Source of the DNA: Azolla caroliniana | Taxonomy: Eukaryota > Plantae > Polypodiophyta | DNA: 64,000 nucleotides | Reading direction: 5' to 3' | Assembly: GCA_043228905.1 (NCBI GenBank) | Contig: JBHGNT010000021.1 | Span: 7,130,001 to 7,194,000, forward strand | In this document: positions 1 through 64,000 of the stretch, one piece after another | Position numbering within the stretch: position 1 is the stretch's first letter | How the letters are laid out: every line of letters begins with the position of its first letter | Notes under the pieces: model-generated | The model's input: the letters and a program-made list of their open reading frames with translations, nothing else | Told to the model about the DNA's origin: nothing | The model's database searches: none | Made by a program: the position numbers and the translations under genes

Positions 1-532
1 CCACAAAAAATGTCAGTCCTTTCAATACTGTTAGTACTAAATAACTGAGAAAAAAAATCTGAGAAAAAAAATTGATTTTGGGGAGTGGGGTGAGTGTAGT
101 ACAAGTGTCATTTAAGACAAGGAGTGGGGGGACCACTTGAGGAGATGTTCTTTCCATTTTGGGGGCTATTTTCCCCTCACGTCGTTTTTGGCGCTTCTCC
201 TCAAACCATCTCCTCTTACTCCTCTTCCTCTATCCCTCTAAGCTCTTCATCTTAGACATCCATGTTAGGTTTCTGGTTTTCGTCCAATGTATAACATTCG
301 TTAGGGTTTAGGGAGCATATCTCAAACATCCATGTTAGGTTTCTGGTTTTGAGTTGCAGATTTCTTGTTTTGTTAGGGTTTCTGTTTTAGGGTTTGAGTT
401 GAGGATTAGAGACTATTCTGAGGCCTCTTATAACAGCCAATAGTGACTTCTTTGAGAACGATTTTCTTGCTTCTTCCATCGATTGCAATTTATCTCGTGG
501 TGATTTGAGACTTTTTCCACCGAGGCAAGGAT

Positions 533-780
533 CCTTCCACCGAATCGAGGCGGCATATCACAAAGATTCAAGGCTCCCTCCACCATTGGAGGTTCCTTCC
601 ACCAAATCGAGGCGGCATATCACACAGATTCAAGGCTCCCTCCACCATTGGAGGTTCATTCCACCAAATTGAGGCGGCATATCACACAGATTTAACGCTC
701 CCTCCACCATTGGAGGTTCCTTCCACCAAATCGAGGCAACATATCACACAGATTCAACGCTCCCTCCACCATTGGAGGTT
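533..780. repeat. Tandem repeat, 62 bp x4
   Basis: Unit ccttccaccaaatcgaggcggcatatcacacagattcaaggctccctccaccattggaggtt starts at 533, 595, 657 and 719, with no spacers. Confidence 0.95.
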
Positions 781-1138
781 CCTTTCCAGTACTAAATTTC
801 AGAACTATTTTTTCATTTTCAGTACTAAATTTTTTCATTTTTAGAAATTTGTGAATAAAGAAATGATAATTTTCATCTTTGATCTACAATTCTAATGTCC
901 GAAACAAATTATTTCTCACTTTGCAGGCCGCATTTAAAAACATTTGATTGTGATTTCTTAGTGTAGTCTATATAACATTAATTACTCTCACAAGACACTT
1001 AATTTTTTTAGATAAATCTAGTGACCAAATGGGGATCCCCAACGAGAGTGAGTTCTCAAGTAACATGTATATCTAAAAGGACCAAGAGACGAGTGGTTCT
1101 TCACATAGTCCGTTATTTGGTTGAAATAACGAAGAGAT

Positions 1139-1344
1139 TTGGTGAAGAGGATCGTAGGGATATTATATGTAGTGTTACACCATCAACGTTTGAATGAAGA
1201 CATGGGGAGAATAAAATTTAGGGACCAATGTGTTTCAGAAGAGATTGTAGAGTCCATGAAGTCATCCCTAGACTTAGTGAAAGGTGTAGAAAGCATAGAC
1301 AAACTTGCTGCAAAGAGGGCAACCTTACACATGGTTGTGAACGG
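1139..1344 (+). pseudogene. Transposase N-terminal coding segment, split by the LTR element at 1345
   Basis: Removing 1345-17923 joins ...LHMVVNG to AREKKYTDTKVALALG in frame. True start not determined. Confidence 0.6.
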
Positions 1345-2155
1345 TGTTGTGAAGATTTTCGTCCATAAGCGGAAACCGGGGTGGAAAGGGCAAGTCGGTG
1401 GTGTGCAACATGTGCACACGATTACTAGGAAATGGTGTATAGAAATAAAAGGGGAAATTTCATCCCACATTGTAAGGTCCCTCCCTCCTTGGGCTATAAA
1501 AGGAAGGGAGGGGTCACTTATGAAGGGTTGCCCATTTTTGAGTCGTAAGGGTATACCATTTTGTACTTCGTTTCTAGGGTTAGTTACATTCTTTCCTTCT
1601 TCTTTTTCCCTCTGCTCCTTCTCCTTCTCGAGAACTCGAGCAGCAGCTATGGCAGGAAAGCTATTAGATTAACTCTTCTTCTTCTGTGCGTAGCCGGCTC
1701 GTGGCCGGGGTTGGATCTCTCCCTGTTGTAGGTTGCTTCTGCTCGGCCTCCTGTGCAAGGCCCCGCTCGGCGTGATGAGCCCGAGAGCTCCCTGACGGCG
1801 GCTTGGCAGCAGACTATCGTTGTAGCCTAGCCTACCTCAGTCCGGCTCGGAGTCGGAGTTGTAACTCACTCTTGTTATCATATATATATACAGGGTTGTG
1901 CATATTTGTGTCTCTGTCGGTGTCTGGTGCTTTCCCGTCCTTGTGTTTCCTGTACATAAGAGGTGTGCGTTGTGTCGGTGTTGCGCGTGTGTTCTCTCCC
2001 TCTCTTCCTCTCACGCGTTGGTAGCCACCGGTACGCGTCCGGAATCTCTCCGGTTCGCGCGACAACCAGTGTAGCCGGAACCGGAGAGAACTCGGCTTCC
2101 TACGCTCCGTCACTCCCTAGTCCAAGACCCCTGTGGTCTGCCTGGAATTCTACAC
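1345..2155 (+). repeat. 5' LTR of element A (major part; last 22 bp displaced to 13237-13258)
   Basis: Colinear with 17090-17897; TATAAAAG near 1495. Confidence 0.9.
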
Positions 2156-2770
2156 TGATGGAAAATTAATTGACACTTTCCAAACTTCACCTCTCGGCCA
2201 CAACCAAGGAAACACACGAATCGTTGTTGCAGAAAATGGGAAATGCAGAAGTAAATAAGTGGACACACGATTTAACGTGGAAAACCCTGTACGGGAAAAA
2301 CCACGAGAGTACAAGACTCCGAACCAAAAACTATGCACAGAGAAGTATACAATGGCGAGCTGCAAAGCGACGACCTTGAGCTCGCTGTCCTCGCCACAGG
2401 CGGCGGAAATACACAGAGGCGTCGACCTCTTCCTCTCTCACGCTCTATCTCTCTCACGGCTGCTCTCTCTTCACTCCTCTTGAGTGGAAAAACAGAAAAA
2501 ATGAGTAGCAACTTAAACTGTTTGCCCTAAGTCATATTTATACACATATGACTTTGGGGCTATTTACAACTATAGCCTCAAGGGCCCTTGGCAAACATAT
2601 TCACAGATATGTCCCCGCATCCGGATCTCTCTCCGGGTACATTCGTCATCCGGCTCCGAAGCCGGGGTCTTCATCATCCGGTTCCGAAACCGCAACCGGG
2701 CTTGTCGGCATTCATCTCCGATATCCGACCATCCCATCCGAAGGGACCGTAATCCCAACAAACTCCCCCT

Positions 2771-3965
2771 TCACTTCGGCATGGGATGTCTCTCCAATCC
2801 GATCCTCTTCCGGCATGCTTCCAGCTTGTCGGGTGTGAGCACCTTGGTCAGCATATCCGACCCGTTCTCGTCTGTGTGGACCTTCGTCAGCACGAACTCC
2901 TTGTCTTCTATCCTTTCCCGGATCCAGTGATATCTTCGCTGGATGTGCTTCGTCCGGGAGTGATAGGCCGCGTTCTTCGCAAGGTGGATGGCACTCTGAC
3001 TGTCGCAGTAGAGTCGGTACTCCTCCTGCTGGATACCGAGCTCTCTAATGAAGTCCTTCATCCATATTATTTCCTTGCCGGCTTCAACAGCCGCCATGTA
3101 CTCTGCCTCCATGGTTGACAACGCAACCGTCTTCTGCAGCCTCGACTGCCATGAAACAGCTCCCCCTGCATACGTCATCACATACCCTGATGTGGACCGG
3201 CTGGTATCTGCATCAGCCGACATATCCGAATCGGTAAAGCCGTCGAGTTCGGGCTTACCGGAGCCGAATCGGAGGCACACGTTTGTCGTGCCCTTCAGGT
3301 ATCGGAGTATCCACTTGGCCGCGTTCCAATGCTCTTTGCCGGGATTGCTCATGTACCGGCTCACCACTCCGACTGCGTATCCAATGTCCGGTCTTGTACA
3401 CACCATTGCGTACATCAAGCTTCCGACGGCAGAGGCATATGGCACTTTCATCATGTCCTCCTTCTCAGCCTTTGTCTTGGGGCTTTGCTTGCTGGACAGC
3501 TTGCAGTTTGCCGGGAGGGTCGATCCGACCGGTCTTGCTTCCGACATGTTGAACCGTTTAAGCACCTTTGTCACGTACTTCTCCTGTGACAGCCACAACT
3601 GCTTCTTGCTCCGGTCCCGGATGATGTGCATCCCTAGTATTTGTCTCGCCGGACCCAAGTCCTTCATTGAGAAGGTTCGGTGAAGAGCCTTCTTCAGCAT
3701 CCGTATCTTGACCTGGTCCCGTCCGACGATCAACATGTCGTCCACGTACAGGAGGAGTATTAGAAAGTCTCCTCCTTCGAACTTCTTCACAAACACGCAG
3801 TGGTCGGACTGCGTTTTGAGGTACCCTTCGTCGGTCATGAAAGAGTCGAACTTCCGGTACCATTGCCGGGGAGCCTGCTTCAGTCCGTAAAGGCTCTTCT
3901 TCAACCGGCATACCAGGTGCTCCTTCCCTTTCTTCTCGAATCCTTCCGGTTGCTGCATGTAGATC
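2771..3965 (-). pseudogene. pol: Copia B pol C-terminal part (RT C-half plus RNase H)
   Basis: LKKSLYGLKQAPRQW, LYVDDML, FTDSD, KHIQRRYHWIRE. Separated from the N-terminal part by insertion of B2. Confidence 0.95.
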
Positions 3966-4605
3966 TGTTGGAATTACGGTCCCTTCGGATGGGATGGTCG
4001 GATATCGGAGATGAATGCCGACAAGCCCGGTTTCGGTATCGGAACCGGATGAGGAAGACCCCGACTTCGGAGCCGGATGACGAATGTACCCGGAGAGCGA
4101 TCCGAATGCAGGGACATATCCGTGAATATGTCTGCTATGGGCCCCTGAGGCTATAGTTGTAAATAGCCCCAAAGTCATATATGTATAAATATGACTTAGG
4201 GCAATTCGTTTTGTGCTTGCTGATCATTTTTTTTTGTTTTTCCACTCAAGAGGAGTGAAGAGGGAGCAGCCGTGAGAGAGAGAGAGATAGAGCGCGAGAG
4301 AGGAAGAGGACGACGCCTCTGTGTATTTCCGCCGCCTGTGGCGAGGACAGCGAGCTCAAGGTCGTCGCCTTGGAGCTCGTCATTGTATACTTCTCTTTGT
4401 ATAGTGTTGTTTGGAGTCTTGTACTCCCGTGGTTTTTTCCCATCTAGGGTTTTCCACGTTAATCCCTGTGTACTCGTGTGTTTCTCTCTTTGGTTTCTAT
4501 TTTCTGCTGCATTGATCCGCGATTACTCGGTTGTGGCCGAGCGAAGAAGGTGAATCCAAGCGTTGATTCCCAACAAACTGGTATCAGAGCGAACTGCTGC
4601 AGAAA

Positions 4606-7600
4606 ATGGAAGGCGGCGGCAGCGGGCAGCCGGGGATGATGGTGCTGAATGCGCAGAATTACGCCGACTGGAAAATCAAGATGGAGGATCTTCTGATTGT
4701 TCGGGACCTGTACGAACCGATTGACAGGTCGGAAATACCGAAAGGGGTACTTGAGTCGGAATGGAGGCTTCTGAACCGGAAAGCCGTTGCAACCATTCGG
4801 CAATACGTCGACGTGAGCGTCCTACAACATGTGGCAAACGACACCAACGCATATGAGATGTGGAAGAAGCTGTCGGGCCTCTACGAGAGGAAGAATGCGT
4901 TGAACCGGACCTCCCTGATGAGGAAGATAGTGAATCTCAAGTACCGGGACGGCGAGAGTATGGTGGAACACGTAAGCACGTTCATGGGATTCGTGAATCA
5001 GCTTGCGGCGATCAAGTTCCCGCTGGAGGATGCAATGCAAGCCATCATCCTGATGTGTACATTGCCGGAAAGCTGGGAGAACTTGGTGGTGACTCTCAGC
5101 ACCTCGTGCACCGAAGATAACTTGTCCTTACAAACGGTAAAGACAAGTATTTTGAACGAAGAAGCGCGTCGGAGAGATAAAGAACCGGCCTCCGACTCGA
5201 AGGCGCTGCTTACCGAATCGGATCGGGGAAGACAATGGAACCGGAGTCCGCAAAGACGGGAGAAGTCGGGGACCCGGTCGCAGTCAAGAGGAAGGCCCAC
5301 ATGCTTCCACTGTGGGAAGCCGGGGCACTTTCGAAAGAATTGTCGGCATTACCGAAAAGACAACGGAGCCGACGACACCGATTCGAAGAAGTCACCGGAG
5401 AGAAACGGTGCATACCGGGGAGCCACGGACCGGAGAGGTTCGGATCGGCGAGGGCAGGACCGGAAAGGAACGACGGCACTCGCGGCAAGTGAGGAAGAAA
5501 TCATGCTCATCACCGAAGAAGGTGAACTAAACATTGCCGACAATGAGACGACCTGGGTGGTCGATTCCGGAGCATCGTTCCACCTGACCCCGGAGAGAAG
5601 ATACTTCTCATCCTACACAGCCGGTGAGTATGGCTGTGTTCGGATGGGAAATGAAGGTACGTGCCGGATTGCCGGCATCGGAGACGTGTGGTTGACAACC
5701 CCGACCGGATGCAAAATGCTGCTGAAGGATGTCCGACACGTTCCGGAGGTTCGATTGAACCTGATTTCGGCCGGGAGGCTAGACGATGAAGGCTACACAG
5801 GTAGCATCCGGAACGGCATAATGAAGTTCAGCAAGGGGAGCCTGATAGTGGCTCGGGCCCGGAAAGACAACACACTGTACCTGATGAATGCCCGGTTATG
5901 TCCGGAAGAGCTGAATGTGGCAACCGACACTGCCGGTGAGCTGTGGCACAAAAGACTGTGCCACATGAGTGAGAAGGGGATGAAGAGGCTTGCAGAAGAC
6001 AACCTTATTCCAGTGAAGCAAGTGCACCTGGAGAAGTGCACCGATTGCCTGGCCGGTAAGCAGAACCGAACCTCCTTCCACTCAAGGCCACCGACGAGAC
6101 GTAGCGCACCATTGGAGTTGGTGCACACTGATGTGTGTCAGGTAGAAACGAAGTCACATGGCGGAGCCCAGTACTTCGTAACATTCATTGATGATCACAG
6201 CCGGAAGCTGTGGTCGGCACCGTTGAAGACAAAGGACCAAGCGTTGTGCGTCTTCAAAGAACTCCACGCGAGAGTGGAAAGGGAATCCGGCAAGAAGCTG
6301 AAAGCGATACGAGCGGATAACGGAGGGGAATACCGGGGGCAGTTCCAGGAGTACTGTCGCTCGAAGGGAATCCGACTCGAGTTTACTGTGCCGAAGACGC
6401 CGGAACTGAACGGGCTGGCCGAGAGGATGAACCGGACCATAATGGAGAGGGTCCGGAGTATGCTGGCGCATGCGAAATTACCCAAGGGGTTTTGGGCTGA
6501 GGCAATGTCGACGGCGACATACGTGATAAACAGATCACCCTCAGTACCTTTGGACGGAGACACGCCGCAGAAAGTGTGGACCGGTAATGAAGTGTCCTAC
6601 CGGCATCTGAAGGTGTTCGGGTGTCTCGCATACGTGCATGTGGCAAAGGACTGGAGAGGAAAGCTAGATCCAAAGACCCGGCCATGCATATTCCTCGGTT
6701 ACGGCGATGACGAGTTCGGCTACCGAGTATGGGACCCGGTCGACAAGAAGATATTCAGGAGTCGAGACATCATCTTCATGGAGGACAAGACACTCGCCGA
6801 CTGGGAGTCGGAGAAGAAGGTGAAGAGCTCCAAGTCGACCGGTGAGGATCAACTCTACGAGGAGCAGTCCCGACCGGCAAGGGACCGGTTAGCACTCGAG
6901 GATCCGGCCGAAGATGGTGAAGAAACAGAACCGGCGGAAGAAGATGAAAACGATACCGGAACCGGCCCCGATCCCGAAATGGATTCGGATGAAGAAGAAT
7001 CGGAAGAACCGGTTACCGAAGCTCCGGAACGGAGATATCCTCTAAGAGAGAGAAGGGCCCCCCGGAGATTTCCGGAACCAGAGCACGTGCTGCTAACCGA
7101 CGAGGGGGAGCCGGAGAGCTTTGAAGAAGCAAAGCATGACACCCAAAGCCGCAGGTGGTTGAGTGCCATGCAGGACGAGATGGATTCCTTGCATGAGAAC
7201 CACACATATGAACTTGTGGAGTTGCCGAAAGGAAAGCGGGCACTTCGAAACAAGTGGGTGTTCAAGCTGAAACCGGGAGATGCCGGAAACCCCCCGAGAT
7301 ACAAAGCCAGGATCGTGGTGAAGGGGTTTCAGCAAAAGAAGGGCGTCGACTTCGACGAGATATTTGCCCCGGTAGTGAAGATGACCTCCATCCGGACGGT
7401 GCTGAGCATAGCGGCAAGCATGGACCTCGAGGTAGAACAGATGGACGTAAAGACGGCATTCCTTCACGGTGACCTCGAAGAAGAGATCTACATGCAGCAA
7501 CCGGAAGGATTCGAGAAGAAAGGGAAGGAGCACCTGGTATGTCGGTTGAAGAAGAGCCTTTACGGACTGAAGCAGGCACCCCGGCAATGGTACCGGAAGT

Positions 7601-9093
7601 TCGACTCCTTCATGACCGACGAAGGGTACCTCAAAACGCAGTCCGACCACTGCGTGTTTGTGAAGAAGTTCGAAGGAGGAGACTTTCTCATACTCCTCCT
7701 GTACGTGGACGACATGTTGATCGTCGGACGGGACCAGATCAAGATACGGATGCTGAAGAAGGCTCTTCACCGAACCGTCTCAATGAAGGACCTGGGTCCG
7801 GCGAGACAAATACTAGGGATGCACATCATACGGGACCGGAAGAAGAAGCAGTTGTGGCTGTCACAAGAAAAGTACGTGACGAAGGTGCTTCACCGGTTCA
7901 ACATGTCGGAAGCGAGACCGGTCGGATCGTCCCTCCCGACAAACTGCAAGCTGTCCAGCAAGCAAAGTCCCAAGACAAAGGCTGAAAAGGAGGATATGAT
8001 GAAAGTGCCGTATGCCTCAGCCGTCGGGAGCTTGATGTACGCCATGGTGTGTACGAGACCGGACATCGGATATGCAGTCGGAGTGGTGAGCCGGTACATG
8101 AGCAATCCCGGCAAAGAGCATTGGAACGCGGTCAAGTGGATACTCCGATACCTGAAGGGCACAGCGAATGTGTGCCTCCGATTCGGCTCCGGTAAACCCG
8201 AACNNNNNNNNNNNNNNNNNNNNNNNNNNNNNNNNNNNNNNNNNNNNNNNNNNNNNNNNNNNNNNNNNNNNNNNNNNNNNNNNNNNNNNNNNNNNNNNNN
8301 NNNACACCGGTTCAACATGTCGGAAGCGAGACCGGTCGGATCGTCCCTCCCGACAAACTGCAAGCTGTCCAGCAAGCAAAGTCCCAAGACAAAGGCTGAA
8401 AAGGAGGATATGATGAAAGTGCCGTATGCCTCAGCCGTCGGGAGCTTGATGTACGCCATGGTGTGTACGAGACCGGACATCGGATATGCAGTCGGAGTGG
8501 TGAGCCGGTACATGAGCAATCCCGGCAAAGAGCATTGGAACGCGGTCAAGTGGATACTCCGATACCTGAAGGGCACAGCGAATGTGTGCCTCCGATTCGG
8601 CTCCGGTAAACCCGAACTCGACGGTTTCACCGATTCGGATATGTCGGCTGATGCAGATACCAGCCGGTCCACATCAGGGTATGTGATGACGTATGCAGGG
8701 GGAGCTGTTTCGTGGCAGTCGAGGCTGCAGAAGACGGTTGCGTTGTCAACCACGGAGGCGGAGTACATGGCAGCTGTTGAAGCCGGCAAGGAAATAATAT
8801 GGATGAAGGACTTCATTAGAGAGCTCGGTATCCGGCAGGAGGAGTACCGACTCTACTGCGACAGTCAGAGTGCAATCCACCTTGCGAAGAACGCGGCCTA
8901 TCACTCCCGGACGAAGCACATCCAGCGAAGATATCACTGGATCCGGGAAAGGATAGAAGACAAGGAGTTCGTGCTGACAAAGATCCACACGGACGAGAAC
9001 GGGTCGGATATGCTGACCAAGGTCCTCACACCCGACAAGCTGGAAGCATGCCGGAAGAGGATCGGATTGGAGAGACATCCCATGCCGAAGTGA
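4606..9093 (+). CDS. gag-pol: Copia Gag-Pol polyprotein (gag, CCHC knuckle, protease, integrase, RT, RNase H)
   Basis: CFHCGKPGHFRKNC, WVVDSGASFH, LWHKRLCH..C..C, VHTD..ADNGGEY..NGLAER, YVDD. True length is probably about 1357 aa after removing the 414-bp gap plus overlap. Confidence 0.95.
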   Translation: MEGGGSGQPGMMVLNAQNYADWKIKMEDLLIVRDLYEPIDRSEIPKGVLESEWRLLNRKAVATIRQYVDVSVLQHVANDTNAYEMWKKLSGLYERKNALNRTSLMRKIVNLKYRDGESMVEHVSTFMGFVNQLAAIKFPLEDAMQAIILMCTLPESWENLVVTLSTSCTEDNLSLQTVKTSILNEEARRRDKEPASDSKALLTESDRGRQWNRSPQRREKSGTRSQSRGRPTCFHCGKPGHFRKNCRHYRKDNGADDTDSKKSPERNGAYRGATDRRGSDRRGQDRKGTTALAASEEEIMLITEEGELNIADNETTWVVDSGASFHLTPERRYFSSYTAGEYGCVRMGNEGTCRIAGIGDVWLTTPTGCKMLLKDVRHVPEVRLNLISAGRLDDEGYTGSIRNGIMKFSKGSLIVARARKDNTLYLMNARLCPEELNVATDTAGELWHKRLCHMSEKGMKRLAEDNLIPVKQVHLEKCTDCLAGKQNRTSFHSRPPTRRSAPLELVHTDVCQVETKSHGGAQYFVTFIDDHSRKLWSAPLKTKDQALCVFKELHARVERESGKKLKAIRADNGGEYRGQFQEYCRSKGIRLEFTVPKTPELNGLAERMNRTIMERVRSMLAHAKLPKGFWAEAMSTATYVINRSPSVPLDGDTPQKVWTGNEVSYRHLKVFGCLAYVHVAKDWRGKLDPKTRPCIFLGYGDDEFGYRVWDPVDKKIFRSRDIIFMEDKTLADWESEKKVKSSKSTGEDQLYEEQSRPARDRLALEDPAEDGEETEPAEEDENDTGTGPDPEMDSDEEESEEPVTEAPERRYPLRERRAPRRFPEPEHVLLTDEGEPESFEEAKHDTQSRRWLSAMQDEMDSLHENHTYELVELPKGKRALRNKWVFKLKPGDAGNPPRYKARIVVKGFQQKKGVDFDEIFAPVVKMTSIRTVLSIAASMDLEVEQMDVKTAFLHGDLEEEIYMQQPEGFEKKGKEHLVCRLKKSLYGLKQAPRQWYRKFDSFMTDEGYLKTQSDHCVFVKKFEGGDFLILLLYVDDMLIVGRDQIKIRMLKKALHRTVSMKDLGPARQILGMHIIRDRKKKQLWLSQEKYVTKVLHRFNMSEARPVGSSLPTNCKLSSKQSPKTKAEKEDMMKVPYASAVGSLMYAMVCTRPDIGYAVGVVSRYMSNPGKEHWNAVKWILRYLKGTANVCLRFGSGKPEXXXXXXXXXXXXXXXXXXXXXXXXXXXXXXXXXXHRFNMSEARPVGSSLPTNCKLSSKQSPKTKAEKEDMMKVPYASAVGSLMYAMVCTRPDIGYAVGVVSRYMSNPGKEHWNAVKWILRYLKGTANVCLRFGSGKPELDGFTDSDMSADADTSRSTSGYVMTYAGGAVSWQSRLQKTVALSTTEAEYMAAVEAGKEIIWMKDFIRELGIRQEEYRLYCDSQSAIHLAKNAAYHSRTKHIQRRYHWIRERIEDKEFVLTKIHTDENGSDMLTKVLTPDKLEACRKRIGLERHPMPK
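8204..8303. other. Assembly gap (100 N) with duplicated flank
   Basis: Sequence from 8305 repeats sequence from 7891 up to the gap edge at 8203, indicating an unmerged contig overlap. Confidence 0.9.
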
Positions 9094-9713
9094 AGGGGGA
9101 GTTTGTTGGAATTACGGTCCCTTCGGATGGGATGGTCGGATATCGGAGATGAATGCCGACAAGCCCGGTTTCGGTATCGGAACCGGATGAGGAAGACCCC
9201 GACTTCGGAGCCGGATGACGAATGTACCCGGAGAGCGATCCGAATGCAGGGACATATCCGTGAATATGTCTGCTATGGGCCCCTGAGGCTATAGTTGTAA
9301 ATAGCCCCAAAGTCATATATGTATAAATATGACTTAGGGCAATTCGTTTTGTGCTTGCTGATCATTTTTTTTTGTTTTTCCACTCAAGAGGAGTGAAGAG
9401 GGAGCAGCCGTGAGAGAGAGAGAGATAGAGCGCGAGAGAGGAAGAGGACGACGCCTCTGTGTATTTCCGCCGCCTGTGGCGAGGACAGCGAGCTCAAGGT
9501 CGTCGCCTTGGAGCTCGTCATTGTATACTTCTCTTTGTATAGTGTTGTTTGGAGTCTTGTACTCCCGTGGTTTTTTCCCATCTAGGGTTTTCCACGTTAA
9601 TCCCTGTGTACTCGTGTGTTTCTCTCTTTGGTTTCTATTTTCTGCTGCATTGATCCGCGATTACTCGGTTGTGGCCGAGCGAAGAAGGTGAATCCAAGCG
9701 TTGATTCCCAACA

Positions 9714-12598
9714 AGATCTCTTCTTCGAGGTCACCGTGAAGGAATGCCGTCTTCACGTCCATCTGTTCTACCTCGAGGTCCATGCTTGCCGCTATGCTCA
9801 ACACCGTTCGGATGGAGGTCATCTTCACTACCGGGGCAAATATCTCGTCGAAATCGACGCCCTTCTTCTGCTGAAACCCCTTCACCACGATCCTGGCTTT
9901 GTATCTCGGGGGGTTTCCGGCATCTCCCGGTTTCAGCTTGAACACCCACTTGTTTCGAAGTGCCCGCTTCCCTTTCGGCAACTCCACAAGTTCATATGTG
10001 TGGTTCTCATGCAGGGAATCCATCTCGTCCTGCATGGCACTCAACCACCTGCGGCTCTGGGTGTCATGCTTTGCTTCTTCAAAGCTCTCCGGCTCCCCCT
10101 CGTCGGTTAGCAGCACGTGCTCTGGTTCCGGAAATCTCCGGGGGGCCCTTCTCTCTCTTAGAGGATATCTCCGTTCCGGAGCTTCGGTAACCGGTTCTTC
10201 CGATTCTTCTTCATCCGAATCCATTTCGGGATCGGGGCCGGTTCCGGTATCATTTTCATCTTCTTCGGCCGGTTCTGTTTCTTCACCGTCTTCGGCCGGA
10301 TCCTCGAGTGCTAACCGGTCCCTTGCCGGTCGGGACTGCTCCTTGTAGAGTTGATCCTCACCGGTCGACTTGGAGCTCTTCATCTTCTTCTCCGACTCCC
10401 AGTCGGCGAGTGTCTTGTTCTCCATGAAGATGATATCACGACTCCGGAATATCTTCTTGTCGACCGGGTCCCATACTCGGTAGCCGAACTCGTCATCGCC
10501 GTAACCGAGGAATATGCATGGCCGGGTCTTTGGATCTAGCTTTCCTCTCCGGTCCTTAGCCACATGCACATATGCGAGACACCCGAACACCTTCAGATGC
10601 CGGTAGGATACTTCCCTGCCGGTCCACACTCTCTGCGGCGTGTCTCCGTCCAAAGGTACTGAGGGTGATCTGTTTATCACGTATGTCGCCGTCGACATTG
10701 CCTCAGCCCAAAACCCCTTGGGTAATTTCGCATGCGCCAGCATACTCCGGACGCTCTCCATTATGGTCCGGTTCATCCTCTCGGCCAGCCCGTTCAGTTC
10801 CGGCGTCTTCGGCACAGTAAACTCGAGCCGGATTCCTTTCGAGCGACAGTACTCCGCGAACTGCCCCCGGTATTCCCCTCCGTTATCCGCTCGTATCGCT
10901 TTCAGCTTCTTGCCGGATTCCCTTTCCACTCTCGCGTGGAGTTCTTTGAAGACGCACAACACTTGGTCCTTTGTCTTCAACGGTGCCGTCCACAGCTTCC
11001 GGCTGTGATCATCAATGAATGTTACGAAGTACTGGGCTCCGCCATGTGACTTCGTTTCTACCTGACACACATCAGTGTGTACCAACTCCAATGGTACACT
11101 ACGTCTCGTCGGTGGCCTTGAGTGGAAGGAGGCTCGGTTCTGCTTACCGGCCAGGCAATCGGTGCACTTCTCCAGGTGCACGTGCTTCACTGGAATAAGG
11201 TTGTCTTCTGCAAGCCTCTTCATCCCCTTCTCACTCATGTGGCACAGTCTTTTGTGCCACAGCTCACCGGGCAGTGTCGGCTGCCACATTTAGCTCTTCC
11301 GGACATAACCGGGCATTCATCAGGTACAGTGTGTTGTCTTTCCGGGCCCGAGCCACTATCAGGCTCCCCTTGCTGAACTTCATTACGCCGTTCCGGATGC
11401 TACCTGTGTAGCCTTCATCGTCTAGCCTCCCGGCCGAAATCAGGTTCAATCGAACCTCCGGAACGTGTCGGACATCCTTCAGCAGCATTTTGCAACCGGT
11501 CGGGGTTGTCAACCACACGTCTCCTATGCCGGCAATCCGGCACGTACCTTCATTTCCCATCCGAACACAGCCATGTTCACCGACTGTGTAGGATGAGAAG
11601 TATCTTCTCTCCGGGGTCAGGTGGAATGACGCTCCAGAATGGACTACCCAGGTCGTCTCATCGCCGGCAATGTTTAGTTCACCTTCTTCGGTGATGAGCA
11701 TGATTTCTTCCTCACTTGCCGCGAGTGCCGTCGTTCCTTTCCGGTCCTGCCCTCGCCGATCCGGACCTCTCCGGTCCGTGGCTCCCCGGTATGCACCGTT
11801 TCTCTCCGGTGACTTCTTCGAATCGGTGTCGTCGGCTCCGTTGTCCTTTCGGTAATGCCGACAATTCTTCCGGAAGTGCCCCGGCTTCCCACAGTGGAAG
11901 CATGTGGGTCTTCCTCTTGACTGCGACCGGGTCCCCGACTTCTCCCGTCTTTGCGGACTCCGGTTCCATTGTCTTCCCCGTTCCGATTCGGTAAGCAGCG
12001 CCTTCGAGTCGGAGGCCGGTTCTTTATCTCTCCGACGCGCTTCTTCGTTCAAAATACTTGTCTTTACCGTTTGTAGGGACAAGTTATCTTCCGTGCAGGA
12101 GGTGCTGAGAGTCACCACCAAGTTCTCCCAGCTTTCCGGCAATGTACACATCAGGATGATGGCTTGCATTGCATCCTCCAACGGGAACTTGATCGCCGCA
12201 AGCTGGTTCACGAATCCCATGAACGTGCTTACGTGTTCCACCATACTCTCGCCGTCCCGGTACTTGAGGTTCACTATCTTCCTCATCAGGGAGGTCCGGT
12301 TCAACGCATTCTTCCTCTCGTAGAGGCCCGACAGCTTCCGCCACATCTCATATGCGTTGGTGTCGTTCGCCACATGTTGTAGAACGCTCACGTCGACGTA
12401 TTGCCGAATGGTTGCAACGGCTTTCCGGTTCAGAAGCCTCCATTCCGACTCAAGTACCCCCTTCGGTATTTCCGACCTGTCAATCGGTTCGTACAGGTCC
12501 CGAACAATCAGAAGATCCTCCATCTTGATCTTCCAGTCGGCGTAATTCTGCGCATTCAGCACCATCATCCCCGGCTGCCCGCTGCCGCCGCCTTCCAT
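9714..12598 (-). pseudogene. gag-pol: Copia B gag-PR-INT-RT N-terminal part, disabled
   Basis: ATG at 12598 (MEGGGSGQPG). One extra G near 11270 relative to B2 causes a frameshift. Protease catalytic DSG reads HSG. RT is interrupted by B2. Confidence 0.92.
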
Positions 12599-13262
12599 TT
12601 TCTGCAGCAGCTCGCTCTGATACCAAATTGATGGAAAATTAATTGACACTTTCCAAACTTCACCTCTCGGCCACAACCAAGGAAACACACGAATCGTTGT
12701 TGCAGAAAATGGGAAATGCAGAAGTAAATAAGTGGACACGATTTAACGTGGAAAACCCTGTACGGGAAAAACCACGGGAGTACAAGACTCCGAACCAAAA
12801 ACTATGCACAGAGAAGTATACAATGGCGAGCTGCAAAGCGACGACCTTGAGCTCGCTGTCCTCGCCACAGGCGGCGGAAATACACAGAGGCGTCGACCTC
12901 TTCCTCTCTCACGCTCTATCTCTCTCACGGCTGCTCTCTCTTCACTCCTCTTGAGTGGAAAAACAGAAAAAATGAGTAGCAACTTAAACTGTTTGCCCTA
13001 AGTCATATTTATACACATATGACTTTGGGGCTATTTACAACTATAGCCTCAAGGGCCCTTGGCAAACATATTCACAGATATGTCCCCGCATCCGGATCTC
13101 TCTCCGGGTACATTCGTCATCCGGCTCCGAAGCCGGGGTCTTCATCATCCGGTTCCGAAACCGCAACCGGGCTTGTCGGCATTCATCTCCGATATCCGAC
13201 CATCCCATCCGAAGGGACCGTAATCCCAACATACACATACCCGCGAAACTTCACGACATCTT

Positions 13263-13279
13263 TGGTGAACTTGACGTGA
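13263..13279 (+). promoter_or_regulatory. Primer-binding site, tRNA-Trp type (element A)
   Basis: TGGTGAACTTGACGTGA; consensus TGGTGAACCCGACGTGA is complementary to the plant tRNA-Trp 3' end (TCACGTCGGGTTCACCA). Confidence 0.8.
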
Positions 13280-13295
13280 AAGGCGGCAAGGGAGG

Positions 13296-14408
13296 ATCGA
13301 GTTGGAAGAAGAAGACTTCGCGCAACTTTTTGTCGAAGCGGTGAGGGAGTTTGGACGAGCAACGGCAAGACGAGAGTCGGCACAGCAAGCGGTGGAGCGA
13401 GTGGTCGAAAGAGTCGGCCGCTTCAATGGGGACAAGGTCCCATTCTACTTGGAAGCCTAGAACGCGGAAATGGAGGAGCGAGACGTAGACAAGGCGTTGA
13501 GGTTGGAGTTGTTCTGTCAGGTTGTCGTCGTCCGTATGCACACAGAGGTGAAGGAGCTCCGAGAAGCTCATAGTTCGTGGGAGGCCTTCGAAGAGGCACT
13601 CCTGCAGGCATATGGAGGATGGCGGAAGAGCCAGGGACGACGCGACTTCGACCAGTGGGTTGCATCGGCGAAGACCCAAAGGGGTGCAATGAAGGCGTTC
13701 CGAGAGTTCAAGCGGCGGCTTGCTCGGCTCCCGGAGCGGGAACAAGGGTTGGTGGGGGCGGACAAAGTCCTGTTGTTTGTCAGGTCGATCGACCGAGCGG
13801 AACGGGAGGCCATCGGGCTTGAGCTCGAAGATGAGGATGGAGCGAATGGCCTTACGGAGGACTGGTCGAAGGTCGGAAGGGTATGCCAACGGCTAGACGA
13901 CGAGCGAGTTGAGAAGGCTAAGAGGAAGGTGTGCGACGGCGTGCCGCCACAACGGGAAGAGGCGGAACGGCAAAGAGAGTCGGCAAGGGTCGGCATTGGG
14001 GCCAAGATTGCGGAGGCGTACGCAGCTCTCGAGGCAATGCTCGAGGAAGAGGAAAGATCGAAACCACGAGCCGACGCCGAGGAGACGGACTTGCCCCACA
14101 AGATGGTAGAAGATCGGTACCACGGTACCACGGGAGAGGGTGCGGAACAAAACACCCTCTCGACTTGCGGAGAATTGCCGACCGAGGACAAGGTCGGGAG
14201 CAGAGAAGAGCCCTCCACGCGGATTCCGGAGACTCTGGTGGTTGAGCCCGTGTGCCGACATGAGACCGGAGAGAAGGAAGGCGCTGACGAGGAGTCCTGG
14301 CATGATGTCAGTGAAGAGGGATGGGAAACAACTTGCGAGGAGGCCAAGGACGGAGGCGGCACGGAAAGATCAGCATTCCGATTCAAATGGAGCGTGATCC
14401 GGATGTAG
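13296..14408 (+). pseudogene. gag: Gag capsid-like domain plus acidic tail of element A
   Basis: VERVGRFNGDKVPFYL...KVLLFVRSID...LTEDWSKV aligns by eye with Gag of elements F and E (GRFNGKDAT...RVLLFVKSVD...LTADWAAV). Start ATG is mutated; stop near 13458. Confidence 0.75.
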
Positions 14409-15111
14409 ATGACTCGACCGAAACCGGCCCAAGGCGCGAAAGACTAGGGACGGGCTATAGAGCCCGATCGGTAGGGCTCAGTTCGGTACAATAGTGCCGG
14501 CGTGGAAGAGGGTGCGAAACAAATCGCCTTCTTTTACATGAGGACACAAGCCGGCCAAGCGAAGGCCGCAAATCGGGCAGCTCGCGATCGAGGTTGCAGA
14601 GAGAGACCGGCAGGTTTCGGACAACACTGCCCGAAACTCCCGACATTAGAGAATCAAGTGCAGGCGGCACTTGATCGATCGAAGTCCACATGCTTCTCAC
14701 CGAACGTGCTTGGGGAGCGGTACCCCGAACGAGTGTCCGCAAATCATTATGGGACGGAAACACCACGTCTTATCCGGAGACTCGGGCAACCGGCAACGAG
14801 CGCCAGCGTAAGACTTGGAGAGATGGGAGATGGAGGCGGGTACGCGAGAAGGAGGGCGGAGAGTTCGAAAGAAGCACATGTGAGTGAGGATGAAAGCAAC
14901 CAATCCTACGCGATCCCCACACCGATCTAGAAACTCCGGCAGTTCGGCCAACATGGCAACTTGAGACCTAGAGAGAAGGACAGTGGCGGCGGGAAACGGG
15001 AATGGCCAATGCGAACAGACCCGGACGAGAATTGGGCGGAGCGGACTCCAGGATAACCATTCTGGGAGGGAGGAAGAGCAGGCCTACGGAGAGGCCGGGA
15101 ACACAGTACGT

Positions 15112-15763
15112 TGTCGCGAAGATTCGCGCGTGCGTGTGCTACTCGAGCGACCACTCGGGTCTTGGACTGGGGAGGATGTTCGCAGAATTATCGAAGAGAT
15201 GACGATCAATGTAAGATTTAGATGAAATTTGTTTACTTGAGAAGAAGAAAGATTGTACACTTGAGAAATAGAAAAATATGAAGAAGATAAAGACAAATAT
15301 AATTATATTGATGATATGGTGTTGGTGATATCACATATTGAGCCCCCGTTACACAAGCTCAAGTAGAGGCTTTTATAGGTCTTTCCATGCTTGTGACATG
15401 CACAAAACCATGGGCTAAAACCATGGTTTTGTGGTTTTGTGCACACGGTTTTGCTTATGTCATGCACAAACCATGGGTTTAGAACCATGGTTTTGTGCAC
15501 ATGGTTTTCTATGGTTGCTTCATCTATAATTCGTATATGAAAAGGAAATACATAAAACCTAAACTATATGATAGTTGTCCTAGTGGTAAGGCAATCATCT
15601 TGTATCTTAGAGGTGCAAGGTTCAAACCTTGCTTGCACTCCTCTGTATGAACTCAAGTGCCACTAGGCCTTAGGCTTATTTGCTAAGTGTATGTGCAATG
15701 TTGCACATCCTTGGTTTATTCGTCTCACTCGGTTTCACACCGTAGCCGAAAATCGTCATGACA
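15112..15763 (-). mobile_element. Solo LTR of the Gypsy family
   Basis: TGTCGCG...CATGACA termini; TSD acgt at 15108-15111 and 15764-15767; internal aaaccatgg repeats. Confidence 0.85.
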
Positions 15764-17089
15764 ACGTTGGTACCACGGGAGAGGGTGTGGAGCGAGCCAC
15801 CCTCTCGACTTGGGATTCAAGGATACGATGAGCCGAAGGAGGATCCTTCGCACCAGTTCCAGAGACTCCGGCGGTCGGCCCAAGAGCCGACGTGAGACCT
15901 AGAGTGGCGGCAAGGGGACAAAGGCAAAGGACTGTGGATGGGCAGTTTGCGAAGATCCTCACACCGATCCGGCTGTCGGCCCGAGTGTCGGCGTGAGTCC
16001 TACAGGAGAGATCGGTGGCGGCAGGTGAACGTGATCGGACGACGGAAAGCAGAGAAATGGAGTCCAGTCCTAGGGAACCCTCACACCGATCCGGAGACTC
16101 CGGCGGCCAGCTAACGGGAGTCGGCGTGAGATCTAGGGAGAAGGATGGTGGCGGCACGGAACGGGACCTGGCGACACGAGATAGCGGATCGGGAGTCCAT
16201 AAGACGGAGGGCGGACGAAGTGCGAAACCCTTACCGGTTGGTTACGGTTTCGGAAGGAGCCGGTATGGGCAAACACGGGGAGGTGTGTTGGGTCGGAAAG
16301 GCACACCTGGGGAGGAACAAGAGTCTCGCAAGTGGCCATCGCGGGCCGGATCGAAGCGTGACTACGAGACGGTGTTCGGTACGGGCGGTGCTGAACAAAG
16401 GAAGCGGAAGACGGCACAAGGGAGGTGCCGGAAACGAGGTGACGAGTGCATAGTGGACTGCACAGGGTCGGAGTCAGGGGATGACAAGGGAGTCTGAAGG
16501 AGGATCCTCCACACTCACTTCGTAGATCTCGGCAGCTCAGTCAGAGTAGCAAAGACTGACACGGCAAGCCCGGAATGATAAGCTGGTGGGGGCGAGGGGA
16601 CGACGGCAAGCGAAAGACTCAGGACCTGTTGCAGCAGCGCAAGACGGAAAGGGCCAAGCGGGCTACTACGGGGTGTTCCTCGGATGCGGAGGACACCGGT
16701 ATGCAGATGAGCGTCGATGCACGATCTTGCCAGGAAACAACATGGGACGACAATCAGGACAACACGAATGGTCGACGGAGGCCAGGTGGGCCACTACGGG
16801 CGTTCCTCAAGCGGAGGACATCGGGCATACGACAGAGAGCGGAGCGGGCATACGGCCGAACAAGGTCCAGCGAAAGTATGCGTACTACGGAGATCGCGGC
16901 GAAGGACCCATCGATGGGTCGAACAAGCCTACGGGGAGGTAAGCGCGAAGGAAGAACCGAAGCCGACGATTCAAACCGGCAGCGAGCCGGGATGCGGATT
17001 ACAGAAGACCGGTTTCTCACCGGCCGACATCTCTCACCCTTCACCAGATTTGGCATGTACCGGTGGACGTGCGGTTTGGTGGGGGCGGA

Positions 17090-17919
17090 TGTCGTGAAGA
17101 TTTTCGTCCATAGGCGGAAACCGGGGTGGAAAGGGCAAGTCGGTGGTGTGCAACATGTGCACACGATTACTAGGAAATGGTGTATAGAAATAAGAGGGGA
17201 AATTTCATCCCACATTGTAAGGTCCCTCCCTCCTTGGGCTATAAAAGGAAGGGAGAGGTCACTTATGAAGGGTTGCCCATTTTTGAGTCGTAAGGGTATA
17301 CCATTTTGTGCTTCGTTTCTAAGGTTAGTTACATTCTTTCCTTCTTTTTTCCTCTGCTCCTTCTCCTTCTCGAGAACTCGAGTGGCAGCTATGGCGGGAA
17401 AGCTATTAGGTTAACGCTTCTTCTTCTGTGCATAGCCGGCTCGCGACGAGGGTTGGATCTCTCCCTGTTGTAGGTTGCTTCTGCTCGGCCTCCTGTGCAA
17501 GACCCCGCTCGACGTGATGAGCCCGAGAGCTCCCCGACGGCGGCTTGGCGGCAGACTGCCGTTGCGGCCTCACCTACCTCAGTCCGGCTCGGAGTCGGAG
17601 TTGTAAATCACTCTTGTTATCATATATATATACAGGGTTGTGCATATTTGTGTCTCTGTCGGTGTCTGGTGCTTTCCCTTCCCTGTGTTTCCTGTACATA
17701 AGAGGTGTGTGTTGTGTCGGTGTTGCGTGCGTGTTCTCTCCCTCTCTTCCTCTCTCGCGTTGGTAGCCACCTGTACGCGTTCGGAATCGCTCCGGTTCGC
17801 GCCACAACCAATGCAGTCGGGACCGGAGAGAAGTCAGCTTCCTACGCTCCGTCGCTCCCTAGTCCAAGACCCCCGTGGTTCGCCTGGAATTCTACACGTA
17901 CCCGCGAAACTTCGCGACA
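17090..17919 (+). repeat. 3' LTR of element A
   Basis: TGTCGTGAAG...TTCGCGACA; homologous to 1345-2155 plus 13237-13258. Confidence 0.92.
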
Positions 17920-17923
17920 ACGG

Positions 17924-19234
17924 TGCGAGAGAAAAAAAATATACTGATACTAAAGTTGCCTTAGCCCTGGGTATTCAAAGAAGGAACTTGAGGAAACATC
18001 GCTGAAATATACACTGAAGCCAATTCAAATGGCTGGGGTTGGGACGTACACGACAATGCGATGCCTTATCTCAAGAGATTATTGAGAAAGTGGATTCATT
18101 TTGGACAAAAAATACCCGTGTGTCACCAAATAAGAACGATGTGTGTAGACAACGAATAAATTTACCCTAGATAGTTCTTGGAGATGACAGAGGTATTCCA
18201 TTTGTTTATATCAATTCAGATTCCATAAATTTTTGTTTTGACCAAGTGTATATTAATGTTTGCTATATATATTGGTTGATGTAGGTTGAATTGTACATGA
18301 ACTTTAAAGACCAACATCCAAGCTTGACTGTTGGATTCTGCAAGTTCCAAGGTTTGAAACCATATTGAGTTAGAAAATTAAATGAGAAGAATACATGTTG
18401 TTGTGTGTACCACGTGAAGATGGACATGTTAAGGCTTGGAGTGAATGCAATGCGTACTAATTCTGAGGGTATACACGGGGAATTATGTGTCTGCACTTGT
18501 GAGGTTTGTAGACCAAATGGGGAGGATAATAGGTGTAATGCAGGAAACGTGACTTATGCATCCGTTTCTGAGTTATGGAGGTCTTGTGTTTGTGAAAAAG
18601 AACCATCATGTGAGTGGCATCGTCGTACATGTCTTTTAAGAACATGTAAGGTTTGTCCACTACCATTATTTTGTAGGCAGGAGCTTGATTTGGGAAATAG
18701 TCATATTGTGAAATGGAAATATTTAGAGTATGTGACTGAAAATATTGGCAAGGGACTTGTAACTAAGCGTATCAAGGAAGTATATAAGGAGACATGTGCT
18801 GCTACCCTTGTCTCAGAATTTAAGAAACAACTTGGGGAGTTCATTCGACATAACTTCCAGAGTTATTGGCAAAATTCACAGTTCAAGGAATGTATTAATA
18901 ACTTACCAACGGGTGTCGTCATATATGTTATTGACTTTGCAGAAAACTATACATTTAAAGTTCAAAATGAGGTTCAATCAACGCATTGGTACAATGATCA
19001 ATGTACAATACTTGTACATATTTGCTATTGGAGACAAGACGGTGAGTTACATAAGAAATCAATATTTTACATTTTAGATGATAAAAAGCATGATACACTA
19101 TTTGTTCAACATTGTTTTAAGCTTCACCATGCAGATTTATTGTCTCTAGAGTTTAGCTTTAACCGTCATTGGGTTTGGTCTGAAGGTGTTGCCTCGCAGT
19201 TTAAGGCGGCACGATCGTTCTACTTTATCGCCAG
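17924..19234 (+). pseudogene. Sola-like transposase, middle exons (intron about 18193-18284)
   Basis: FWTKNTRVSPNKNDV; LYMNFK..P...F..LKP; TCCCVYH Cys/His cluster; IDFAENY..QSTHW; DDKKHD; WVWS(E)GVASQFK. In-frame stops at about 18003 and 18366. GT-AG sites at 18193/18284; donor at 19235. Confidence 0.75.
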
Positions 19235-19425
19235 GTAATTTTTAATCCATATGTTTAGTACTTATAATGCAATGTCTAAGGAAGTAATTCTTGTGTTAGT
19301 GCATGCATACTAATTATGTTTGTAACTATTCAAATGGATGCATGCATACCAATTATGTTTGTAACTATGTTAAGTGTTCTTGATTGATCACATAGTACCA
19401 TCCTGTCACGTGAATTTGTGTTTTT

Positions 19426-20250
19426 TATCTTTTAATCCATGTGAAGTGTTCTCCATAGACACATTGTATTGTACTGTGTGTTGTATCTGTACTAAATCAG
19501 TATTTATTAAAGGATGTAAAGTACTCGTCTTGTACTCATAGTATTGGATGTTCTTAAGAGTTTGTACTAAGTATCTTTTAGTCCATGTTGAGTGCTCTCC
19601 ATGGACACATTGTATTGTACTGTGTGTTGTATCTGTACTAAATCAGTATTTATTGAAGGATGTAAAGTACTCGTCTTGTACTCATAGTATTGTCCGTCCT
19701 TAAGAGTTTGTACGAATTACCTTTTAATCCATGTTGAGTGTTCTCCATGGACACACTGTATTGTACTGTGAGTTGTATCTGTACTAAATCAGTATTTATT
19801 GAAGGATGTAAAGTACTCGTCTTGTACTCATAATATTGTCTGTCCTTAAGAGTTTGTACTAATTACCTTTTAATCCATGTTGAGTGTTCTCCATGGACAC
19901 ACTGTATTGTACTGTGTGTTGTATTTGTACTAAATCAGTATTTATTGAATGATGTAAAGTACATGTCTTGTACTCATAGTATTGTCCTATATTGAAGAGT
20001 TTGTACTAATTATCTTTTAATCCATGTTGAGTGTTCTCCATGGACACACTGTATTGTACTGTGTGTTGTATCTATACTATATCAGTATTTATTGAAGGAT
20101 GTAAAGTACATGTCTTGTACTCATAGTATTGTCATATATTGAAGAGTTTGTACTAATTATCTTTTAATCCATGTTGTGTTCTCCATGGACACATTGTACT
20201 GTGTTGTGTGTTTTATCTGTACTAAATCAATATTAATGGATGTATAGTAC
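19426..20250. repeat. Intronic tandem repeat, 146-147 bp x about 5.6
   Basis: Unit starts (tatc/tacc-ttttaatccatg) at 19426, 19572, 19718, 19864, 20011 and 20158. Confidence 0.95.
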
Positions 20251-20305
20251 TCTCGATTGACAACATAGTACTAATGTTTGTTGGAAACCTGGGATACAAA
20301 AACAT

Positions 20306-21191
20306 GTACTTCTCCTTATTCAACATTCGTATGCAATGGAACTACTTCGAGTCTGGACATGGAAAAGGAGAGCATGATGGTGCAGGGGTTGTGATCAAAC
20401 ATGCCCTTACAAGTGAGCAATTGGATAATAATGGTGCTAAGTTACAAAATGCACATGATGTTGTGGAGTGGCTAACATGGAAGATGTCAAATGATGGTAA
20501 GAACAGATTGTTTGTTGAGGTTCGCGCTGATGAGGTTGATAGAACTAAATCATATGGTTGTAAAACCGTGAAAGGCACACAAAGCACCCATTGTGTATTA
20601 GGGTTAAGCCGCAAGGACACAACACAATTGTTACTCCATACTTTATCATGCTTTTATTCCATGTGTATAGATGAAGCTTGGGATAAATGCATCAACCTAT
20701 CAATCGTGGAGCCCTGGAAGTTGCAGAAGCTTGAGCCTGAACGACAACATGATATTGAAGAGGATGCACATTCAAACGATATTGTATACTACAACCAACA
20801 TCAAGACTTGGCAGTTTTATTGGAAGTTGGAGATCAGTTTGCGGTGCTCAAATCTCCTCAGAATGAATATTTAGAAGACTACTACATTGTGGTGTTGAAG
20901 CAAGGAAAGACATTATTGAAAGAAGTGGCGAGGGATGGCTGGGGCAACATGCTCAACGTTGGTGAGTTTGTCGTGTATGGAAACTATTATGCAAAGTTGC
21001 CGCAGTGCAAGAACACATATGCATTACTAAAAGATGCACCCATCGCAATAATCTACATTGTTGTCATTCTTGCGATCAAGTTCAATATGACTCAAGCAAA
21101 GCACAAGGTTAAGGGATACAACATTGTCTACAAGGTCCCCCAAGAGGTTCATGAGCACATATTAGGGGAGGTCTCTCTGTTTAATGCTTGA
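20306..21191 (+). pseudogene. Sola-like transposase, last exon
   Basis: WNYFESGHGKGEHDGAG (third catalytic Asp region), VKGTQSTH, SCFYSMC...C. Acceptor apparently mutated (cat|g at 20305/20306). Confidence 0.75.
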
Positions 21192-24100
21192 AAGTTACCC
21201 TATTAATACATTGTAGTTGGCAACTGAAAAACATCCGCTTGTAGTTCACTATTTGATGTATTGATATATTATTTTTCATGATTGACAAATGAATCGATAT
21301 ATTTCGTCTTTCTTCTAATGTGTTTAGAGTATTTATTGAGCTTGTTTTGAAAGTGTTCATGGTAATTATAGAGTTGCTTGTTTCTATGGTTTAGGGTGTG
21401 AAGTCTTCAATACTTAGTAGCATCAATATGGCCCAAACTTATTCAACTATCAATACCAGTAGTCTAATCCCTATTGTGTTAAGTCTCTATTCGACTCTGA
21501 CTATGTGCACTCAAGGAGACCATACTTCGCAAGTATCAATATACACATTAGTTTAGTACTAATGTCAATTGTAAGTATTCACTAATACATAGTAGTCTAC
21601 TGAAGTATCATAGTTAGATGGATACATACATCTTATTTTAGTAATAATATGAATGTCAAATTGTTCCCTACTACATTCATGGTTGCATGACAATTGACAA
21701 TAGAATACATTCTCATTCTCTACAATTAGCAATATAGAATTTCACATTACACTACCACACTAGATGAGTGATCTGATCTTCATAGCATTTCACAGGGGCA
21801 ATTTAGACAGTACGCTGGTAACAATAGAATACATTCTCATTCTCTGCAATTGGCAATATAGAATTTCACATTACGTTAACAACACTAGATGAGTGAACTG
21901 GAGTCAGTACAACATTTCACATTAGCAATTTAGACAGTATTTTGGTATACCAAATAGTTTAAGTTCAGACATCACTAACAGTTCAGCTATAGTTCAAGTA
22001 CAATCGAAAGACAATCATGCACCATTTCACAATTTCGCCGATCTTGTAATGCGCTTGTTATTGGTGCCAGTTTTTTGTGATTTTACATTCTTCTTTATCT
22101 TAAAGCCTTTAGGTATCAGCTTACTAAGTGGCACTTCATCATCAGAGGCATCAGAGGCATCAGAGACAGGTGTGGATGTATGCGCACCTTGTACCAGTGG
22201 CAAGCTTGAGAGAGAAACTGTGTTTTCTGCAACTGCAATGCTTGTACACACATCCACAACGGTACTGTTGATAGTCAAATTATCACTCATCTCCTATATG
22301 TGGGCTGTTTTAGTACTCATGTTGTTGACGAACCCCTCTTGGCTGGTGATAGTCACCTCATTCTTAAGACCACTGTGCTCTCCTTCTTGGGTGGACTTTA
22401 TTGCCCTATCATCATCGGTGATGCTAGTATACTCATTCTTAGTACAATTAGACTCCTGTATGTGGGTTGTGGCAGTACTCATGGTCAACTCCTCTTGTAC
22501 GGTGATTGTCACCTCATTCTTAAGACAACCGTGCTCCCCTTCTTGGGTAGTCTTTATTGCCTGGTCCTCATGGGTGATGTTAGTATGCTCGTTCTCAGTA
22601 CAATCAGGCTCCTCTTCATTACTAGCTGTATTCTTTCCACACTCCTCATGGGCTTCTATAAACACTACTAGCACATTCTCAGTACAATCAGGCTCCTCTT
22701 CAGTACTAGCGATATTCTTTCCAAACTCCTCATGGGATTCTTTAGACACTACTAGCACATTCTCTTTACAATCAGGCTCCTCTTTAGTACTAGCGATATT
22801 CCCAGAGTCTGCCTCCGTGCAAAGGTTAATCCCAGAATCTGACTCTGCACTTGTGCTCCATATAGTTCCCAATTCATTTGATTGTAGTTGGGAATCAGAC
22901 TGCTCTTTGTAAACCTAAATAATGGGATTCCAGAGAATATTAGTATCAACTCACATACTCAAAATTTCGCAAACATACCAACAACAATGAACATAGGGTT
23001 AATAGCCACATTTTTACCTATTGTTACATCGTCATACTGTACAGCCGTAGACAACCCATTGCAAGTGGTAGGGGCGGTCATCTTCTCCACAACATCTAAG
23101 TGTTCAACATGTTGGAGCTCATTGTCAATAGAAGATTTCATAATAGTATCTATAGAATGCACCAAAAGCACCACTATAATAGGGTTGTTATGATCTAAAT
23201 CATTGTTTTCTTAGAGGGCTTTTGATGTGTACCTGGGAGTGTGATAAATTCTTCTTCATGATCAGGTTTTGGACTCATATCTCCCTCACTAAAGATCATT
23301 TCATCATCAGCTAGTAACACAAGTACATGGTATTAAACAATGCATTAGATTGACAACTCTCCGAACAGGTGAGAACATATATGACTCACCATTGCATTCA
23401 ACTCTGCCTTTCTTGCCCTTTCCATACAACTTTCTTGCAACATTCCTCTTCTTAGTGGGCTCTTTTTTAAAGACATTAGGCATTCAACATACACACAAAT
23501 GAGAATTAAGATATGCTAAATCAATTTGTGTTACCTAGATTGTTTTGATGTTGACCGGAGTTCGGGGAATTTGTTTGTAGAAGCATATGTTCCACTATTC
23601 CAATGGCCCTTCTCATACATTCATCTTCATCATAAAACTCATAGGTTACTGGTAATGATGGTCCCTGAACCTTGGAATGTACAGCAGATACCGAGGATTT
23701 AGGCACAGGGGTTGGTTGTTCCATTACCTTCCCTGGCGTGGAGTTGCTTGACACTACAACATTCATTGCAAGAAACAAAAAAACCTTCAACATTAGTACC
23801 GTGATATAAAAAATAACGTTGTCGTGAAGATTTTCGTCCATAGGCGGAAACCGGGGTGGAAGGGGCAAGTCGGTGGTGTGCAACATGTGCACATGTATAC
23901 TAGGATATGGTGTATAGAAAGAGAGGGGAAATTTTTGTCCCACATTGTAAGGTCCCTCCCTCCTTGGGCTATAAAAGGAAGGGAGGGGTCACTTATGAAG
24001 GGGTTGCCTATTTTGCGTATGAGAGGTATACCACTTAGCCTAGATTTCTTACCGTTTTAGGGTTAGGGTTTCGTTTAGGGTTTCCTTATTCATCTTCGGT

Positions 24101-24386
24101 TAGGGTTTTCTCATAGTCGTTTGGTGCGGCCCATGTGGCCACCATTGTTGTAACCATTCGTTGTTTTAATATAACTTGTTGAACATCTTGCCTCCGCTGA
24201 TCTCTCCGTCTATGTCGTGGTCTTATTCCTTCCTCTTCTCCTCTTGACCTAAGCCTCCATATCATGTCCTATTCTTTCTCCTCCACTCCCTAGTCCGAGA
24301 CCCCGGTGGTCCCGGCCCCTTCTACACGTACGCGCGTAACAACGCGACATCTTTGGTGAACCCGACGTGAAGGGCGGCAAGGGAGC

Positions 24387-26009
24387 ATGGAGATGGAAGA
24401 AGACTTGGACTTCGAGGAGATGATGGCAAAAATCGTGATGGAAGCCGGACGGAAGATGGCGAAGCGAGATGCGGCTCAACAAGCCGTCGAAAGGGTGGTC
24501 GATCGAGTCGGCCGGTTCAATGGGAATGAGGTCCCAAAATTTTTGGGAGCCTACGAGGCCGAGATGGCGAAAGGGGGCGTGGACGAGGAGATGCGGCTAG
24601 AGTATTTTCCTCGAGTGGCGGCCGCATCGGTGCACAAGGAGGTCAAGGAGCTACGAGAAGCTCACGAGTCGTGGGTGTCCTTGAAGGTAGCCCTATTGGA
24701 AGTGTGCAGATACGCGAAACCGGAGTGGGTATGTCGGCAACCCGATGGGGAGCGGTCGGCAACAACGTGGCCCGCGGGCGGCAGAGAAGAGAGAGTGGCG
24801 AGTGAGTACACACTACCGCCGGAAGAGAGCTCAACGCAAAACGGTTCGGAGGAGCTCGACCTAGAAGCGCTAATACGAGAGGCATGCGAGCTTGTGAAGG
24901 CGAAAATCGGAGCCGAAGAAGGGCTTGTTATGGAGACGGGCCGGAGGCGATCGGAGGATGCGGAGGAAGAGGCCTCCCTAGACGTAGAAGACGGGGCCTA
25001 TACGGAGGCCGGGAGAGCGTACGATGGCGAGATAGGAGAGGGTGCGGAGCAAGCGACCCTCTTGCCTTGCGGTGAAGGGACGGCCATGGAGGCCGGTAAC
25101 TACGGATTCGGGACATGGCGGCCCGAAACATTGAGTGAGGAGCGGACAAGTGGCGGTGCCGCGACCTTACACACACCGGTCCTAGAGACTCTGGCATCCA
25201 GCCCGAGAGCCAGTGTGAGACCTAGAGTGACGGACGGTGGCGGCGACAAGGCGGGCAACCGAGACGACGGCATGGGAGAGATGGTGGCAAGCGTAATCGA
25301 GGTTTGCGGAATCGGGGATGGGGTAGCCGCGGACAACGACGACCGGACGGAAGCGGCTACTGACACAACGAGTGGCGGTGCCGTGTCCTTACCCACACCG
25401 GTCCTAGAGGCTTCGGCGGTCGGCCCGAGTGCCGGCGTGAGACCTAGAGCGACGGGCGGTGGTGGCGGCAAGGCGGCCTACCACGGCGACGAAGAGAACG
25501 AGGAAGAGATAGCCACGGACCACGGCGTCCGAACGAAGGTGGCTACGAACATGGCATCGGCGAGTAACGGTATCGGGACTTTTCCCACACCTATTCAAGA
25601 GACATCGGCAGTCGGCCCCGAGAGCCCACGTGAGACCGGAGAGACGGAAGGTGGCGGCGGCAAAGCGGACGATCGAAACGATGACCAGGAAGGTCATAGC
25701 GGACGGAGGCAAGACCTCTCGACACCGAGACCGGAGACTACGGCGGTTGCGCTCAAATGCCAACATAAGACCGGAGAGAAGGGCGGTGGCCGTGAGGAGG
25801 TGTGGCCCGAAGCGAACACGTACGAAGATGAGGATGCGAGGCCCGGAATGGGCATATACGAGAGGACCGACGGAGAGGTCGGGAGCGGCAAAGAGGAGAG
25901 AGTCGGGAACCGACCCGACCGGAAGATGAACCGGTCGATAATCCGACACGACCGGAAGACGACGCGGAAGAAGATTGGAGCGGGGTCCGGTCAACCGGGC
26001 CCGAACTGA
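24387..26009 (+). CDS. gag: Truncated Gag N-terminus fused to an acidic repeat array (540 aa, open)
   Basis: VDRVGRFNGNEVPKFLGAYEAEM is homologous to the family Gag. It is followed by repeats like TPVLET..VGP..VRPR.TGGGGGK. Confidence 0.65.
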   Translation: MEMEEDLDFEEMMAKIVMEAGRKMAKRDAAQQAVERVVDRVGRFNGNEVPKFLGAYEAEMAKGGVDEEMRLEYFPRVAAASVHKEVKELREAHESWVSLKVALLEVCRYAKPEWVCRQPDGERSATTWPAGGREERVASEYTLPPEESSTQNGSEELDLEALIREACELVKAKIGAEEGLVMETGRRRSEDAEEEASLDVEDGAYTEAGRAYDGEIGEGAEQATLLPCGEGTAMEAGNYGFGTWRPETLSEERTSGGAATLHTPVLETLASSPRASVRPRVTDGGGDKAGNRDDGMGEMVASVIEVCGIGDGVAADNDDRTEAATDTTSGGAVSLPTPVLEASAVGPSAGVRPRATGGGGGKAAYHGDEENEEEIATDHGVRTKVATNMASASNGIGTFPTPIQETSAVGPESPRETGETEGGGGKADDRNDDQEGHSGRRQDLSTPRPETTAVALKCQHKTGEKGGGREEVWPEANTYEDEDARPGMGIYERTDGEVGSGKEERVGNRPDRKMNRSIIRHDRKTTRKKIGAGSGQPGPN

Positions 26010-26240
26010 AGAAGAGCCGACAAGGCTGGAATTGTTCGGACAAACATGTACCGGCCGGTTACGATTACGGAAGGGAGCCGACCAAACCAGGACTCGATCG
26101 GCCCAGACCGATCCGGGCGAACGGGCCACAACACTCGATGGGAGCCGGTGAGCACAAGAAGGAGGCCAAGCATGCACAAGGAGTACGACTTGGTGGGAGG
26201 CTAAGAGCGAGAGGGACCCTCCTCACCTATTCTTGAGACT

Positions 26241-27992
26241 TTGGCGGTTGCGGATCGACGTAAGACCAAAGAGACGGCGGAAGGCGGCGAGGAGTCGGAG
26301 ACCGGAACGGACGAGGCTACCGGAACGGGTACCCAGTGCGTGAAGGCGGACGGGCACGGCCAAGACGGTAAGCCGGAGTCGAAAGGGGCTACGGCAACGA
26401 AATACGAAGAGGCCGACACGGAGGTCGGGACTACAACGAGGGAAGTGTGTAACGCAAACCATGCATTACGGCGTAGAACGGAGTGTGCACTACGGTCGGC
26501 GAAGGGCCAAGAAGCAAGCATGCACCCGGAAGAGCCGCAACGAGTGACCGACGATGACGGTCGGGGAAAGCCTTCAAGAGGCAAGTGCGGGACGACGGGC
26601 GGTGCGACGAGACGCCAAGATCAACAAAACGAGACGGGCGTGATCGGCGTGAACGAAGGATTGTGTCTGGGAAAACGGAGGGGATGCGCGGAGAACAACG
26701 GGGTACACACCGGGAAGAGAAAACGTGGCGGCTTCCCGGAGGGCATACAAGGCCAGGCGGACCAAGAGGGTGTACCTCGGGGCGAAGCGGCAACATCGGA
26801 GGTTGCGGATGACACCGAAGACGAGAGCACCGACACGGATGTCGGGGAAGCAACGTACCTTTTCGAAAGGGGACGCAGAGCGGAGCGGAGTGCGAGACGT
26901 GTGATGTGGCCGCGTAAGGGCCGAAAGACAAGCATGAGGATGATCGGCGAGCATGGAAGGCTATGTCTTGAGAACCGAAGGAGGTGCGTGGAGAGCAACG
27001 GGCTACGGAAGCGCGGCGTCCCGGAAGGCATGCGAGGCCAAGCGGGCCAAGAGGACGAGAGACGGGATGAAGCGGTAACGGAAGTCGCGAAGGACACTGA
27101 CATGGTGGTCGGGATGACGGTATGCTCCACGGCGAGAGAGCACGGCAAGCGAGGGAGAAGCGAGGAGCGCGTAATGAGGTCACCGAGGGACCGAAGAACG
27201 AGCGCATGTTCGGGAGACAACAAGGGCACACGGGAAGAGCCTACAGAAGGTGAGCGCGGAATGGAGGGAATTGGCACGAGGTGTTCGAGACGAAGAGAGG
27301 ATCGAGCCGGAGATAGAACACAAGCGGTACGCGAGGGGCGGAATCCGTCGAGCAAACAGGGTGACCGAGGGCCTAATTGGAGGACCTACATGGCGGACAA
27401 AGTAAGAGTGACCAGATCGGCAATGGCGTTCGGGAGGGTCGGTCGAAGAAGCAGGCGTGAACGTCGGATATGGCGGATCGGATGGAGCCGTCGGTTCGGG
27501 GACACACGTTGGATATGGCGGATCGGATGGAGCCGCCGGTTCGGGGACACACGCTGGATGTGGTGGATCGGATGGAGCCGGCGGGTCGGGGACGGTAAGG
27601 AGCCGGCAAGACGAATCGACGTCGGCAAGGGACCGGCAAGAAGGTTGGGTACCGGTAAGGCGAAAGACCCGGTTAATTACCGTCGCCGAAATCTCTCACT
27701 CTTTTCCTTTCTTGGCACATACCGGTGGATGTGCGGTTTGGTGGGGGTGGATGTCGTGAAGATTTTCGTCCATAGGCGGAAACCGGGGTGGAAGGGGCAA
27801 GTCGGTGGTGTGCAACATGTGCACATGTATACTAGGATATGGTGTATAGAAAGAGAGGGGAAATTTTTGTCCCACATTGTAAGGTCCCTCCCTCCTTGGG
27901 CTATAAAAGGAAGGGAGGGGTCACTTATGAAGGGGTTGCCTATTTTGCGTATGAGAGGTATACCACTTAGCCTAGAGTTCTTACCGTTTTAG
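26241..27992 (+). CDS. Second long open frame of element C, low complexity, function unknown; runs into the 3' LTR
   Basis: 583 open codons, R/G/E-rich, non-ATG start, no recognisable domain. May be a GC-bias artefact. Confidence 0.25.
   Translation: MAVADRRKTKETAEGGEESETGTDEATGTGTQCVKADGHGQDGKPESKGATATKYEEADTEVGTTTREVCNANHALRRRTECALRSAKGQEASMHPEEPQRVTDDDGRGKPSRGKCGTTGGATRRQDQQNETGVIGVNEGLCLGKRRGCAENNGVHTGKRKRGGFPEGIQGQADQEGVPRGEAATSEVADDTEDESTDTDVGEATYLFERGRRAERSARRVMWPRKGRKTSMRMIGEHGRLCLENRRRCVESNGLRKRGVPEGMRGQAGQEDERRDEAVTEVAKDTDMVVGMTVCSTAREHGKRGRSEERVMRSPRDRRTSACSGDNKGTREEPTEGERGMEGIGTRCSRRREDRAGDRTQAVREGRNPSSKQGDRGPNWRTYMADKVRVTRSAMAFGRVGRRSRRERRIWRIGWSRRFGDTRWIWRIGWSRRFGDTRWMWWIGWSRRVGDGKEPARRIDVGKGPARRLGTGKAKDPVNYRRRNLSLFSFLGTYRWMCGLVGVDVVKIFVHRRKPGWKGQVGGVQHVHMYTRIWCIEREGKFLSHIVRSLPPWAIKGREGSLMKGLPILRMRGIPLSLEFLPF
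27465..27594. repeat. Tandem repeat, 45 bp x about 3
   Basis: ggatatggcggatcggatggagccgtcggttcggggacacacgtt repeated. Confidence 0.9.
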
Positions 27993-28299
27993 GGTTAGGG
28001 TTTCGTTTAGGGTTTCCTTATTCATCTTCGGTTAGGGTTTTCTCATAGTCGTTTGGTGCGGCCCATGTGGCCACCATTGTTGTAACCATTCGTTGTTTTA
28101 ATATAACTTGTTGAACATCTTGCCTCCGCCGATCTCTCCGTCTATGTCGTGGTCTTATTCCTTCCTCTTCTCCTCTTGAGCTAAGCCGAGACCCCGGTGG
28201 TCCCGCCCCCTTCTACACGTACGCGCGTAACAACGCGACAACGTTAGTACTGTGATATAAAAAATACAATGTAGGTCACAAGAACTGCATTACTAAATC

Positions 28300-29250
28300 A
28301 TTGGGCTACACCTAGTTCCCATATTACACATCTAGTACTAATCGTGAACAATGTATTATTCGCTTAGTTCCCAAATTACACAACTAGTACTAATCATGAA
28401 CAATGTACTACTCACTTAGTTCCCAAAGTACACAACTAGTACTAATCGTCAACAATGTACTACAAGTATAGTGTGTACTAACACTAGTACTAGGCACGTT
28501 GTAATATAGATTGGACTAACATCTAATCCAATAAATGTAGATTGGACTTTAGTACTAACATGGTATTTTGCACACAAGTAATACTAAACGTGATATGTGT
28601 TCTACACACCTAATTACATAACTAGTACTAATTACACCAACTGTATTAATCTTCAACAGTATTAGTACTAAATGTGATATGTGTTTGACACACCTCATTT
28701 CCAAATTACACAAACTGTACTAATCTTCAGCAATTTAGCATACACCTTGTTCCCAAATTACATAACTAGTACTAATCGTCAACAATGTATTACACAACTA
28801 ATTCCCAAATTACACAGATAGTACTAATAGTCAACAGTGTACTACAAGTATAGTGTGTACTAAACTAGTACTAGGCAAGTTGTAATATAGATTGGACGAA
28901 CAACTTATCCAACAAATACATCTAAACAACTTCCTTCTTTAGTACTAAAGTGGTATTTTGCATACAAGTAGTACTAATCATGATATGTGTTCTACACTCC
29001 TAATTCCCAAATTACACGTTTAGTACTAATCGTTCACAGTGTACTACATACCTTGTGCTCAAATTACATAACTAGTACCAATCCTGAACAATGTCACACA
29101 TGGTTCCCAAATTACTCAAATAGTACTAATTCTGGAAAATATCCGTTCAACTACCCATACCAATTATATATTAAGAGTACTACCAATACTAACCCACATA
29201 AATAGGGTTCCACATATTAGTTGTTGGAGCTACACTAGTACTAATCCATT
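28300..29250. repeat. Degenerate intronic repeat array built on ttcccaaattacacaactagtactaatc
   Basis: Many units of about 50 bp containing TAGTACTA, plus a higher-order duplication (about 28420-28640 versus 28800-29030). Confidence 0.8.
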
Positions 29251-30775
29251 GTTTTCCTAAATTTGAAGTATGAATTATGGCATACACTAGTTCTAATCCA
29301 AATGTAAATTGACATCATATAATACAAACAATAAAATAGTAGAGCCACATACCGTACGGGTGTACTTTTAAACCCCAAGCATAGTACCACTCAGCAGCAA
29401 CTGTAGTTTTACAATCCAAACATGTATTTTCTTTCTCAAAATGATACTTAGGACATAGCACATGATATGTGTGCAAGCACGGTGTAATCATAACATCCAT
29501 AGCCTCAAGCTTGAATCCGAGGCCACAAAATATACACCTGGCAAATTGCAAACACAAGTTATAATATATTAGCTAATATGATATTTATACCACAGAAGTA
29601 GAAATAAATAACTTTTAAAGGCAATATCGTGATATAGTTATACTAGTAATGGTACTTTCCATACCAGTTGGGTGCTCAATTACAGATGGACACAAAGTTT
29701 CAAAACCTTTTCGTTTTAAATCTTGCATCAAGCACGCAAGGTTCTCAGAATGCAACTTTAAAGCTAACAACTTATTATCTAGTTCCCAATGTGCAATTCT
29801 GCAAGTATCAAGGTCTCTCATCTATGATCCTAATTGAGTGCCCATATTGTTCATCTCTTTCCTCAACTCCTCTTTCAACACCTCACTTTCTGAATTTTGG
29901 ATTGTCGATGCAATCCATTCATATGTAGTCTTTATTGAAGAGAATTTCTTTTCTGCTTGTATCTCAGCTAATTTAACTGCTTCCAAATCAACAAGTAGTG
30001 CTTGTATTCTTGAGCTCATAGAAGCTATGCAACCGGCCATCATCTGTTCATGCTTTTTAGTCATTGTGGCCTGTAGCTTTGCAAATTGAACTTGGTGGAC
30101 AGGTGTTGTAGCCGGAATATCCACATGAGAGGTTCCCGATGACTTCAAGCCAGTGTTGGTATTGGAGGACCCTTTATAATGTTCTGATCAGTGACGATTA
30201 AAATCTTCCCAATCTACGTCGATGCCACCCTGAACTTCACATGCAAATGCAAGTGCAAAAATAGTACCCACCTCATTGTTACAGATTTGATTAGTATCAT
30301 AAACAAGTTCATATCTCATCTTCAATAAGTTCACATATTCCTTCTTCAATCCACTTATGTGGAATCCTCGCCTTGTATCGGGATGTGGTGACCCCCAAGT
30401 TTTTATCAACCACTCTCTCAACTCTTCATAAACTTCAGGTCGTGCTCAAAGGAAATAACGCCATCCGAGAGGTGTGTCTTGAATGATGGAGTGGCACATC
30501 TTCTTTCTCGGAATTGATGAGTTCATCACCCTTTCTCTTGTGGGTGGGTGTCTTCTTGCTTTCTTTGATAGGTGTCCTTTTTCTTTCCTTCACTGGTGTC
30601 TTCACTTTCTCTTTCACCAATGTCTTCTTTATGGGTGTCCTTCTCGTCATTGTCCTAGTCTTCACTATTCTTGTTGAAAGAATATGCATGTACATCAAAA
30701 TACCATCAACAACCAACAAATCATCATAGCTAACTCAATCTAAGTTGCATGTACAAGCCATGTCAAACACACAAA

Positions 30776-31037
30776 AACCCTAAACAGTCGAAAAAAAACT
30801 CATCCATGTCAAACACACAAAATAAAAACAAACGGACATGAAACACAAAGAAAACGAAAACATACCAGTTGGGCATGCAACACATAGAATATGAATAATC
30901 AAACCCTAAACAGTCGAAAAAAAACTCATCCATGTCAAACACACACAAAATAAAAACAGACGGACAGGAAACACAAAGAAAACAAAAACATACCAGTTGG
31001 GCATGCAACACATAGAATATGAATAATCAAACCCTAA
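30776..31037. repeat. Tandem duplication, about 125-129 bp x2
   Basis: aaaccctaaacagtcg...catagaatatgaataatc occurs twice. Confidence 0.9.
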
Positions 31038-31960
31038 AAATGCAGCACAAAGAATACCTAGAGGTCGTACAAGTTACAAATGGAACGATGGGTCGAGGGC
31101 AGATGGAGCTAAGGTCAAGGCAGAGGTACCACACCGTGTTGATTTCTTCACCTTGGGAGCACACCAAGCCAAGAAAATCACCTATATGCAAGAGGTTGTT
31201 GACGAGGCTGTTGCAGAGGAGATAACCGAGAATACACAAAGGAGACAAACGAGCATACACAAAGAAAGCACATCAACAACAAGAACAACGTTAGTAGAGG
31301 GGAAACATCAATCTTTGCATATACAGAGTTCAGAGATTGTAGGGAAACAACAACAAAAATCATGCACAGAGGGAACACAACAAGAATTACGTGGGGAACA
31401 GAGAATCGAAGGTGGAGTGAGAGAGAGCAAGAGAGAAAGAGAGAGATAGGTAATAAATATGTGTTTGAGTTCTAACTTTCTGCCACTGTTTGAATGACAA
31501 CTTTGAGACAGAAGAGAGAAAGAAAGAAAGAAAGATATATTAACATCTTCTAAGGCCAAATTTGGCCCGTGAGACAATTGGTTTACAACAAAAATGAGTG
31601 TTTATCCAATCATCAAAACTAAAATAAAAGAAAATAGCTTAAGCTAAGAGAGTTCTAGTAGTGTACAAAAATTTGCACTAAGCCTAATCTCATTTCCACC
31701 CAAGTCTCTCAAAAAGAAGTGGGAGGTCAAAAGTTTTTGGTGTGGGTGTGACCCATGGTCCCGGTGTATAGAGTGCCCTAGCCATGGCTTCTAGGAGGTG
31801 TAGTTCACGTTCCCTTATTTTCTTTATTGCTTCTCCATCTCGTAGAGTTGCTTTGAAACCCGGCATCCAAGGGCGTTTGGTTCTTCTTTGATTTTCTGCT
31901 TCATCAAGGAAAAGCCCGAGTGGTGCAGGTGTGTCGACATTCATTGTCTCCCCCTGTTCC

Positions 31961-31962
<2 letters not shown>

Positions 31963-32002
<40 letters not shown>
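31963..32002. repeat. (GA)20 microsatellite
   Basis: Direct reading; a shorter GA run follows at about 32035-32053. Confidence 0.95.
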
Positions 32003-32005
<3 letters not shown>

Positions 32006-32357
32006 ACCAACTAACACGTTCGACTACCCATACCAGAGAGAGAGAGAGAGAGACTGAGACTGACCAACTGACACATTCGAAACCTTCTCCAGGTCTGCTT
32101 TTGTACAACTCTACCTAGGAGAATGAAGTTATAGTTAATGTATTAAATACGGCCTTGGGACACTTTGATTGTGACGTAAAATATCTTTGTACATTCGTAT
32201 TGAATTTGTTATATGAATTTGAACCTCATTCAATGGATGATAATCCACTATTTTCTGCACTAATTGTTTTATTTTCAATTTTTCATGTTTATTTTCTTCC
32301 TCGATTTAGTACTAAATTTTTGGCCAAAAGTTGGTACACCGTAGCATGCTTCGACCC

Positions 32358-33214
32358 TTCACAAAAACAGTTCATCGCGAATATGGACCCGACTCAAATA
32401 TGTTACAAAGAAAATAGATATACGCTAACATGAATATATATTACAAGAGCTTTACAACAAGACAATTACATGCCCCGAATCCGGTGGCTATTGCATATCA
32501 ATAGGCTAATACAACAAGTTAAGAATGGGAACCGACGAAGGCGAGTCAAGTGGGCCGCCAGGACCGCAACGTCCACCATTGGTAACACCTTGAAGACGGT
32601 AGAGTGTTCCCGTGCCACTTCGCCCTCCCTTCTCGAACCAGCCGCCACACGAAACGCTCTCCATCGAGGAGAGGAAGCCGAATCACCAAGTGCTGCCACC
32701 GGAATGCCTAAAGCCGTCGTTGTAGGAACCCCCAAACCAAACCAAACTCTCACACGAAGAAGAGAGAGTAACACCCAAAACCCTAACTCGCACGAACTCT
32801 CACAAGAAGAAGAACCTAAACGGAATACTAATTTCCACTCGAAAGAATGAACCAAACCCACGAGACAATGAAGAAGAAGACTCAAAATGAAACCCTAAAT
32901 GAAATAGGGTGAAAAGACCAAAGTAGAAACCCTAAGGGAACAAGAATAAGATAAAGAGGGAAAACACTACCAAACCCTAAACCTAAGTGGTATACCCTTC
33001 TAACTCAAAATGGGCAACCCTTTTACAAAGGGCATTCCCTTCCTTTTATAGAACAAGGAGAGGGATGCATAACAATGTGGGATAAATCCCTTATTACATG
33101 GGATCCTTTGTCCCGAATTAACTACTGTTCGGCGCCATAATGGTACAAGGGTGAGTGCACATGCTCCACCCCACCGATTCTTCTGATGTTCCCCGGTTTC
33201 TCACCATGGCTCGG
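32358..33214 (-). repeat. Partial LTR, type X (probable 3' LTR of element X), cut by the DNA transposon on the left and by LTR Y on the right
   Basis: Colinear with 47527-48408. Confidence 0.85.
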
Positions 33215-33951
33215 TGTCGCATTGCTACGCGCGTGCGTGTAGAATAAGGCGGGACCACGGGAGTCTTGGACTAGGGAGTAGATGAGAAGACGGGTATGAG
33301 CAAAGTGGAAGAGATTAACACGGTAGAGAAAGTAGAAAGAGACAAGATTCAAGAAGCTATGTATATTATGGGCATGAAAGCCTCGATGCAATTACAACCG
33401 CGACCGCGTGGGCCGGACTCAAAACATAAGTATAATGTATACCCTAATCGGATAAGTAAAGAAAGAAATGAAGAAACCCTAAACCGAATAAAAACCCTCG
33501 ACCTAAAACGGTAAGAACTCTAGACTACGTGGTATACCTCCCATACACAAAATAGGCAACCACTTCAATGGTGGCCCTTCCTCTCCTTTTATTGCATAAG
33601 GAGAGGAAGCCATTACAAAAGGGAGAGACTAAATATCCCCTTCATTCAATGGGGGATATTTTGTTGGATTCTTGGAGGAGGGATTGATGGGGCCCTAACT
33701 CCCACTCCTCACACATACTACTATGCCCCTTACTCACCTTGTACTCCTATGTACCTCTCTCTCTCTCATGTGGATGTGCACATAAGTGCACATCAAATTT
33801 ATACTTTAGGAATCTTGTGGTGCATTTCTTACAATTTACATTTGTTCTTATTAATATTTTACAAAAACATCATGTGCGTGTGCAACGTTGCACACCCCAA
33901 TTTTGCTCACTCCGCTCGGTTTTCCCCCTATGGACGAAAATCTTCACAACA
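33215..33951 (-). repeat. 3' LTR, type Y, of a minus-strand Gypsy-family element
   Basis: TGTCGC...TCTTCACAACA. PPT complement tccgcccccacc is adjacent at 33952. Left flank tcgg. No partner LTR in the window. Confidence 0.8.
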
Positions 33952-34673
33952 TCCGCCCCCACCAAACCGCACGTTGTCGTGAAGAAAACCGTCCCTTAGC
34001 GCAATCGGTGCATAGCGCGCGTGAACCGGTTCTTCACGCGTGCGCGCCCTTAATGTATATAATAGAGAATTAGGTACATAGGTATATCCTGGGTAGTTAG
34101 ATTCGGTAGGTAGGAAGTAAATGAAGGAGACGGCTCCCTTCTTGACGCTATAAAGGAGAGGGAGACACAGGGAGAAGGGATCGCGTATTGAGGAGGACGA
34201 AGTGTTGTCGGACCGGAACCGAACGCTTCTCCTCTGTTTGTTCTCTATTGCTCTTCTCTGCAGGTTTTCGGGAGGCTCGCGCTGCTTCGAGGAACGCCCA
34301 TGTGCTTCCGGCAGCACCTCCATCCTATCCCCTTTCGTGCGCAGACGAGCAGGCATCGGCATCTGTTTGCCGACCTGTTCGGTTGTAACCGCTCGCGTGC
34401 TCTGTTGTGTTTTTTTTGTGTCACTTGTTAATATACAAACATTTGTGTCTCTCTATCTTTGTGTCCATTCGTGTCTTCTGCGTTGACGGGCCGTGTCCCT
34501 GTGTTTCTTTGCTCATACGTAACCGGTCGTCTCTCTCTTTCTCTTTCCCCTCCTATCACCTACTCTTCGGTTCAAGACCCCGGGTGTCCCGCCTCGTTTC
34601 TCCACGCACGTGCGTAGTAACGCGACATATTTTGGTGAACGCGACGTGAAACAAGGCGGCAGAGGAGCAGAAG

Positions 34674-36754
34674 ATGAAGGGGTCGGATATTGCAGAGGCC
34701 ATGGCTTCGGCCGTGGACCGGATAGTGAGCGCGCGCGAGGGCACTGGCGCCCTTGACAGGGCTATTGAGGCGATCGTCGGTATGATCGGCCGGTTCAATG
34801 GAAAGGATGCCACGAGTTATTTGGCGTCCTACCGGGCGGAGATGTTGATGAGGGATATTCCGGAAGAGAGGCGTCTTGCCGGATTCCCTCGAGTGGCGAT
34901 GTCGGGCATCCATGCGGAGAGCCGGACCTGGGAGGAGTTCGAAGGACGGCTCCTGGAGAAATACAGGCTGGATGACGCGCTTCGACTTTCGAAGCGGGGC
35001 TTCATGGAGTGGGTGGAATCCCCCGACAAAGGAAGAAATGCGTCGGCACTCCTCTGGGAGTTTGAGGATCGCTTTGTGCGCCTTTCGGGGCTCGATCGGA
35101 CCGTTCTAGGCACAAGTCGCGTCCTACTGTTTGTCAAATCGGTTGACGCACGGGATCGGGAGCAAGTGGGCTCCTTACTGGAAACCGAAGACGGGCTGAC
35201 GGCCGACTGGGCCGCGGTAAAAAGAGTCTGCGGCCGTTTTGACAAACGGTGGGAGTGGGCTGATACAGGGGCGACTGGGGCGGGTCCTGTCGCAGCAAGG
35301 AAGCTCGAACCGATACCGCAGGCGCGACGGGAAGAGACCCGGGGGTGGCTCGAAACTAGTTCGGCTTCGATTAGCGTGGTCAGAGGCCCGTCCGGGGGGA
35401 CAGCTTTGGAGGAGCTAACACGGGCGGTAAAGGATCTCCAGATCGCCCAGGCTCGAAGGGAAGGCGGCAATCAGGCTCGTGACCGACGGCCTCCGGCAAG
35501 AAATAGGTGCATGTGGTGCGACGAGGTCGGCCACATCCGGAAAGACTGCGAGGACTTTACGGAGGCTTTGAGAAGCCGGGTAGTGCACCTGTGGGAAGGT
35601 CGGGTGCACGCCAGCGATACCCGGAGGGCCCTGAACCGAAATGACGGGCGAGGAGGAATGAAAAGGCTGATGGAAGAGGTGGCGGCCCGGCACGCGGAGA
35701 CCGTCCACTACTCAGCGTCAGCCGGTATTCGGGTCGGAGGCAACGAGGCCCGGAAGGAGAGCAAAGCCGGGTTCTGGCCGACGGTGCTGGAAGGCCTCGC
35801 CGGTGCCCGACTAAAGAAAGACGAGGTGGACCGCGCGGAGAAGCGGGTCCAGGAGGTAACCGGGTGGAGTGACCCGGTCGAAGAAAAGACGGGTTTCGTC
35901 GAAGCAGCTTGCCAGAACTACGAGGCTCTAGTTGAAGACAAACGGGTAGGTAAAACCGGAGGGGCCGGACCCTCACAGAGATACGAAAACCGATTCAGGC
36001 CGAAACAAAACGAGACCGGTGAGACCAGTGCCCGAGATAACAACAAGAAGGGCGGATACCGGTTGGGCACGGAGATCGAAAGGACCACGGACCTACGAAA
36101 GGTCCGGTGGAACTGTCGTTGCAGGAGGTGCTCGGAATCGCCAAGAAGGAGTTCCACGACTCCATCGTAGACTTGGTAAAGAGGAAGAGGTTGTCGACGG
36201 AGACAGAACCGGAAAGGCCGGTGGAGGTGCGGACGACGCACATGGAGGACATGGCACTGGAAGACGAGTGGGCGGAGAGCCACTACTCGAGGCCACACCG
36301 GGTCCGAGCGACCACGGAAACCCCGGTGAAGATCGGAGATGTTCAGGAACCGGTGGGGGCGCTGGTGGACCACGGTTCGGAAATAGACCTGATGTCCGTG
36401 GACTTCTACAAGAAGGGGAAATGGTCGATCAACACCAAGCACGGGTGGAAGATACGGGCGGCGACGCACGCCACCGAGGAACTACACGGGGCCTGCCCAA
36501 ACGTGAGAGTCAAGATCGGCGACGTCGAGATAGATCAGCACTTCTTTGTGCAGGAGACGTCCTCGCACCCGGTCATACTGGGAGAACCGTACATTACGGC
36601 AGCGCGGATGGAGACCAAGGTGTTGGATAACGGGTCGGCTTACACGAGGTTCAAGAGTCAAGACGGGTGTAATTCGGTCCAGTTCCTGACGGTGCGACCG
36701 AACCACGAGCGAAACCGCGAGTCCCTCGGTGGCGAGAACCGAGAGGATTTTTAG
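34674..36754 (+). pseudogene. gag: ORF1 of F: Gag, CCHC knuckle and aspartic protease
   Basis: CMWCDEVGHIRKDC, ALVDHGSEIDLM, VILGEPY. A small deletion near 36105 relative to E shifts the frame. Confidence 0.88.
36745..36754 (+). promoter_or_regulatory. Putative -1 ribosomal frameshift site G_GAT_TTT_TAG (F)
   Basis: Heptamer abuts the ORF1 stop. The pol frame is -1 and open across it. Identical in E. Confidence 0.65.
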
Positions 36755-39700
36755 AGAGGGCTGTCAAGGCGTGGGGCCACGACAGTCCGGACACTCCGGA
36801 AAAACCCCACAAATGTACGATAGAGGCAAAACCGAAGAAACCTTGTACCATAAGTAGGAAGTTTTGTTTCTCCGACAACGGAGGGTGTACGATAGTCGGC
36901 GTCGTTGGCCAAGAAAAGACAAGGGCCGAAGAGCGACTTCGGGCATGCGGAGTTCTCGGTCCCAACGAGGAAATCAACGGAGCCGTGGAGGCGGTCTCCT
37001 TCGACGATACCTTGGGAATACTACGAGAGGTGGTCGGAGAAGGCCTTAAAGAGGACCGTACGATACCGGTTTGTTCAGAAGAGATGTACGAAATCATCAC
37101 GGACTTCAGTCGAGGGCTCGAGTCGGATCGGACGGCCCGGGTTAACACGAAGTACAAGACTGTGGACCGGAAGGTAAGGCCAGTCGTGGCACCCTTACCG
37201 GAGGGCAGCGAGTTGCAAATCAAGGGGGTCGCGTCGGACCCCAGTTTACGAGATCCGGCCTGCATAGGACACACCTTCATCGACAGAACGCTATGGGAGC
37301 TAAAAATCGGTGGGGGCGAGTTCCTACTGCTGGCGGAAGAAGACCGGTTTCGGAGAATGCTCGGAAGGCACAGGAAAGCCTTCGCATTCTCACCGGGAGA
37401 GATCGGGTGCGTAGACCCGACAGTCGTGAAGCCGATGGTGATATTCACGGTACCGCATGTGCCGTGGAATCTCAAACCAATTCCAATACCGAGAGCTCAC
37501 ATCCTGGAGCTGATGGAGCTGTTGAGGCAGAAAGTCAATATGGGCATCCTCGAACCGTCGAGTGCCCCGTACTCGAACCGGTGGTTTACTGTACTGAAGA
37601 AGAACGGGACGTTGCGCTTCATTCAAGACCTGCAACCGGTCAACAGAGTGACCATTCGGAACGCAGGAATCGGACCAACGATAGACGAGTTCGTAGAGGC
37701 CTTCTCCAGAAGGTCGATCTACTCGGTCGGTGATCTGTACTCGGGGTACGATCAGTTCCAACTAGCCGTAGAGAGCAGAGACATTACGACGATGTGGACT
37801 CCTCTCAGCCTAGTGCGGATGTGTACCCTGCCACAAGGAGGGACGAACTCGGTGGCCCACATGGTGAATGTGATGAACAACATGCTGAGGGATTGTATCT
37901 CGGACATCACCATGCCATTCTTGGACGACATCCCGATCAAGGGATGTCTGGTGGAGGAAAAGGACGAAACGATCGGACCGGACGGATGCCGGAGATTCGT
38001 GGCAACACACATTGACGACTGCGAGAGGGTGCTGCAGAGGCTAGAGGACGCGAGGCTCACCTTCTCCGGGGAGAAATCGGCCTTCGGGCAATCAGAGATC
38101 ATGGTCGTCGGACATCTATGCGGACCGTATGGCCGGAAACCGTCTCCGGCTAAGGTGGAAGCCATCTCCGCAATGAAGCACGACTACAACTCGGTCACGG
38201 AGGTACGAAGGTTCTTGGGAGCATGCGCGTTCTACCACATATGGATCCCGCATTACGCCCACGTTGTCGAGCCGCTATACGGGTTGCTGAAAAAGGGGCG
38301 AAAATTCGAGTGGCAAGTCGAGCATACGGAGTCGGTCCGAAAGATGAAGGAGGCTCTTGCTGCAGCTCCGGCACTCCAGAAGGCTGTCTACGAGAAAGGC
38401 ACCCCCATCTACATAACGGTAGATACAAGTCCGACCGGGATCGGATGGGTCGTCAACCAAGAAGATGAGGACGGTATTCGGTTCCCAATCCGGTTCAGCG
38501 CGAAGGTCCTTAGCGAGCGATAGCGAGGATACGCCCAAGTTAAACGCGAACTCTGGGGTATCATCTCGGCGGTAAAGGCCGATAAAGACTATCTGATCGG
38601 GACAGAGGTGATTATCGAGACAGACTGCCTGCCGATTCTCGGCATGGTTTCCGGATGCGCAACCCCGGACCTAGCAATGCTCAGGTGGATAGCGTACATC
38701 AAGTCCCTGGATCCGAAAATACGACACATTTCCGGGAAAGACAATGCCATGGCCAACATGCTTTCGAGGGCGCGATTCGACGACGAGGGCGGCATGGTTT
38801 CGGAGAACCAGGAAGTTGGCGTGGACTTCTTCGAGGCGGCTTACGTAACAACCAAGGGGGGGAGCACTCCGGCGCTTAACGATTTCAACGAGAGCAAGTA
38901 CGACGGGGAGTGGCTGCAGATTGGGGAATTCTTAAGGACCATGACGTCGGACGCGTCATGGACAAAGAACAAGGCCAACCGGATCCGGAAGAAAGCGTAC
39001 TGATTCTTTCTCCGGGACGGATACTTGTGGAAGCACCCGAAGAAGAGGAACGGCATCCCGCTCCGAGTAGTGGCGATGGAGGAGGAACATGAGGAGTTGC
39101 CGAAGGCCTACCACGACAGCCCCTGGGCTGGACACCGCGGGACATGGGCCACGTTCGAGAAACTAAAGGGGAAATACTGGTGGCCGAGGCTGTACCGGGA
39201 CGTGCATCGGTTCGTGACAACTTGTGAGAGTTGTCAGATGCACTCCATAGTCCGACATCGGGACGAGCTTCACCCTACTTACCCTCCGGCCATCCATTTC
39301 AAATGGATGGTAGATTTGGTGACGATGCCGATGGGCGTAGGGCAGATATGATATCTGGTGCTGGCCCGGGAGGACCTGACGAACCAGGTGGAAGACTGAG
39401 CCCTGCAGAACAAAACGACCGCAGCCGTGTGTCGGTTCCTGATCGAGGACGTGATATGCCGGTACGGGTGCGTCGGGAAGATTGTAGCTGATCGCGGGGA
39501 GTTGGACACCGAAGAGGCCGAGGAGCTGTTCGACCAGTTAGGGGTCAAGCTCACGCTCACCACAGCGTACAATCCGGAGGCGAACGGGAAGGTGGAGCGC
39601 GGACACAGACCGATCTTCAAAGCGCTAGTCCGGGCGTGTGAAGGCCAGGACGGGAACTGGCCACGATTGTTACCCTATGCCTTGTGGGCGGACCGGACAA

Positions 39701-40332
39701 CGCACAATTCAGTAACCGGGTTCATGCCGTCAGAGCTCATGTTCGGACAGAAGCCGATCATGCCGATGGAATGGACGATCTCCTCTTGGGCGACAGTAGA
39801 CTGGAGAGACGAGATGGGTCGGGAAGAACTGCTAGTGGCGCGTATACGGCAGCTCGAGCGGAGGCCAGAGGACGTGGAACGAGCGGCGGAGAGACTTCGG
39901 ACGGCGAGGATGAAGAACAAAGCCTGGTTCGACCGAACGCACCGGCTCCGACCAAAGAAAATCGAGGAAGGCGACTGGGTGCTAGTCTACGACAGCAGCC
40001 TTGACAACTAGCACCGAGCAACACGGAAGTTTGCGAAGCGGTGGTTCGGGCCTTACGTGGTAACGAGCGCCAACGACAACGGGATGTATCACCTGGCGGA
40101 ACTCGACGGTACGAGGATGGCGATACAGGTAGCAGGGAAGCGGATCAAAGCGTTCAAGAAGCGCCACGACGGCGAACCGGATCTAAGAGGCCTGGACAGC
40201 GACGACGAACAGTCCGAAGCGGAGGACGAATTGATGGACGAAGAACCGGAACCCAGACCAGTTTTCTCCAACCAGAACCCAATTTTGGCGCATACCGGTG
40301 GATGCGCGGTTAGGTGGGGGCGGATGTCGTGA
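36751..40332 (+). pseudogene. pol: ORF2 of F: RT, RNase H, integrase with GPY motif
   Basis: RFIQDLQPVN, DLYSGYDQF, PFLDD, TVDTS, GHRG..CESC, VADRG, ANGKVER, WFGPY. In-frame stops at about 38521, 39001, 39349, 39397 and 40009, mostly CGA>TGA or CAG>TAG. Confidence 0.92.
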
Positions 40333-41925
40333 AGAAAATCGTCCCTTAGCGCAATCGGTGCATAGCGCGCGTGAACCGGCTCTTCACGCGTGCGCGCCCT
40401 TAATGTATATAATAGGGAATTAGGTACATAGGTATATCCTGGGTAGTTAGATTTGGTAGGTAGGAAGTAAATGAGGGAGACGGCTCCCTTCTTGATGCTA
40501 TAAAGGAGAGGGAGACACAGGGAGAAGGGATCGCGCATTGAGGAGGACGAAGTGTTGTCGGACCGGAACCGAATGCTTCTCCTCTATTTGTTCTCTATTG
40601 CTCTTCTCTGCAGGTTTTCGGGAGGCTCGCGCTGCTTCGAGGAACGCCCGTGTGCTTTCGGCAACACCTCCATCCTATCCCCTTTCGTGCGCAGACGAGC
40701 AGGCATCGGCATCTGTTTGTCGGCCTGTTCGGTTGTAACCGCTCGCATGCTCTGTTGTGTTTTTTTTGTGTCACTTGTTAATATACAAACATTTGTGTCT
40801 CTCTGTCTCTGTGTCCATTCGTGTCTTCTGCGTTGACGGGTCGTGTCCCTGTGTTTCTTTGCTCATACGTAACCGGTCGTCTCTCTCTTTCTCTTTCCCC
40901 TCCTATCACCTGCTCTTCGGTTCAAGACCCCGGTGGTCCTGCCTCGTTTCTCGACGAATGCGCATAGTAACGCGACAACGTTCACCGGTACATGCCAAGT
41001 TCGGAGAAGGGTGAGAGATTCCGGCCGGTGATGAACCCGTCTTCCGTAATCCGCATTTCGGATGCCGCGTTGGCCTCGCCAGTCCGAAATATCGGCCCTG
41101 GTTCCTTCTCCACGTTTGCCTCCCCGTAGGCTTGTTCGACCCGTCGATAGGTCATTCGCCACAATCTCGTAGTGTGCGTGCTTCCCCATTGGCCCTCCTC
41201 TCAACCGCATGCATGCTTCTTGTCCCTTCAGATACACTGTGTCCTCCGTCCGAGGAGCACCCGTGATGGCTCGCTTGGTTCTCGTTCCGCGTTGATCTCC
41301 ACCGTCGTCGTCCCCTTGCCGCAACCTACCTTCTCCTTGGTCTTACATTGCCATGGCGGCCAAACTGCCAAGGTCTCTAGAACGAGTGTGGAGGATCCCT
41401 CTCCGATCTTCTACGTGAGATCACCTGGACCGACAATCCATCTTCGCGCCTATATTCCCGCTCTGGCACCTCCATGTGTCGCGCATCCCCTTCTCGTGTT
41501 CGGCTTCGCCCGTGCCGAACTCCGGTTTCGTCCTATGCACACGTCGTTGGCCCTGACCCGACCAGATCGTGCATCACCGCTTCTCCGCATACCGGTGTCC
41601 TCCGCGTATCAGGAACACCCCGTAGTAGCCCGCTTGGCCACTTTCGTCTTCCGTTGTTGCCACCGGTTTGGAGCCTTCCGCTTGGCGTCGTCCCCTCGCC
41701 CCCACTAGCTTGTTACCCCAGGTTTGGTCTGCCACGCTAGTCGTTGCCACTCCGACTAAGCCGCCGAGATCTCCGAAGTGGGTGTGGAGGATCATTCTCC
41801 GGCCCTCGATCCTGCTTCCGGTCTCCAATCCGTGTAGTTTGTTACGCGCCCGTGTTCTCATTCCCAGCACCGCCGTGTGCCGTCTTCCGCCGTCCTTGTT
41901 CGGCACCGCTTGTGCCGAACACCGT

Positions 41926-42656
41926 TGTCGTGATGTTTTTCGTCCATGGTGAGAAAACCGAGCGGGATAGAGAAAACAGAGATGTGCAACATTGCACATG
42001 AACTTAGGGAAATTGTAACATAGGGACAAATAAGCAAATGTAAAGTGTAAGGAGTTAAGGTGCTCTACAAAGTTGTTAAGTGTAAATGTGATGTGCACTT
42101 TGTGGACTAGAGGGAGGTACATAGAGAATGAGTGTAAGAGTGATGGGCATTGAGTAGGACGGCTAGAGGAGAGAGACTTAAGGCCCATCAATCTCGAGAT
42201 CGGGGCAAATATTCTCCTTTGAATGAAAGGGGAATTGACCATTCCTATTGTATTGTGCCTCACCCCTTACCACTATAAAAGGGAGTGAGGGTTCCCTTTT
42301 GAAGGGGTTGCCTATTTTGCGTATGAGAGGTATACCACTTAGTCTAGAGTTCTTACCGTTTTAGGGTTAGGGTTTCCTTTAGGGTTTCCTTATTCATCTT
42401 CGGTTAGGGTTTTCTCATAGTCGTTTGGTGCGGCCCATGCGGCCACCATTGTTGTAATCATTCATTTGTTTTAATATAACTCGTTTAGTATCTTGCCTCC
42501 ACCGATCTCTCCTTCTATCTCATGATCTTATTCTTTCCTCTTCTCCTCTTGAGCTAAGCTTCCATATCATATCTTATTCTTTCTCCTCTAGACCCTAGTC
42601 CAAGACCCCCGCGGTCCCGCCTCAGATCCTACACGTACTCGCAGAATAACGCGACA
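41926..42656 (+). mobile_element. Solo LTR of the Gypsy family
   Basis: TGTCGTG...CGCGACA; TSD ccgt at 41922-41925 and 42657-42660. The 3' half is nearly the same as the LTR of element C. Confidence 0.92.
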
Positions 42657-44994
42657 CCGTCCCGTACCCGTGCTTTGCTTTGGCCCTCGATGGCCACACG
42701 CACGTCTTTTGATCCGCTTTCGAGTGTGCCCTTCCCGGCTCGGCGCACCGCTCCTTGACCGGGTGTCCCCGACATCTTACCGGAAGATCACCCTTGCCAC
42801 GTTCCGACCCGCATGGCCTCCTTCGTTCGCGTGACGCCTCAGCTATTTGGTGCTTCTGCTCTTGTCACCTTCGTCCCCTTGCCACCACCTTCCAATACCC
42901 TCGGTCTCACGTTGTCATGGCGGCCGAACTACCGGGGTCTTCGGACAGGTGTGAAGGATCCTTCTTGGGCCTCTGATTTGTTGGGTCACCGACTCGTGTA
43001 CCGAGCACGTCCAATCTTTCTCTTGCAGACTCTATCGGTCGGGTCCATATCCGGTTCGTGGGCGCGTCACTGGCCTGATACCTCTTTCCGCTCTTTCGGC
43101 CCTTGCTTCGTCGGATCCCGTTCACCTACCGCCACCATCCTTCTCTCTAGGTCTCATGTCAACTCTTTCGACCGACTGCCGGAGTCTCCGGATCGGTGTG
43201 AGGATTGTCGTAGGATCGCCCATCCGCACTTCCCTCATTGTTGGTTCCCGTTTCCTGCCGCCACCATCCTTCTCACTCGGTCTCACGTTGCCATGTCGGC
43301 TTGAACTACTGGTGACTCCGGATCGATGTGAGGACCCCATAGGACTGTCTTCCACGTAGTTTTCCGGTCGGGTCGGTTCCCGTTCTTGCCAGAAGGCCTG
43401 ATTTCGGTTTGTGGCTGCCACTTCCCGCATCGCCAGTTCCCGTTTCCTACCACCACCATCCTTCTCACTCGGTCTCACGTCGCCATGTCAGCTTGAACTG
43501 CCGGTGTCTCCAGATCGATGTGAGGATCCCATAGGACCATCTTCCTTTGCCGTTTTCGCCCTTCTACTTGATCCCGTTCACCTGCCGCCACCGTCCATCT
43601 CTCTAGGTCTCACGCCGGCTCTCGGGCAAGATCATTGTAGGATCGCCCCATCCCTGCCTTTGCTCTCGTCCCCTTGACGCCATCGTCAATCTCTTGGTCT
43701 TACGTCGGCTCTGCTGCCGACTACTAAAGTCTCTAGATCCGGTGTGAAGGATCCTCCTTGGACCCCCAATTTGTCTTCCCGACCTTGTCCCGGGTCATCC
43801 TTCTCCGTATGCTGAGAGGGTGGCTCGCTCCACACCCCCTCCCGTGGTACCGATGTACCGTGTTCCCGGCCTCCCCGTAGGCCTGCTTCTTTCCCCCTTC
43901 TGGATCGGTTATCCAAAAGTCCGCTCCACCCGGTTCTCATCTGGGTCCGTCCGTCACTTTGCATTTTCGGGTCTCGTTCTCCTGCCGCCACTGTCAATAT
44001 CTTGGTCTTACGTCGGATCCGATGCCAACCGCCGAAGTCTCTAGCCCGGTGTGAGGTGACCCATAGGACCAGTCTTCGTTCCTCCGCTTCCGGATCGGTT
44101 GTTTGGCCGTGACCTCCGCGTCCTCACCGCCACTTTCCGTCTCTTAGGTCTTCCGTTGGTTCTTGGACGCAACCGCCTAAGTCTCGGGAACGAGTGTGGA
44201 GGACATATACGTCAATCAACCGCCTCTTTCGTTTCTCCCCCTGCCGCCATCGATGCCCTTCTTTGCGCTTCCCCACCATCTCCCTTCTCTTTCGGTCTCA
44301 CGTTGCCACGCCGGCGGAACTGCCGAAGTCTCCGGTCAAGATGTGGGGACATCGATTTCGTAACGACTCCCGACAACTTGTCCCAGGCCACCAACCCTTT
44401 TAGTGGTGTCGGTGGAAAGAATCCGCTCTATGATCGATCAAGCCCTGCCTGGGCTTGATTCTCCAATGTCCGGGGTTTCGGCTCCGATGCCAATCCCACC
44501 GTACTCGTTCTGTACTCTCGGTCATCTTCTTCCCGATTCCCGACCTTCGCCCGATCGGTCTTTCTCCCCCTGTAAAAGAGGGCGGCCCATCCCGCACCCT
44601 CTCCCGTATCGGCACCTTCATACTGAACCTTGCCCCTGTCGAACGATCCACATCCGGATCGTGCTCCACCGGAATCGGAATGCCGACCAGTTCGATCCCC
44701 GGTCAAGTCGACTTCTGATTCCACTCCCTTCGGCGCCGGCTCTCATTTCCTCTTTCTTCTCTACCGTGGCTCTGTCCCTCAACCTCCTCGCAGGCCGTTT
44801 CCCATCCACCTTCGCTGGCATTGGCCAGGACTCCTTACTGGCGCATCCATCTCCCCGGTCTTATGTCGGCACACAGGCTCGACTGCCGGAGTCTCCGGAA
44901 TCTGCGTGGAGGGCTCTTCTCCTCTCCCGACCTCCACCTTGGCCGGTCTTTCTCCACAATTCGAGAGGGCGTCTCGCTCCACACCCTCTCCTAT

Positions 44995-46482
44995 TGTTGC
45001 ACAAGAATTTGCCTCTCAAAACTCTAGCACAATACATCTAGAAACACACAAGGCACATCATCATAGGGCACCATAACAACATCTTTGAGTTTAAGAAAGA
45101 CCACAAACACAAAGGAGATGAATGGGTATGACAAAGACAATCAATGAAGAAATATGAAAGGGGAGGATCTATATCAAGAGTTGATAATATTATATATATT
45201 CTCACTAAACCAAAGAGGGTTTACAATATTTTATGATAATCATTCATGTACAACAAATAGGAGATTGGAATTGACAAAGATATGTATCATAATCTATGAA
45301 AGGAGGAAAGGAGAATGAAAATAGAGTATTTATTAACAAGACAGATATAAAAACACACGTTACATCAAGAGAGATATTCTATGGCTATCCTATTCTCAAG
45401 GCTTTCACACTCATACTTATATACAATAGGGGCTTAATTGTTAGTTGTTGTGAACTTGACGTTCCTTATGTCCGACGCTCGGCCACAACCGAGATTCTTT
45501 ACATACACAGCAAAACAGGTAATTAAAACGCGACACAAAAGAGGAGAAATGGTGCACAAGAGGTATACGTGGAAAACCCCAAAAAATTAGGGGGAAAAAC
45601 CACGGCAGCCCACAAGCTGCAAACTGTCACTATGCAGAAGTATACAACAGTAAGATCACTGAGGCAACGACCTCGTGCTCTCAGATCTTCGCCACAGGCG
45701 GCGGTTACAACAGAGGCAGGCAACGACCTCGTCTCTCTCTCTCTCTCTGTACAGTTACGCGCTCTGATTTCTTCTTGCACCAACAAGAAGAATAATAATG
45801 ACCACATATAACTAAAAGTTTGCCCTAAGTCATATTTATACTTATATGACTTTTCGGCTATTTACAAATGTAGCCTTGATGGGCTTCATCCGGTTCTCCG
45901 CAGTCGGGTACTCCTCATCCGGCTTCCCGCAGTCGGGCCTACACCATCCGACTATCCGCAGTCAGGCCTACACCATCCGACTATCCGCAGTCGGGATCTC
46001 CCCATCCGGTTCATACCGTTTCGGCCTCGGCCGAGTTTGTTCGTCGGCACTGTTCTTCTCCCTTTCCATCCGAAGGGACCTGTCTACCAACATTAGTTCT
46101 TGCATGTATCTTGCCACGTGTCGCACATGTAACACTTCAACCACTTTCCTTTGTGCATGTAACCGATAGATCTTCTATTTTGGGTATGAAGACGCTTGAT
46201 TCTATGCATGACCCCTTCTAGAAATTGGTATCACATCGAGCAAGCTTTCCAAAGAATGTTTATTTATTAAAATCCAATATTCCCTTGAAATATTACGACC
46301 AAAACATTGACTGCCTATTGTAAAGGCACTCTTTGATTATGTCACATCAATTCATCTTGATTCTTCACATCTACCTTCGACTAAAGCATCCACTATCATG
46401 CCTAAAGTGTCATAACTAGCTTGTGTCCATATTTTACTATCTTTCAACCACTTTGTTGAGCACAAGTATTTACAACACAACA
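44995..46482. mobile_element. AT-rich probable solo LTR (about 836 bp without its nested solo LTR)
   Basis: TGTTG...CAACA ends. Flanks ctat and ccgt; the homologous empty site in element A reads accctctc-ccgt. Confidence 0.6.
45446..46092 (-). mobile_element. Copia solo LTR related to element D
   Basis: Homologous to 55839-56527; TSD ttagt at 45441-45445 and 46093-46097. Confidence 0.93.
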
Positions 46483-47350
46483 CCGTCGTACCGTCGTACC
46501 ATTCCTCGGCCTCTGCCTGGACCTTGCCCGCCTTGTCTGGAAGACCGACTTGATCTGAGTCTTCAGAATCCGTTCACGTGCCAGATCTCTCTTCTTCTTC
46601 AACCATCGCCTTCAAAGCCTCAAACGCTTCCCGGACCAAGGCTTCGACATCGAGCTTCGCCGATTCTTCTTGTTGCATGCCCGCTTCCTACTGTGATGAC
46701 ACACCATCACGCATTATCTTCCTTTTGCCTTTTGCGGACCGCTCCTCGTCCAACTGTCAGCATACTCGTTCGACTTCCGACCAGTCCTCGGTAAGGCCAT
46801 TCGCTCTGTCAGCATCTTCAAGCTCAATCCCGATGGCCTCCCATTCCGCTCGGTCTATTGACCTAACGAATAATAGGACTTTGTCCGCCCCCACCAGACT
46901 TTGCTCCCGCTCCGGGAGCCGAGCAAGCCGTTGCAGGAACTCTCGGAATGCCTTCGTTGCGCCCCGGTGGGTCTTCGCCGATGCAACCCACTGATCGAAG
47001 TCGCGTCGTCCCCGGCTCTTCCACCGTCCTCCATATGCTTGCAGGCGCGCCTCTTCGAAGGCCTCCCACGAACTATGAGCTTCTCGGAGCTCCCTCACTT
47101 CTGCATGCATATAGACGGCAACGACCCGAGAGAAGAACTCCAGCCTCAACGCCTCGTCTACGTCTCGCACCTCCATTTCTACGTTGTAGGCTTCCAAGTA
47201 GAATGGGACTTTGTCCCCATTGAAACGACCGACTCTTTTGACCACTCGCTCAATAGCTTGTTGCGCCCCTTCCCGTCTCACCATCACTCGTCCGAACTTC
47301 AACACCACTTCAGCCACCATCTCCGCGAAGTCATCGTCTTCCAACTCCAT
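46483..47350 (-). pseudogene. gag: Gag capsid-like region of element X
   Basis: MELEDDDF...VKRVGRFNGDKVPFYLEAYNVEM...LTEDWSEVERVC; stop at 46757. Confidence 0.8.
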
Positions 47351-47388
47351 CCTCCCTTGCTGCCATTTCACGTTGGGTTCACCAAAGA

Positions 47389-48421
47389 TGTCACGGTTTT
47401 CCGCGGGTACGTGTAGGATCTTTGGCAGGACCGTGGGGGTCTTGGACTAGGGAGACGGATGGTGGAGTCCTTAAGCTTTGTGGGCTTCAGTGCGGAATCG
47501 GCTTCCGGCTCCAACGAATGTAGGGTTTCACAAAAACGGTTCACCGCGAATATGGATCTGACTCAAATATGTTACAAGGAAAATAGATATACGCTAACAT
47601 GAATATATATTACAAGAGCTTTACAACAAGATGGTTACATGCCCCGAATCCAGTGGCTATTACATATCAATAGGCTAATACAACAAGTTAAGAATGGGAA
47701 CCGACGAAGGCGAGTCAAGTGGGCCGTCGGGACCGCGACATCCACCATTGGTCACACCCTGAAGACGGTAGAGTGTTCCCGTGCCACTTTGCCCTCCCTT
47801 CTCGAACTGGCCGCCACAAGAAACGCTCTCCATCGAGGAGAGGAAGCCGAATCACCAAGTGCTACCACCGGAATGCCTAAAGCCACCGTTGTAGGAACCC
47901 CCAAACCAAACCAAACTCTCACACGAAGAAGAGAGAGTAACACCCGAAACCCTAAGTCGCACGAACTCTCACAAGAAGAAGAACCTAAACGGAATACTAA
48001 CCTCCACTTGAAAGAATAAACCAAACCCACAAGACAATGAAGAAGAAGACTCAAAATGAAACCCTAAACGAAATATGGTGAAAAGACCAAAGTAGAAACC
48101 CTAAGAGAACAAGAATAAGATGAAGAGGGAGAACACTACCAAACCCTAGACCTAAGTGGTATACCCTCCTAACTCAAAATGGGCAACCCTTTTACAAAAG
48201 GCGCTCCCTTCCTTTTATAGAACAAGGAGAGGGATGCATAACAATGTGGGATAAATCCCTTATTACATGGGATCCTCTGTCCCGAATAAACTACTGTCCG
48301 GCACCATAATGGTGCCCCCTATCATTTACACAATTTGTACAAGGGTGAGTGCACATGCTCCACCCCGCCGAATCTTCCGATATTTCCCGGTTTCTCACCA
48401 TGGCCCGGAATCTTCACGACA
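47389..48421 (-). repeat. 5' LTR of element X (1033 bp)
   Basis: TG...CA; adjacent to the Trp PBS; homologous to 32358-33214. Confidence 0.88.
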
Positions 48422-48425
48422 GCGT

Positions 48426-50898
48426 CATGTACGATCTCTTCGGTTAGACGGAGGAAAGGAATACTTCTCCGATCCGTTCACGACATACCTTTGACAAGAA
48501 GGATTTCGGCGAGAATTCACTTACCAACACACACCGCAACATAACGATGTAGCCGAACGCAAGAATCGGCACATCCTCGAAGTAGCAAGGGCCATGCAAA
48601 ATGAGACGCATATGCCCAAGTCATATTGGGCAGAAGCTGCAAATATCGTCGTCTACCTCATGAACCGGTGCACAAATCCAAAGTGCACGAGGTCAGCCCG
48701 CACGAGAAATACTATGGGAAGAAACCGGATCTATCCCATGTAAGGATATTTGGCTCCATTGCATACGTGCACATTCCCGATGAGAAGCGGCAGAAGCTTG
48801 ACCCAAAATCAAAGAAGTGCATCCTCGTGGGGTACTCACTGGAGCAAAAGGGGTACAAGTGCTTCAACCCCTCTACTTGGAAGACTCGTGTAAGTTGGGA
48901 TGTCGTCTTTGACGAATCGAATTCATGGTACAAACTCGAGCCGACTCCTCCCGAGCCATCTACGAACAACCTCGACAACACAGAAGACGATGATCAACTA
49001 ATGTCAATACTCGAAGAGAGTCCGATCTCAACTAGATTGAGCAGACCACAAGAGCCTCCGAGCAACCAAAGCACATCTCGGCCAAGTCCAAAGATGGACA
49101 AAGGGAAGGCCAAAATGCCGGAATATGAAGACGATCACTTCGACGACAATGAATGGACTCATTCATTCAATAGTGAGTTCAATGGCTTTGATGACCTTCT
49201 TATGAGGTCACCCGGAGTTGAGAAAGCACTCACATCGGCAAATGAGAAACTCCATCACTCCACCCGAGCGAAGAATCCGGTTAGTCGATTCGGCTACAAC
49301 GACTATATGGCATACCATTATGCCTTTATGATGAAGGTGGTAGTAGTTCAAGAACCGAAGAGCTTTGCCAAAGCCGCTAAAGATCCATGATGGGTCGAAG
49401 CAATGAACGAGGAGATGCAAGCTCTCAGCAAGAATGACACATGGGATCTCGTCCCTCACTCACCGCACAAGAAGGCAATCAGTTGCAGATGGATATACAA
49501 AGTGAAGTATAATGTCGACGGTTCCATCAACCGCTCCAAAGTTGGACTCGTAGCAAAGGGCTACGCACAAACACAGGGCATCGACTAGGAAAAGACCTTT
49601 GCCCCGGTGGAAAAGATGACAACCGTGAGAACCGTGATAGCGCTTGCAGTAGCGAAAGGGTGGCACCTCCACCAGATGAATGTCAAGAACGCTTTTCTTC
49701 AAGGCGAATTAGAAGAGGAGGTGTACATGGTACAACCACCCGGCTTCGAATCCAACATTCATCCGAAAGCCATCTGCTGACTCAAGAAGCCTCTCTACAG
49801 CCTTAAGCAAGCACCACGTGCTTGGCACTCGAAGATAACACAATATCTTCATTGAATCAGCTTCCGAATGTCAAAATCTAATAATTCTCTCTATCTAAGA
49901 AGCGATTCCGGAAGTCCGATCATCATCATCCTATACGTGGATGATTTGGTCATTGGAGGTGAGCATCTAGTCAACATCAACAAGGTCAAATCCCTCCTTT
50001 CCAACAAAATCGAGATGACGGACATGAAAGAGCTCCACTACTTCCTTGGCATTGAGGTAATTCAAACTTCATGCGGGATTATGAACTCCCAATGATACTA
50101 CATTCTCAACTTGTTATACAAGTTCGGTATGACTAAGTGCAAGTCTGTGGCAACACCTCTCGACCGAAACCTCAAACTAGATGCCAATTCTGGCACCACA
50201 GAGTGTGAGCCGACTCAATATCGACAACTGATCGATAGTCTTATCTACCTCACGATCACTCGACCAAACCTGAGCTATCCACTCGGCCTTCTTAGCCAGT
50301 TTATGCAAACACCACGAGATATCCATTTGGATTGTGCTAAGAGAGTGCTACGATACATGAGCGGAAGGATGGACTATGACATTCTCTATAAGTCGGCCAC
50401 GCCAATTCAACTCGAGGGGTACATAGATGCCGACTGGGTAGGCTACAAAGTCGACTAATGATCAACCTCTGGTTTCGTCTTCTCCCTCCGAAGTGGAGCC
50501 ATCTCCTGGAGTAGCAAGAAGTAACCAATCGTCGCTCTTTCGAGCACAGAGGCCGAATACAGGGGCGTTGTTGTGGCTGCATGTGAAGCCGTATGGCTCA
50601 AGAGGATATTAAAGGATCTCGGCGTTCCCATCAAAGATCCAATTCTCCTTTACTGCAACAACATGAGCAGTATTTATCTAGCTCGGAACCCGGTCTTCCA
50701 CGCACGCACGAAGTATATCAAAGTGCACTATTACTTCATTCGAGAGCGTGTTCAGGCTAGCGATGTCGACCTTCAAAATATCACTACGAATCTTCAAACA
50801 GCCGACATCTTCACCAAAGCCCTAGGAGCCGACAAGCTTCGGCAATTCTTGTCAAACCATGAATTGACGGTCCCTTACTTGCCAAGTTTGAGGGGGAG
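48426..50898 (+). pseudogene. pol: Old Ty1/Copia pol remnant (INT-RT-RH) with PPT
   Basis: YWAEAA, RIFGSIAYVHIPDEKRQKLDPKS, LYVDDL, YIDADW, ADIFTKAL. Many stops and frameshifts. PPT gagggggag at about 50890-50898, followed by 36-bp repeats. Confidence 0.9.
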
Positions 50899-50989
50899 TA
50901 CGAGCCGGATGTACTGAATACCGTCCGAACCGCATACGAGCCGGATGTACCAGATACCGTCCGAACCGCATACAAGTCGGATGTACCAA

Positions 50990-51434
50990 TGTCATGAAGA
51001 TTTCTGGCTACAGTGAGAAAACCGGGAGGGACAAATAAATGGGGATGTGCAACATTGCACATGCACTTGTAAATTTATATGATGAGAATAAGATAACAAA
51101 ATGTAAAGTGGAAGAGTAGTAATCTAAGGTGCTAAAGGTGCACCACGAAGTTCGTAGAGGCATAAATGTGATGTGCACTTTGTAGAGTAGAATGAGTCGT
51201 GGGCATTGAGAGTGAATGTGATAGGAGAGAGAGAGAGTTTAAGGCCCACCGATTTAAGATCAAAGGAGATATTCCCCATTAAAGGAAAGGGGATTTTACT
51301 CCCTCTTGTAATGTGCTCACCCCTTACTACTATAAAAGGGAGTGAGGGGTCACTTGTGAAGGGGTTGCCTATTTTGAGTGAGAGAGGTATACCGCTTAGG
51401 TCGAGGGTTCTTTTTGGGGTTTTAGGGTTTCTTA
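50990..51434 (+). repeat. 5' part of a Gypsy-family LTR, interrupted
   Basis: TGTCATGAAGATTT start; resembles 41926-42360, including tataaaagggagtgagggg. Confidence 0.8.
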
Positions 51435-51899
51435 TGTTAGGAAACAGGTCCCTCCGGATGGGAAGTGAGAAGAATAGTGATGATGAGCAAACTCAACCGA
51501 GGCCGAAACCGGATGTGGTGTACCCGGCAACGGAAGACCCGGTGAGAACCGGATGTGGAGTACCCGGCAAGAGCCGGATGGTGAAGGCCCGGTGAGAGCC
51601 AGATGACAAGTACCCGGCAAGAGTCGGATGGTGAAGACCCGGTGAGAACCGGATGTGGAGTACCCGGCAACGGAAGACCCAGTGAGAACCGGATGACGTG
51701 TGCTCGGCAAGCGTCGAATCATGACGGCCCGGTGAGGAGTGCTCACCGGATGAAGGGACATATTCGTAAATATGTTTCTGAGAGTCCATCGGGGCTATAT
51801 TTGTAAATAGCCGAAAAGTCATATTAGTATAAATATGAGTTAGGGCAAACTTAGTACTTATGATGTTGTCATTCTTGTTGGTGCAAGATTAGAGCGCGT
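51435..51899 (+). repeat. 5' part of a Copia LTR (D-related), interrupted by Gypsy E
   Basis: tgttaggaaacaggtccctccggatggg start, U3 tandem repeats, and the aagtcatat..tataaatatgagttagggc box shared with the D and B LTRs. Confidence 0.8.
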
Positions 51900-52555
51900 T
51901 GTCGTGAAGAAAACCGTCCACAAGCGGAATCGGTGCACCGGAGCGTAGGAACCGGCTCTTCATGCACGTACGCCTTATGTTGTACATAAGAGAGAATTAG
52001 GTACATAGAAGATCCTAGGTAGGTAGATTCGGTAGGTAGGAAGTTAATGGGAAACGGCTCCTTTCTTGCCTATAAAAGGAGGGAGGACAAAGTGTTGTGG
52101 GGGGTCGGGCCGAAGGCTTCTCTCTCTTCCATACTCCGTAGCTTCTTCCTGTGCAGGTTTTTCGGGAGGCTCGCGCTGCTCTGAGGAATGCCCGAGTGCT
52201 TCCGGCAGCACCTCCAACCTACTCCTTTCTTTCTGAGCGTTTACGAACAGGCATCGGCATCTGTTCGCCGGCCTGTTCGGTTGTAACCGACTTCATGCTT
52301 CTTGTTGTTTGTCCTTGTTAATATATATATACATACATTCGTGTCTCTCTGCATCGGTGTCCCACTCGCGTCTTTTTGTCGAAGGGCCGTGTCCCTGTGA
52401 ATCTACGCCCACACGTAGTGGGTCCCTTCCCTTCTCCTTTGTCTCTTGCTCTTCAGTACAAGACCCCCGAGGCCCCGCCTCATTCCACGCATCCGCGAGG
52501 AATACCTCGACATCTTGGTGAACCCGACGTGAAGGAGGCGGTAGAAGAGCAGAAG

Positions 52556-54682
52556 ATGAAGGGGTCGGATCTTGCGGAGGCCATGGCTTCGGCCGTGGAT
52601 CGGATATTGAGCGCACACGAGGGCACCGACGCCCTCGACAGAGCCATTGAGGTGGTCGTCGGTACGATCGGCCGGTTCAGCGGAAAGGATGCCACGAAGT
52701 ATTTGGCGTCCTACGGGGCAGAAATGCTGATGCGGGACATTCCGGAAGAGAGGCGTCTTGCCGGGTTCCCTCGAGTGGCGATGCCGAGCATCCATGCGGA
52801 GGTGCTCGAGGTACGGGCAGAGAGCCGTACCTGGGAGGAGTTCGAAGGCCGACTCCTAGAAAAATACAGGCTGGACGACACGCTCCGGCTTTCGAAACGG
52901 GACTTCATGGAATGGGTGGAGTCCCCCGGCAAGGGAAGAAACGCGTCGGCACTCCTCCAGGAGTTTGAGGAACGCTTTGCGCGCCTTTCGGCGCTTGACC
53001 GAACCGTTCTGGATACGAGCCGGGTCCTACTATTCGTCAAGTCGGTGGACGAGCGGGACCAGGATCAAGTCGGCTCCTTGCTAGAAACCGAAGAAGGGCT
53101 GACGACCGACTGGGCTGCGGTTAAGAGAGTCTGTAGCCGTTTCGACAAACGGCGAGAATGGGCTGGCAACGGGGCGGCCGGTGCGGGCTCTGTCACAGCA
53201 AGGAGGCTTGAACCGGCACCACAAGGGCGAAGGGCAGAGACCCGGGAGTGGCTCGAAACTGGTTTGGCTCCGACCGGCATGGTCAATGACTCGTCCGGAG
53301 GAGCAGCGCTGGAGGAGTTGACGCGGGCGATAAAGGATCTCTAGATCGCCCAGACTCGAAGGGAAGGCGGCGAACCGGCTCGTGACCGACGGCCGGCAGC
53401 AGGGAACGGGTGCATGTGGTGCGACGAGGTCGGCCACATTCGGAAGGACTGCGGCGATTTCGCAGAGGCGTTGAGGAACCGGGTGGTGTACCTATGGGAA
53501 GGCCGGGTGCATGCCGGCGATACCAGAAGGGCCCTAAACCGGAACGACGGGCGAGGAGGTATGAAGAGACTGATGGAAGAGGCAGTGGCCCGACACGTGG
53601 AGGCCATCCACTACTCGGCGTCGGCCGGCATTCGGGTCGGGGGCAGCGAGGCCCGAAAGGAGAGCAAAGACGGATTCTGGTCGGCAATGCTGGAAGGCCT
53701 CGCCGGCGCACGGCTGAGGAAAGATGAAGCGGACCGCACTGAGAGACGGGTCCGGGAAATAACCGGGTGGAGCGACCCGGTCGAGGAGAAGACGGGCTTC
53801 GTAGAAGCCGCCTGCCGGAACTACGAGGCTCTGGTAGAAGACAAGCGAGTGGGGAAAGCCGGAGCGTCCGGGCCCTCGCAACGATACGAGACCCAATTCG
53901 GGCAACGACGGAACGAAGTCGGTGGGTCCAGCGCGCAAGATAACCCCAGGAAGGGCGGATACCGACTGGGCACGGAAATAGAAAGGACCACGGACCTACG
54001 AAAGGTCCTAGAAGAACGGATCCTCGACAGCAAAGTGGAGTTGTCATTGCGGGAGGTGCTAGGGATCGCCAAGAAGGAGTTCCACGACTCCATTGTGGAC
54101 TTGGTAAAGCGGAAGAGGCTGTCGACGGAGACAGAACCGGAAGGACCGGTGGAGGTGCGGACGACGCACATCGACGACTTGGCGTTGGAAGATGAGTGGG
54201 CGGAGAGCCACTATTCGAGGCCACACTGGGCCCGAGCGACCACAGAGACCCCGGTAAAGATCGGAGGTGTTCAGGAACCGGTGGTGGCATTGGTGGACCA
54301 CGGTTCGGAAATAAACCTGATGTCCATGGACTTCTATAAGAAGGGAAAGTGGCCGATCAACACCAAGCACGGGTCGAAGATACGGGCGGCGACGCGCGCC
54401 ACCGAGGAACTACACGGGGCCTGCCCGAACGTGCGAGTCAAGATCGGCGACGTCGAGATTGACCAGCACTTCTTCGTACAGGAGACGTCCTCGCACCCGG
54501 TCATATTAGGGGAACCATACATCACGGCGGCGCGGATGGAGACCAAGGTGCTAGAAAACGGTTCGGCCTACGCGAGGGTCAAAAGCCAGGACGGGCGCCA
54601 TTCGGTCCAATTTCTAACGGTGCGACCGAACCACGAGCGAAACCGCGAATCCGTCGGTGGCGAGAACCGGGAGGATTTTTAG
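52556..54682 (+). pseudogene. gag: ORF1 of E: Gag, knuckle and protease, one premature stop
   Basis: MKGSDLAEAM start; TAG at 53342 (CAG in F); ALVDHGSEINLM; ends ENREDF*. Confidence 0.9.
54673..54682 (+). promoter_or_regulatory. Putative -1 ribosomal frameshift site G_GAT_TTT_TAG (E)
   Basis: The -1 frame is open from here into the RT ORF starting at 54817. Confidence 0.65.
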
Positions 54683-55838
54683 AGAGGGCTGCCAAGGCGT
54701 GGGGCCGAGACAGTGCGGACACTCGGGAAAGACCCAACAGTTGTACGATAGAACCGAAACCGAAGAAACCTTGTACGATAGGTAGAAAATTTTTCTTCTC
54801 CAATGACGGTGGGTGTATGATAGTCGGCATCGTTGGCCGAGAAAAGGCAAGGGCGGAGGAGCGACTTCGAGCGTGCGGAGTTCTCGGCCCGGACGAGGAA
54901 ATCAGCGGAGCCGTGCAGGCGGTCTCCTTCGATGACACCTTGTGGATGCTAAGGGAGGTAGCCAGAGAAGACCTTAACGAAGACCGGACGATACCGGTAT
55001 GTTCCGAAGAGATGTACGAAGTCATCGCGAACTTCAGTCAAGGGCTCGGGTCGGATCGGACGGCCCGGGTTAGCACGAAGTACAAGACTGTGGACCGGAA
55101 GGTAAGGCCAGTCGCGGCACCCTTACCGAAGGGCAGCGAGTCCTGGATCAGAGGGGTTGCGACGGACCCCAGTTTGCAAGATCCGGTCTGCATAGGACAC
55201 ACCTTCACCGACGGGACGGTCCGGGAGCTCAAAATCGGTGGGGGCGGGTTCCTACTGCCGGCGGAGGAAGACCGGTTTCGGAGAATGCTCGGAAGGCACG
55301 GGAAAGCCTTCGCATTCTCACCAGAAGAGATCGGATGCGTAGACCCGACAATCGTGGAGCCGATGGTGATATTCACTGTACCGCATGTGCCGTGGAATCT
55401 CAAGCCGATTCCAGTACCGAGAGTTCACATCCCGAAGTTGATGGAGCTATTGAGGCAGAAAGTCGATATGGGCATTCTCGAACCGTCAAGTGCCCCATAC
55501 TCGAACCGTTGGTTTACCGTACCAAAGAAAAACGGAACACTGCGCTTCATTCAAGACCTGCAGCCGGTCAACAGAGTGACCATTCGGAACGCAGGAATCG
55601 GACCGACCATAGACGAGTTCCCTGAGGCCTTCGCCGAAAGGTCGATTTACTCGGTCGGTGACCTGTACTCGGGGTACGACCAGTTCCAGCTAGCCGTGGA
55701 GAGCAGAGACATTACAACGATGCGAACTCCCCTCGGCCTAGTGCGAATGTGTACCCTGCCACAAGGAGGGACCAACTCGGTGGCCCACATGGTGAATGCA
55801 ATGAACAAGGTACTGAGGGATTGCATCCCGGACATCAC
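54679..55838 (+). CDS. pol: ORF2 of E, N-terminal part (RT), interrupted by Copia D
   Basis: WFTVPKKNGTLRFIQDLQPVN, DLYSGYDQF, LPQGGTNS. Confidence 0.9.
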
Positions 55839-58800
55839 TGTTGAGAACTTGACGTTCCTTATGTCCGTCGCTCGGCCACAACCGAGATTCTTTACATACA
55901 CAGCAAAACAGGTAATTAAAACGCAACACAAAAGAGGAGAAATGGTGCACAGGAGGTATACGTGGAAAACCCCAAAAATAGGGGGAAAAACCACGGCAGC
56001 CCACAAGCTGCAAACTGTCACTATGCAGAAGTATACAACAGTGAGATCACTGAGGCAACGACCTCGTGCTCTCAGATCTTCACCACAGGCGGCGGTTACA
56101 ACAGAGGCAGGCAACGACCTCGTCTCTCTTTCACTCTCTCTCTCTGTACAGTTACGCACTCTGATTTCCTCTTGCACCAACGACCAAAGAGATAACAACT
56201 AGAATAACTATATATATAAAACAACAACACACACGTATAACTAAAAGGTTTGCCCTAAGTCATATTTTACTAATATGACTTTTCGGCTATTTACAAATGT
56301 AGCCTTGATGGGCTCCATCCGGCTCTCCGCAGTCGGGTACTCCTCATCCGGCTCTCCGCAGTCGGGTACTCCTCATCCGGCTCTCTGCAGTCGGGTACTC
56401 CTCATCCGGCTTTCCGCAGTCGGGCCTACACCATCCGACTCTCCGCAGTCGGGTACTCCTCATCCGGCTTCATACCGTTTCGGCCTGTTCTTCTCCCTTC
56501 CCATCCGGAGGGACCTGTCTACCAACAAACTCCCCCTTCACTCCGGCATGGGGTGTCTTTCCAGCCCGATCCTCTTCCGGCATGCATCCAGCTTGTCGGG
56601 TGTCAGCACTTTGGTCAGCATATCTGACCCGTTCTCGGCCGTGTGGATCTTCGTCAGTGCGAACTCCTGGTCATCTACCCTTTCCCGGATCCAGTGATAC
56701 CTCCGCTGGATATGCTTCGTCCAGGAATGGTAGGCCGCATTCTTAGCAAGGTGGATGGCACTTTGACTGTCGCAGTAGAGTCGGTATTCCTCTTGCCGGA
56801 TACCGAGCTCTCCGATGAAGTACTTCATCCATAATATTTCCTTGCCTGCTTCTACAGCCGCCATGTACTCCGCCTCTGTGGTTGACAATGCAACCGTCTT
56901 CTGCAGCCTCGACTGCCACGAAACAGCTCCCCCTGCATATGTCATCACATACCCGGATGTAGACCGGCTGGTATCCACATCAGCCGACATGTCCGAATCG
57001 GTGAAACCGTCCAGTTGAGGTTTTCCGGAGCCGAATCGGAGACACATATTTGAAGTGCCCTTCAAATACCGGAGTATCCATTTGACCGCGTTCCAATGCT
57101 CCTTGCCGGGATTGCTCATAAACCGGCTCACCACTCCGACTGCGTATCCAATGTCCGGTCGGGTACAAACCATTGCGTACATCAAGCTCCCGACGGCAGA
57201 GGCATATGGAATCTTCATCATATCTGCCTTCTCTCCTTTTGTCTTCGGGCTTTGCTTGCCGGACAACTTGCAGTTTACCGGAAGTGTCGATCCGACCGGT
57301 TTTGCATCTGACATGTTGAACCGGTGAAGCACCTTTGTCACATACTTCTCCTGTGACAGCCATAGTTGCTTCACTGACCGGTCCCGAATGATGTGCATCC
57401 CCAACATCTGTCTTGCCGGACCCAGGTCTTTCATTGAGAAGGTCCGGTTGAGAGCATTCTTCAGCATCCGTATTTTGCCTTGGTCTCGTCCGACGATCAA
57501 CATGTCATCCACGTACAGGAGGAGTATCAGGAAGTCCCCTCCTTCGAACTTCTTCACAAACACGCAGTGATCGGCCTGCGTCTTGTGGTACCCTTGATCG
57601 GTCATGAAGGAGTCGAACTTCCGATACCATTGCCGGGGAGCCTGCTTCAGTCCGTACAGGCTCTTCTTCAACCGGCATACCAGGTGCTCTTTCCCTTTCT
57701 CCACAAATCCTTCCGGTTGCTGCATGTAGATTTCCTCTTCGAGGTCGCCGTGGAGGAATGCCGTCTTCACGTCCAGCTGCTCTACCTCGAGATCCATGCT
57801 TGCTGCTATACTCAGCACCATCCGGATGGAGGTCATCTTTACTACCGGGGCGAATATTTCGTCGAAGTCCACGCCCTTCTTCTGCTGGAACCCCTTCACC
57901 ACGATCCTGGCTTTGTATCTCGGGGGGTTGCCGACATCTCCCGGTTTCAACTTGAATACCCACTTGTTTCGGAGTGCCCGCTTTCCTTTCGGCAGCTCCA
58001 CCAATTCGTACGTATGGTTCTCATACAGGGAATCCATCTCATCCTGCATGGCCCTTAACCATTTTCGGCTGTGGGTGTCTTCCTTCGCTTCTTCGAAGCT
58101 TTCCGGCTCCCCCTCATCGGTTAGCAGGACATGCTCTGCATCCGGAAATCTCCGGGGCGCCCTTCTCTCTCTGAGAGGATATCTACGTCTTCGGGCTTCG
58201 GTAATCGGTTCCTCCATTTGCTCTTCATCCGAATCCTATTCGGGATCTTGACCGGTTCCGGTCTCAGCTTCCTCTACTTCTTCTTCTGCCAGTTCGGTAT
58301 CCTCACCGTAACCGGCTGGTTCCTCGAGTGCTAACCGGTCTCCTGCCGGTTGGGTCTGCTCATTGTAGAGTCTATCCTTACCGGTCGACTCGGAGTTCAT
58401 TATCTTCTTCTCCGACTCCCAGTCGGCGAGCGTCTTGTCCTCCATGAAGATAATATCTCGACTCCGGAATACCTTCTTGTCGACCGGGTCCCACACTCGG
58501 TAGCCGAACTCATCGTCACCGTAACCGAGGAATATGCGTGGCCGGGTCTTTGGATCTAGCTTTCCTCTCCGGTCCTTAGCTACATGCATGTACGCGAGAC
58601 ACCCGAACACCCTCAGATGCCGGTAGGACACTTCCTTACCGGTCCATACTCTCTGTGGTGTGTCTCCGTCCAGGGGTACTGAGGGTGATCTGTTTATCAC
58701 ATATGTCGCCGTCGACAGTGCCTCAGCCCAAAACTTCTTGGGTAGTTTTGCATGCGCTAGCATACTCCGGACCCTCTCCATTATGGTCCGGTTCATCCTC

Positions 58801-61328
58801 TCGGCCAGTCCGTTTAGCTCCGGCGTCTTCGGCACGGTAAATTCGAGCCGGATTCCCTTCGAGCGGCAGTACTCCTCGAACTGCCCCCGGTACTCACCTC
58901 CGTTATCTGCTCGAACCGCCTTCAGCTTCCGGCCGGTTTCTCTTTCCACTCTCGTGTGGAGCTCTTTGAAGACGGATAACACCTGATCCTTCGTCTTCAG
59001 CGGTGTGGCCCACAGCTTCCGGCTGTGGTCATCTATGAACGTCACGAAGTACTGCGCTCCGGCATGTGACTTCGTGTCTACTTGACAAACATCCGTTTGC
59101 ACCAACTCCAGTGGTGCATTACGTCTCATCGGTGGCCTTGGTCGGAAGGAGGTCCGGTTCTGCTTACCGGCCAGACAATCAGTGCACTTCTCTAAGTGCA
59201 CGTTCTTCACTGGAATGAGGTTGTCGTCTCCAAGCCTCTTCATCCCCTTCTCACTCATGTGACATAGCCTCTTGTGCCACAGCTCACCGGCAGTGTCGGA
59301 AGCCACGTTCACTTCTTCCGGACATAACCGGGCATTCATCAGGTACAGTGTGCTTACCTTCCGAGCCCGAGCCACAATGAGGCTCCCTTTGCTGAACTTC
59401 ATGACACCGTTCCGGATGCTACCCGTGTAGCCTTCATCATCTAGCCGACCGGCTGATATCAGATTCAGACGAACTTCCGGAACGTGTCGGACATCTTTCA
59501 ACAGCAACTTACATCCGGTTGGTGTTGTCAGCCACACGTCTCCTATGCCGACAGTTCGGCATGTTCCTTCATTCCCCATCCAGACACAGCCGTGATCACC
59601 GGCTGAGTAGGATGAGAAGCATTTCCGGTCCGGGGTAAGGTGGAACGACGCTCCGGAGTCTACCACCCAGGTCATCTCGTCGCCGGCATGGTTTATCTCA
59701 CTCTCCTCGGTGATGAGCATCAACTCCTCTTCACTTGCCGCAATTGTCGTCGTTCCCTTCCGGTCCGGCCCCCTCCGGTCTTTACCGTTCCGGTTCGGGG
59801 TTTGCTTCGAATCGGTACCGTCGGTTTCCTTGTCTTTACGGAAATGCCGACAGTTCTTTTGGAAGTGTCCCGTCTTGCCGCAATAGAAGCAAGTCGGCCT
59901 TCCCCTTGACTTTGATCGTGTCCCCGACTTCTCCCGGTTCTGGGGACTACGGTTACTATGTCTTCCGCATTCCGATTCGGTAAGGAGCGCTTTGGAGTCG
60001 GAGCTCGTATCTTTGTCTCTCCGACGAGCCTCCTCATCTAGCAAGCTCGACTTTACTCTTGCTAGGGATAGCCGTTTTCCTTCCGGCCTGGCGTTGCCCA
60101 AAGTAACAACCAACGTCTCCCAGCTATCCGGGAGGGAACCGAGCAGGAGTAGCGCTAGGACCTCATCGGCAAGAGGTACTTCCAATGACGTTGCCTGGTG
60201 AATCAGCCCCTGGAAGGCATTCATATGCTCCGCCATGCTGGAGCCATCTTGGTACCGGAGTCTTACAAGCTTCCGGAATACCGACGCCTGATTGACAGCA
60301 TTTTTGTTCTGGAACATTGTGCCGATCTTCTCCCAGAGCTCATGAGCCTTACTCTCTTCATTGAAGTTGTTGTACAGGCTCATGTCGATGAAGCACCGTA
60401 TGTACGCCGTCGTCTTCATGTGCATCACCTCCCATATCGCGGCGTCGATTTTGTCCGGTCTCTTGTCCCCGAACTGAACCGGCAGCCAGAGGTCTTTAAC
60501 CACGAGCATGTCCCTCATCTTCAACTTCCACACTGAATAGTTGGAGCCGGTGAGCTTGAACATGCCGCCAAACGATTCGTCCATTTTCTGTGTCGATTTC
60601 GCTCTGATACCACTTGTTGAGAACTTGACGTTCCTTATGTCCGTCGCTCGGCCACAACCGAGATTCTTTACATACACAGCAAAACAGGTAATTAAAACGC
60701 AACACAAAAGAGGAGAAATGGTGCACAGGAGGTATACGTGGAAAACCCCAAAAATAGGGGGAAAAACCACGGCAGCCCACAAGCTGCAAACTGTCACTAT
60801 GCAGAAGTATACAACAGTGAGATCACTGAGGCAACGACCTCGTGCTCTCAGATCTTCGCCACAGGCGGCGGTTACAACAGAGGCAGGCAACGACCTCGTC
60901 TCTCTTTCACTCTCTCTCTCTGTACAGTTACGCGCTCTGATTTCTTCTTGCACCAACGACCAAAGAGATAACAACTAGAATAACTATATATATAAAACAA
61001 CAACACACACGTATAACTAAAAGGTTTGCCCTAAGTCATATTTTACTAATATGACTTTTCGGCTATTTACAAATGTAGCCTTGATGGGCTCCATCCTGCT
61101 CTCCGCAGTCGGGTACTCCTCATCCGGCTCTCCGCAGTTGGGTACTCCTCATCCGGCTCTCCGCAGTCGGGTACTCCTCATCCGGCTCTCCGCAGTCGGG
61201 TACTTCCCATCCGGTTCATACCGGGCCTACACCATCCGACTCTCCGCAGTCGGGTACTCCTCATCCGGCTTCATACCGTTTCGGCCTGTTCTTCTCCCTT
61301 CCCATCCGGAGGGACCTGTCTACCAACA
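55839..61328 (-). mobile_element. Ty1/Copia LTR retrotransposon D (Tnt1/Tork-like)
   Basis: LTRs 55839-56527 and 60615-61328. TSD atcac at 55834-55838 and 61329-61333. Met-i PBS at 60601-60612; PPT at 56528-56539. Confidence 0.97.
56538..60584 (-). pseudogene. gag-pol: Copia D Gag-Pol with a single in-frame stop in the INT-RT linker
   Basis: ATG at 60584 (MDESFGGMFKL). All domains are present. TAG at 58236-58238; the frame continues to 56538. Confidence 0.93.
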
Positions 61329-61333
61329 ATCAC

Positions 61334-63671
61334 CATGCCATTTCTAGACGACATCCCGATCAAGGGGTGCCAGGTGGAAGAGAAGGACGAGACACTCGGA
61401 CCGGACGAATGCCGGCGATTCGTGGCAACACACATCGACGACTGCGAGAAGGTGCTACAAAAGCTAGAGGTTGCGAGGCTCACCTTCTCCGGGGAGAAAT
61501 CGGCCTTCGGGCAATCAGAAATCCTGGTGGTGGGACACCTATGTGGACCATATGGACGGAAGCCGTCTCCGGCAAAAGTAGAAGCCATCTCCGCGATGAA
61601 GACCAACTGTAGCTCGATTACGGAAGTTCGGAGGTTCCTGGGGGCGTGCGCATTCTACCACATATGGATCCCGCATTACGCCCACGTTGCGGAGCCGCTA
61701 TATGGGTTGCTGAAGAAAGGGCGAAAATTCGAGTGGCAAGACGAGCACACGGAGTCGGTCAGGAAGTTGAAGGAAGCTCTTGCGGCAACACCGGCGCTCC
61801 GGAAGGCTGTCTACGAGAAGGGTACCCCGATATACATAACGGTGGATACGAGTCCGACCGGGATCGGATGGGTCGTCAACCAAGAAGACGAGGACGGCAT
61901 TCGGTTCCCGATCCGATTCGGCGCAAAGGTCCTCAGTGAGCGACAGCGAGGGTATGCCCAGGTTAAACGCGAACTCTGGGTTATCGTTTCGGCAGTAAAG
62001 GCCGACAAAGACTACCTTATTGGGACAGAAGTGATTATCGAGACGGATTGCCTGCCAATTCTCGGCATGGTCTCCGGATGCGCGACACCGGACCGGGCGA
62101 TGCTCAGGTGGATAGCGTACATCAAGTCCCTGGACCCGGAAATACGACACATTTCCGGAAAGGACAACGCCATGGCCGACATGCTTTCGAGGGCGAGGTT
62201 TGATGACGAGGGCGGCATGGTTTCGGAGGACGAAGAAGTCGGCGTGGACTTCTTCGAGGCGGCGTACGTGACGACCGATGGGGCGAGCACTCCGGCACTT
62301 AACGGCTTCGACGAGAGCAAGTACGACGGGGAGTGGCTACAGATCGGTGGTTTTTTGAGGACAATGACGCCGGATGCGTCATGGACGAGGGACGAGGCCA
62401 ACCGGATCCGGAAGAAAGCATACCGATTATTTCTCCGGGACGGATACTTATGGAAGCACCCGAAGAAGAGGAACGGCGTCCCGCTCCGGGTGGTGGCGAT
62501 AAGGGAAGAACAGGAGGAGCTGCTGACGGCCTACCACGACAGCCCTTGGGCTGGACACCGTGGAACGTGGGCCACGTTCGAGAAGATAAAGGGGAAGTAC
62601 TGGTGGCCGGGACTGTACCAGGAGGTGCATCGGTTCGTGACAACTTGCGAGAGTTGTCAGATGCACTCCATAGTCCGACATCGGGATGAGCTTCACCCTA
62701 CGTACCCTCCGACCATCCACTTCAAATGGATGGTAGATCTGGTGACGATGTCGATGGGAGTAGGACAGATGCGGTATCTGGTCCTGGCTCGGGAAGATCT
62801 GACGAACCAGGTGGAGGGCCGAGCCCTTCAGAACAAAATGACCACGGCCGTATGTCGGTTCCTGATCGAGGACGTGATATGCCGGTACGGATGCGTCGGG
62901 AAGATCGTGGCTGATCGCGGGGAGTTGGACGCCGAAGAGGCCGAGGAGTTGTTCGACCGGCTAGGAGTCAAGCTCTCGCTTACCACTGCGTACAATCCGG
63001 AGGCGAATGGGAAGGTGGAGCGCGGACACGGACCGATCGTCAAGGCGTTAGTTCGGGCATGCAGAGGTCAAGTCGGGAATTGGCCGCGGCTGCTGCCTTA
63101 TGCGTTGTGGGCTGACCGAACTACGCACAATTCGGTAACCGGATTCATGCCGGCAGAGCTCATGTTTGGGCAGAAGCCGATCATGCCGATGGAACGAACG
63201 ATCTCCTCATGGGCAGCCGTGGACTGGAGAGACGAGATGAGCCGGGAGGAACTGTTGGCGGCGCGCATACGACAGCTCGAGCGAAGACCGGAGGACGTGG
63301 AGCAGGCTGCGGGAAAGCTTCGGGTGGCAAGGACGAGGAACAAAGCCCGGTTCGACCGGACGCACCGGCTCCGACCAAAGAAGATCGAGGAAGGCGACTT
63401 GGTGCTAGTCTACGACAGCAGCCTCGACAACCAGCACCGAGCGACACGGAAGTTCGCAAGAAGGTGGTTCGGGCCTTACGTGGTACAAAGCGCCAACGAC
63501 AACGGGGCGTACCATCTGGCGAAACTCGACGGCACGAGAATGGCGATACCGGTAGCTGGGAAGCGGATCAAAGCGTTCAAGAAGCGTCACGACGACGAGC
63601 CGGATCCGGTTAACCTGGACCGCGACGACGAACGATCCGAAATCGAGGAAGAACCGACGGGCGGGGAATGA
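61334..63671 (+). CDS. pol: ORF2 of E, C-terminal part (RT palm, RNase H, integrase), open
   Basis: PFLDD, VDTSP, GHRG..CESC, MVD..ADRG..GKVER, WFGPY. Ends in a short acidic tail with no chromodomain. Confidence 0.93.
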
Positions 63672-64000
63672 AGGGGACCAGTTTTCTCCATCCCAACTCA
63701 ATTTGGCGCATGCCGATGGATGCGCGGTTAGGTGGGGGCGGATGTCGTGAAGAAAACCGTCCACAAGCGGAATCGGTGCACCGGAGCGTAGGAACCGGCT
63801 CTTCATGCACGTACGCCTTATGTTGTACATAAGAGAGAATTAGGTACATAGAAGATCCTAGGTAGGTAGATTCGGTAGGTAGGAAGTTAATGGGAAACGG
63901 CTCCTTTCTTGCCTATAAAAGGAGGGAGGACAAAGTGTTGTGGGGGGTCGGGCCGAAGGCTTCTCTCTCTTCCATACTCCGTAGCTTCTTCCTGTGCAGG

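What the first reader, a model, noticed from the sequence alone, without database searches (positions are those of the whole stretch)
1341..51900. Gypsy family that integrates at CpG: 4-bp target duplications are N-CG-N
Seen: paired TSDs are acgg (1341/17920), acgt (15108/15764), acgt (23816/28241), acgt (33971/40978) and ccgt (41922/42657). One further pair is decayed (ctat/ccgt, 44991/46483). Single visible flanks are tcgg (33211), gcgt (48422) and gcgt (51896). The only exception, ccaa (50986), could be a deaminated ccga or ccgg. Nearly all contain ACG on one strand. Two insertions hit CpG inside AT-rich, CpG-poor transposon DNA, so base composition alone is an unlikely explanation. The four Copia TSDs (tacac, agatc, ttagt, atcac) are 5 bp and lack CpG, giving an internal control. 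Established: most plant LTR elements make 5-bp TSDs with weak preference; CGCG targeting is known for Drosophila ZAM and Tirant. Inference: this chromodomain-less integrase reads CpG or methyl-CpG directly, steering insertions into CpG-rich TE DNA and causing self-nesting. I cannot tell whether this has been reported for this lineage.
Basis: partly seen in the sequence, partly recalled or inferred. Interest (0 to 1): 0.85.

Follow-up and report, generated by a model that had tools for sequence, protein, structure and literature searches.

The report
Phygy-type retrotransposons inserting at CG sites
These plant jumping genes insert almost only into four-base sites with CG in the middle, a real pattern that was already published in 2019 for Phygy, the moss retrotransposon lineage they likely belong to, and whether the enzyme senses DNA methylation is untested.

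Summary
All listed 4-mers are at the stated coordinates. 9 of 10 insertions have a central CG (P about 1e-11 against local CpG), and no 5- or 6-bp duplication fits. Paralogous empty sites confirm the 4-bp duplication and indicate that the odd sites are decayed CpG. Outside the window, 15 of 19 junctions in metagenome contigs have a central CG, and 617 reads clipped at the LTR end give the majority letters ACGT.

It is not new. Neumann et al. 2019 (PMC6317226) report 4-bp NCGN target duplications as the hallmark of the Phygy lineage (186 Physcomitrella elements). The window's elements meet the Phygy features I could test: 4-bp NCGN, tRNA-Trp-type primer site, no chromodomain, no archaeal RNase H, no extra ORF. 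They are slightly shorter (7.0 kb). A tree against REXdb could not be run.

The integrase most likely selects the CG step itself, by bending plus base contacts; that mechanism is inferred. Methyl-CpG reading is untested. Self-nesting is not in excess of the CpG share of the target DNA.

The parts
1341..17923 (+). E1: non-autonomous element 1345-17919 with TSD ACGG/ACGG. The 5' LTR (1345-2155 and 13237-13258) is split by nested Copia elements; the 3' LTR is 17090-17919.
   Evidence: local flank CpG 0.024 per position
15108..15767 (-). E2: solo LTR 15112-15763 with TSD ACGT/ACGT, inside the E1 internal region
   Evidence: both flanks abut a single 4-mer (ACAT, decayed) in the paralogue at 43853-43856
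23816..28244 (+). E3: young non-autonomous element 23820-28240 with TSD ACGT/ACGT, in AT-rich DNA-transposon-like DNA; intact primer site after 24349
   Evidence: LTRs 485 matches, 4 mismatches; flank CpG 0.012
33211..33951 (-). Y: 3' LTR 33215-33951 with the single flank TCGG. It interrupts a second copy (32358-33214) of the X LTR.
   Evidence: the uninterrupted X copy reads CCGG at this place
33971..40981 (+). E4: full-length but decayed autonomous-type element 33975-40977 (7003 bp; LTRs 33975-34627 and 40325-40977; RT-RH-INT order) with TSD ACGT/ACGT
   Evidence: paralogous empty site in E1 at 17067-17070 reads ACGT
41922..42660 (+). E6: solo LTR 41926-42656 with TSD CCGT/CCGT
44991..46486 (-). 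E7: old, diverged solo LTR 44995-46482 holding a Copia solo LTR; TSD CTAT/CCGT
   Evidence: clan membership rests on its termini only
47389..48425 (-). X: 5' LTR 47389-48421 with primer site; single flank GCGT in a Copia element
50986..51431 (+). E9: truncated LTR 50990-51431 with flank CCAA in a Copia tandem repeat
   Evidence: neighbouring units read CTGA and CCAG
51896..64000 (+). E8: young autonomous-type element from 51900 (5' LTR to 52512; Copia inserted in RT at 55839-61329; 3' LTR from 63743, cut by the window end); flank GCGT; about 6960 bp without the Copia
   Evidence: (258 of 258 LTR bases identical)
62304..63671 (+). Integrase of E8: HHCC domain, D-D-E core (codons at 62736, 62913, 63018), SH3-type C-terminal domain, short acidic tail, no chromodomain
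24354..24371 (+). Primer binding site, tRNA-Trp type (the same site follows the 5' LTRs of E1, E4, E8 and X)
   Evidence: 16 of 17 bases match the complement of a human tRNA-Trp 3' end; exact complement of an abundant 18-nt plant small RNA ending in CCA

Best explanation
These are non-chromovirus Ty3/gypsy retrotransposons, likely of the Phygy lineage, that leave 4-bp target duplications with CG at the centre, and their integrase likely picks the CG step itself whether or not it is methylated. Shown: 4-bp stagger, central CG, weak preference for A at position 1 and T at position 4, no bias outside the duplication, no chromodomain. Inferred: a two-fold symmetric intasome bends the target and unstacks the central pyrimidine-purine step, as in prototype foamy virus. 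Lineage-specific residues would narrow the usual YR preference to CG. Candidates are the conserved Gln-His in the C-terminal-domain loop and the Arg-Gly-Glu after the second catalytic Asp. Later methylation and deamination would explain the CA/TG exceptions.
For: Window: 9 of 10 events. Metagenome loci: 15 of 19 junctions have CG, 2 have CA and 2 are other, at a background of 0.064. Reads and contigs clipped at the LTR end give majority letters ACGT in X21 (617 reads, agreement 0.36 over the whole loose end), X1 (22 contigs) and X3 (7 contigs). In 35 half-sites, C is 31 and G is 31 at the central positions, and no base exceeds 13 at positions -1 to -6 (paired TSDs count twice). No central TA among 10 events or 19 junctions, so YR flexibility alone does not explain the pattern. 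At the E4 site only 1 of 27 homologous positions carries CG, yet the copy that was hit reads ACGT. Phygy is published as 4 bp, NCGN, tRNA-Trp, no extra domain. Central YR selection and the Ala188/Arg329 base contacts are published for foamy virus. In 76 aligned integrases: Arg 71 of 76 and Glu/Asp 75 of 76 after the second Asp; Gln 69 of 75 and His 68 of 75 in the loop.
Against: No tree against authentic Phygy sequences: the REXdb files were too large to read, and no listed homologue was named Physcomitrium. Length is about 7.0 kb against the published 7656-9968 bp. Two of 19 outside junctions (TCCA, TTCT) are not CG-derived by a single deamination. The residue mapping to foamy virus is uncertain because of a one-residue gap nearby, and the model has pTM 0.54 and no DNA. 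Nothing here separates methylated from unmethylated CG.
Confidence: 0.7

Rival explanations
1. The intasome prefers or requires methylated CpG, by direct contact with the 5-methyl groups or because methylation eases the central kink. This would steer insertions into silenced repeats without a chromodomain.
For: All 10 window sites lie in repeat or non-coding DNA. Differences between LTR pairs fall mostly in CG and CHG context (E4 19 of 27, E1 28 of 50), so the host likely methylates these sequences. No chromodomain.
Against: The window is nearly all repeats, so it offers no unmethylated control. Decay shows methylation at some time, not at insertion. Insertions follow CpG share with no excess in clan DNA. 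No methylome was available.
Confidence: 0.15
2. A host protein that binds CpG or methyl-CpG tethers the intasome and positions the cut.
For: Tethering is known for other gypsy integrases; the Ty3-TFIIIB structure is among the best matches. The integrase has an acidic tail that could bind a partner.
Against: The signal is confined to the two central bases with flat flanks. That is the geometry of active-site readout; tethers give regional or offset bias (established knowledge).
Confidence: 0.08
3. The elements are a separate bryophyte/fern lineage, a sister of Phygy or unrelated, that shares or converged on the same target.
For: Shorter than the published range. Named homologues are from Riccia and Adiantum, none from Physcomitrium.
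Against: The combination of 4 bp, NCGN, tRNA-Trp, no aRH and no chromodomain matches only the Phygy row of 15 gypsy rows.
Confidence: 0.06
4. Artefact of boundary calling or of base composition.
For: The window is CpG-rich (o/e 0.98) and the sample is small.
Against: Boundaries are fixed by PPT and PBS junctions and by paralogous empty sites. P about 1e-11 against local CpG. Replicated outside the window.
Confidence: 0.01

Closest known systems
Phygy lineage (non-chromovirus Ty3/gypsy; Neumann et al. 2019, PMC6317226)
   Same: 4-bp TSD with NCGN preference, tRNA-Trp primer site, no chromodomain, no aRH, no extra ORF, coding region fills the interior of autonomous copies
   Different: About 7.0 kb against 7656-9968 bp. 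Defined there as specific to Physcomitrella, while the host here is unnamed. Non-autonomous derivatives are abundant here. Tree placement was not tested.
TatI and Selgy lineages (same paper)
   Same: 4-bp TSD; TatI also uses tRNA-Trp
   Different: TatI carries aRH (100%), which is absent here. Selgy uses tRNA-Ala and is 4.4-6.7 kb. NCGN is reported for neither.
Prototype foamy virus and gammaretroviral integrases (PMC4422553)
   Same: 4-bp duplication, preference for a central YR step, same fold
   Different: Their preference is a modest enrichment (YR up 63% on average). Here it is near-absolute and specific to CG.
Drosophila ZAM (PMC2527525)
   Same: Gypsy integrase with CG-containing target specificity; 4-bp TSD
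   Different: Consensus is CGCGCG and needs further binding sites. A CGCG duplication has GC at its centre. Different lineage.

Membership tests
Phygy | 4-bp TSD | tested here: met
   5 perfect pairs and 1 decayed pair; no 5- or 6-bp fit; empty-site paralogues
Phygy | NCGN target preference | tested here: met
   9 of 10 in the window, 15 of 19 in other loci, majority ACGT in clipped reads
Phygy | tRNA-Trp primer binding site | tested here: met
   16 of 17 bases match a human tRNA-Trp 3' complement; exact complement of a plant CCA-ended small RNA. No plant tRNA-Trp gene was fetched.
Phygy | No chromodomain | tested here: met
   No Chromo hit at E up to 0.1 in 9 proteins; none in the precomputed Pfam lists of the listed homologues; the stop lies about 70 bp before the 3' LTR
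Phygy | No archaeal RNase H and no extra ORF in autonomous copies | tested here: met
   One RNase H between RT and INT. The only RVT_3 hit (E 0.048, one Riccia protein) overlaps that same domain.
Phygy | Length 7656-9968 bp (descriptive range in Physcomitrella) | tested here: inconclusive
   7003 and about 6960 bp, below the range. The paper calls size a weak classifier.
Phygy | Clusters with Phygy in RT/RH/INT phylogeny (the primary criterion) | not testable with these tools
   REXdb table and FASTA too large to read; no Physcomitrium-named homologue listed
TatI | aRH domain present | tested here: not met
Selgy | tRNA-Ala primer site | tested here: not met
   site is tRNA-Trp type
Chromoviruses (Tcn1 and others) | Chromodomain; mostly 5-bp TSD; self-priming in Tcn1 | tested here: not met

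The most novel reading that the evidence does not exclude
The integrase of this lineage, which spans bryophytes and ferns, is itself a methyl-CpG reader. It places the symmetric methyl-CG step at the centre of its active site through a lineage-specific Gln-His loop and Arg-Gly-Glu motif, and so targets heterochromatin without a chromodomain or host tether.
Probability: 0.12. Interest if true: 0.75.

Novelty: new member of a known kind. Interest (0 to 1): 0.2.

Why it matters
The pattern is published, so this is confirmation. It adds three small things: the preference in a further set of families and sequencing runs, a weak A/T bias at the outer TSD positions, and candidate integrase residues. 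I found no paper explaining how NCGN is chosen. An integrase with near-absolute CG specificity is a clean system for asking whether a retroelement can sense DNA methylation directly. If it does, that would be a route to heterochromatin targeting without a chromodomain.

Tried and rejected
No whole genome is held, so no genome-wide logo was built. 5- and 6-bp TSD readings were rejected. Excess self-nesting was not found. A longer palindrome outside the TSD was not seen, in line with the Phygy row of PMC6911290. A scan of viral contigs found no relative. The Atlas lacked the window protein, and a Riccia homologue gave only generic RT/RH/INT clusters. Cluster members of 10 top homologues carried no organism names. 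The P. patens RLG2 transcript was visible for 400 letters only and showed no recognisable match by eye; RLG3 has no sequence there, so neither could be tied to Phygy. The first read-laying did not display loose ends at the LTR termini. The paralogue check for the CCAT junction of L027 gave mixed 4-mers, and no paralogue was found for TCCA of L018. TTCT of L050 may be a decayed primer site rather than a flank, but it was kept in the count. The fold search only confirmed a retroviral-type integrase. Earlier scan findings: none. Runs with small word shares were not used.
Full report
Verdict. The pattern is real and replicates outside the window, but it is a published hallmark of the Phygy lineage. 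Reading of methylation remains untested.

Observation. The window is 51% GC with CpG at 6.4% of positions (o/e 0.98). No genome is held. Self-comparison and the sequence define ten insertion events of a TGTCG...CGACA clan: E1, E2, E3, E4, E6, E7, Y, X, E8 and E9. LTR ends are fixed independently of the flanks by the polypurine-tract and primer-site junctions. The BLAST found 14 LTR starts, 5 behind a PPT and 9 with a host flank, and no missed junction. None of the 6 pairs fits a 5- or 6-bp duplication. 9 of 10 events have a central CG against 0.56 expected from 250-bp flanks (P 1.3e-11). 8 of the 9 carry ACG on one strand against 0.36 expected (P 0.002). The four Copia TSDs are 5 bp without CpG.

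Empty sites. Both flanks of E2 and of E4 abut one 4-mer in a paralogue. Left-flank paralogues read CCGT for E6, CCGT in 3 of 4 for E7 (the fourth CTAT) and CCGG for Y. None was found for X or E8. The exception CCAA lies in a tandem repeat whose other units read CTGA and CCAG. At the E4 site 26 of 27 homologous positions lack CG, yet the hit copy reads ACGT. E7 has no long BLAST match to the other LTRs. Without it the count is 8 of 9.

Replication. 63 metagenome loci with related pol gave 19 LTR-host junctions: 15 CG, 2 CA and 2 other (TCCA, TTCT), at a background of 0.064. Some are the two sides of one insertion, and short-read assemblies of repeats can be chimeric. I laid four runs on the E4 LTR end plus primer site, so that only non-primer junctions clip at the LTR end. 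The majority letters of the loose ends begin ACGT in X21 (617 reads, agreement 0.36), X1 (22 contigs) and X3 (7 contigs). The X5 row was not shown. This gives no per-base frequencies, misses flanks that start with T, and some runs may be of the source organism. Over 35 half-sites (paired TSDs count twice) the centre is C 31 and G 31, position 1 is A 19, position 4 is T 21, and the outside positions are flat.

What the elements are. E4 and E8 have the order gag-protease, RT, RNase H, integrase and are 7003 and about 6960 bp long. There is no chromodomain and no second RNase H. The primer site matches tRNA-Trp. Named homologues are from Riccia and Adiantum at about 45-64% over RH-INT and up to 75% in RT; closer ones (up to 79% over RH-INT) are unnamed. 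A bryophyte host is my inference. E1, E3 and X/Y are non-autonomous derivatives with no Pfam hit in the internal ORFs scanned.

Known. Neumann et al. [quoted passage not shown] Their Additional file 5 lists Phygy as 186 elements, 4 bp (100%) NCGN, tRNA-Trp 81%, 7656-9968 bp, no extra domain. TatI has aRH and Selgy uses tRNA-Ala. Jedlicka et al. 2019 also report 4-bp TSDs as most common in Phygy and GC-rich centres in 4-bp TSDs. Phygy domains are annotated in a liverwort genome without TSD data. The primary criterion, the tree, could not be tested: the REXdb files were unreadable here and may bear on membership and on the outer-base bias. No listed homologue was named Physcomitrium.

Mechanism. 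Shown: a symmetric signal confined to the duplication. Published: 4-bp retroviral integrases favour a flexible central YR step that is unstacked in the bent target, and foamy virus Ala188 and Arg329 contact target bases. Here TA never appears at the centre and CA appears only where decay can explain it, so I infer base-specific readout on top of bending. The integrase has the foamy/Ty3-type fold. Across 76 aligned sequences it keeps Arg-Gly-Glu after the second catalytic Asp and Gln-His in the C-terminal-domain loop. That these positions correspond to the foamy target-contacting segments is my inference, partly recalled, and is weakened by an alignment gap. LTR-pair differences are mostly CG and CHG transitions, so the host likely methylates these repeats, but that does not show methylation at insertion. 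Insertions track CpG share: the clan has 63% of CpGs and 5 of 10 insertions, Copia 33% and 3, the rest 4% and 2. Self-nesting needs no further explanation.

Literature seen. PMC6317226: passages, section 9, Additional file 5 whole, term hits in two other files. PMC6911290: passages and section 8. PMC7466625: passages and one supplement part. PMC4422553, PMC2527525, PMC3276498, PMC12885004, PMC9002660, PMC5846777 and 10.1101/400127: passages only. Searches for a mechanism or a methylation link found none; the library lacks most subscription papers. No earlier scan finding matched.

Scores. Interest 0.2. New member of a known kind. The methyl-reader reading has probability 0.12 and interest 0.75 if true.

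Noticed in passing
window 24354-24371 (and after the other 5' LTRs): The primer site is the exact complement of the abundant 18-nt plant small RNA annotated as miR894. That RNA is likely a tRNA-Trp 3' fragment and could act on these elements.
   Followed up: partly
window 36745-36755 and 54672-54682: The gag-protease frame ends at GGATTTTTAG in both E4 and E8, with pol in another frame; looks like a ribosomal frameshift site. Not tested.
   Followed up: no
window 18369-21191: AT-rich, intron-split transposase-like ORFs with DFAENY and GHGKGEHDG motifs and no Pfam hit. The resemblance to Sola-type DNA transposons is recalled, not tested.
   Followed up: no
window 7891-8617: A 100-N gap (8204-8303) inside a Copia is flanked by an identical 313-bp duplication; probably an assembly overlap.
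   Followed up: no
window 32358-48421: Composite X/Y element: Y inserted into the second X LTR, and the rest of that LTR and Y's 5' LTR are missing, which suggests a deletion between related internal regions.
   Followed up: partly
window 2156-13231: A Copia nested in a related Copia; the inner copy (3966-9713) has identical 611-bp LTRs and a 1508-codon open frame, so it is very recent.
   Followed up: no
L009 1669-2305: Solo-type LTR with unlike flanks ACGT and CCGC, both with central CG: an inter-element recombinant or a chimeric contig.
   Followed up: no
L027 187 and L049 702: Two insertions in opposite orientation at the homologous ACGC site of the RNase H region; a possible hot spot.
   Followed up: no

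Follow-up and report, generated by a model that had tools for sequence, protein, structure and literature searches.

Phygy-type Ty3/gypsy elements of non-seed plants very likely express their polymerase by programmed -1 ribosomal frameshifting at a conserved recoding cassette, in which the heptamer G_GAU_UUU followed by a predicted pseudoknot would slip a minority of ribosomes one base back into pol. Based on comparative sequence analysis, we give this reading a probability of about 0.88. The cassette was analyzed in two elements within the window, i.e. the whole stretch of 64,000 nucleotides of Azolla caroliniana DNA considered here, and family comparisons indicate that the signal is lineage-wide, across a large family in non-seed plants. 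One recently mobile clade has altered this signal such that it would probably require a slip of two bases.

Two decayed elements carry the cassette

There are exactly two occurrences of GGATTTTTAG in the window, 54673 (main copy) and 36745 (second copy), both on the + strand (Table 1). The sequence-only reading had stated that ORF1 ends in G_GAU_UUU_UAG and that RT-RH-INT follows in the -1 frame, which was confirmed in both copies: pol is offset by -1 relative to ORF1, the two ORFs overlap by 220 nt (54673 copy) and 82 nt (36745 copy), the pol frame continues after the site with LERAAK and LERAVK, respectively, and profile matches place RT, RNase H and integrase all in this frame. It had also taken the copies as autonomous, but neither is intact. 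In the main copy, gag contains a stop and RT is interrupted by a Copia insertion; in the second copy, the gag frame is broken and pol holds five stops. Both are dead Phygy-type elements carrying a decaying cassette. The downstream stem it mentioned is present, but the quoted arms, GGGCTGTC...GACAGTCC, belong to the 36745 copy, in which 10 of 12 pairs are left compared with 8 of 12 in the 54673 copy.

Table 1. Features of the two elements (positions in the window)
Feature	Position	Strand	Remarks
5' LTR, main copy	51900..52512 (end approximate)	+	GCGT just upstream (NCGN-type target site)
Primer binding site	52516..52532	+	complementary to 3' end of host tRNA-Trp
ORF1 (Gag + protease), 708 codons	52556..54682	+	in-frame stop at 53342-53344 in this copy
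Predicted retropepsin-fold protease domain	54251..54620 (end approximate)	+	catalytic Asp codon 54296, D-H-G motif
Slippery heptamer G_GAU_UUU, main copy	54673..54679	+	
ORF1 stop UAG and 6-nt spacer	54680..54685	+	ORF1 stop at 54680-82
Predicted pseudoknot stem 1, main copy	54686..54716	+	arms 54686-97 / 54705-16, 7-nt loop 54698-704; 8/12 pairs left (decayed)
3' arm of predicted pseudoknot stem 2, main copy	54733..54738	+	pairs with loop; damaged; siblings CCCCAC in 28/30 hits
pol, -1 frame, first part	54679..55838	+	133-codon linker, then RT start motif at 55078
Nested Ty1/copia insertion splitting RT	55839..61328	-	5-bp target duplication
Remaining pol (RT C-terminal part, RNase H, integrase)	61329..63671	+	chromodomain hit: none
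3' LTR, main copy	63743..64000 (continues past window)	+	polypurine tract just upstream
Second copy	33975..40977	+	653-bp LTRs 95.9% identical, ACGT target duplication, gag and pol broken
Frameshift cassette, second copy	36745..36810	+	heptamer 36745-51, stop 36752-54, stem 1 36758-88 (10/12 pairs), stem 2 3' arm 36805-10

The assignment of the elements as Phygy-type is based on the target duplication, the tRNA-Trp primer site and the nearness to Physcomitrium proteins, where the nearest named homologs were found. Phygy, a non-chromovirus Ty3/gypsy lineage, is described with a 4-bp NCGN target duplication, a tRNA-Trp primer site and the order GAG-PROT-RT-RH-INT (PMC6317226). Correspondingly, the second copy is flanked by ACGT/ACGT, NCGN precedes 16 of 18 LTR starts that do not follow a polypurine tract, and the complement of the primer site at 52516 lay within tRNA-Trp genes at four of four loci checked (of 64 matches). 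Pfam returned the domain order PR-RT-RH-INT with no Chromo hit. The second copy is 7.0 kb long, compared with a listed Phygy range of 7.7-10 kb (PMC6317226).

The protease that had been read at the end of ORF1 was identified as a predicted retropepsin with the retroviral protease fold. The AlphaFold model reached block pLDDT values of 83-97 across the domain, and its best Foldseek matches were the RVP of Ddi1 and the proteases of XMRV, EIAV and HIV (E 8e-7 to 1e-4). PDB sequence searches gave nothing useful, and it is via the fold search alone that the domain was identified; the Pfam match to Asp_protease_2 (E 7e-4) lies under the gathering score. In place of the active-site motif D-[ST]-G, 103 of 120 homologs carry D-H-G, which lines up with D-S-G in the distant relative P0219.

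Conservation of the slippery site

Across 23 related families (46-77% nucleotide identity) the site has the consensus G_G[AGU]U_UU[UC]. The 23-family count demanded G-G by construction, whereas a second count used as its anchor just the final Phe codon in frame ahead of the ORF1 stop. Of 76 loci, 11 were dropped, and all 65 that retained an intact protease tail matched G_G[AGU]U_UU[UC], a heptamer of the canonical -1 kind that lies in the zero frame within the overlap of the ORFs. The preceding codon ends in G in all 23 families despite encoding 12 different amino acids (background third-position G, 25%), and conservation over the 30 nt upstream is only 30-65%. Thus, aligning family copies, as had been proposed, revealed a conserved heptamer between unconserved flanks. 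A pattern combining site and stem matched 3154 times in this genome and not once when reversed as a control, which argues against chance. G_GAU_UUU is a G_GA variant of the X_XXY_YYZ-type heptamer (PMC5009743) that supports -1 frameshifting in plant extracts, with G_GGU_UUU being equally effective (PMC4737148).

The stop after the heptamer varies by family (7 UAA, 6 UAG, 3 UGA). Slippage of the pure "shifty stop" kind does not serve as a general mechanism: in 7 of the 23 families a sense codon replaces the adjacent stop, and the heptamer is kept nonetheless.

A covarying pseudoknot is predicted downstream

In the 23 families the heptamer is followed by a spacer of 6 nt (21 families) or 5 nt (two families), within the canonical 5-9 nt, and then by a covarying predicted H-type pseudoknot. 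Stem 1 forms 9-12 of 12 pairs at one spacing only. For stem 2 (4-7 bp), cognate loops and arms score 14.4 compared with 11.8 when swapped and 7.5 for the background. Double changes were found at 15 of 18 pseudoknot pairs, and 82.6% of the pairing cells are paired versus 73.5% after shuffling and 36-42% after sliding. None of 10000 permutations reached the stem 2 score and none of 500 shuffles the observed pairing, counts that are not probabilities because the families share ancestry. Folding of single sequences was unremarkable (z -1.9 to -0.2 for five relatives, +0.6 and -1.25 for the window copies) and is not counted as support, and Rfam gave no match at E<=5 over 54600-54850. The proposed check for stem covariation was therefore positive for both stems, and the stimulator, earlier read as a plain stem, is rather a predicted pseudoknot.

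According to the proposed mechanism, ribosomes with tRNA-Asp on GAU and tRNA-Phe on UUU would stall at the pseudoknot, and the stalled tRNAs would re-pair one base back on GGA and UUU. A minority would slip and synthesize Gag-PR-RT-RH-INT, whereas most would terminate at the adjacent stop and release Gag-PR; therefore, protease would be about equimolar with Gag, and RT and integrase substoichiometric. Both the frameshift and this consequence are inferred from sequence. The P-site re-pairing from GAU to GGA is imperfect, which counts against -1 slippage.

The polymerase frame and other routes into it

Among the best 80 of 205 metagenome loci, 59 had both protease and RT hits, and pol was at -1 in 56, at +1/-2 in three and in frame in none; the single-ORF arrangement, named earlier as a refutation, was seen at none of these loci. 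Since both window copies are broken elsewhere, the split might be regarded as a chance indel in dead elements, but for the main lineage this is refuted, as 56 of the 59 loci are split identically and in one place.

From the site to RT runs a linker of 118-153 codons without a pol-frame stop in 20 of 23 families, i.e. a long -1 ORF open from the site as in canonical -1 frameshifting. In these families the 2563 codons of the pol frame contain no stop, whereas the other two frames contain 182 and 279. This result is favoured because the members with the longest open pol frame were chosen as family representatives; among the 12 single-member families, with no choice of member, ten are clean, while stops occur in L058 and L071 is truncated. 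These numbers bear on the possibility that some transcripts lose the ORF1 stop with an Ogre-like intron, so that protease becomes fused to RT. Such splicing has been shown for Ogre with the same GAG-PROT / RT-RH-INT split (Neumann 2019, PMC6317226), and Riccia gene models span the junction by apparent introns. However, a linker that is stop-free in the pol frame only and keeps protein motifs differs from the stop-containing intron between PROT and RT of Ogre, and donor-like GT positions in the last 90 nt of ORF1 are common to at most two of 23 families. Database proteins with fused Gag-PR-RT comprise 14 Riccia gene models and 6 of 44 distant representatives. Most of the Riccia models omit parts of the junction and look like products of predicted introns; they skip differing stretches (84-196 aa left). 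P0150 and P0183 could be true single-ORF relatives. Splicing would also leave heptamer and pseudoknot unexplained, and we consider it very improbable. RNA reads were uninformative either way: no RNA run was found that covered half of the stretch, X8 gave 124 reads, of which 123 fell below 95% identity and came from both strands, and no joint was listed for them, and a second set gave six reads, none at the site. Among these data no transcript of this genome was seen.

Separate translation of pol, from a subgenomic RNA or by reinitiation at a linker AUG, appears just as improbable. Twelve of 20 families have an in-frame Met 20-21 codons ahead of the RT start motif, but it is missing in the other eight, and between the heptamer and this Met another 100 or so codons contain no stop. 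The pol frame may open just 13 nt before the ORF1 end, which leaves the heptamer as the only fitting entry point.

The layout is widespread. ORF1 homologs are 700-770 aa long, and 107 with a protease tail end in DF/NF (52), DF/GF plus five residues (30), VF plus one (3) or otherwise (22); homologs with the same ending are named from Physcomitrium, Riccia and Adiantum. A search of viral contigs found no relative.

An offshoot clade with pol in the -2/+1 frame

The earlier -1 reading holds for the main lineage but overlooked one clade that moved to the -2/+1 frame. In this nested clade the site reads AG_GUU_UUU with a 5-nt spacer. Its families L074 and L086 (77% nucleotide identity) form a 100/100 clade amid -1 families, and pol is open for 1152 and 1099 codons in -2 compared with 0 and 5 codons in -1. 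The same site was found in 19 of 21 genomic copies, with an immediate -1 stop in 20 of 21, and the offshoot pattern has 89 matches in this genome (control 0), i.e. at least 89 copies. All six elements examined have LTR identities of 96.2-100%, and five show an exact NCGN duplication. The predicted pseudoknot is kept with 11-12 of 12 pairs and a stem 2 of 6-7 bp. We moderately favour the reading that this recently mobile clade switched from -1 to -2 by the change of G_GAU_UUU to G_GUU_UUU and the loss of one spacer base, using the same pseudoknot; pol would then be reached by -2 slippage on the five-U run.

Alternatively, peptidyl-tRNA-Phe might slip by +1 in this clade, which we regard as unlikely yet as the most serious of the alternatives. 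Such P-site slippage is established on UUU_C (PMC3498833), the L086-type site UUU_U permits perfect +1 re-pairing, and the ORF1 stop lies one codon later. However, 19 of 21 copies have the common form, in which a G follows, and +1 slippage there requires UUU to pair as UUG, whereas -2 slippage re-pairs UUU perfectly; the well-paired pseudoknot is retained, and a spacer shorter by 1-2 nt favours -2 (PMC3458567). The two directions are not fully separable by sequence alone. The clade could also be a defective lineage mobilised in trans, as related -1 families that could supply Pol are abundant in the same genome. This and the chance-indel explanation together are the least probable alternative; two 77%-identical families each keep a pol of about 1100 codons, and L074 has complete RT/RH/IN hits, which suggests that the clade is under selection on its own pol.

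Relation to known recoding systems

The alpharetroviral layout is gag-pro/pol, with a -1 shift between protease and RT. The retroviral pro-pol shifts of MMTV, HTLV, SRV-1 and MPMV likewise combine a -1 shift between protease and RT with heptamer and pseudoknot (PMC12789967), but viruses of the MMTV type must first shift between gag and pro, their heptamer is a different one, and env is absent here. The retroviral resemblance is best regarded as one of layout and not of descent. The umbravirus and dianthovirus signals of PEMV2 and RCNMV share G_GAU_UUU, a stop at once or a few bases 3', the short spacer and plant ribosomes, but rely on a bulged stem-loop that pairs over a long distance with the 3' end, in contrast to the local H-type pseudoknot predicted for this nuclear retroelement (PMC4737148, PMC5009743).

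Among plant gypsy elements, Ogre and Retand (Tat) also make GAG-PROT apart from RT-RH-INT, by a spliced spacer and a single in-frame stop, respectively; they carry an extra aRH domain, and neither is listed with overlapping frames (PMC6317226). Hence, a split after the protease, earlier considered unusual, is known as such, while its overlapping-frame version is absent from the Neumann 2019 table. The same source lists the ORF organisation of Phygy as ND and calls the clade species-specific (PMC6317226), whereas here GAG-PROT overlaps RT-RH-INT and homologs reach a liverwort and a fern. Dictyostelium Skipper was not supported as a precedent; its protease sits in ORF2 (PMC5006619).

The offshoot resembles the arterivirus nsp2 -2/-1 frameshift in G_GUU_UUU, a long -2 product and an immediate -1 stop (PMC6675879). 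In arteriviruses, nsp1beta and PCBP bring about the shift through a C-rich motif located 9-10 nt downstream (PMC6675879), compared with a pseudoknot 5 nt downstream and no implied protein factor in the offshoot. At the position about 10 nt downstream where the C-rich CCCANCUCC motif for a protein transactivator would be expected, the offshoot sequences examined have the stem-1 hairpin instead; the offshoot may thus function like arterivirus -2 frameshifting but is not a member of that type.

Implications

A 2016 review describes only +1-frame cases in plant elements as of 2003 (PMC5009743). With the present cassette, plant LTR retrotransposons gain a well-supported -1 frameshift signal, and the coding layout of the Phygy-type lineage, so far "not determined", is filled. 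The placement of the shift after the protease alters the expected particle stoichiometry, and the cassette would explain introns invented by gene predictors in these elements. If true, the offshoot would be a eukaryotic nuclear element that depends on -2 frameshifting driven by RNA structure, and its switch would be a natural test of the spacer-tension model. Collectively, the sister cassettes, -1 with a 6-nt and putatively -2 with a 5-nt spacer, allow the model in which spacer length sets frameshift direction to be tested on sequences that occur in nature.

Junction of Gag-protease and pol

The sequence GGATTTTTAG occurs twice in the 64-kb window, at 54673 and 36745. As the sequence-only reading had proposed, ORF1 (Gag plus protease) terminates at it in both copies of this Phygy-type Ty3/gypsy element, and the RT-RH-INT frame (pol) lies at -1 relative to ORF1 and is open across it. 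Both copies had also been regarded as autonomous, which did not hold, since both are dead. LTRs and a polypurine tract are present, as are a tRNA-Trp primer site and NCGN target duplications; primer site and target duplications agree with the features of Phygy in table MOESM5 of Neumann et al. 2019 (PMC6317226), and the homologs with a named source belong to Physcomitrium, Riccia and Adiantum.

The assignment of the protease to the end of ORF1 was supported by a weak Pfam match of the C-terminal domain (E 7e-4, under the curated cut-off) and by a confident predicted structure model, the fold of which matched Ddi1 and retroviral proteases. The domain is a retropepsin. Over the initial 140 codons of the pol frame, neither window copy has a D-[STH]-G motif. 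D-H-G replaces D-[ST]-G in 103 of the best 120 of 227 homologs with the retropepsin fold kept, an unusual active-site motif for the putative protease.

The surroundings contain several further elements. The non-autonomous relative shares LTR start and tRNA-Trp primer site, has an ACGT target duplication, and encodes an N-terminus resembling Gag, after which come long frames of low complexity without Pfam match, pol or heptamer. In the main copy (heptamer at 54673), the 3' LTR can be aligned with the 5' LTR over only 489 nt (99.4%); the match then stops, probably because of another insertion. Two clusters of the tRNA-Trp 3'-arm motif in the same assembly look like tandem tRNA gene arrays.

Locations of features in the window, the same assembly and further loci
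Feature	Location	Remark
Protease catalytic motif D-H-G	window 54296-54304	main copy
Cassette of the -2/+1 offshoot	L074:2836-2903; L086:2498-2565	members in the same assembly: L112-L131
Non-autonomous relative	window 23820-28242	
Ty1/copia element	window 55839-61328	in RT of main copy
Nested copia copies related to this insertion	window 2156-13234	one with 611-bp LTRs, 100% identical, at 3966 and 9104
Aligned part of main-copy 3' LTR	L111:743-1231	outside window
Tandem array	window 19384-20252	146-bp unit
Tandem array	window 28256-29130	52-bp unit
Tandem array	window 528-837	62-bp unit
tRNA-Trp motif cluster	C8:17.80-17.82 Mb	spacing ~1.2 kb
tRNA-Trp motif cluster	C16:4.99-5.11 Mb	

Conservation of the slippery site

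Among the best 30 of 40 scored junctions from 2269 candidates in the same assembly, the window included, the heptamer was kept in 28 and the stop in 30, a set biased because the query included the site. In 19 of the 28 heptamer-bearing matches the -1 frame stays open as far as the RT start motif, which lies 135 codons downstream. A degenerate pattern of heptamer, spacer and stem gave 3154 matches in this genome; its reversed control gave 0.

The best 80 of 205 loci from a metagenome scan comprised 76 with the ORF1 stop, 59 of them also with an RT match. Copies with a single ORF would have spoken against frameshifting; pol was in frame in none of these 59 loci, at -1 in 56 and at +1/-2 in three, of which L100 is degraded. 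Anchored only on the last Phe codon, the site reads G_G[AGU]U_UU[UC] in 65/65 loci, so that the expected conservation across copies was found; 11 loci with damaged protease tail or lacking the Phe were left out, with a heptamer nearby in six and none in five. Clustering of 67 usable loci at 80% identity yielded 23 families, mutually 46-77% identical, with the heptamers GGAUUUU (16), GGAUUUC (2), GGGUUUU (2), GGUUUUC (1) and GGUUUUU (2). The preceding codon ends with G in all 23 families (background 25%; forced in the case of Met and Trp) over 12 amino acids, and after the site all three stops occur, as does a sense codon in 7/23 families, which indicates selection on nucleotides rather than protein.

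The protease tail is present in 107 of the best 120 of 227 homologous proteins, and 85 of the 107 terminate at or just past a D/G/N/V-F pair. Of 44 more distant representatives with tail, 19 end at such a pair, 19 otherwise and six continue into RT. The proteins P0070 and P0112 end with PNF instead of DF, which could reflect an A_AAU_UUU variant of the site.

The linker between slippery site and RT start motif (118-153 codons) had 0 stops in the pol frame versus 182 and 279 in the others in 20/23 families, with representatives selected for the longest open frame; 10/12 single-member families were clean without selection. Of the remaining three families, L058 is degraded and has stops, L071 meets a contig end, and the motif was missed in L085, which was clean in a separate analysis. 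This pattern points to a translated linker. In the last 90 nt of ORF1, no splice donor common to more than 2/23 families was found, and the only frequent AUG in the linker is absent from 8/20 families. All 14 fused Gag-PR-RT proteins are Riccia gene models (P0142-P0155), most of which skip differing parts of the junction; we interpret these as predicted introns and as probable artefacts of annotating across the frameshift. The proteins P0150 and P0183 may be true single-ORF relatives.

A predicted pseudoknot and a probable -1 shift

A 31-nt hairpin (12+7+12) starts six bases past the heptamer; pairing of the loop with a stretch 11-16 nt further downstream gives a predicted H-type pseudoknot. 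Stem 1 forms 9-12 of 12 pairs at the observed spacing and at most 8 at other spacings, stem 2 has 4-7 bp. The stem previously ascribed to the 54673 copy actually belongs to the 36745 copy (10/12 pairs); the structure at 54673 is weaker (8/12). Both stem scores fall when arms are exchanged between families (observed values attained in 0/10000 permutations), and the suggested covariation was borne out by double changes in 15/18 pairs of a 24-row alignment, equalled in 0/500 shuffles, counts that are inflated by the shared ancestry of the families. Sliding the partners along this alignment lowered pairing from 83% to 36-42%. Single-sequence folding energies of the cassette were not exceptional, and an Rfam search of the region gave 0 matches.

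The most probable mechanism is tandem slippage by -1 at G_GAU_UUU under stimulation by the pseudoknot, such that the majority of ribosomes would terminate to give Gag-PR and a minority would produce Gag-PR-Pol. Gag-pro followed by pol is the alpharetroviral layout. The junction feature itself holds up and is kept throughout the lineage; the frameshift, its rate and the protease stoichiometry are inferred. G_GAU_UUU is functional in pea enation mosaic virus, where a nearby stop helps and G_GGU_UUU reached 112% of wild type (PMC4737148).

A -2/+1 offshoot

The loci L074 and L086 (77% identical) form a nested clade with support 100/100, flanked on either side by -1 families in a tree rooted by midpoint only. 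Their site is AG_GUU_UUU with a hairpin beginning 5 nt downstream, and pol is open for 1152 (L074) and 1099 (L086) codons in -2/+1 versus 0 and 5 in -1. At least 89 offshoot copies exist in the Azolla genome; in a sample of 21, the site is identical in 19, the -1 frame stops immediately in 20, and the -2 frame extends to the RT motif in 16. Six full-length elements chosen among the top matches measure 7.9 kb with LTR identities of 96.2-100%, hence the offshoot moved recently.

The change from GAU to GUU extends the U run by one on its 5' side and permits perfect re-pairing of tRNA-Phe at -2. Shortening of the spacer promotes -2 in vitro (PMC3458567). Pol might instead be reached by a +1 shift, as known on UUU_C (PMC3498833); in the common offshoot form this would need re-pairing on UUG. 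We regard -2 frameshifting as the rather more probable route, at about 0.6. The arterivirus -2 site is likewise G_GUU_UUU with an immediate -1 stop, but the shift there is protein-driven (PMC6675879).

Comparison with known elements

The REXdb summary table (PMC6317226) lists overlapping frames only for GAG/PROT (Tcn1, Selgy, SIRE), GAG-PROT splits only as spacer or single stop (Ogre, Retand), and the ORF organisation of Phygy as ND. Per-element ORF data in MOESM1/MOESM3 of the same paper may affect the novelty of the layout. Plant cases as of 2003 were all +1-frame according to a 2016 review (PMC5009743); see also PMC12789967, PMC5006619 and PMC5911963. A full-text literature search, with most subscription papers outside its reach, found no description of this signal. 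It represents a mechanism already known, though placed where it is uncommon, and is apparently undescribed for plant retrotransposons; the signal of this lineage probably has a -2 derivative.
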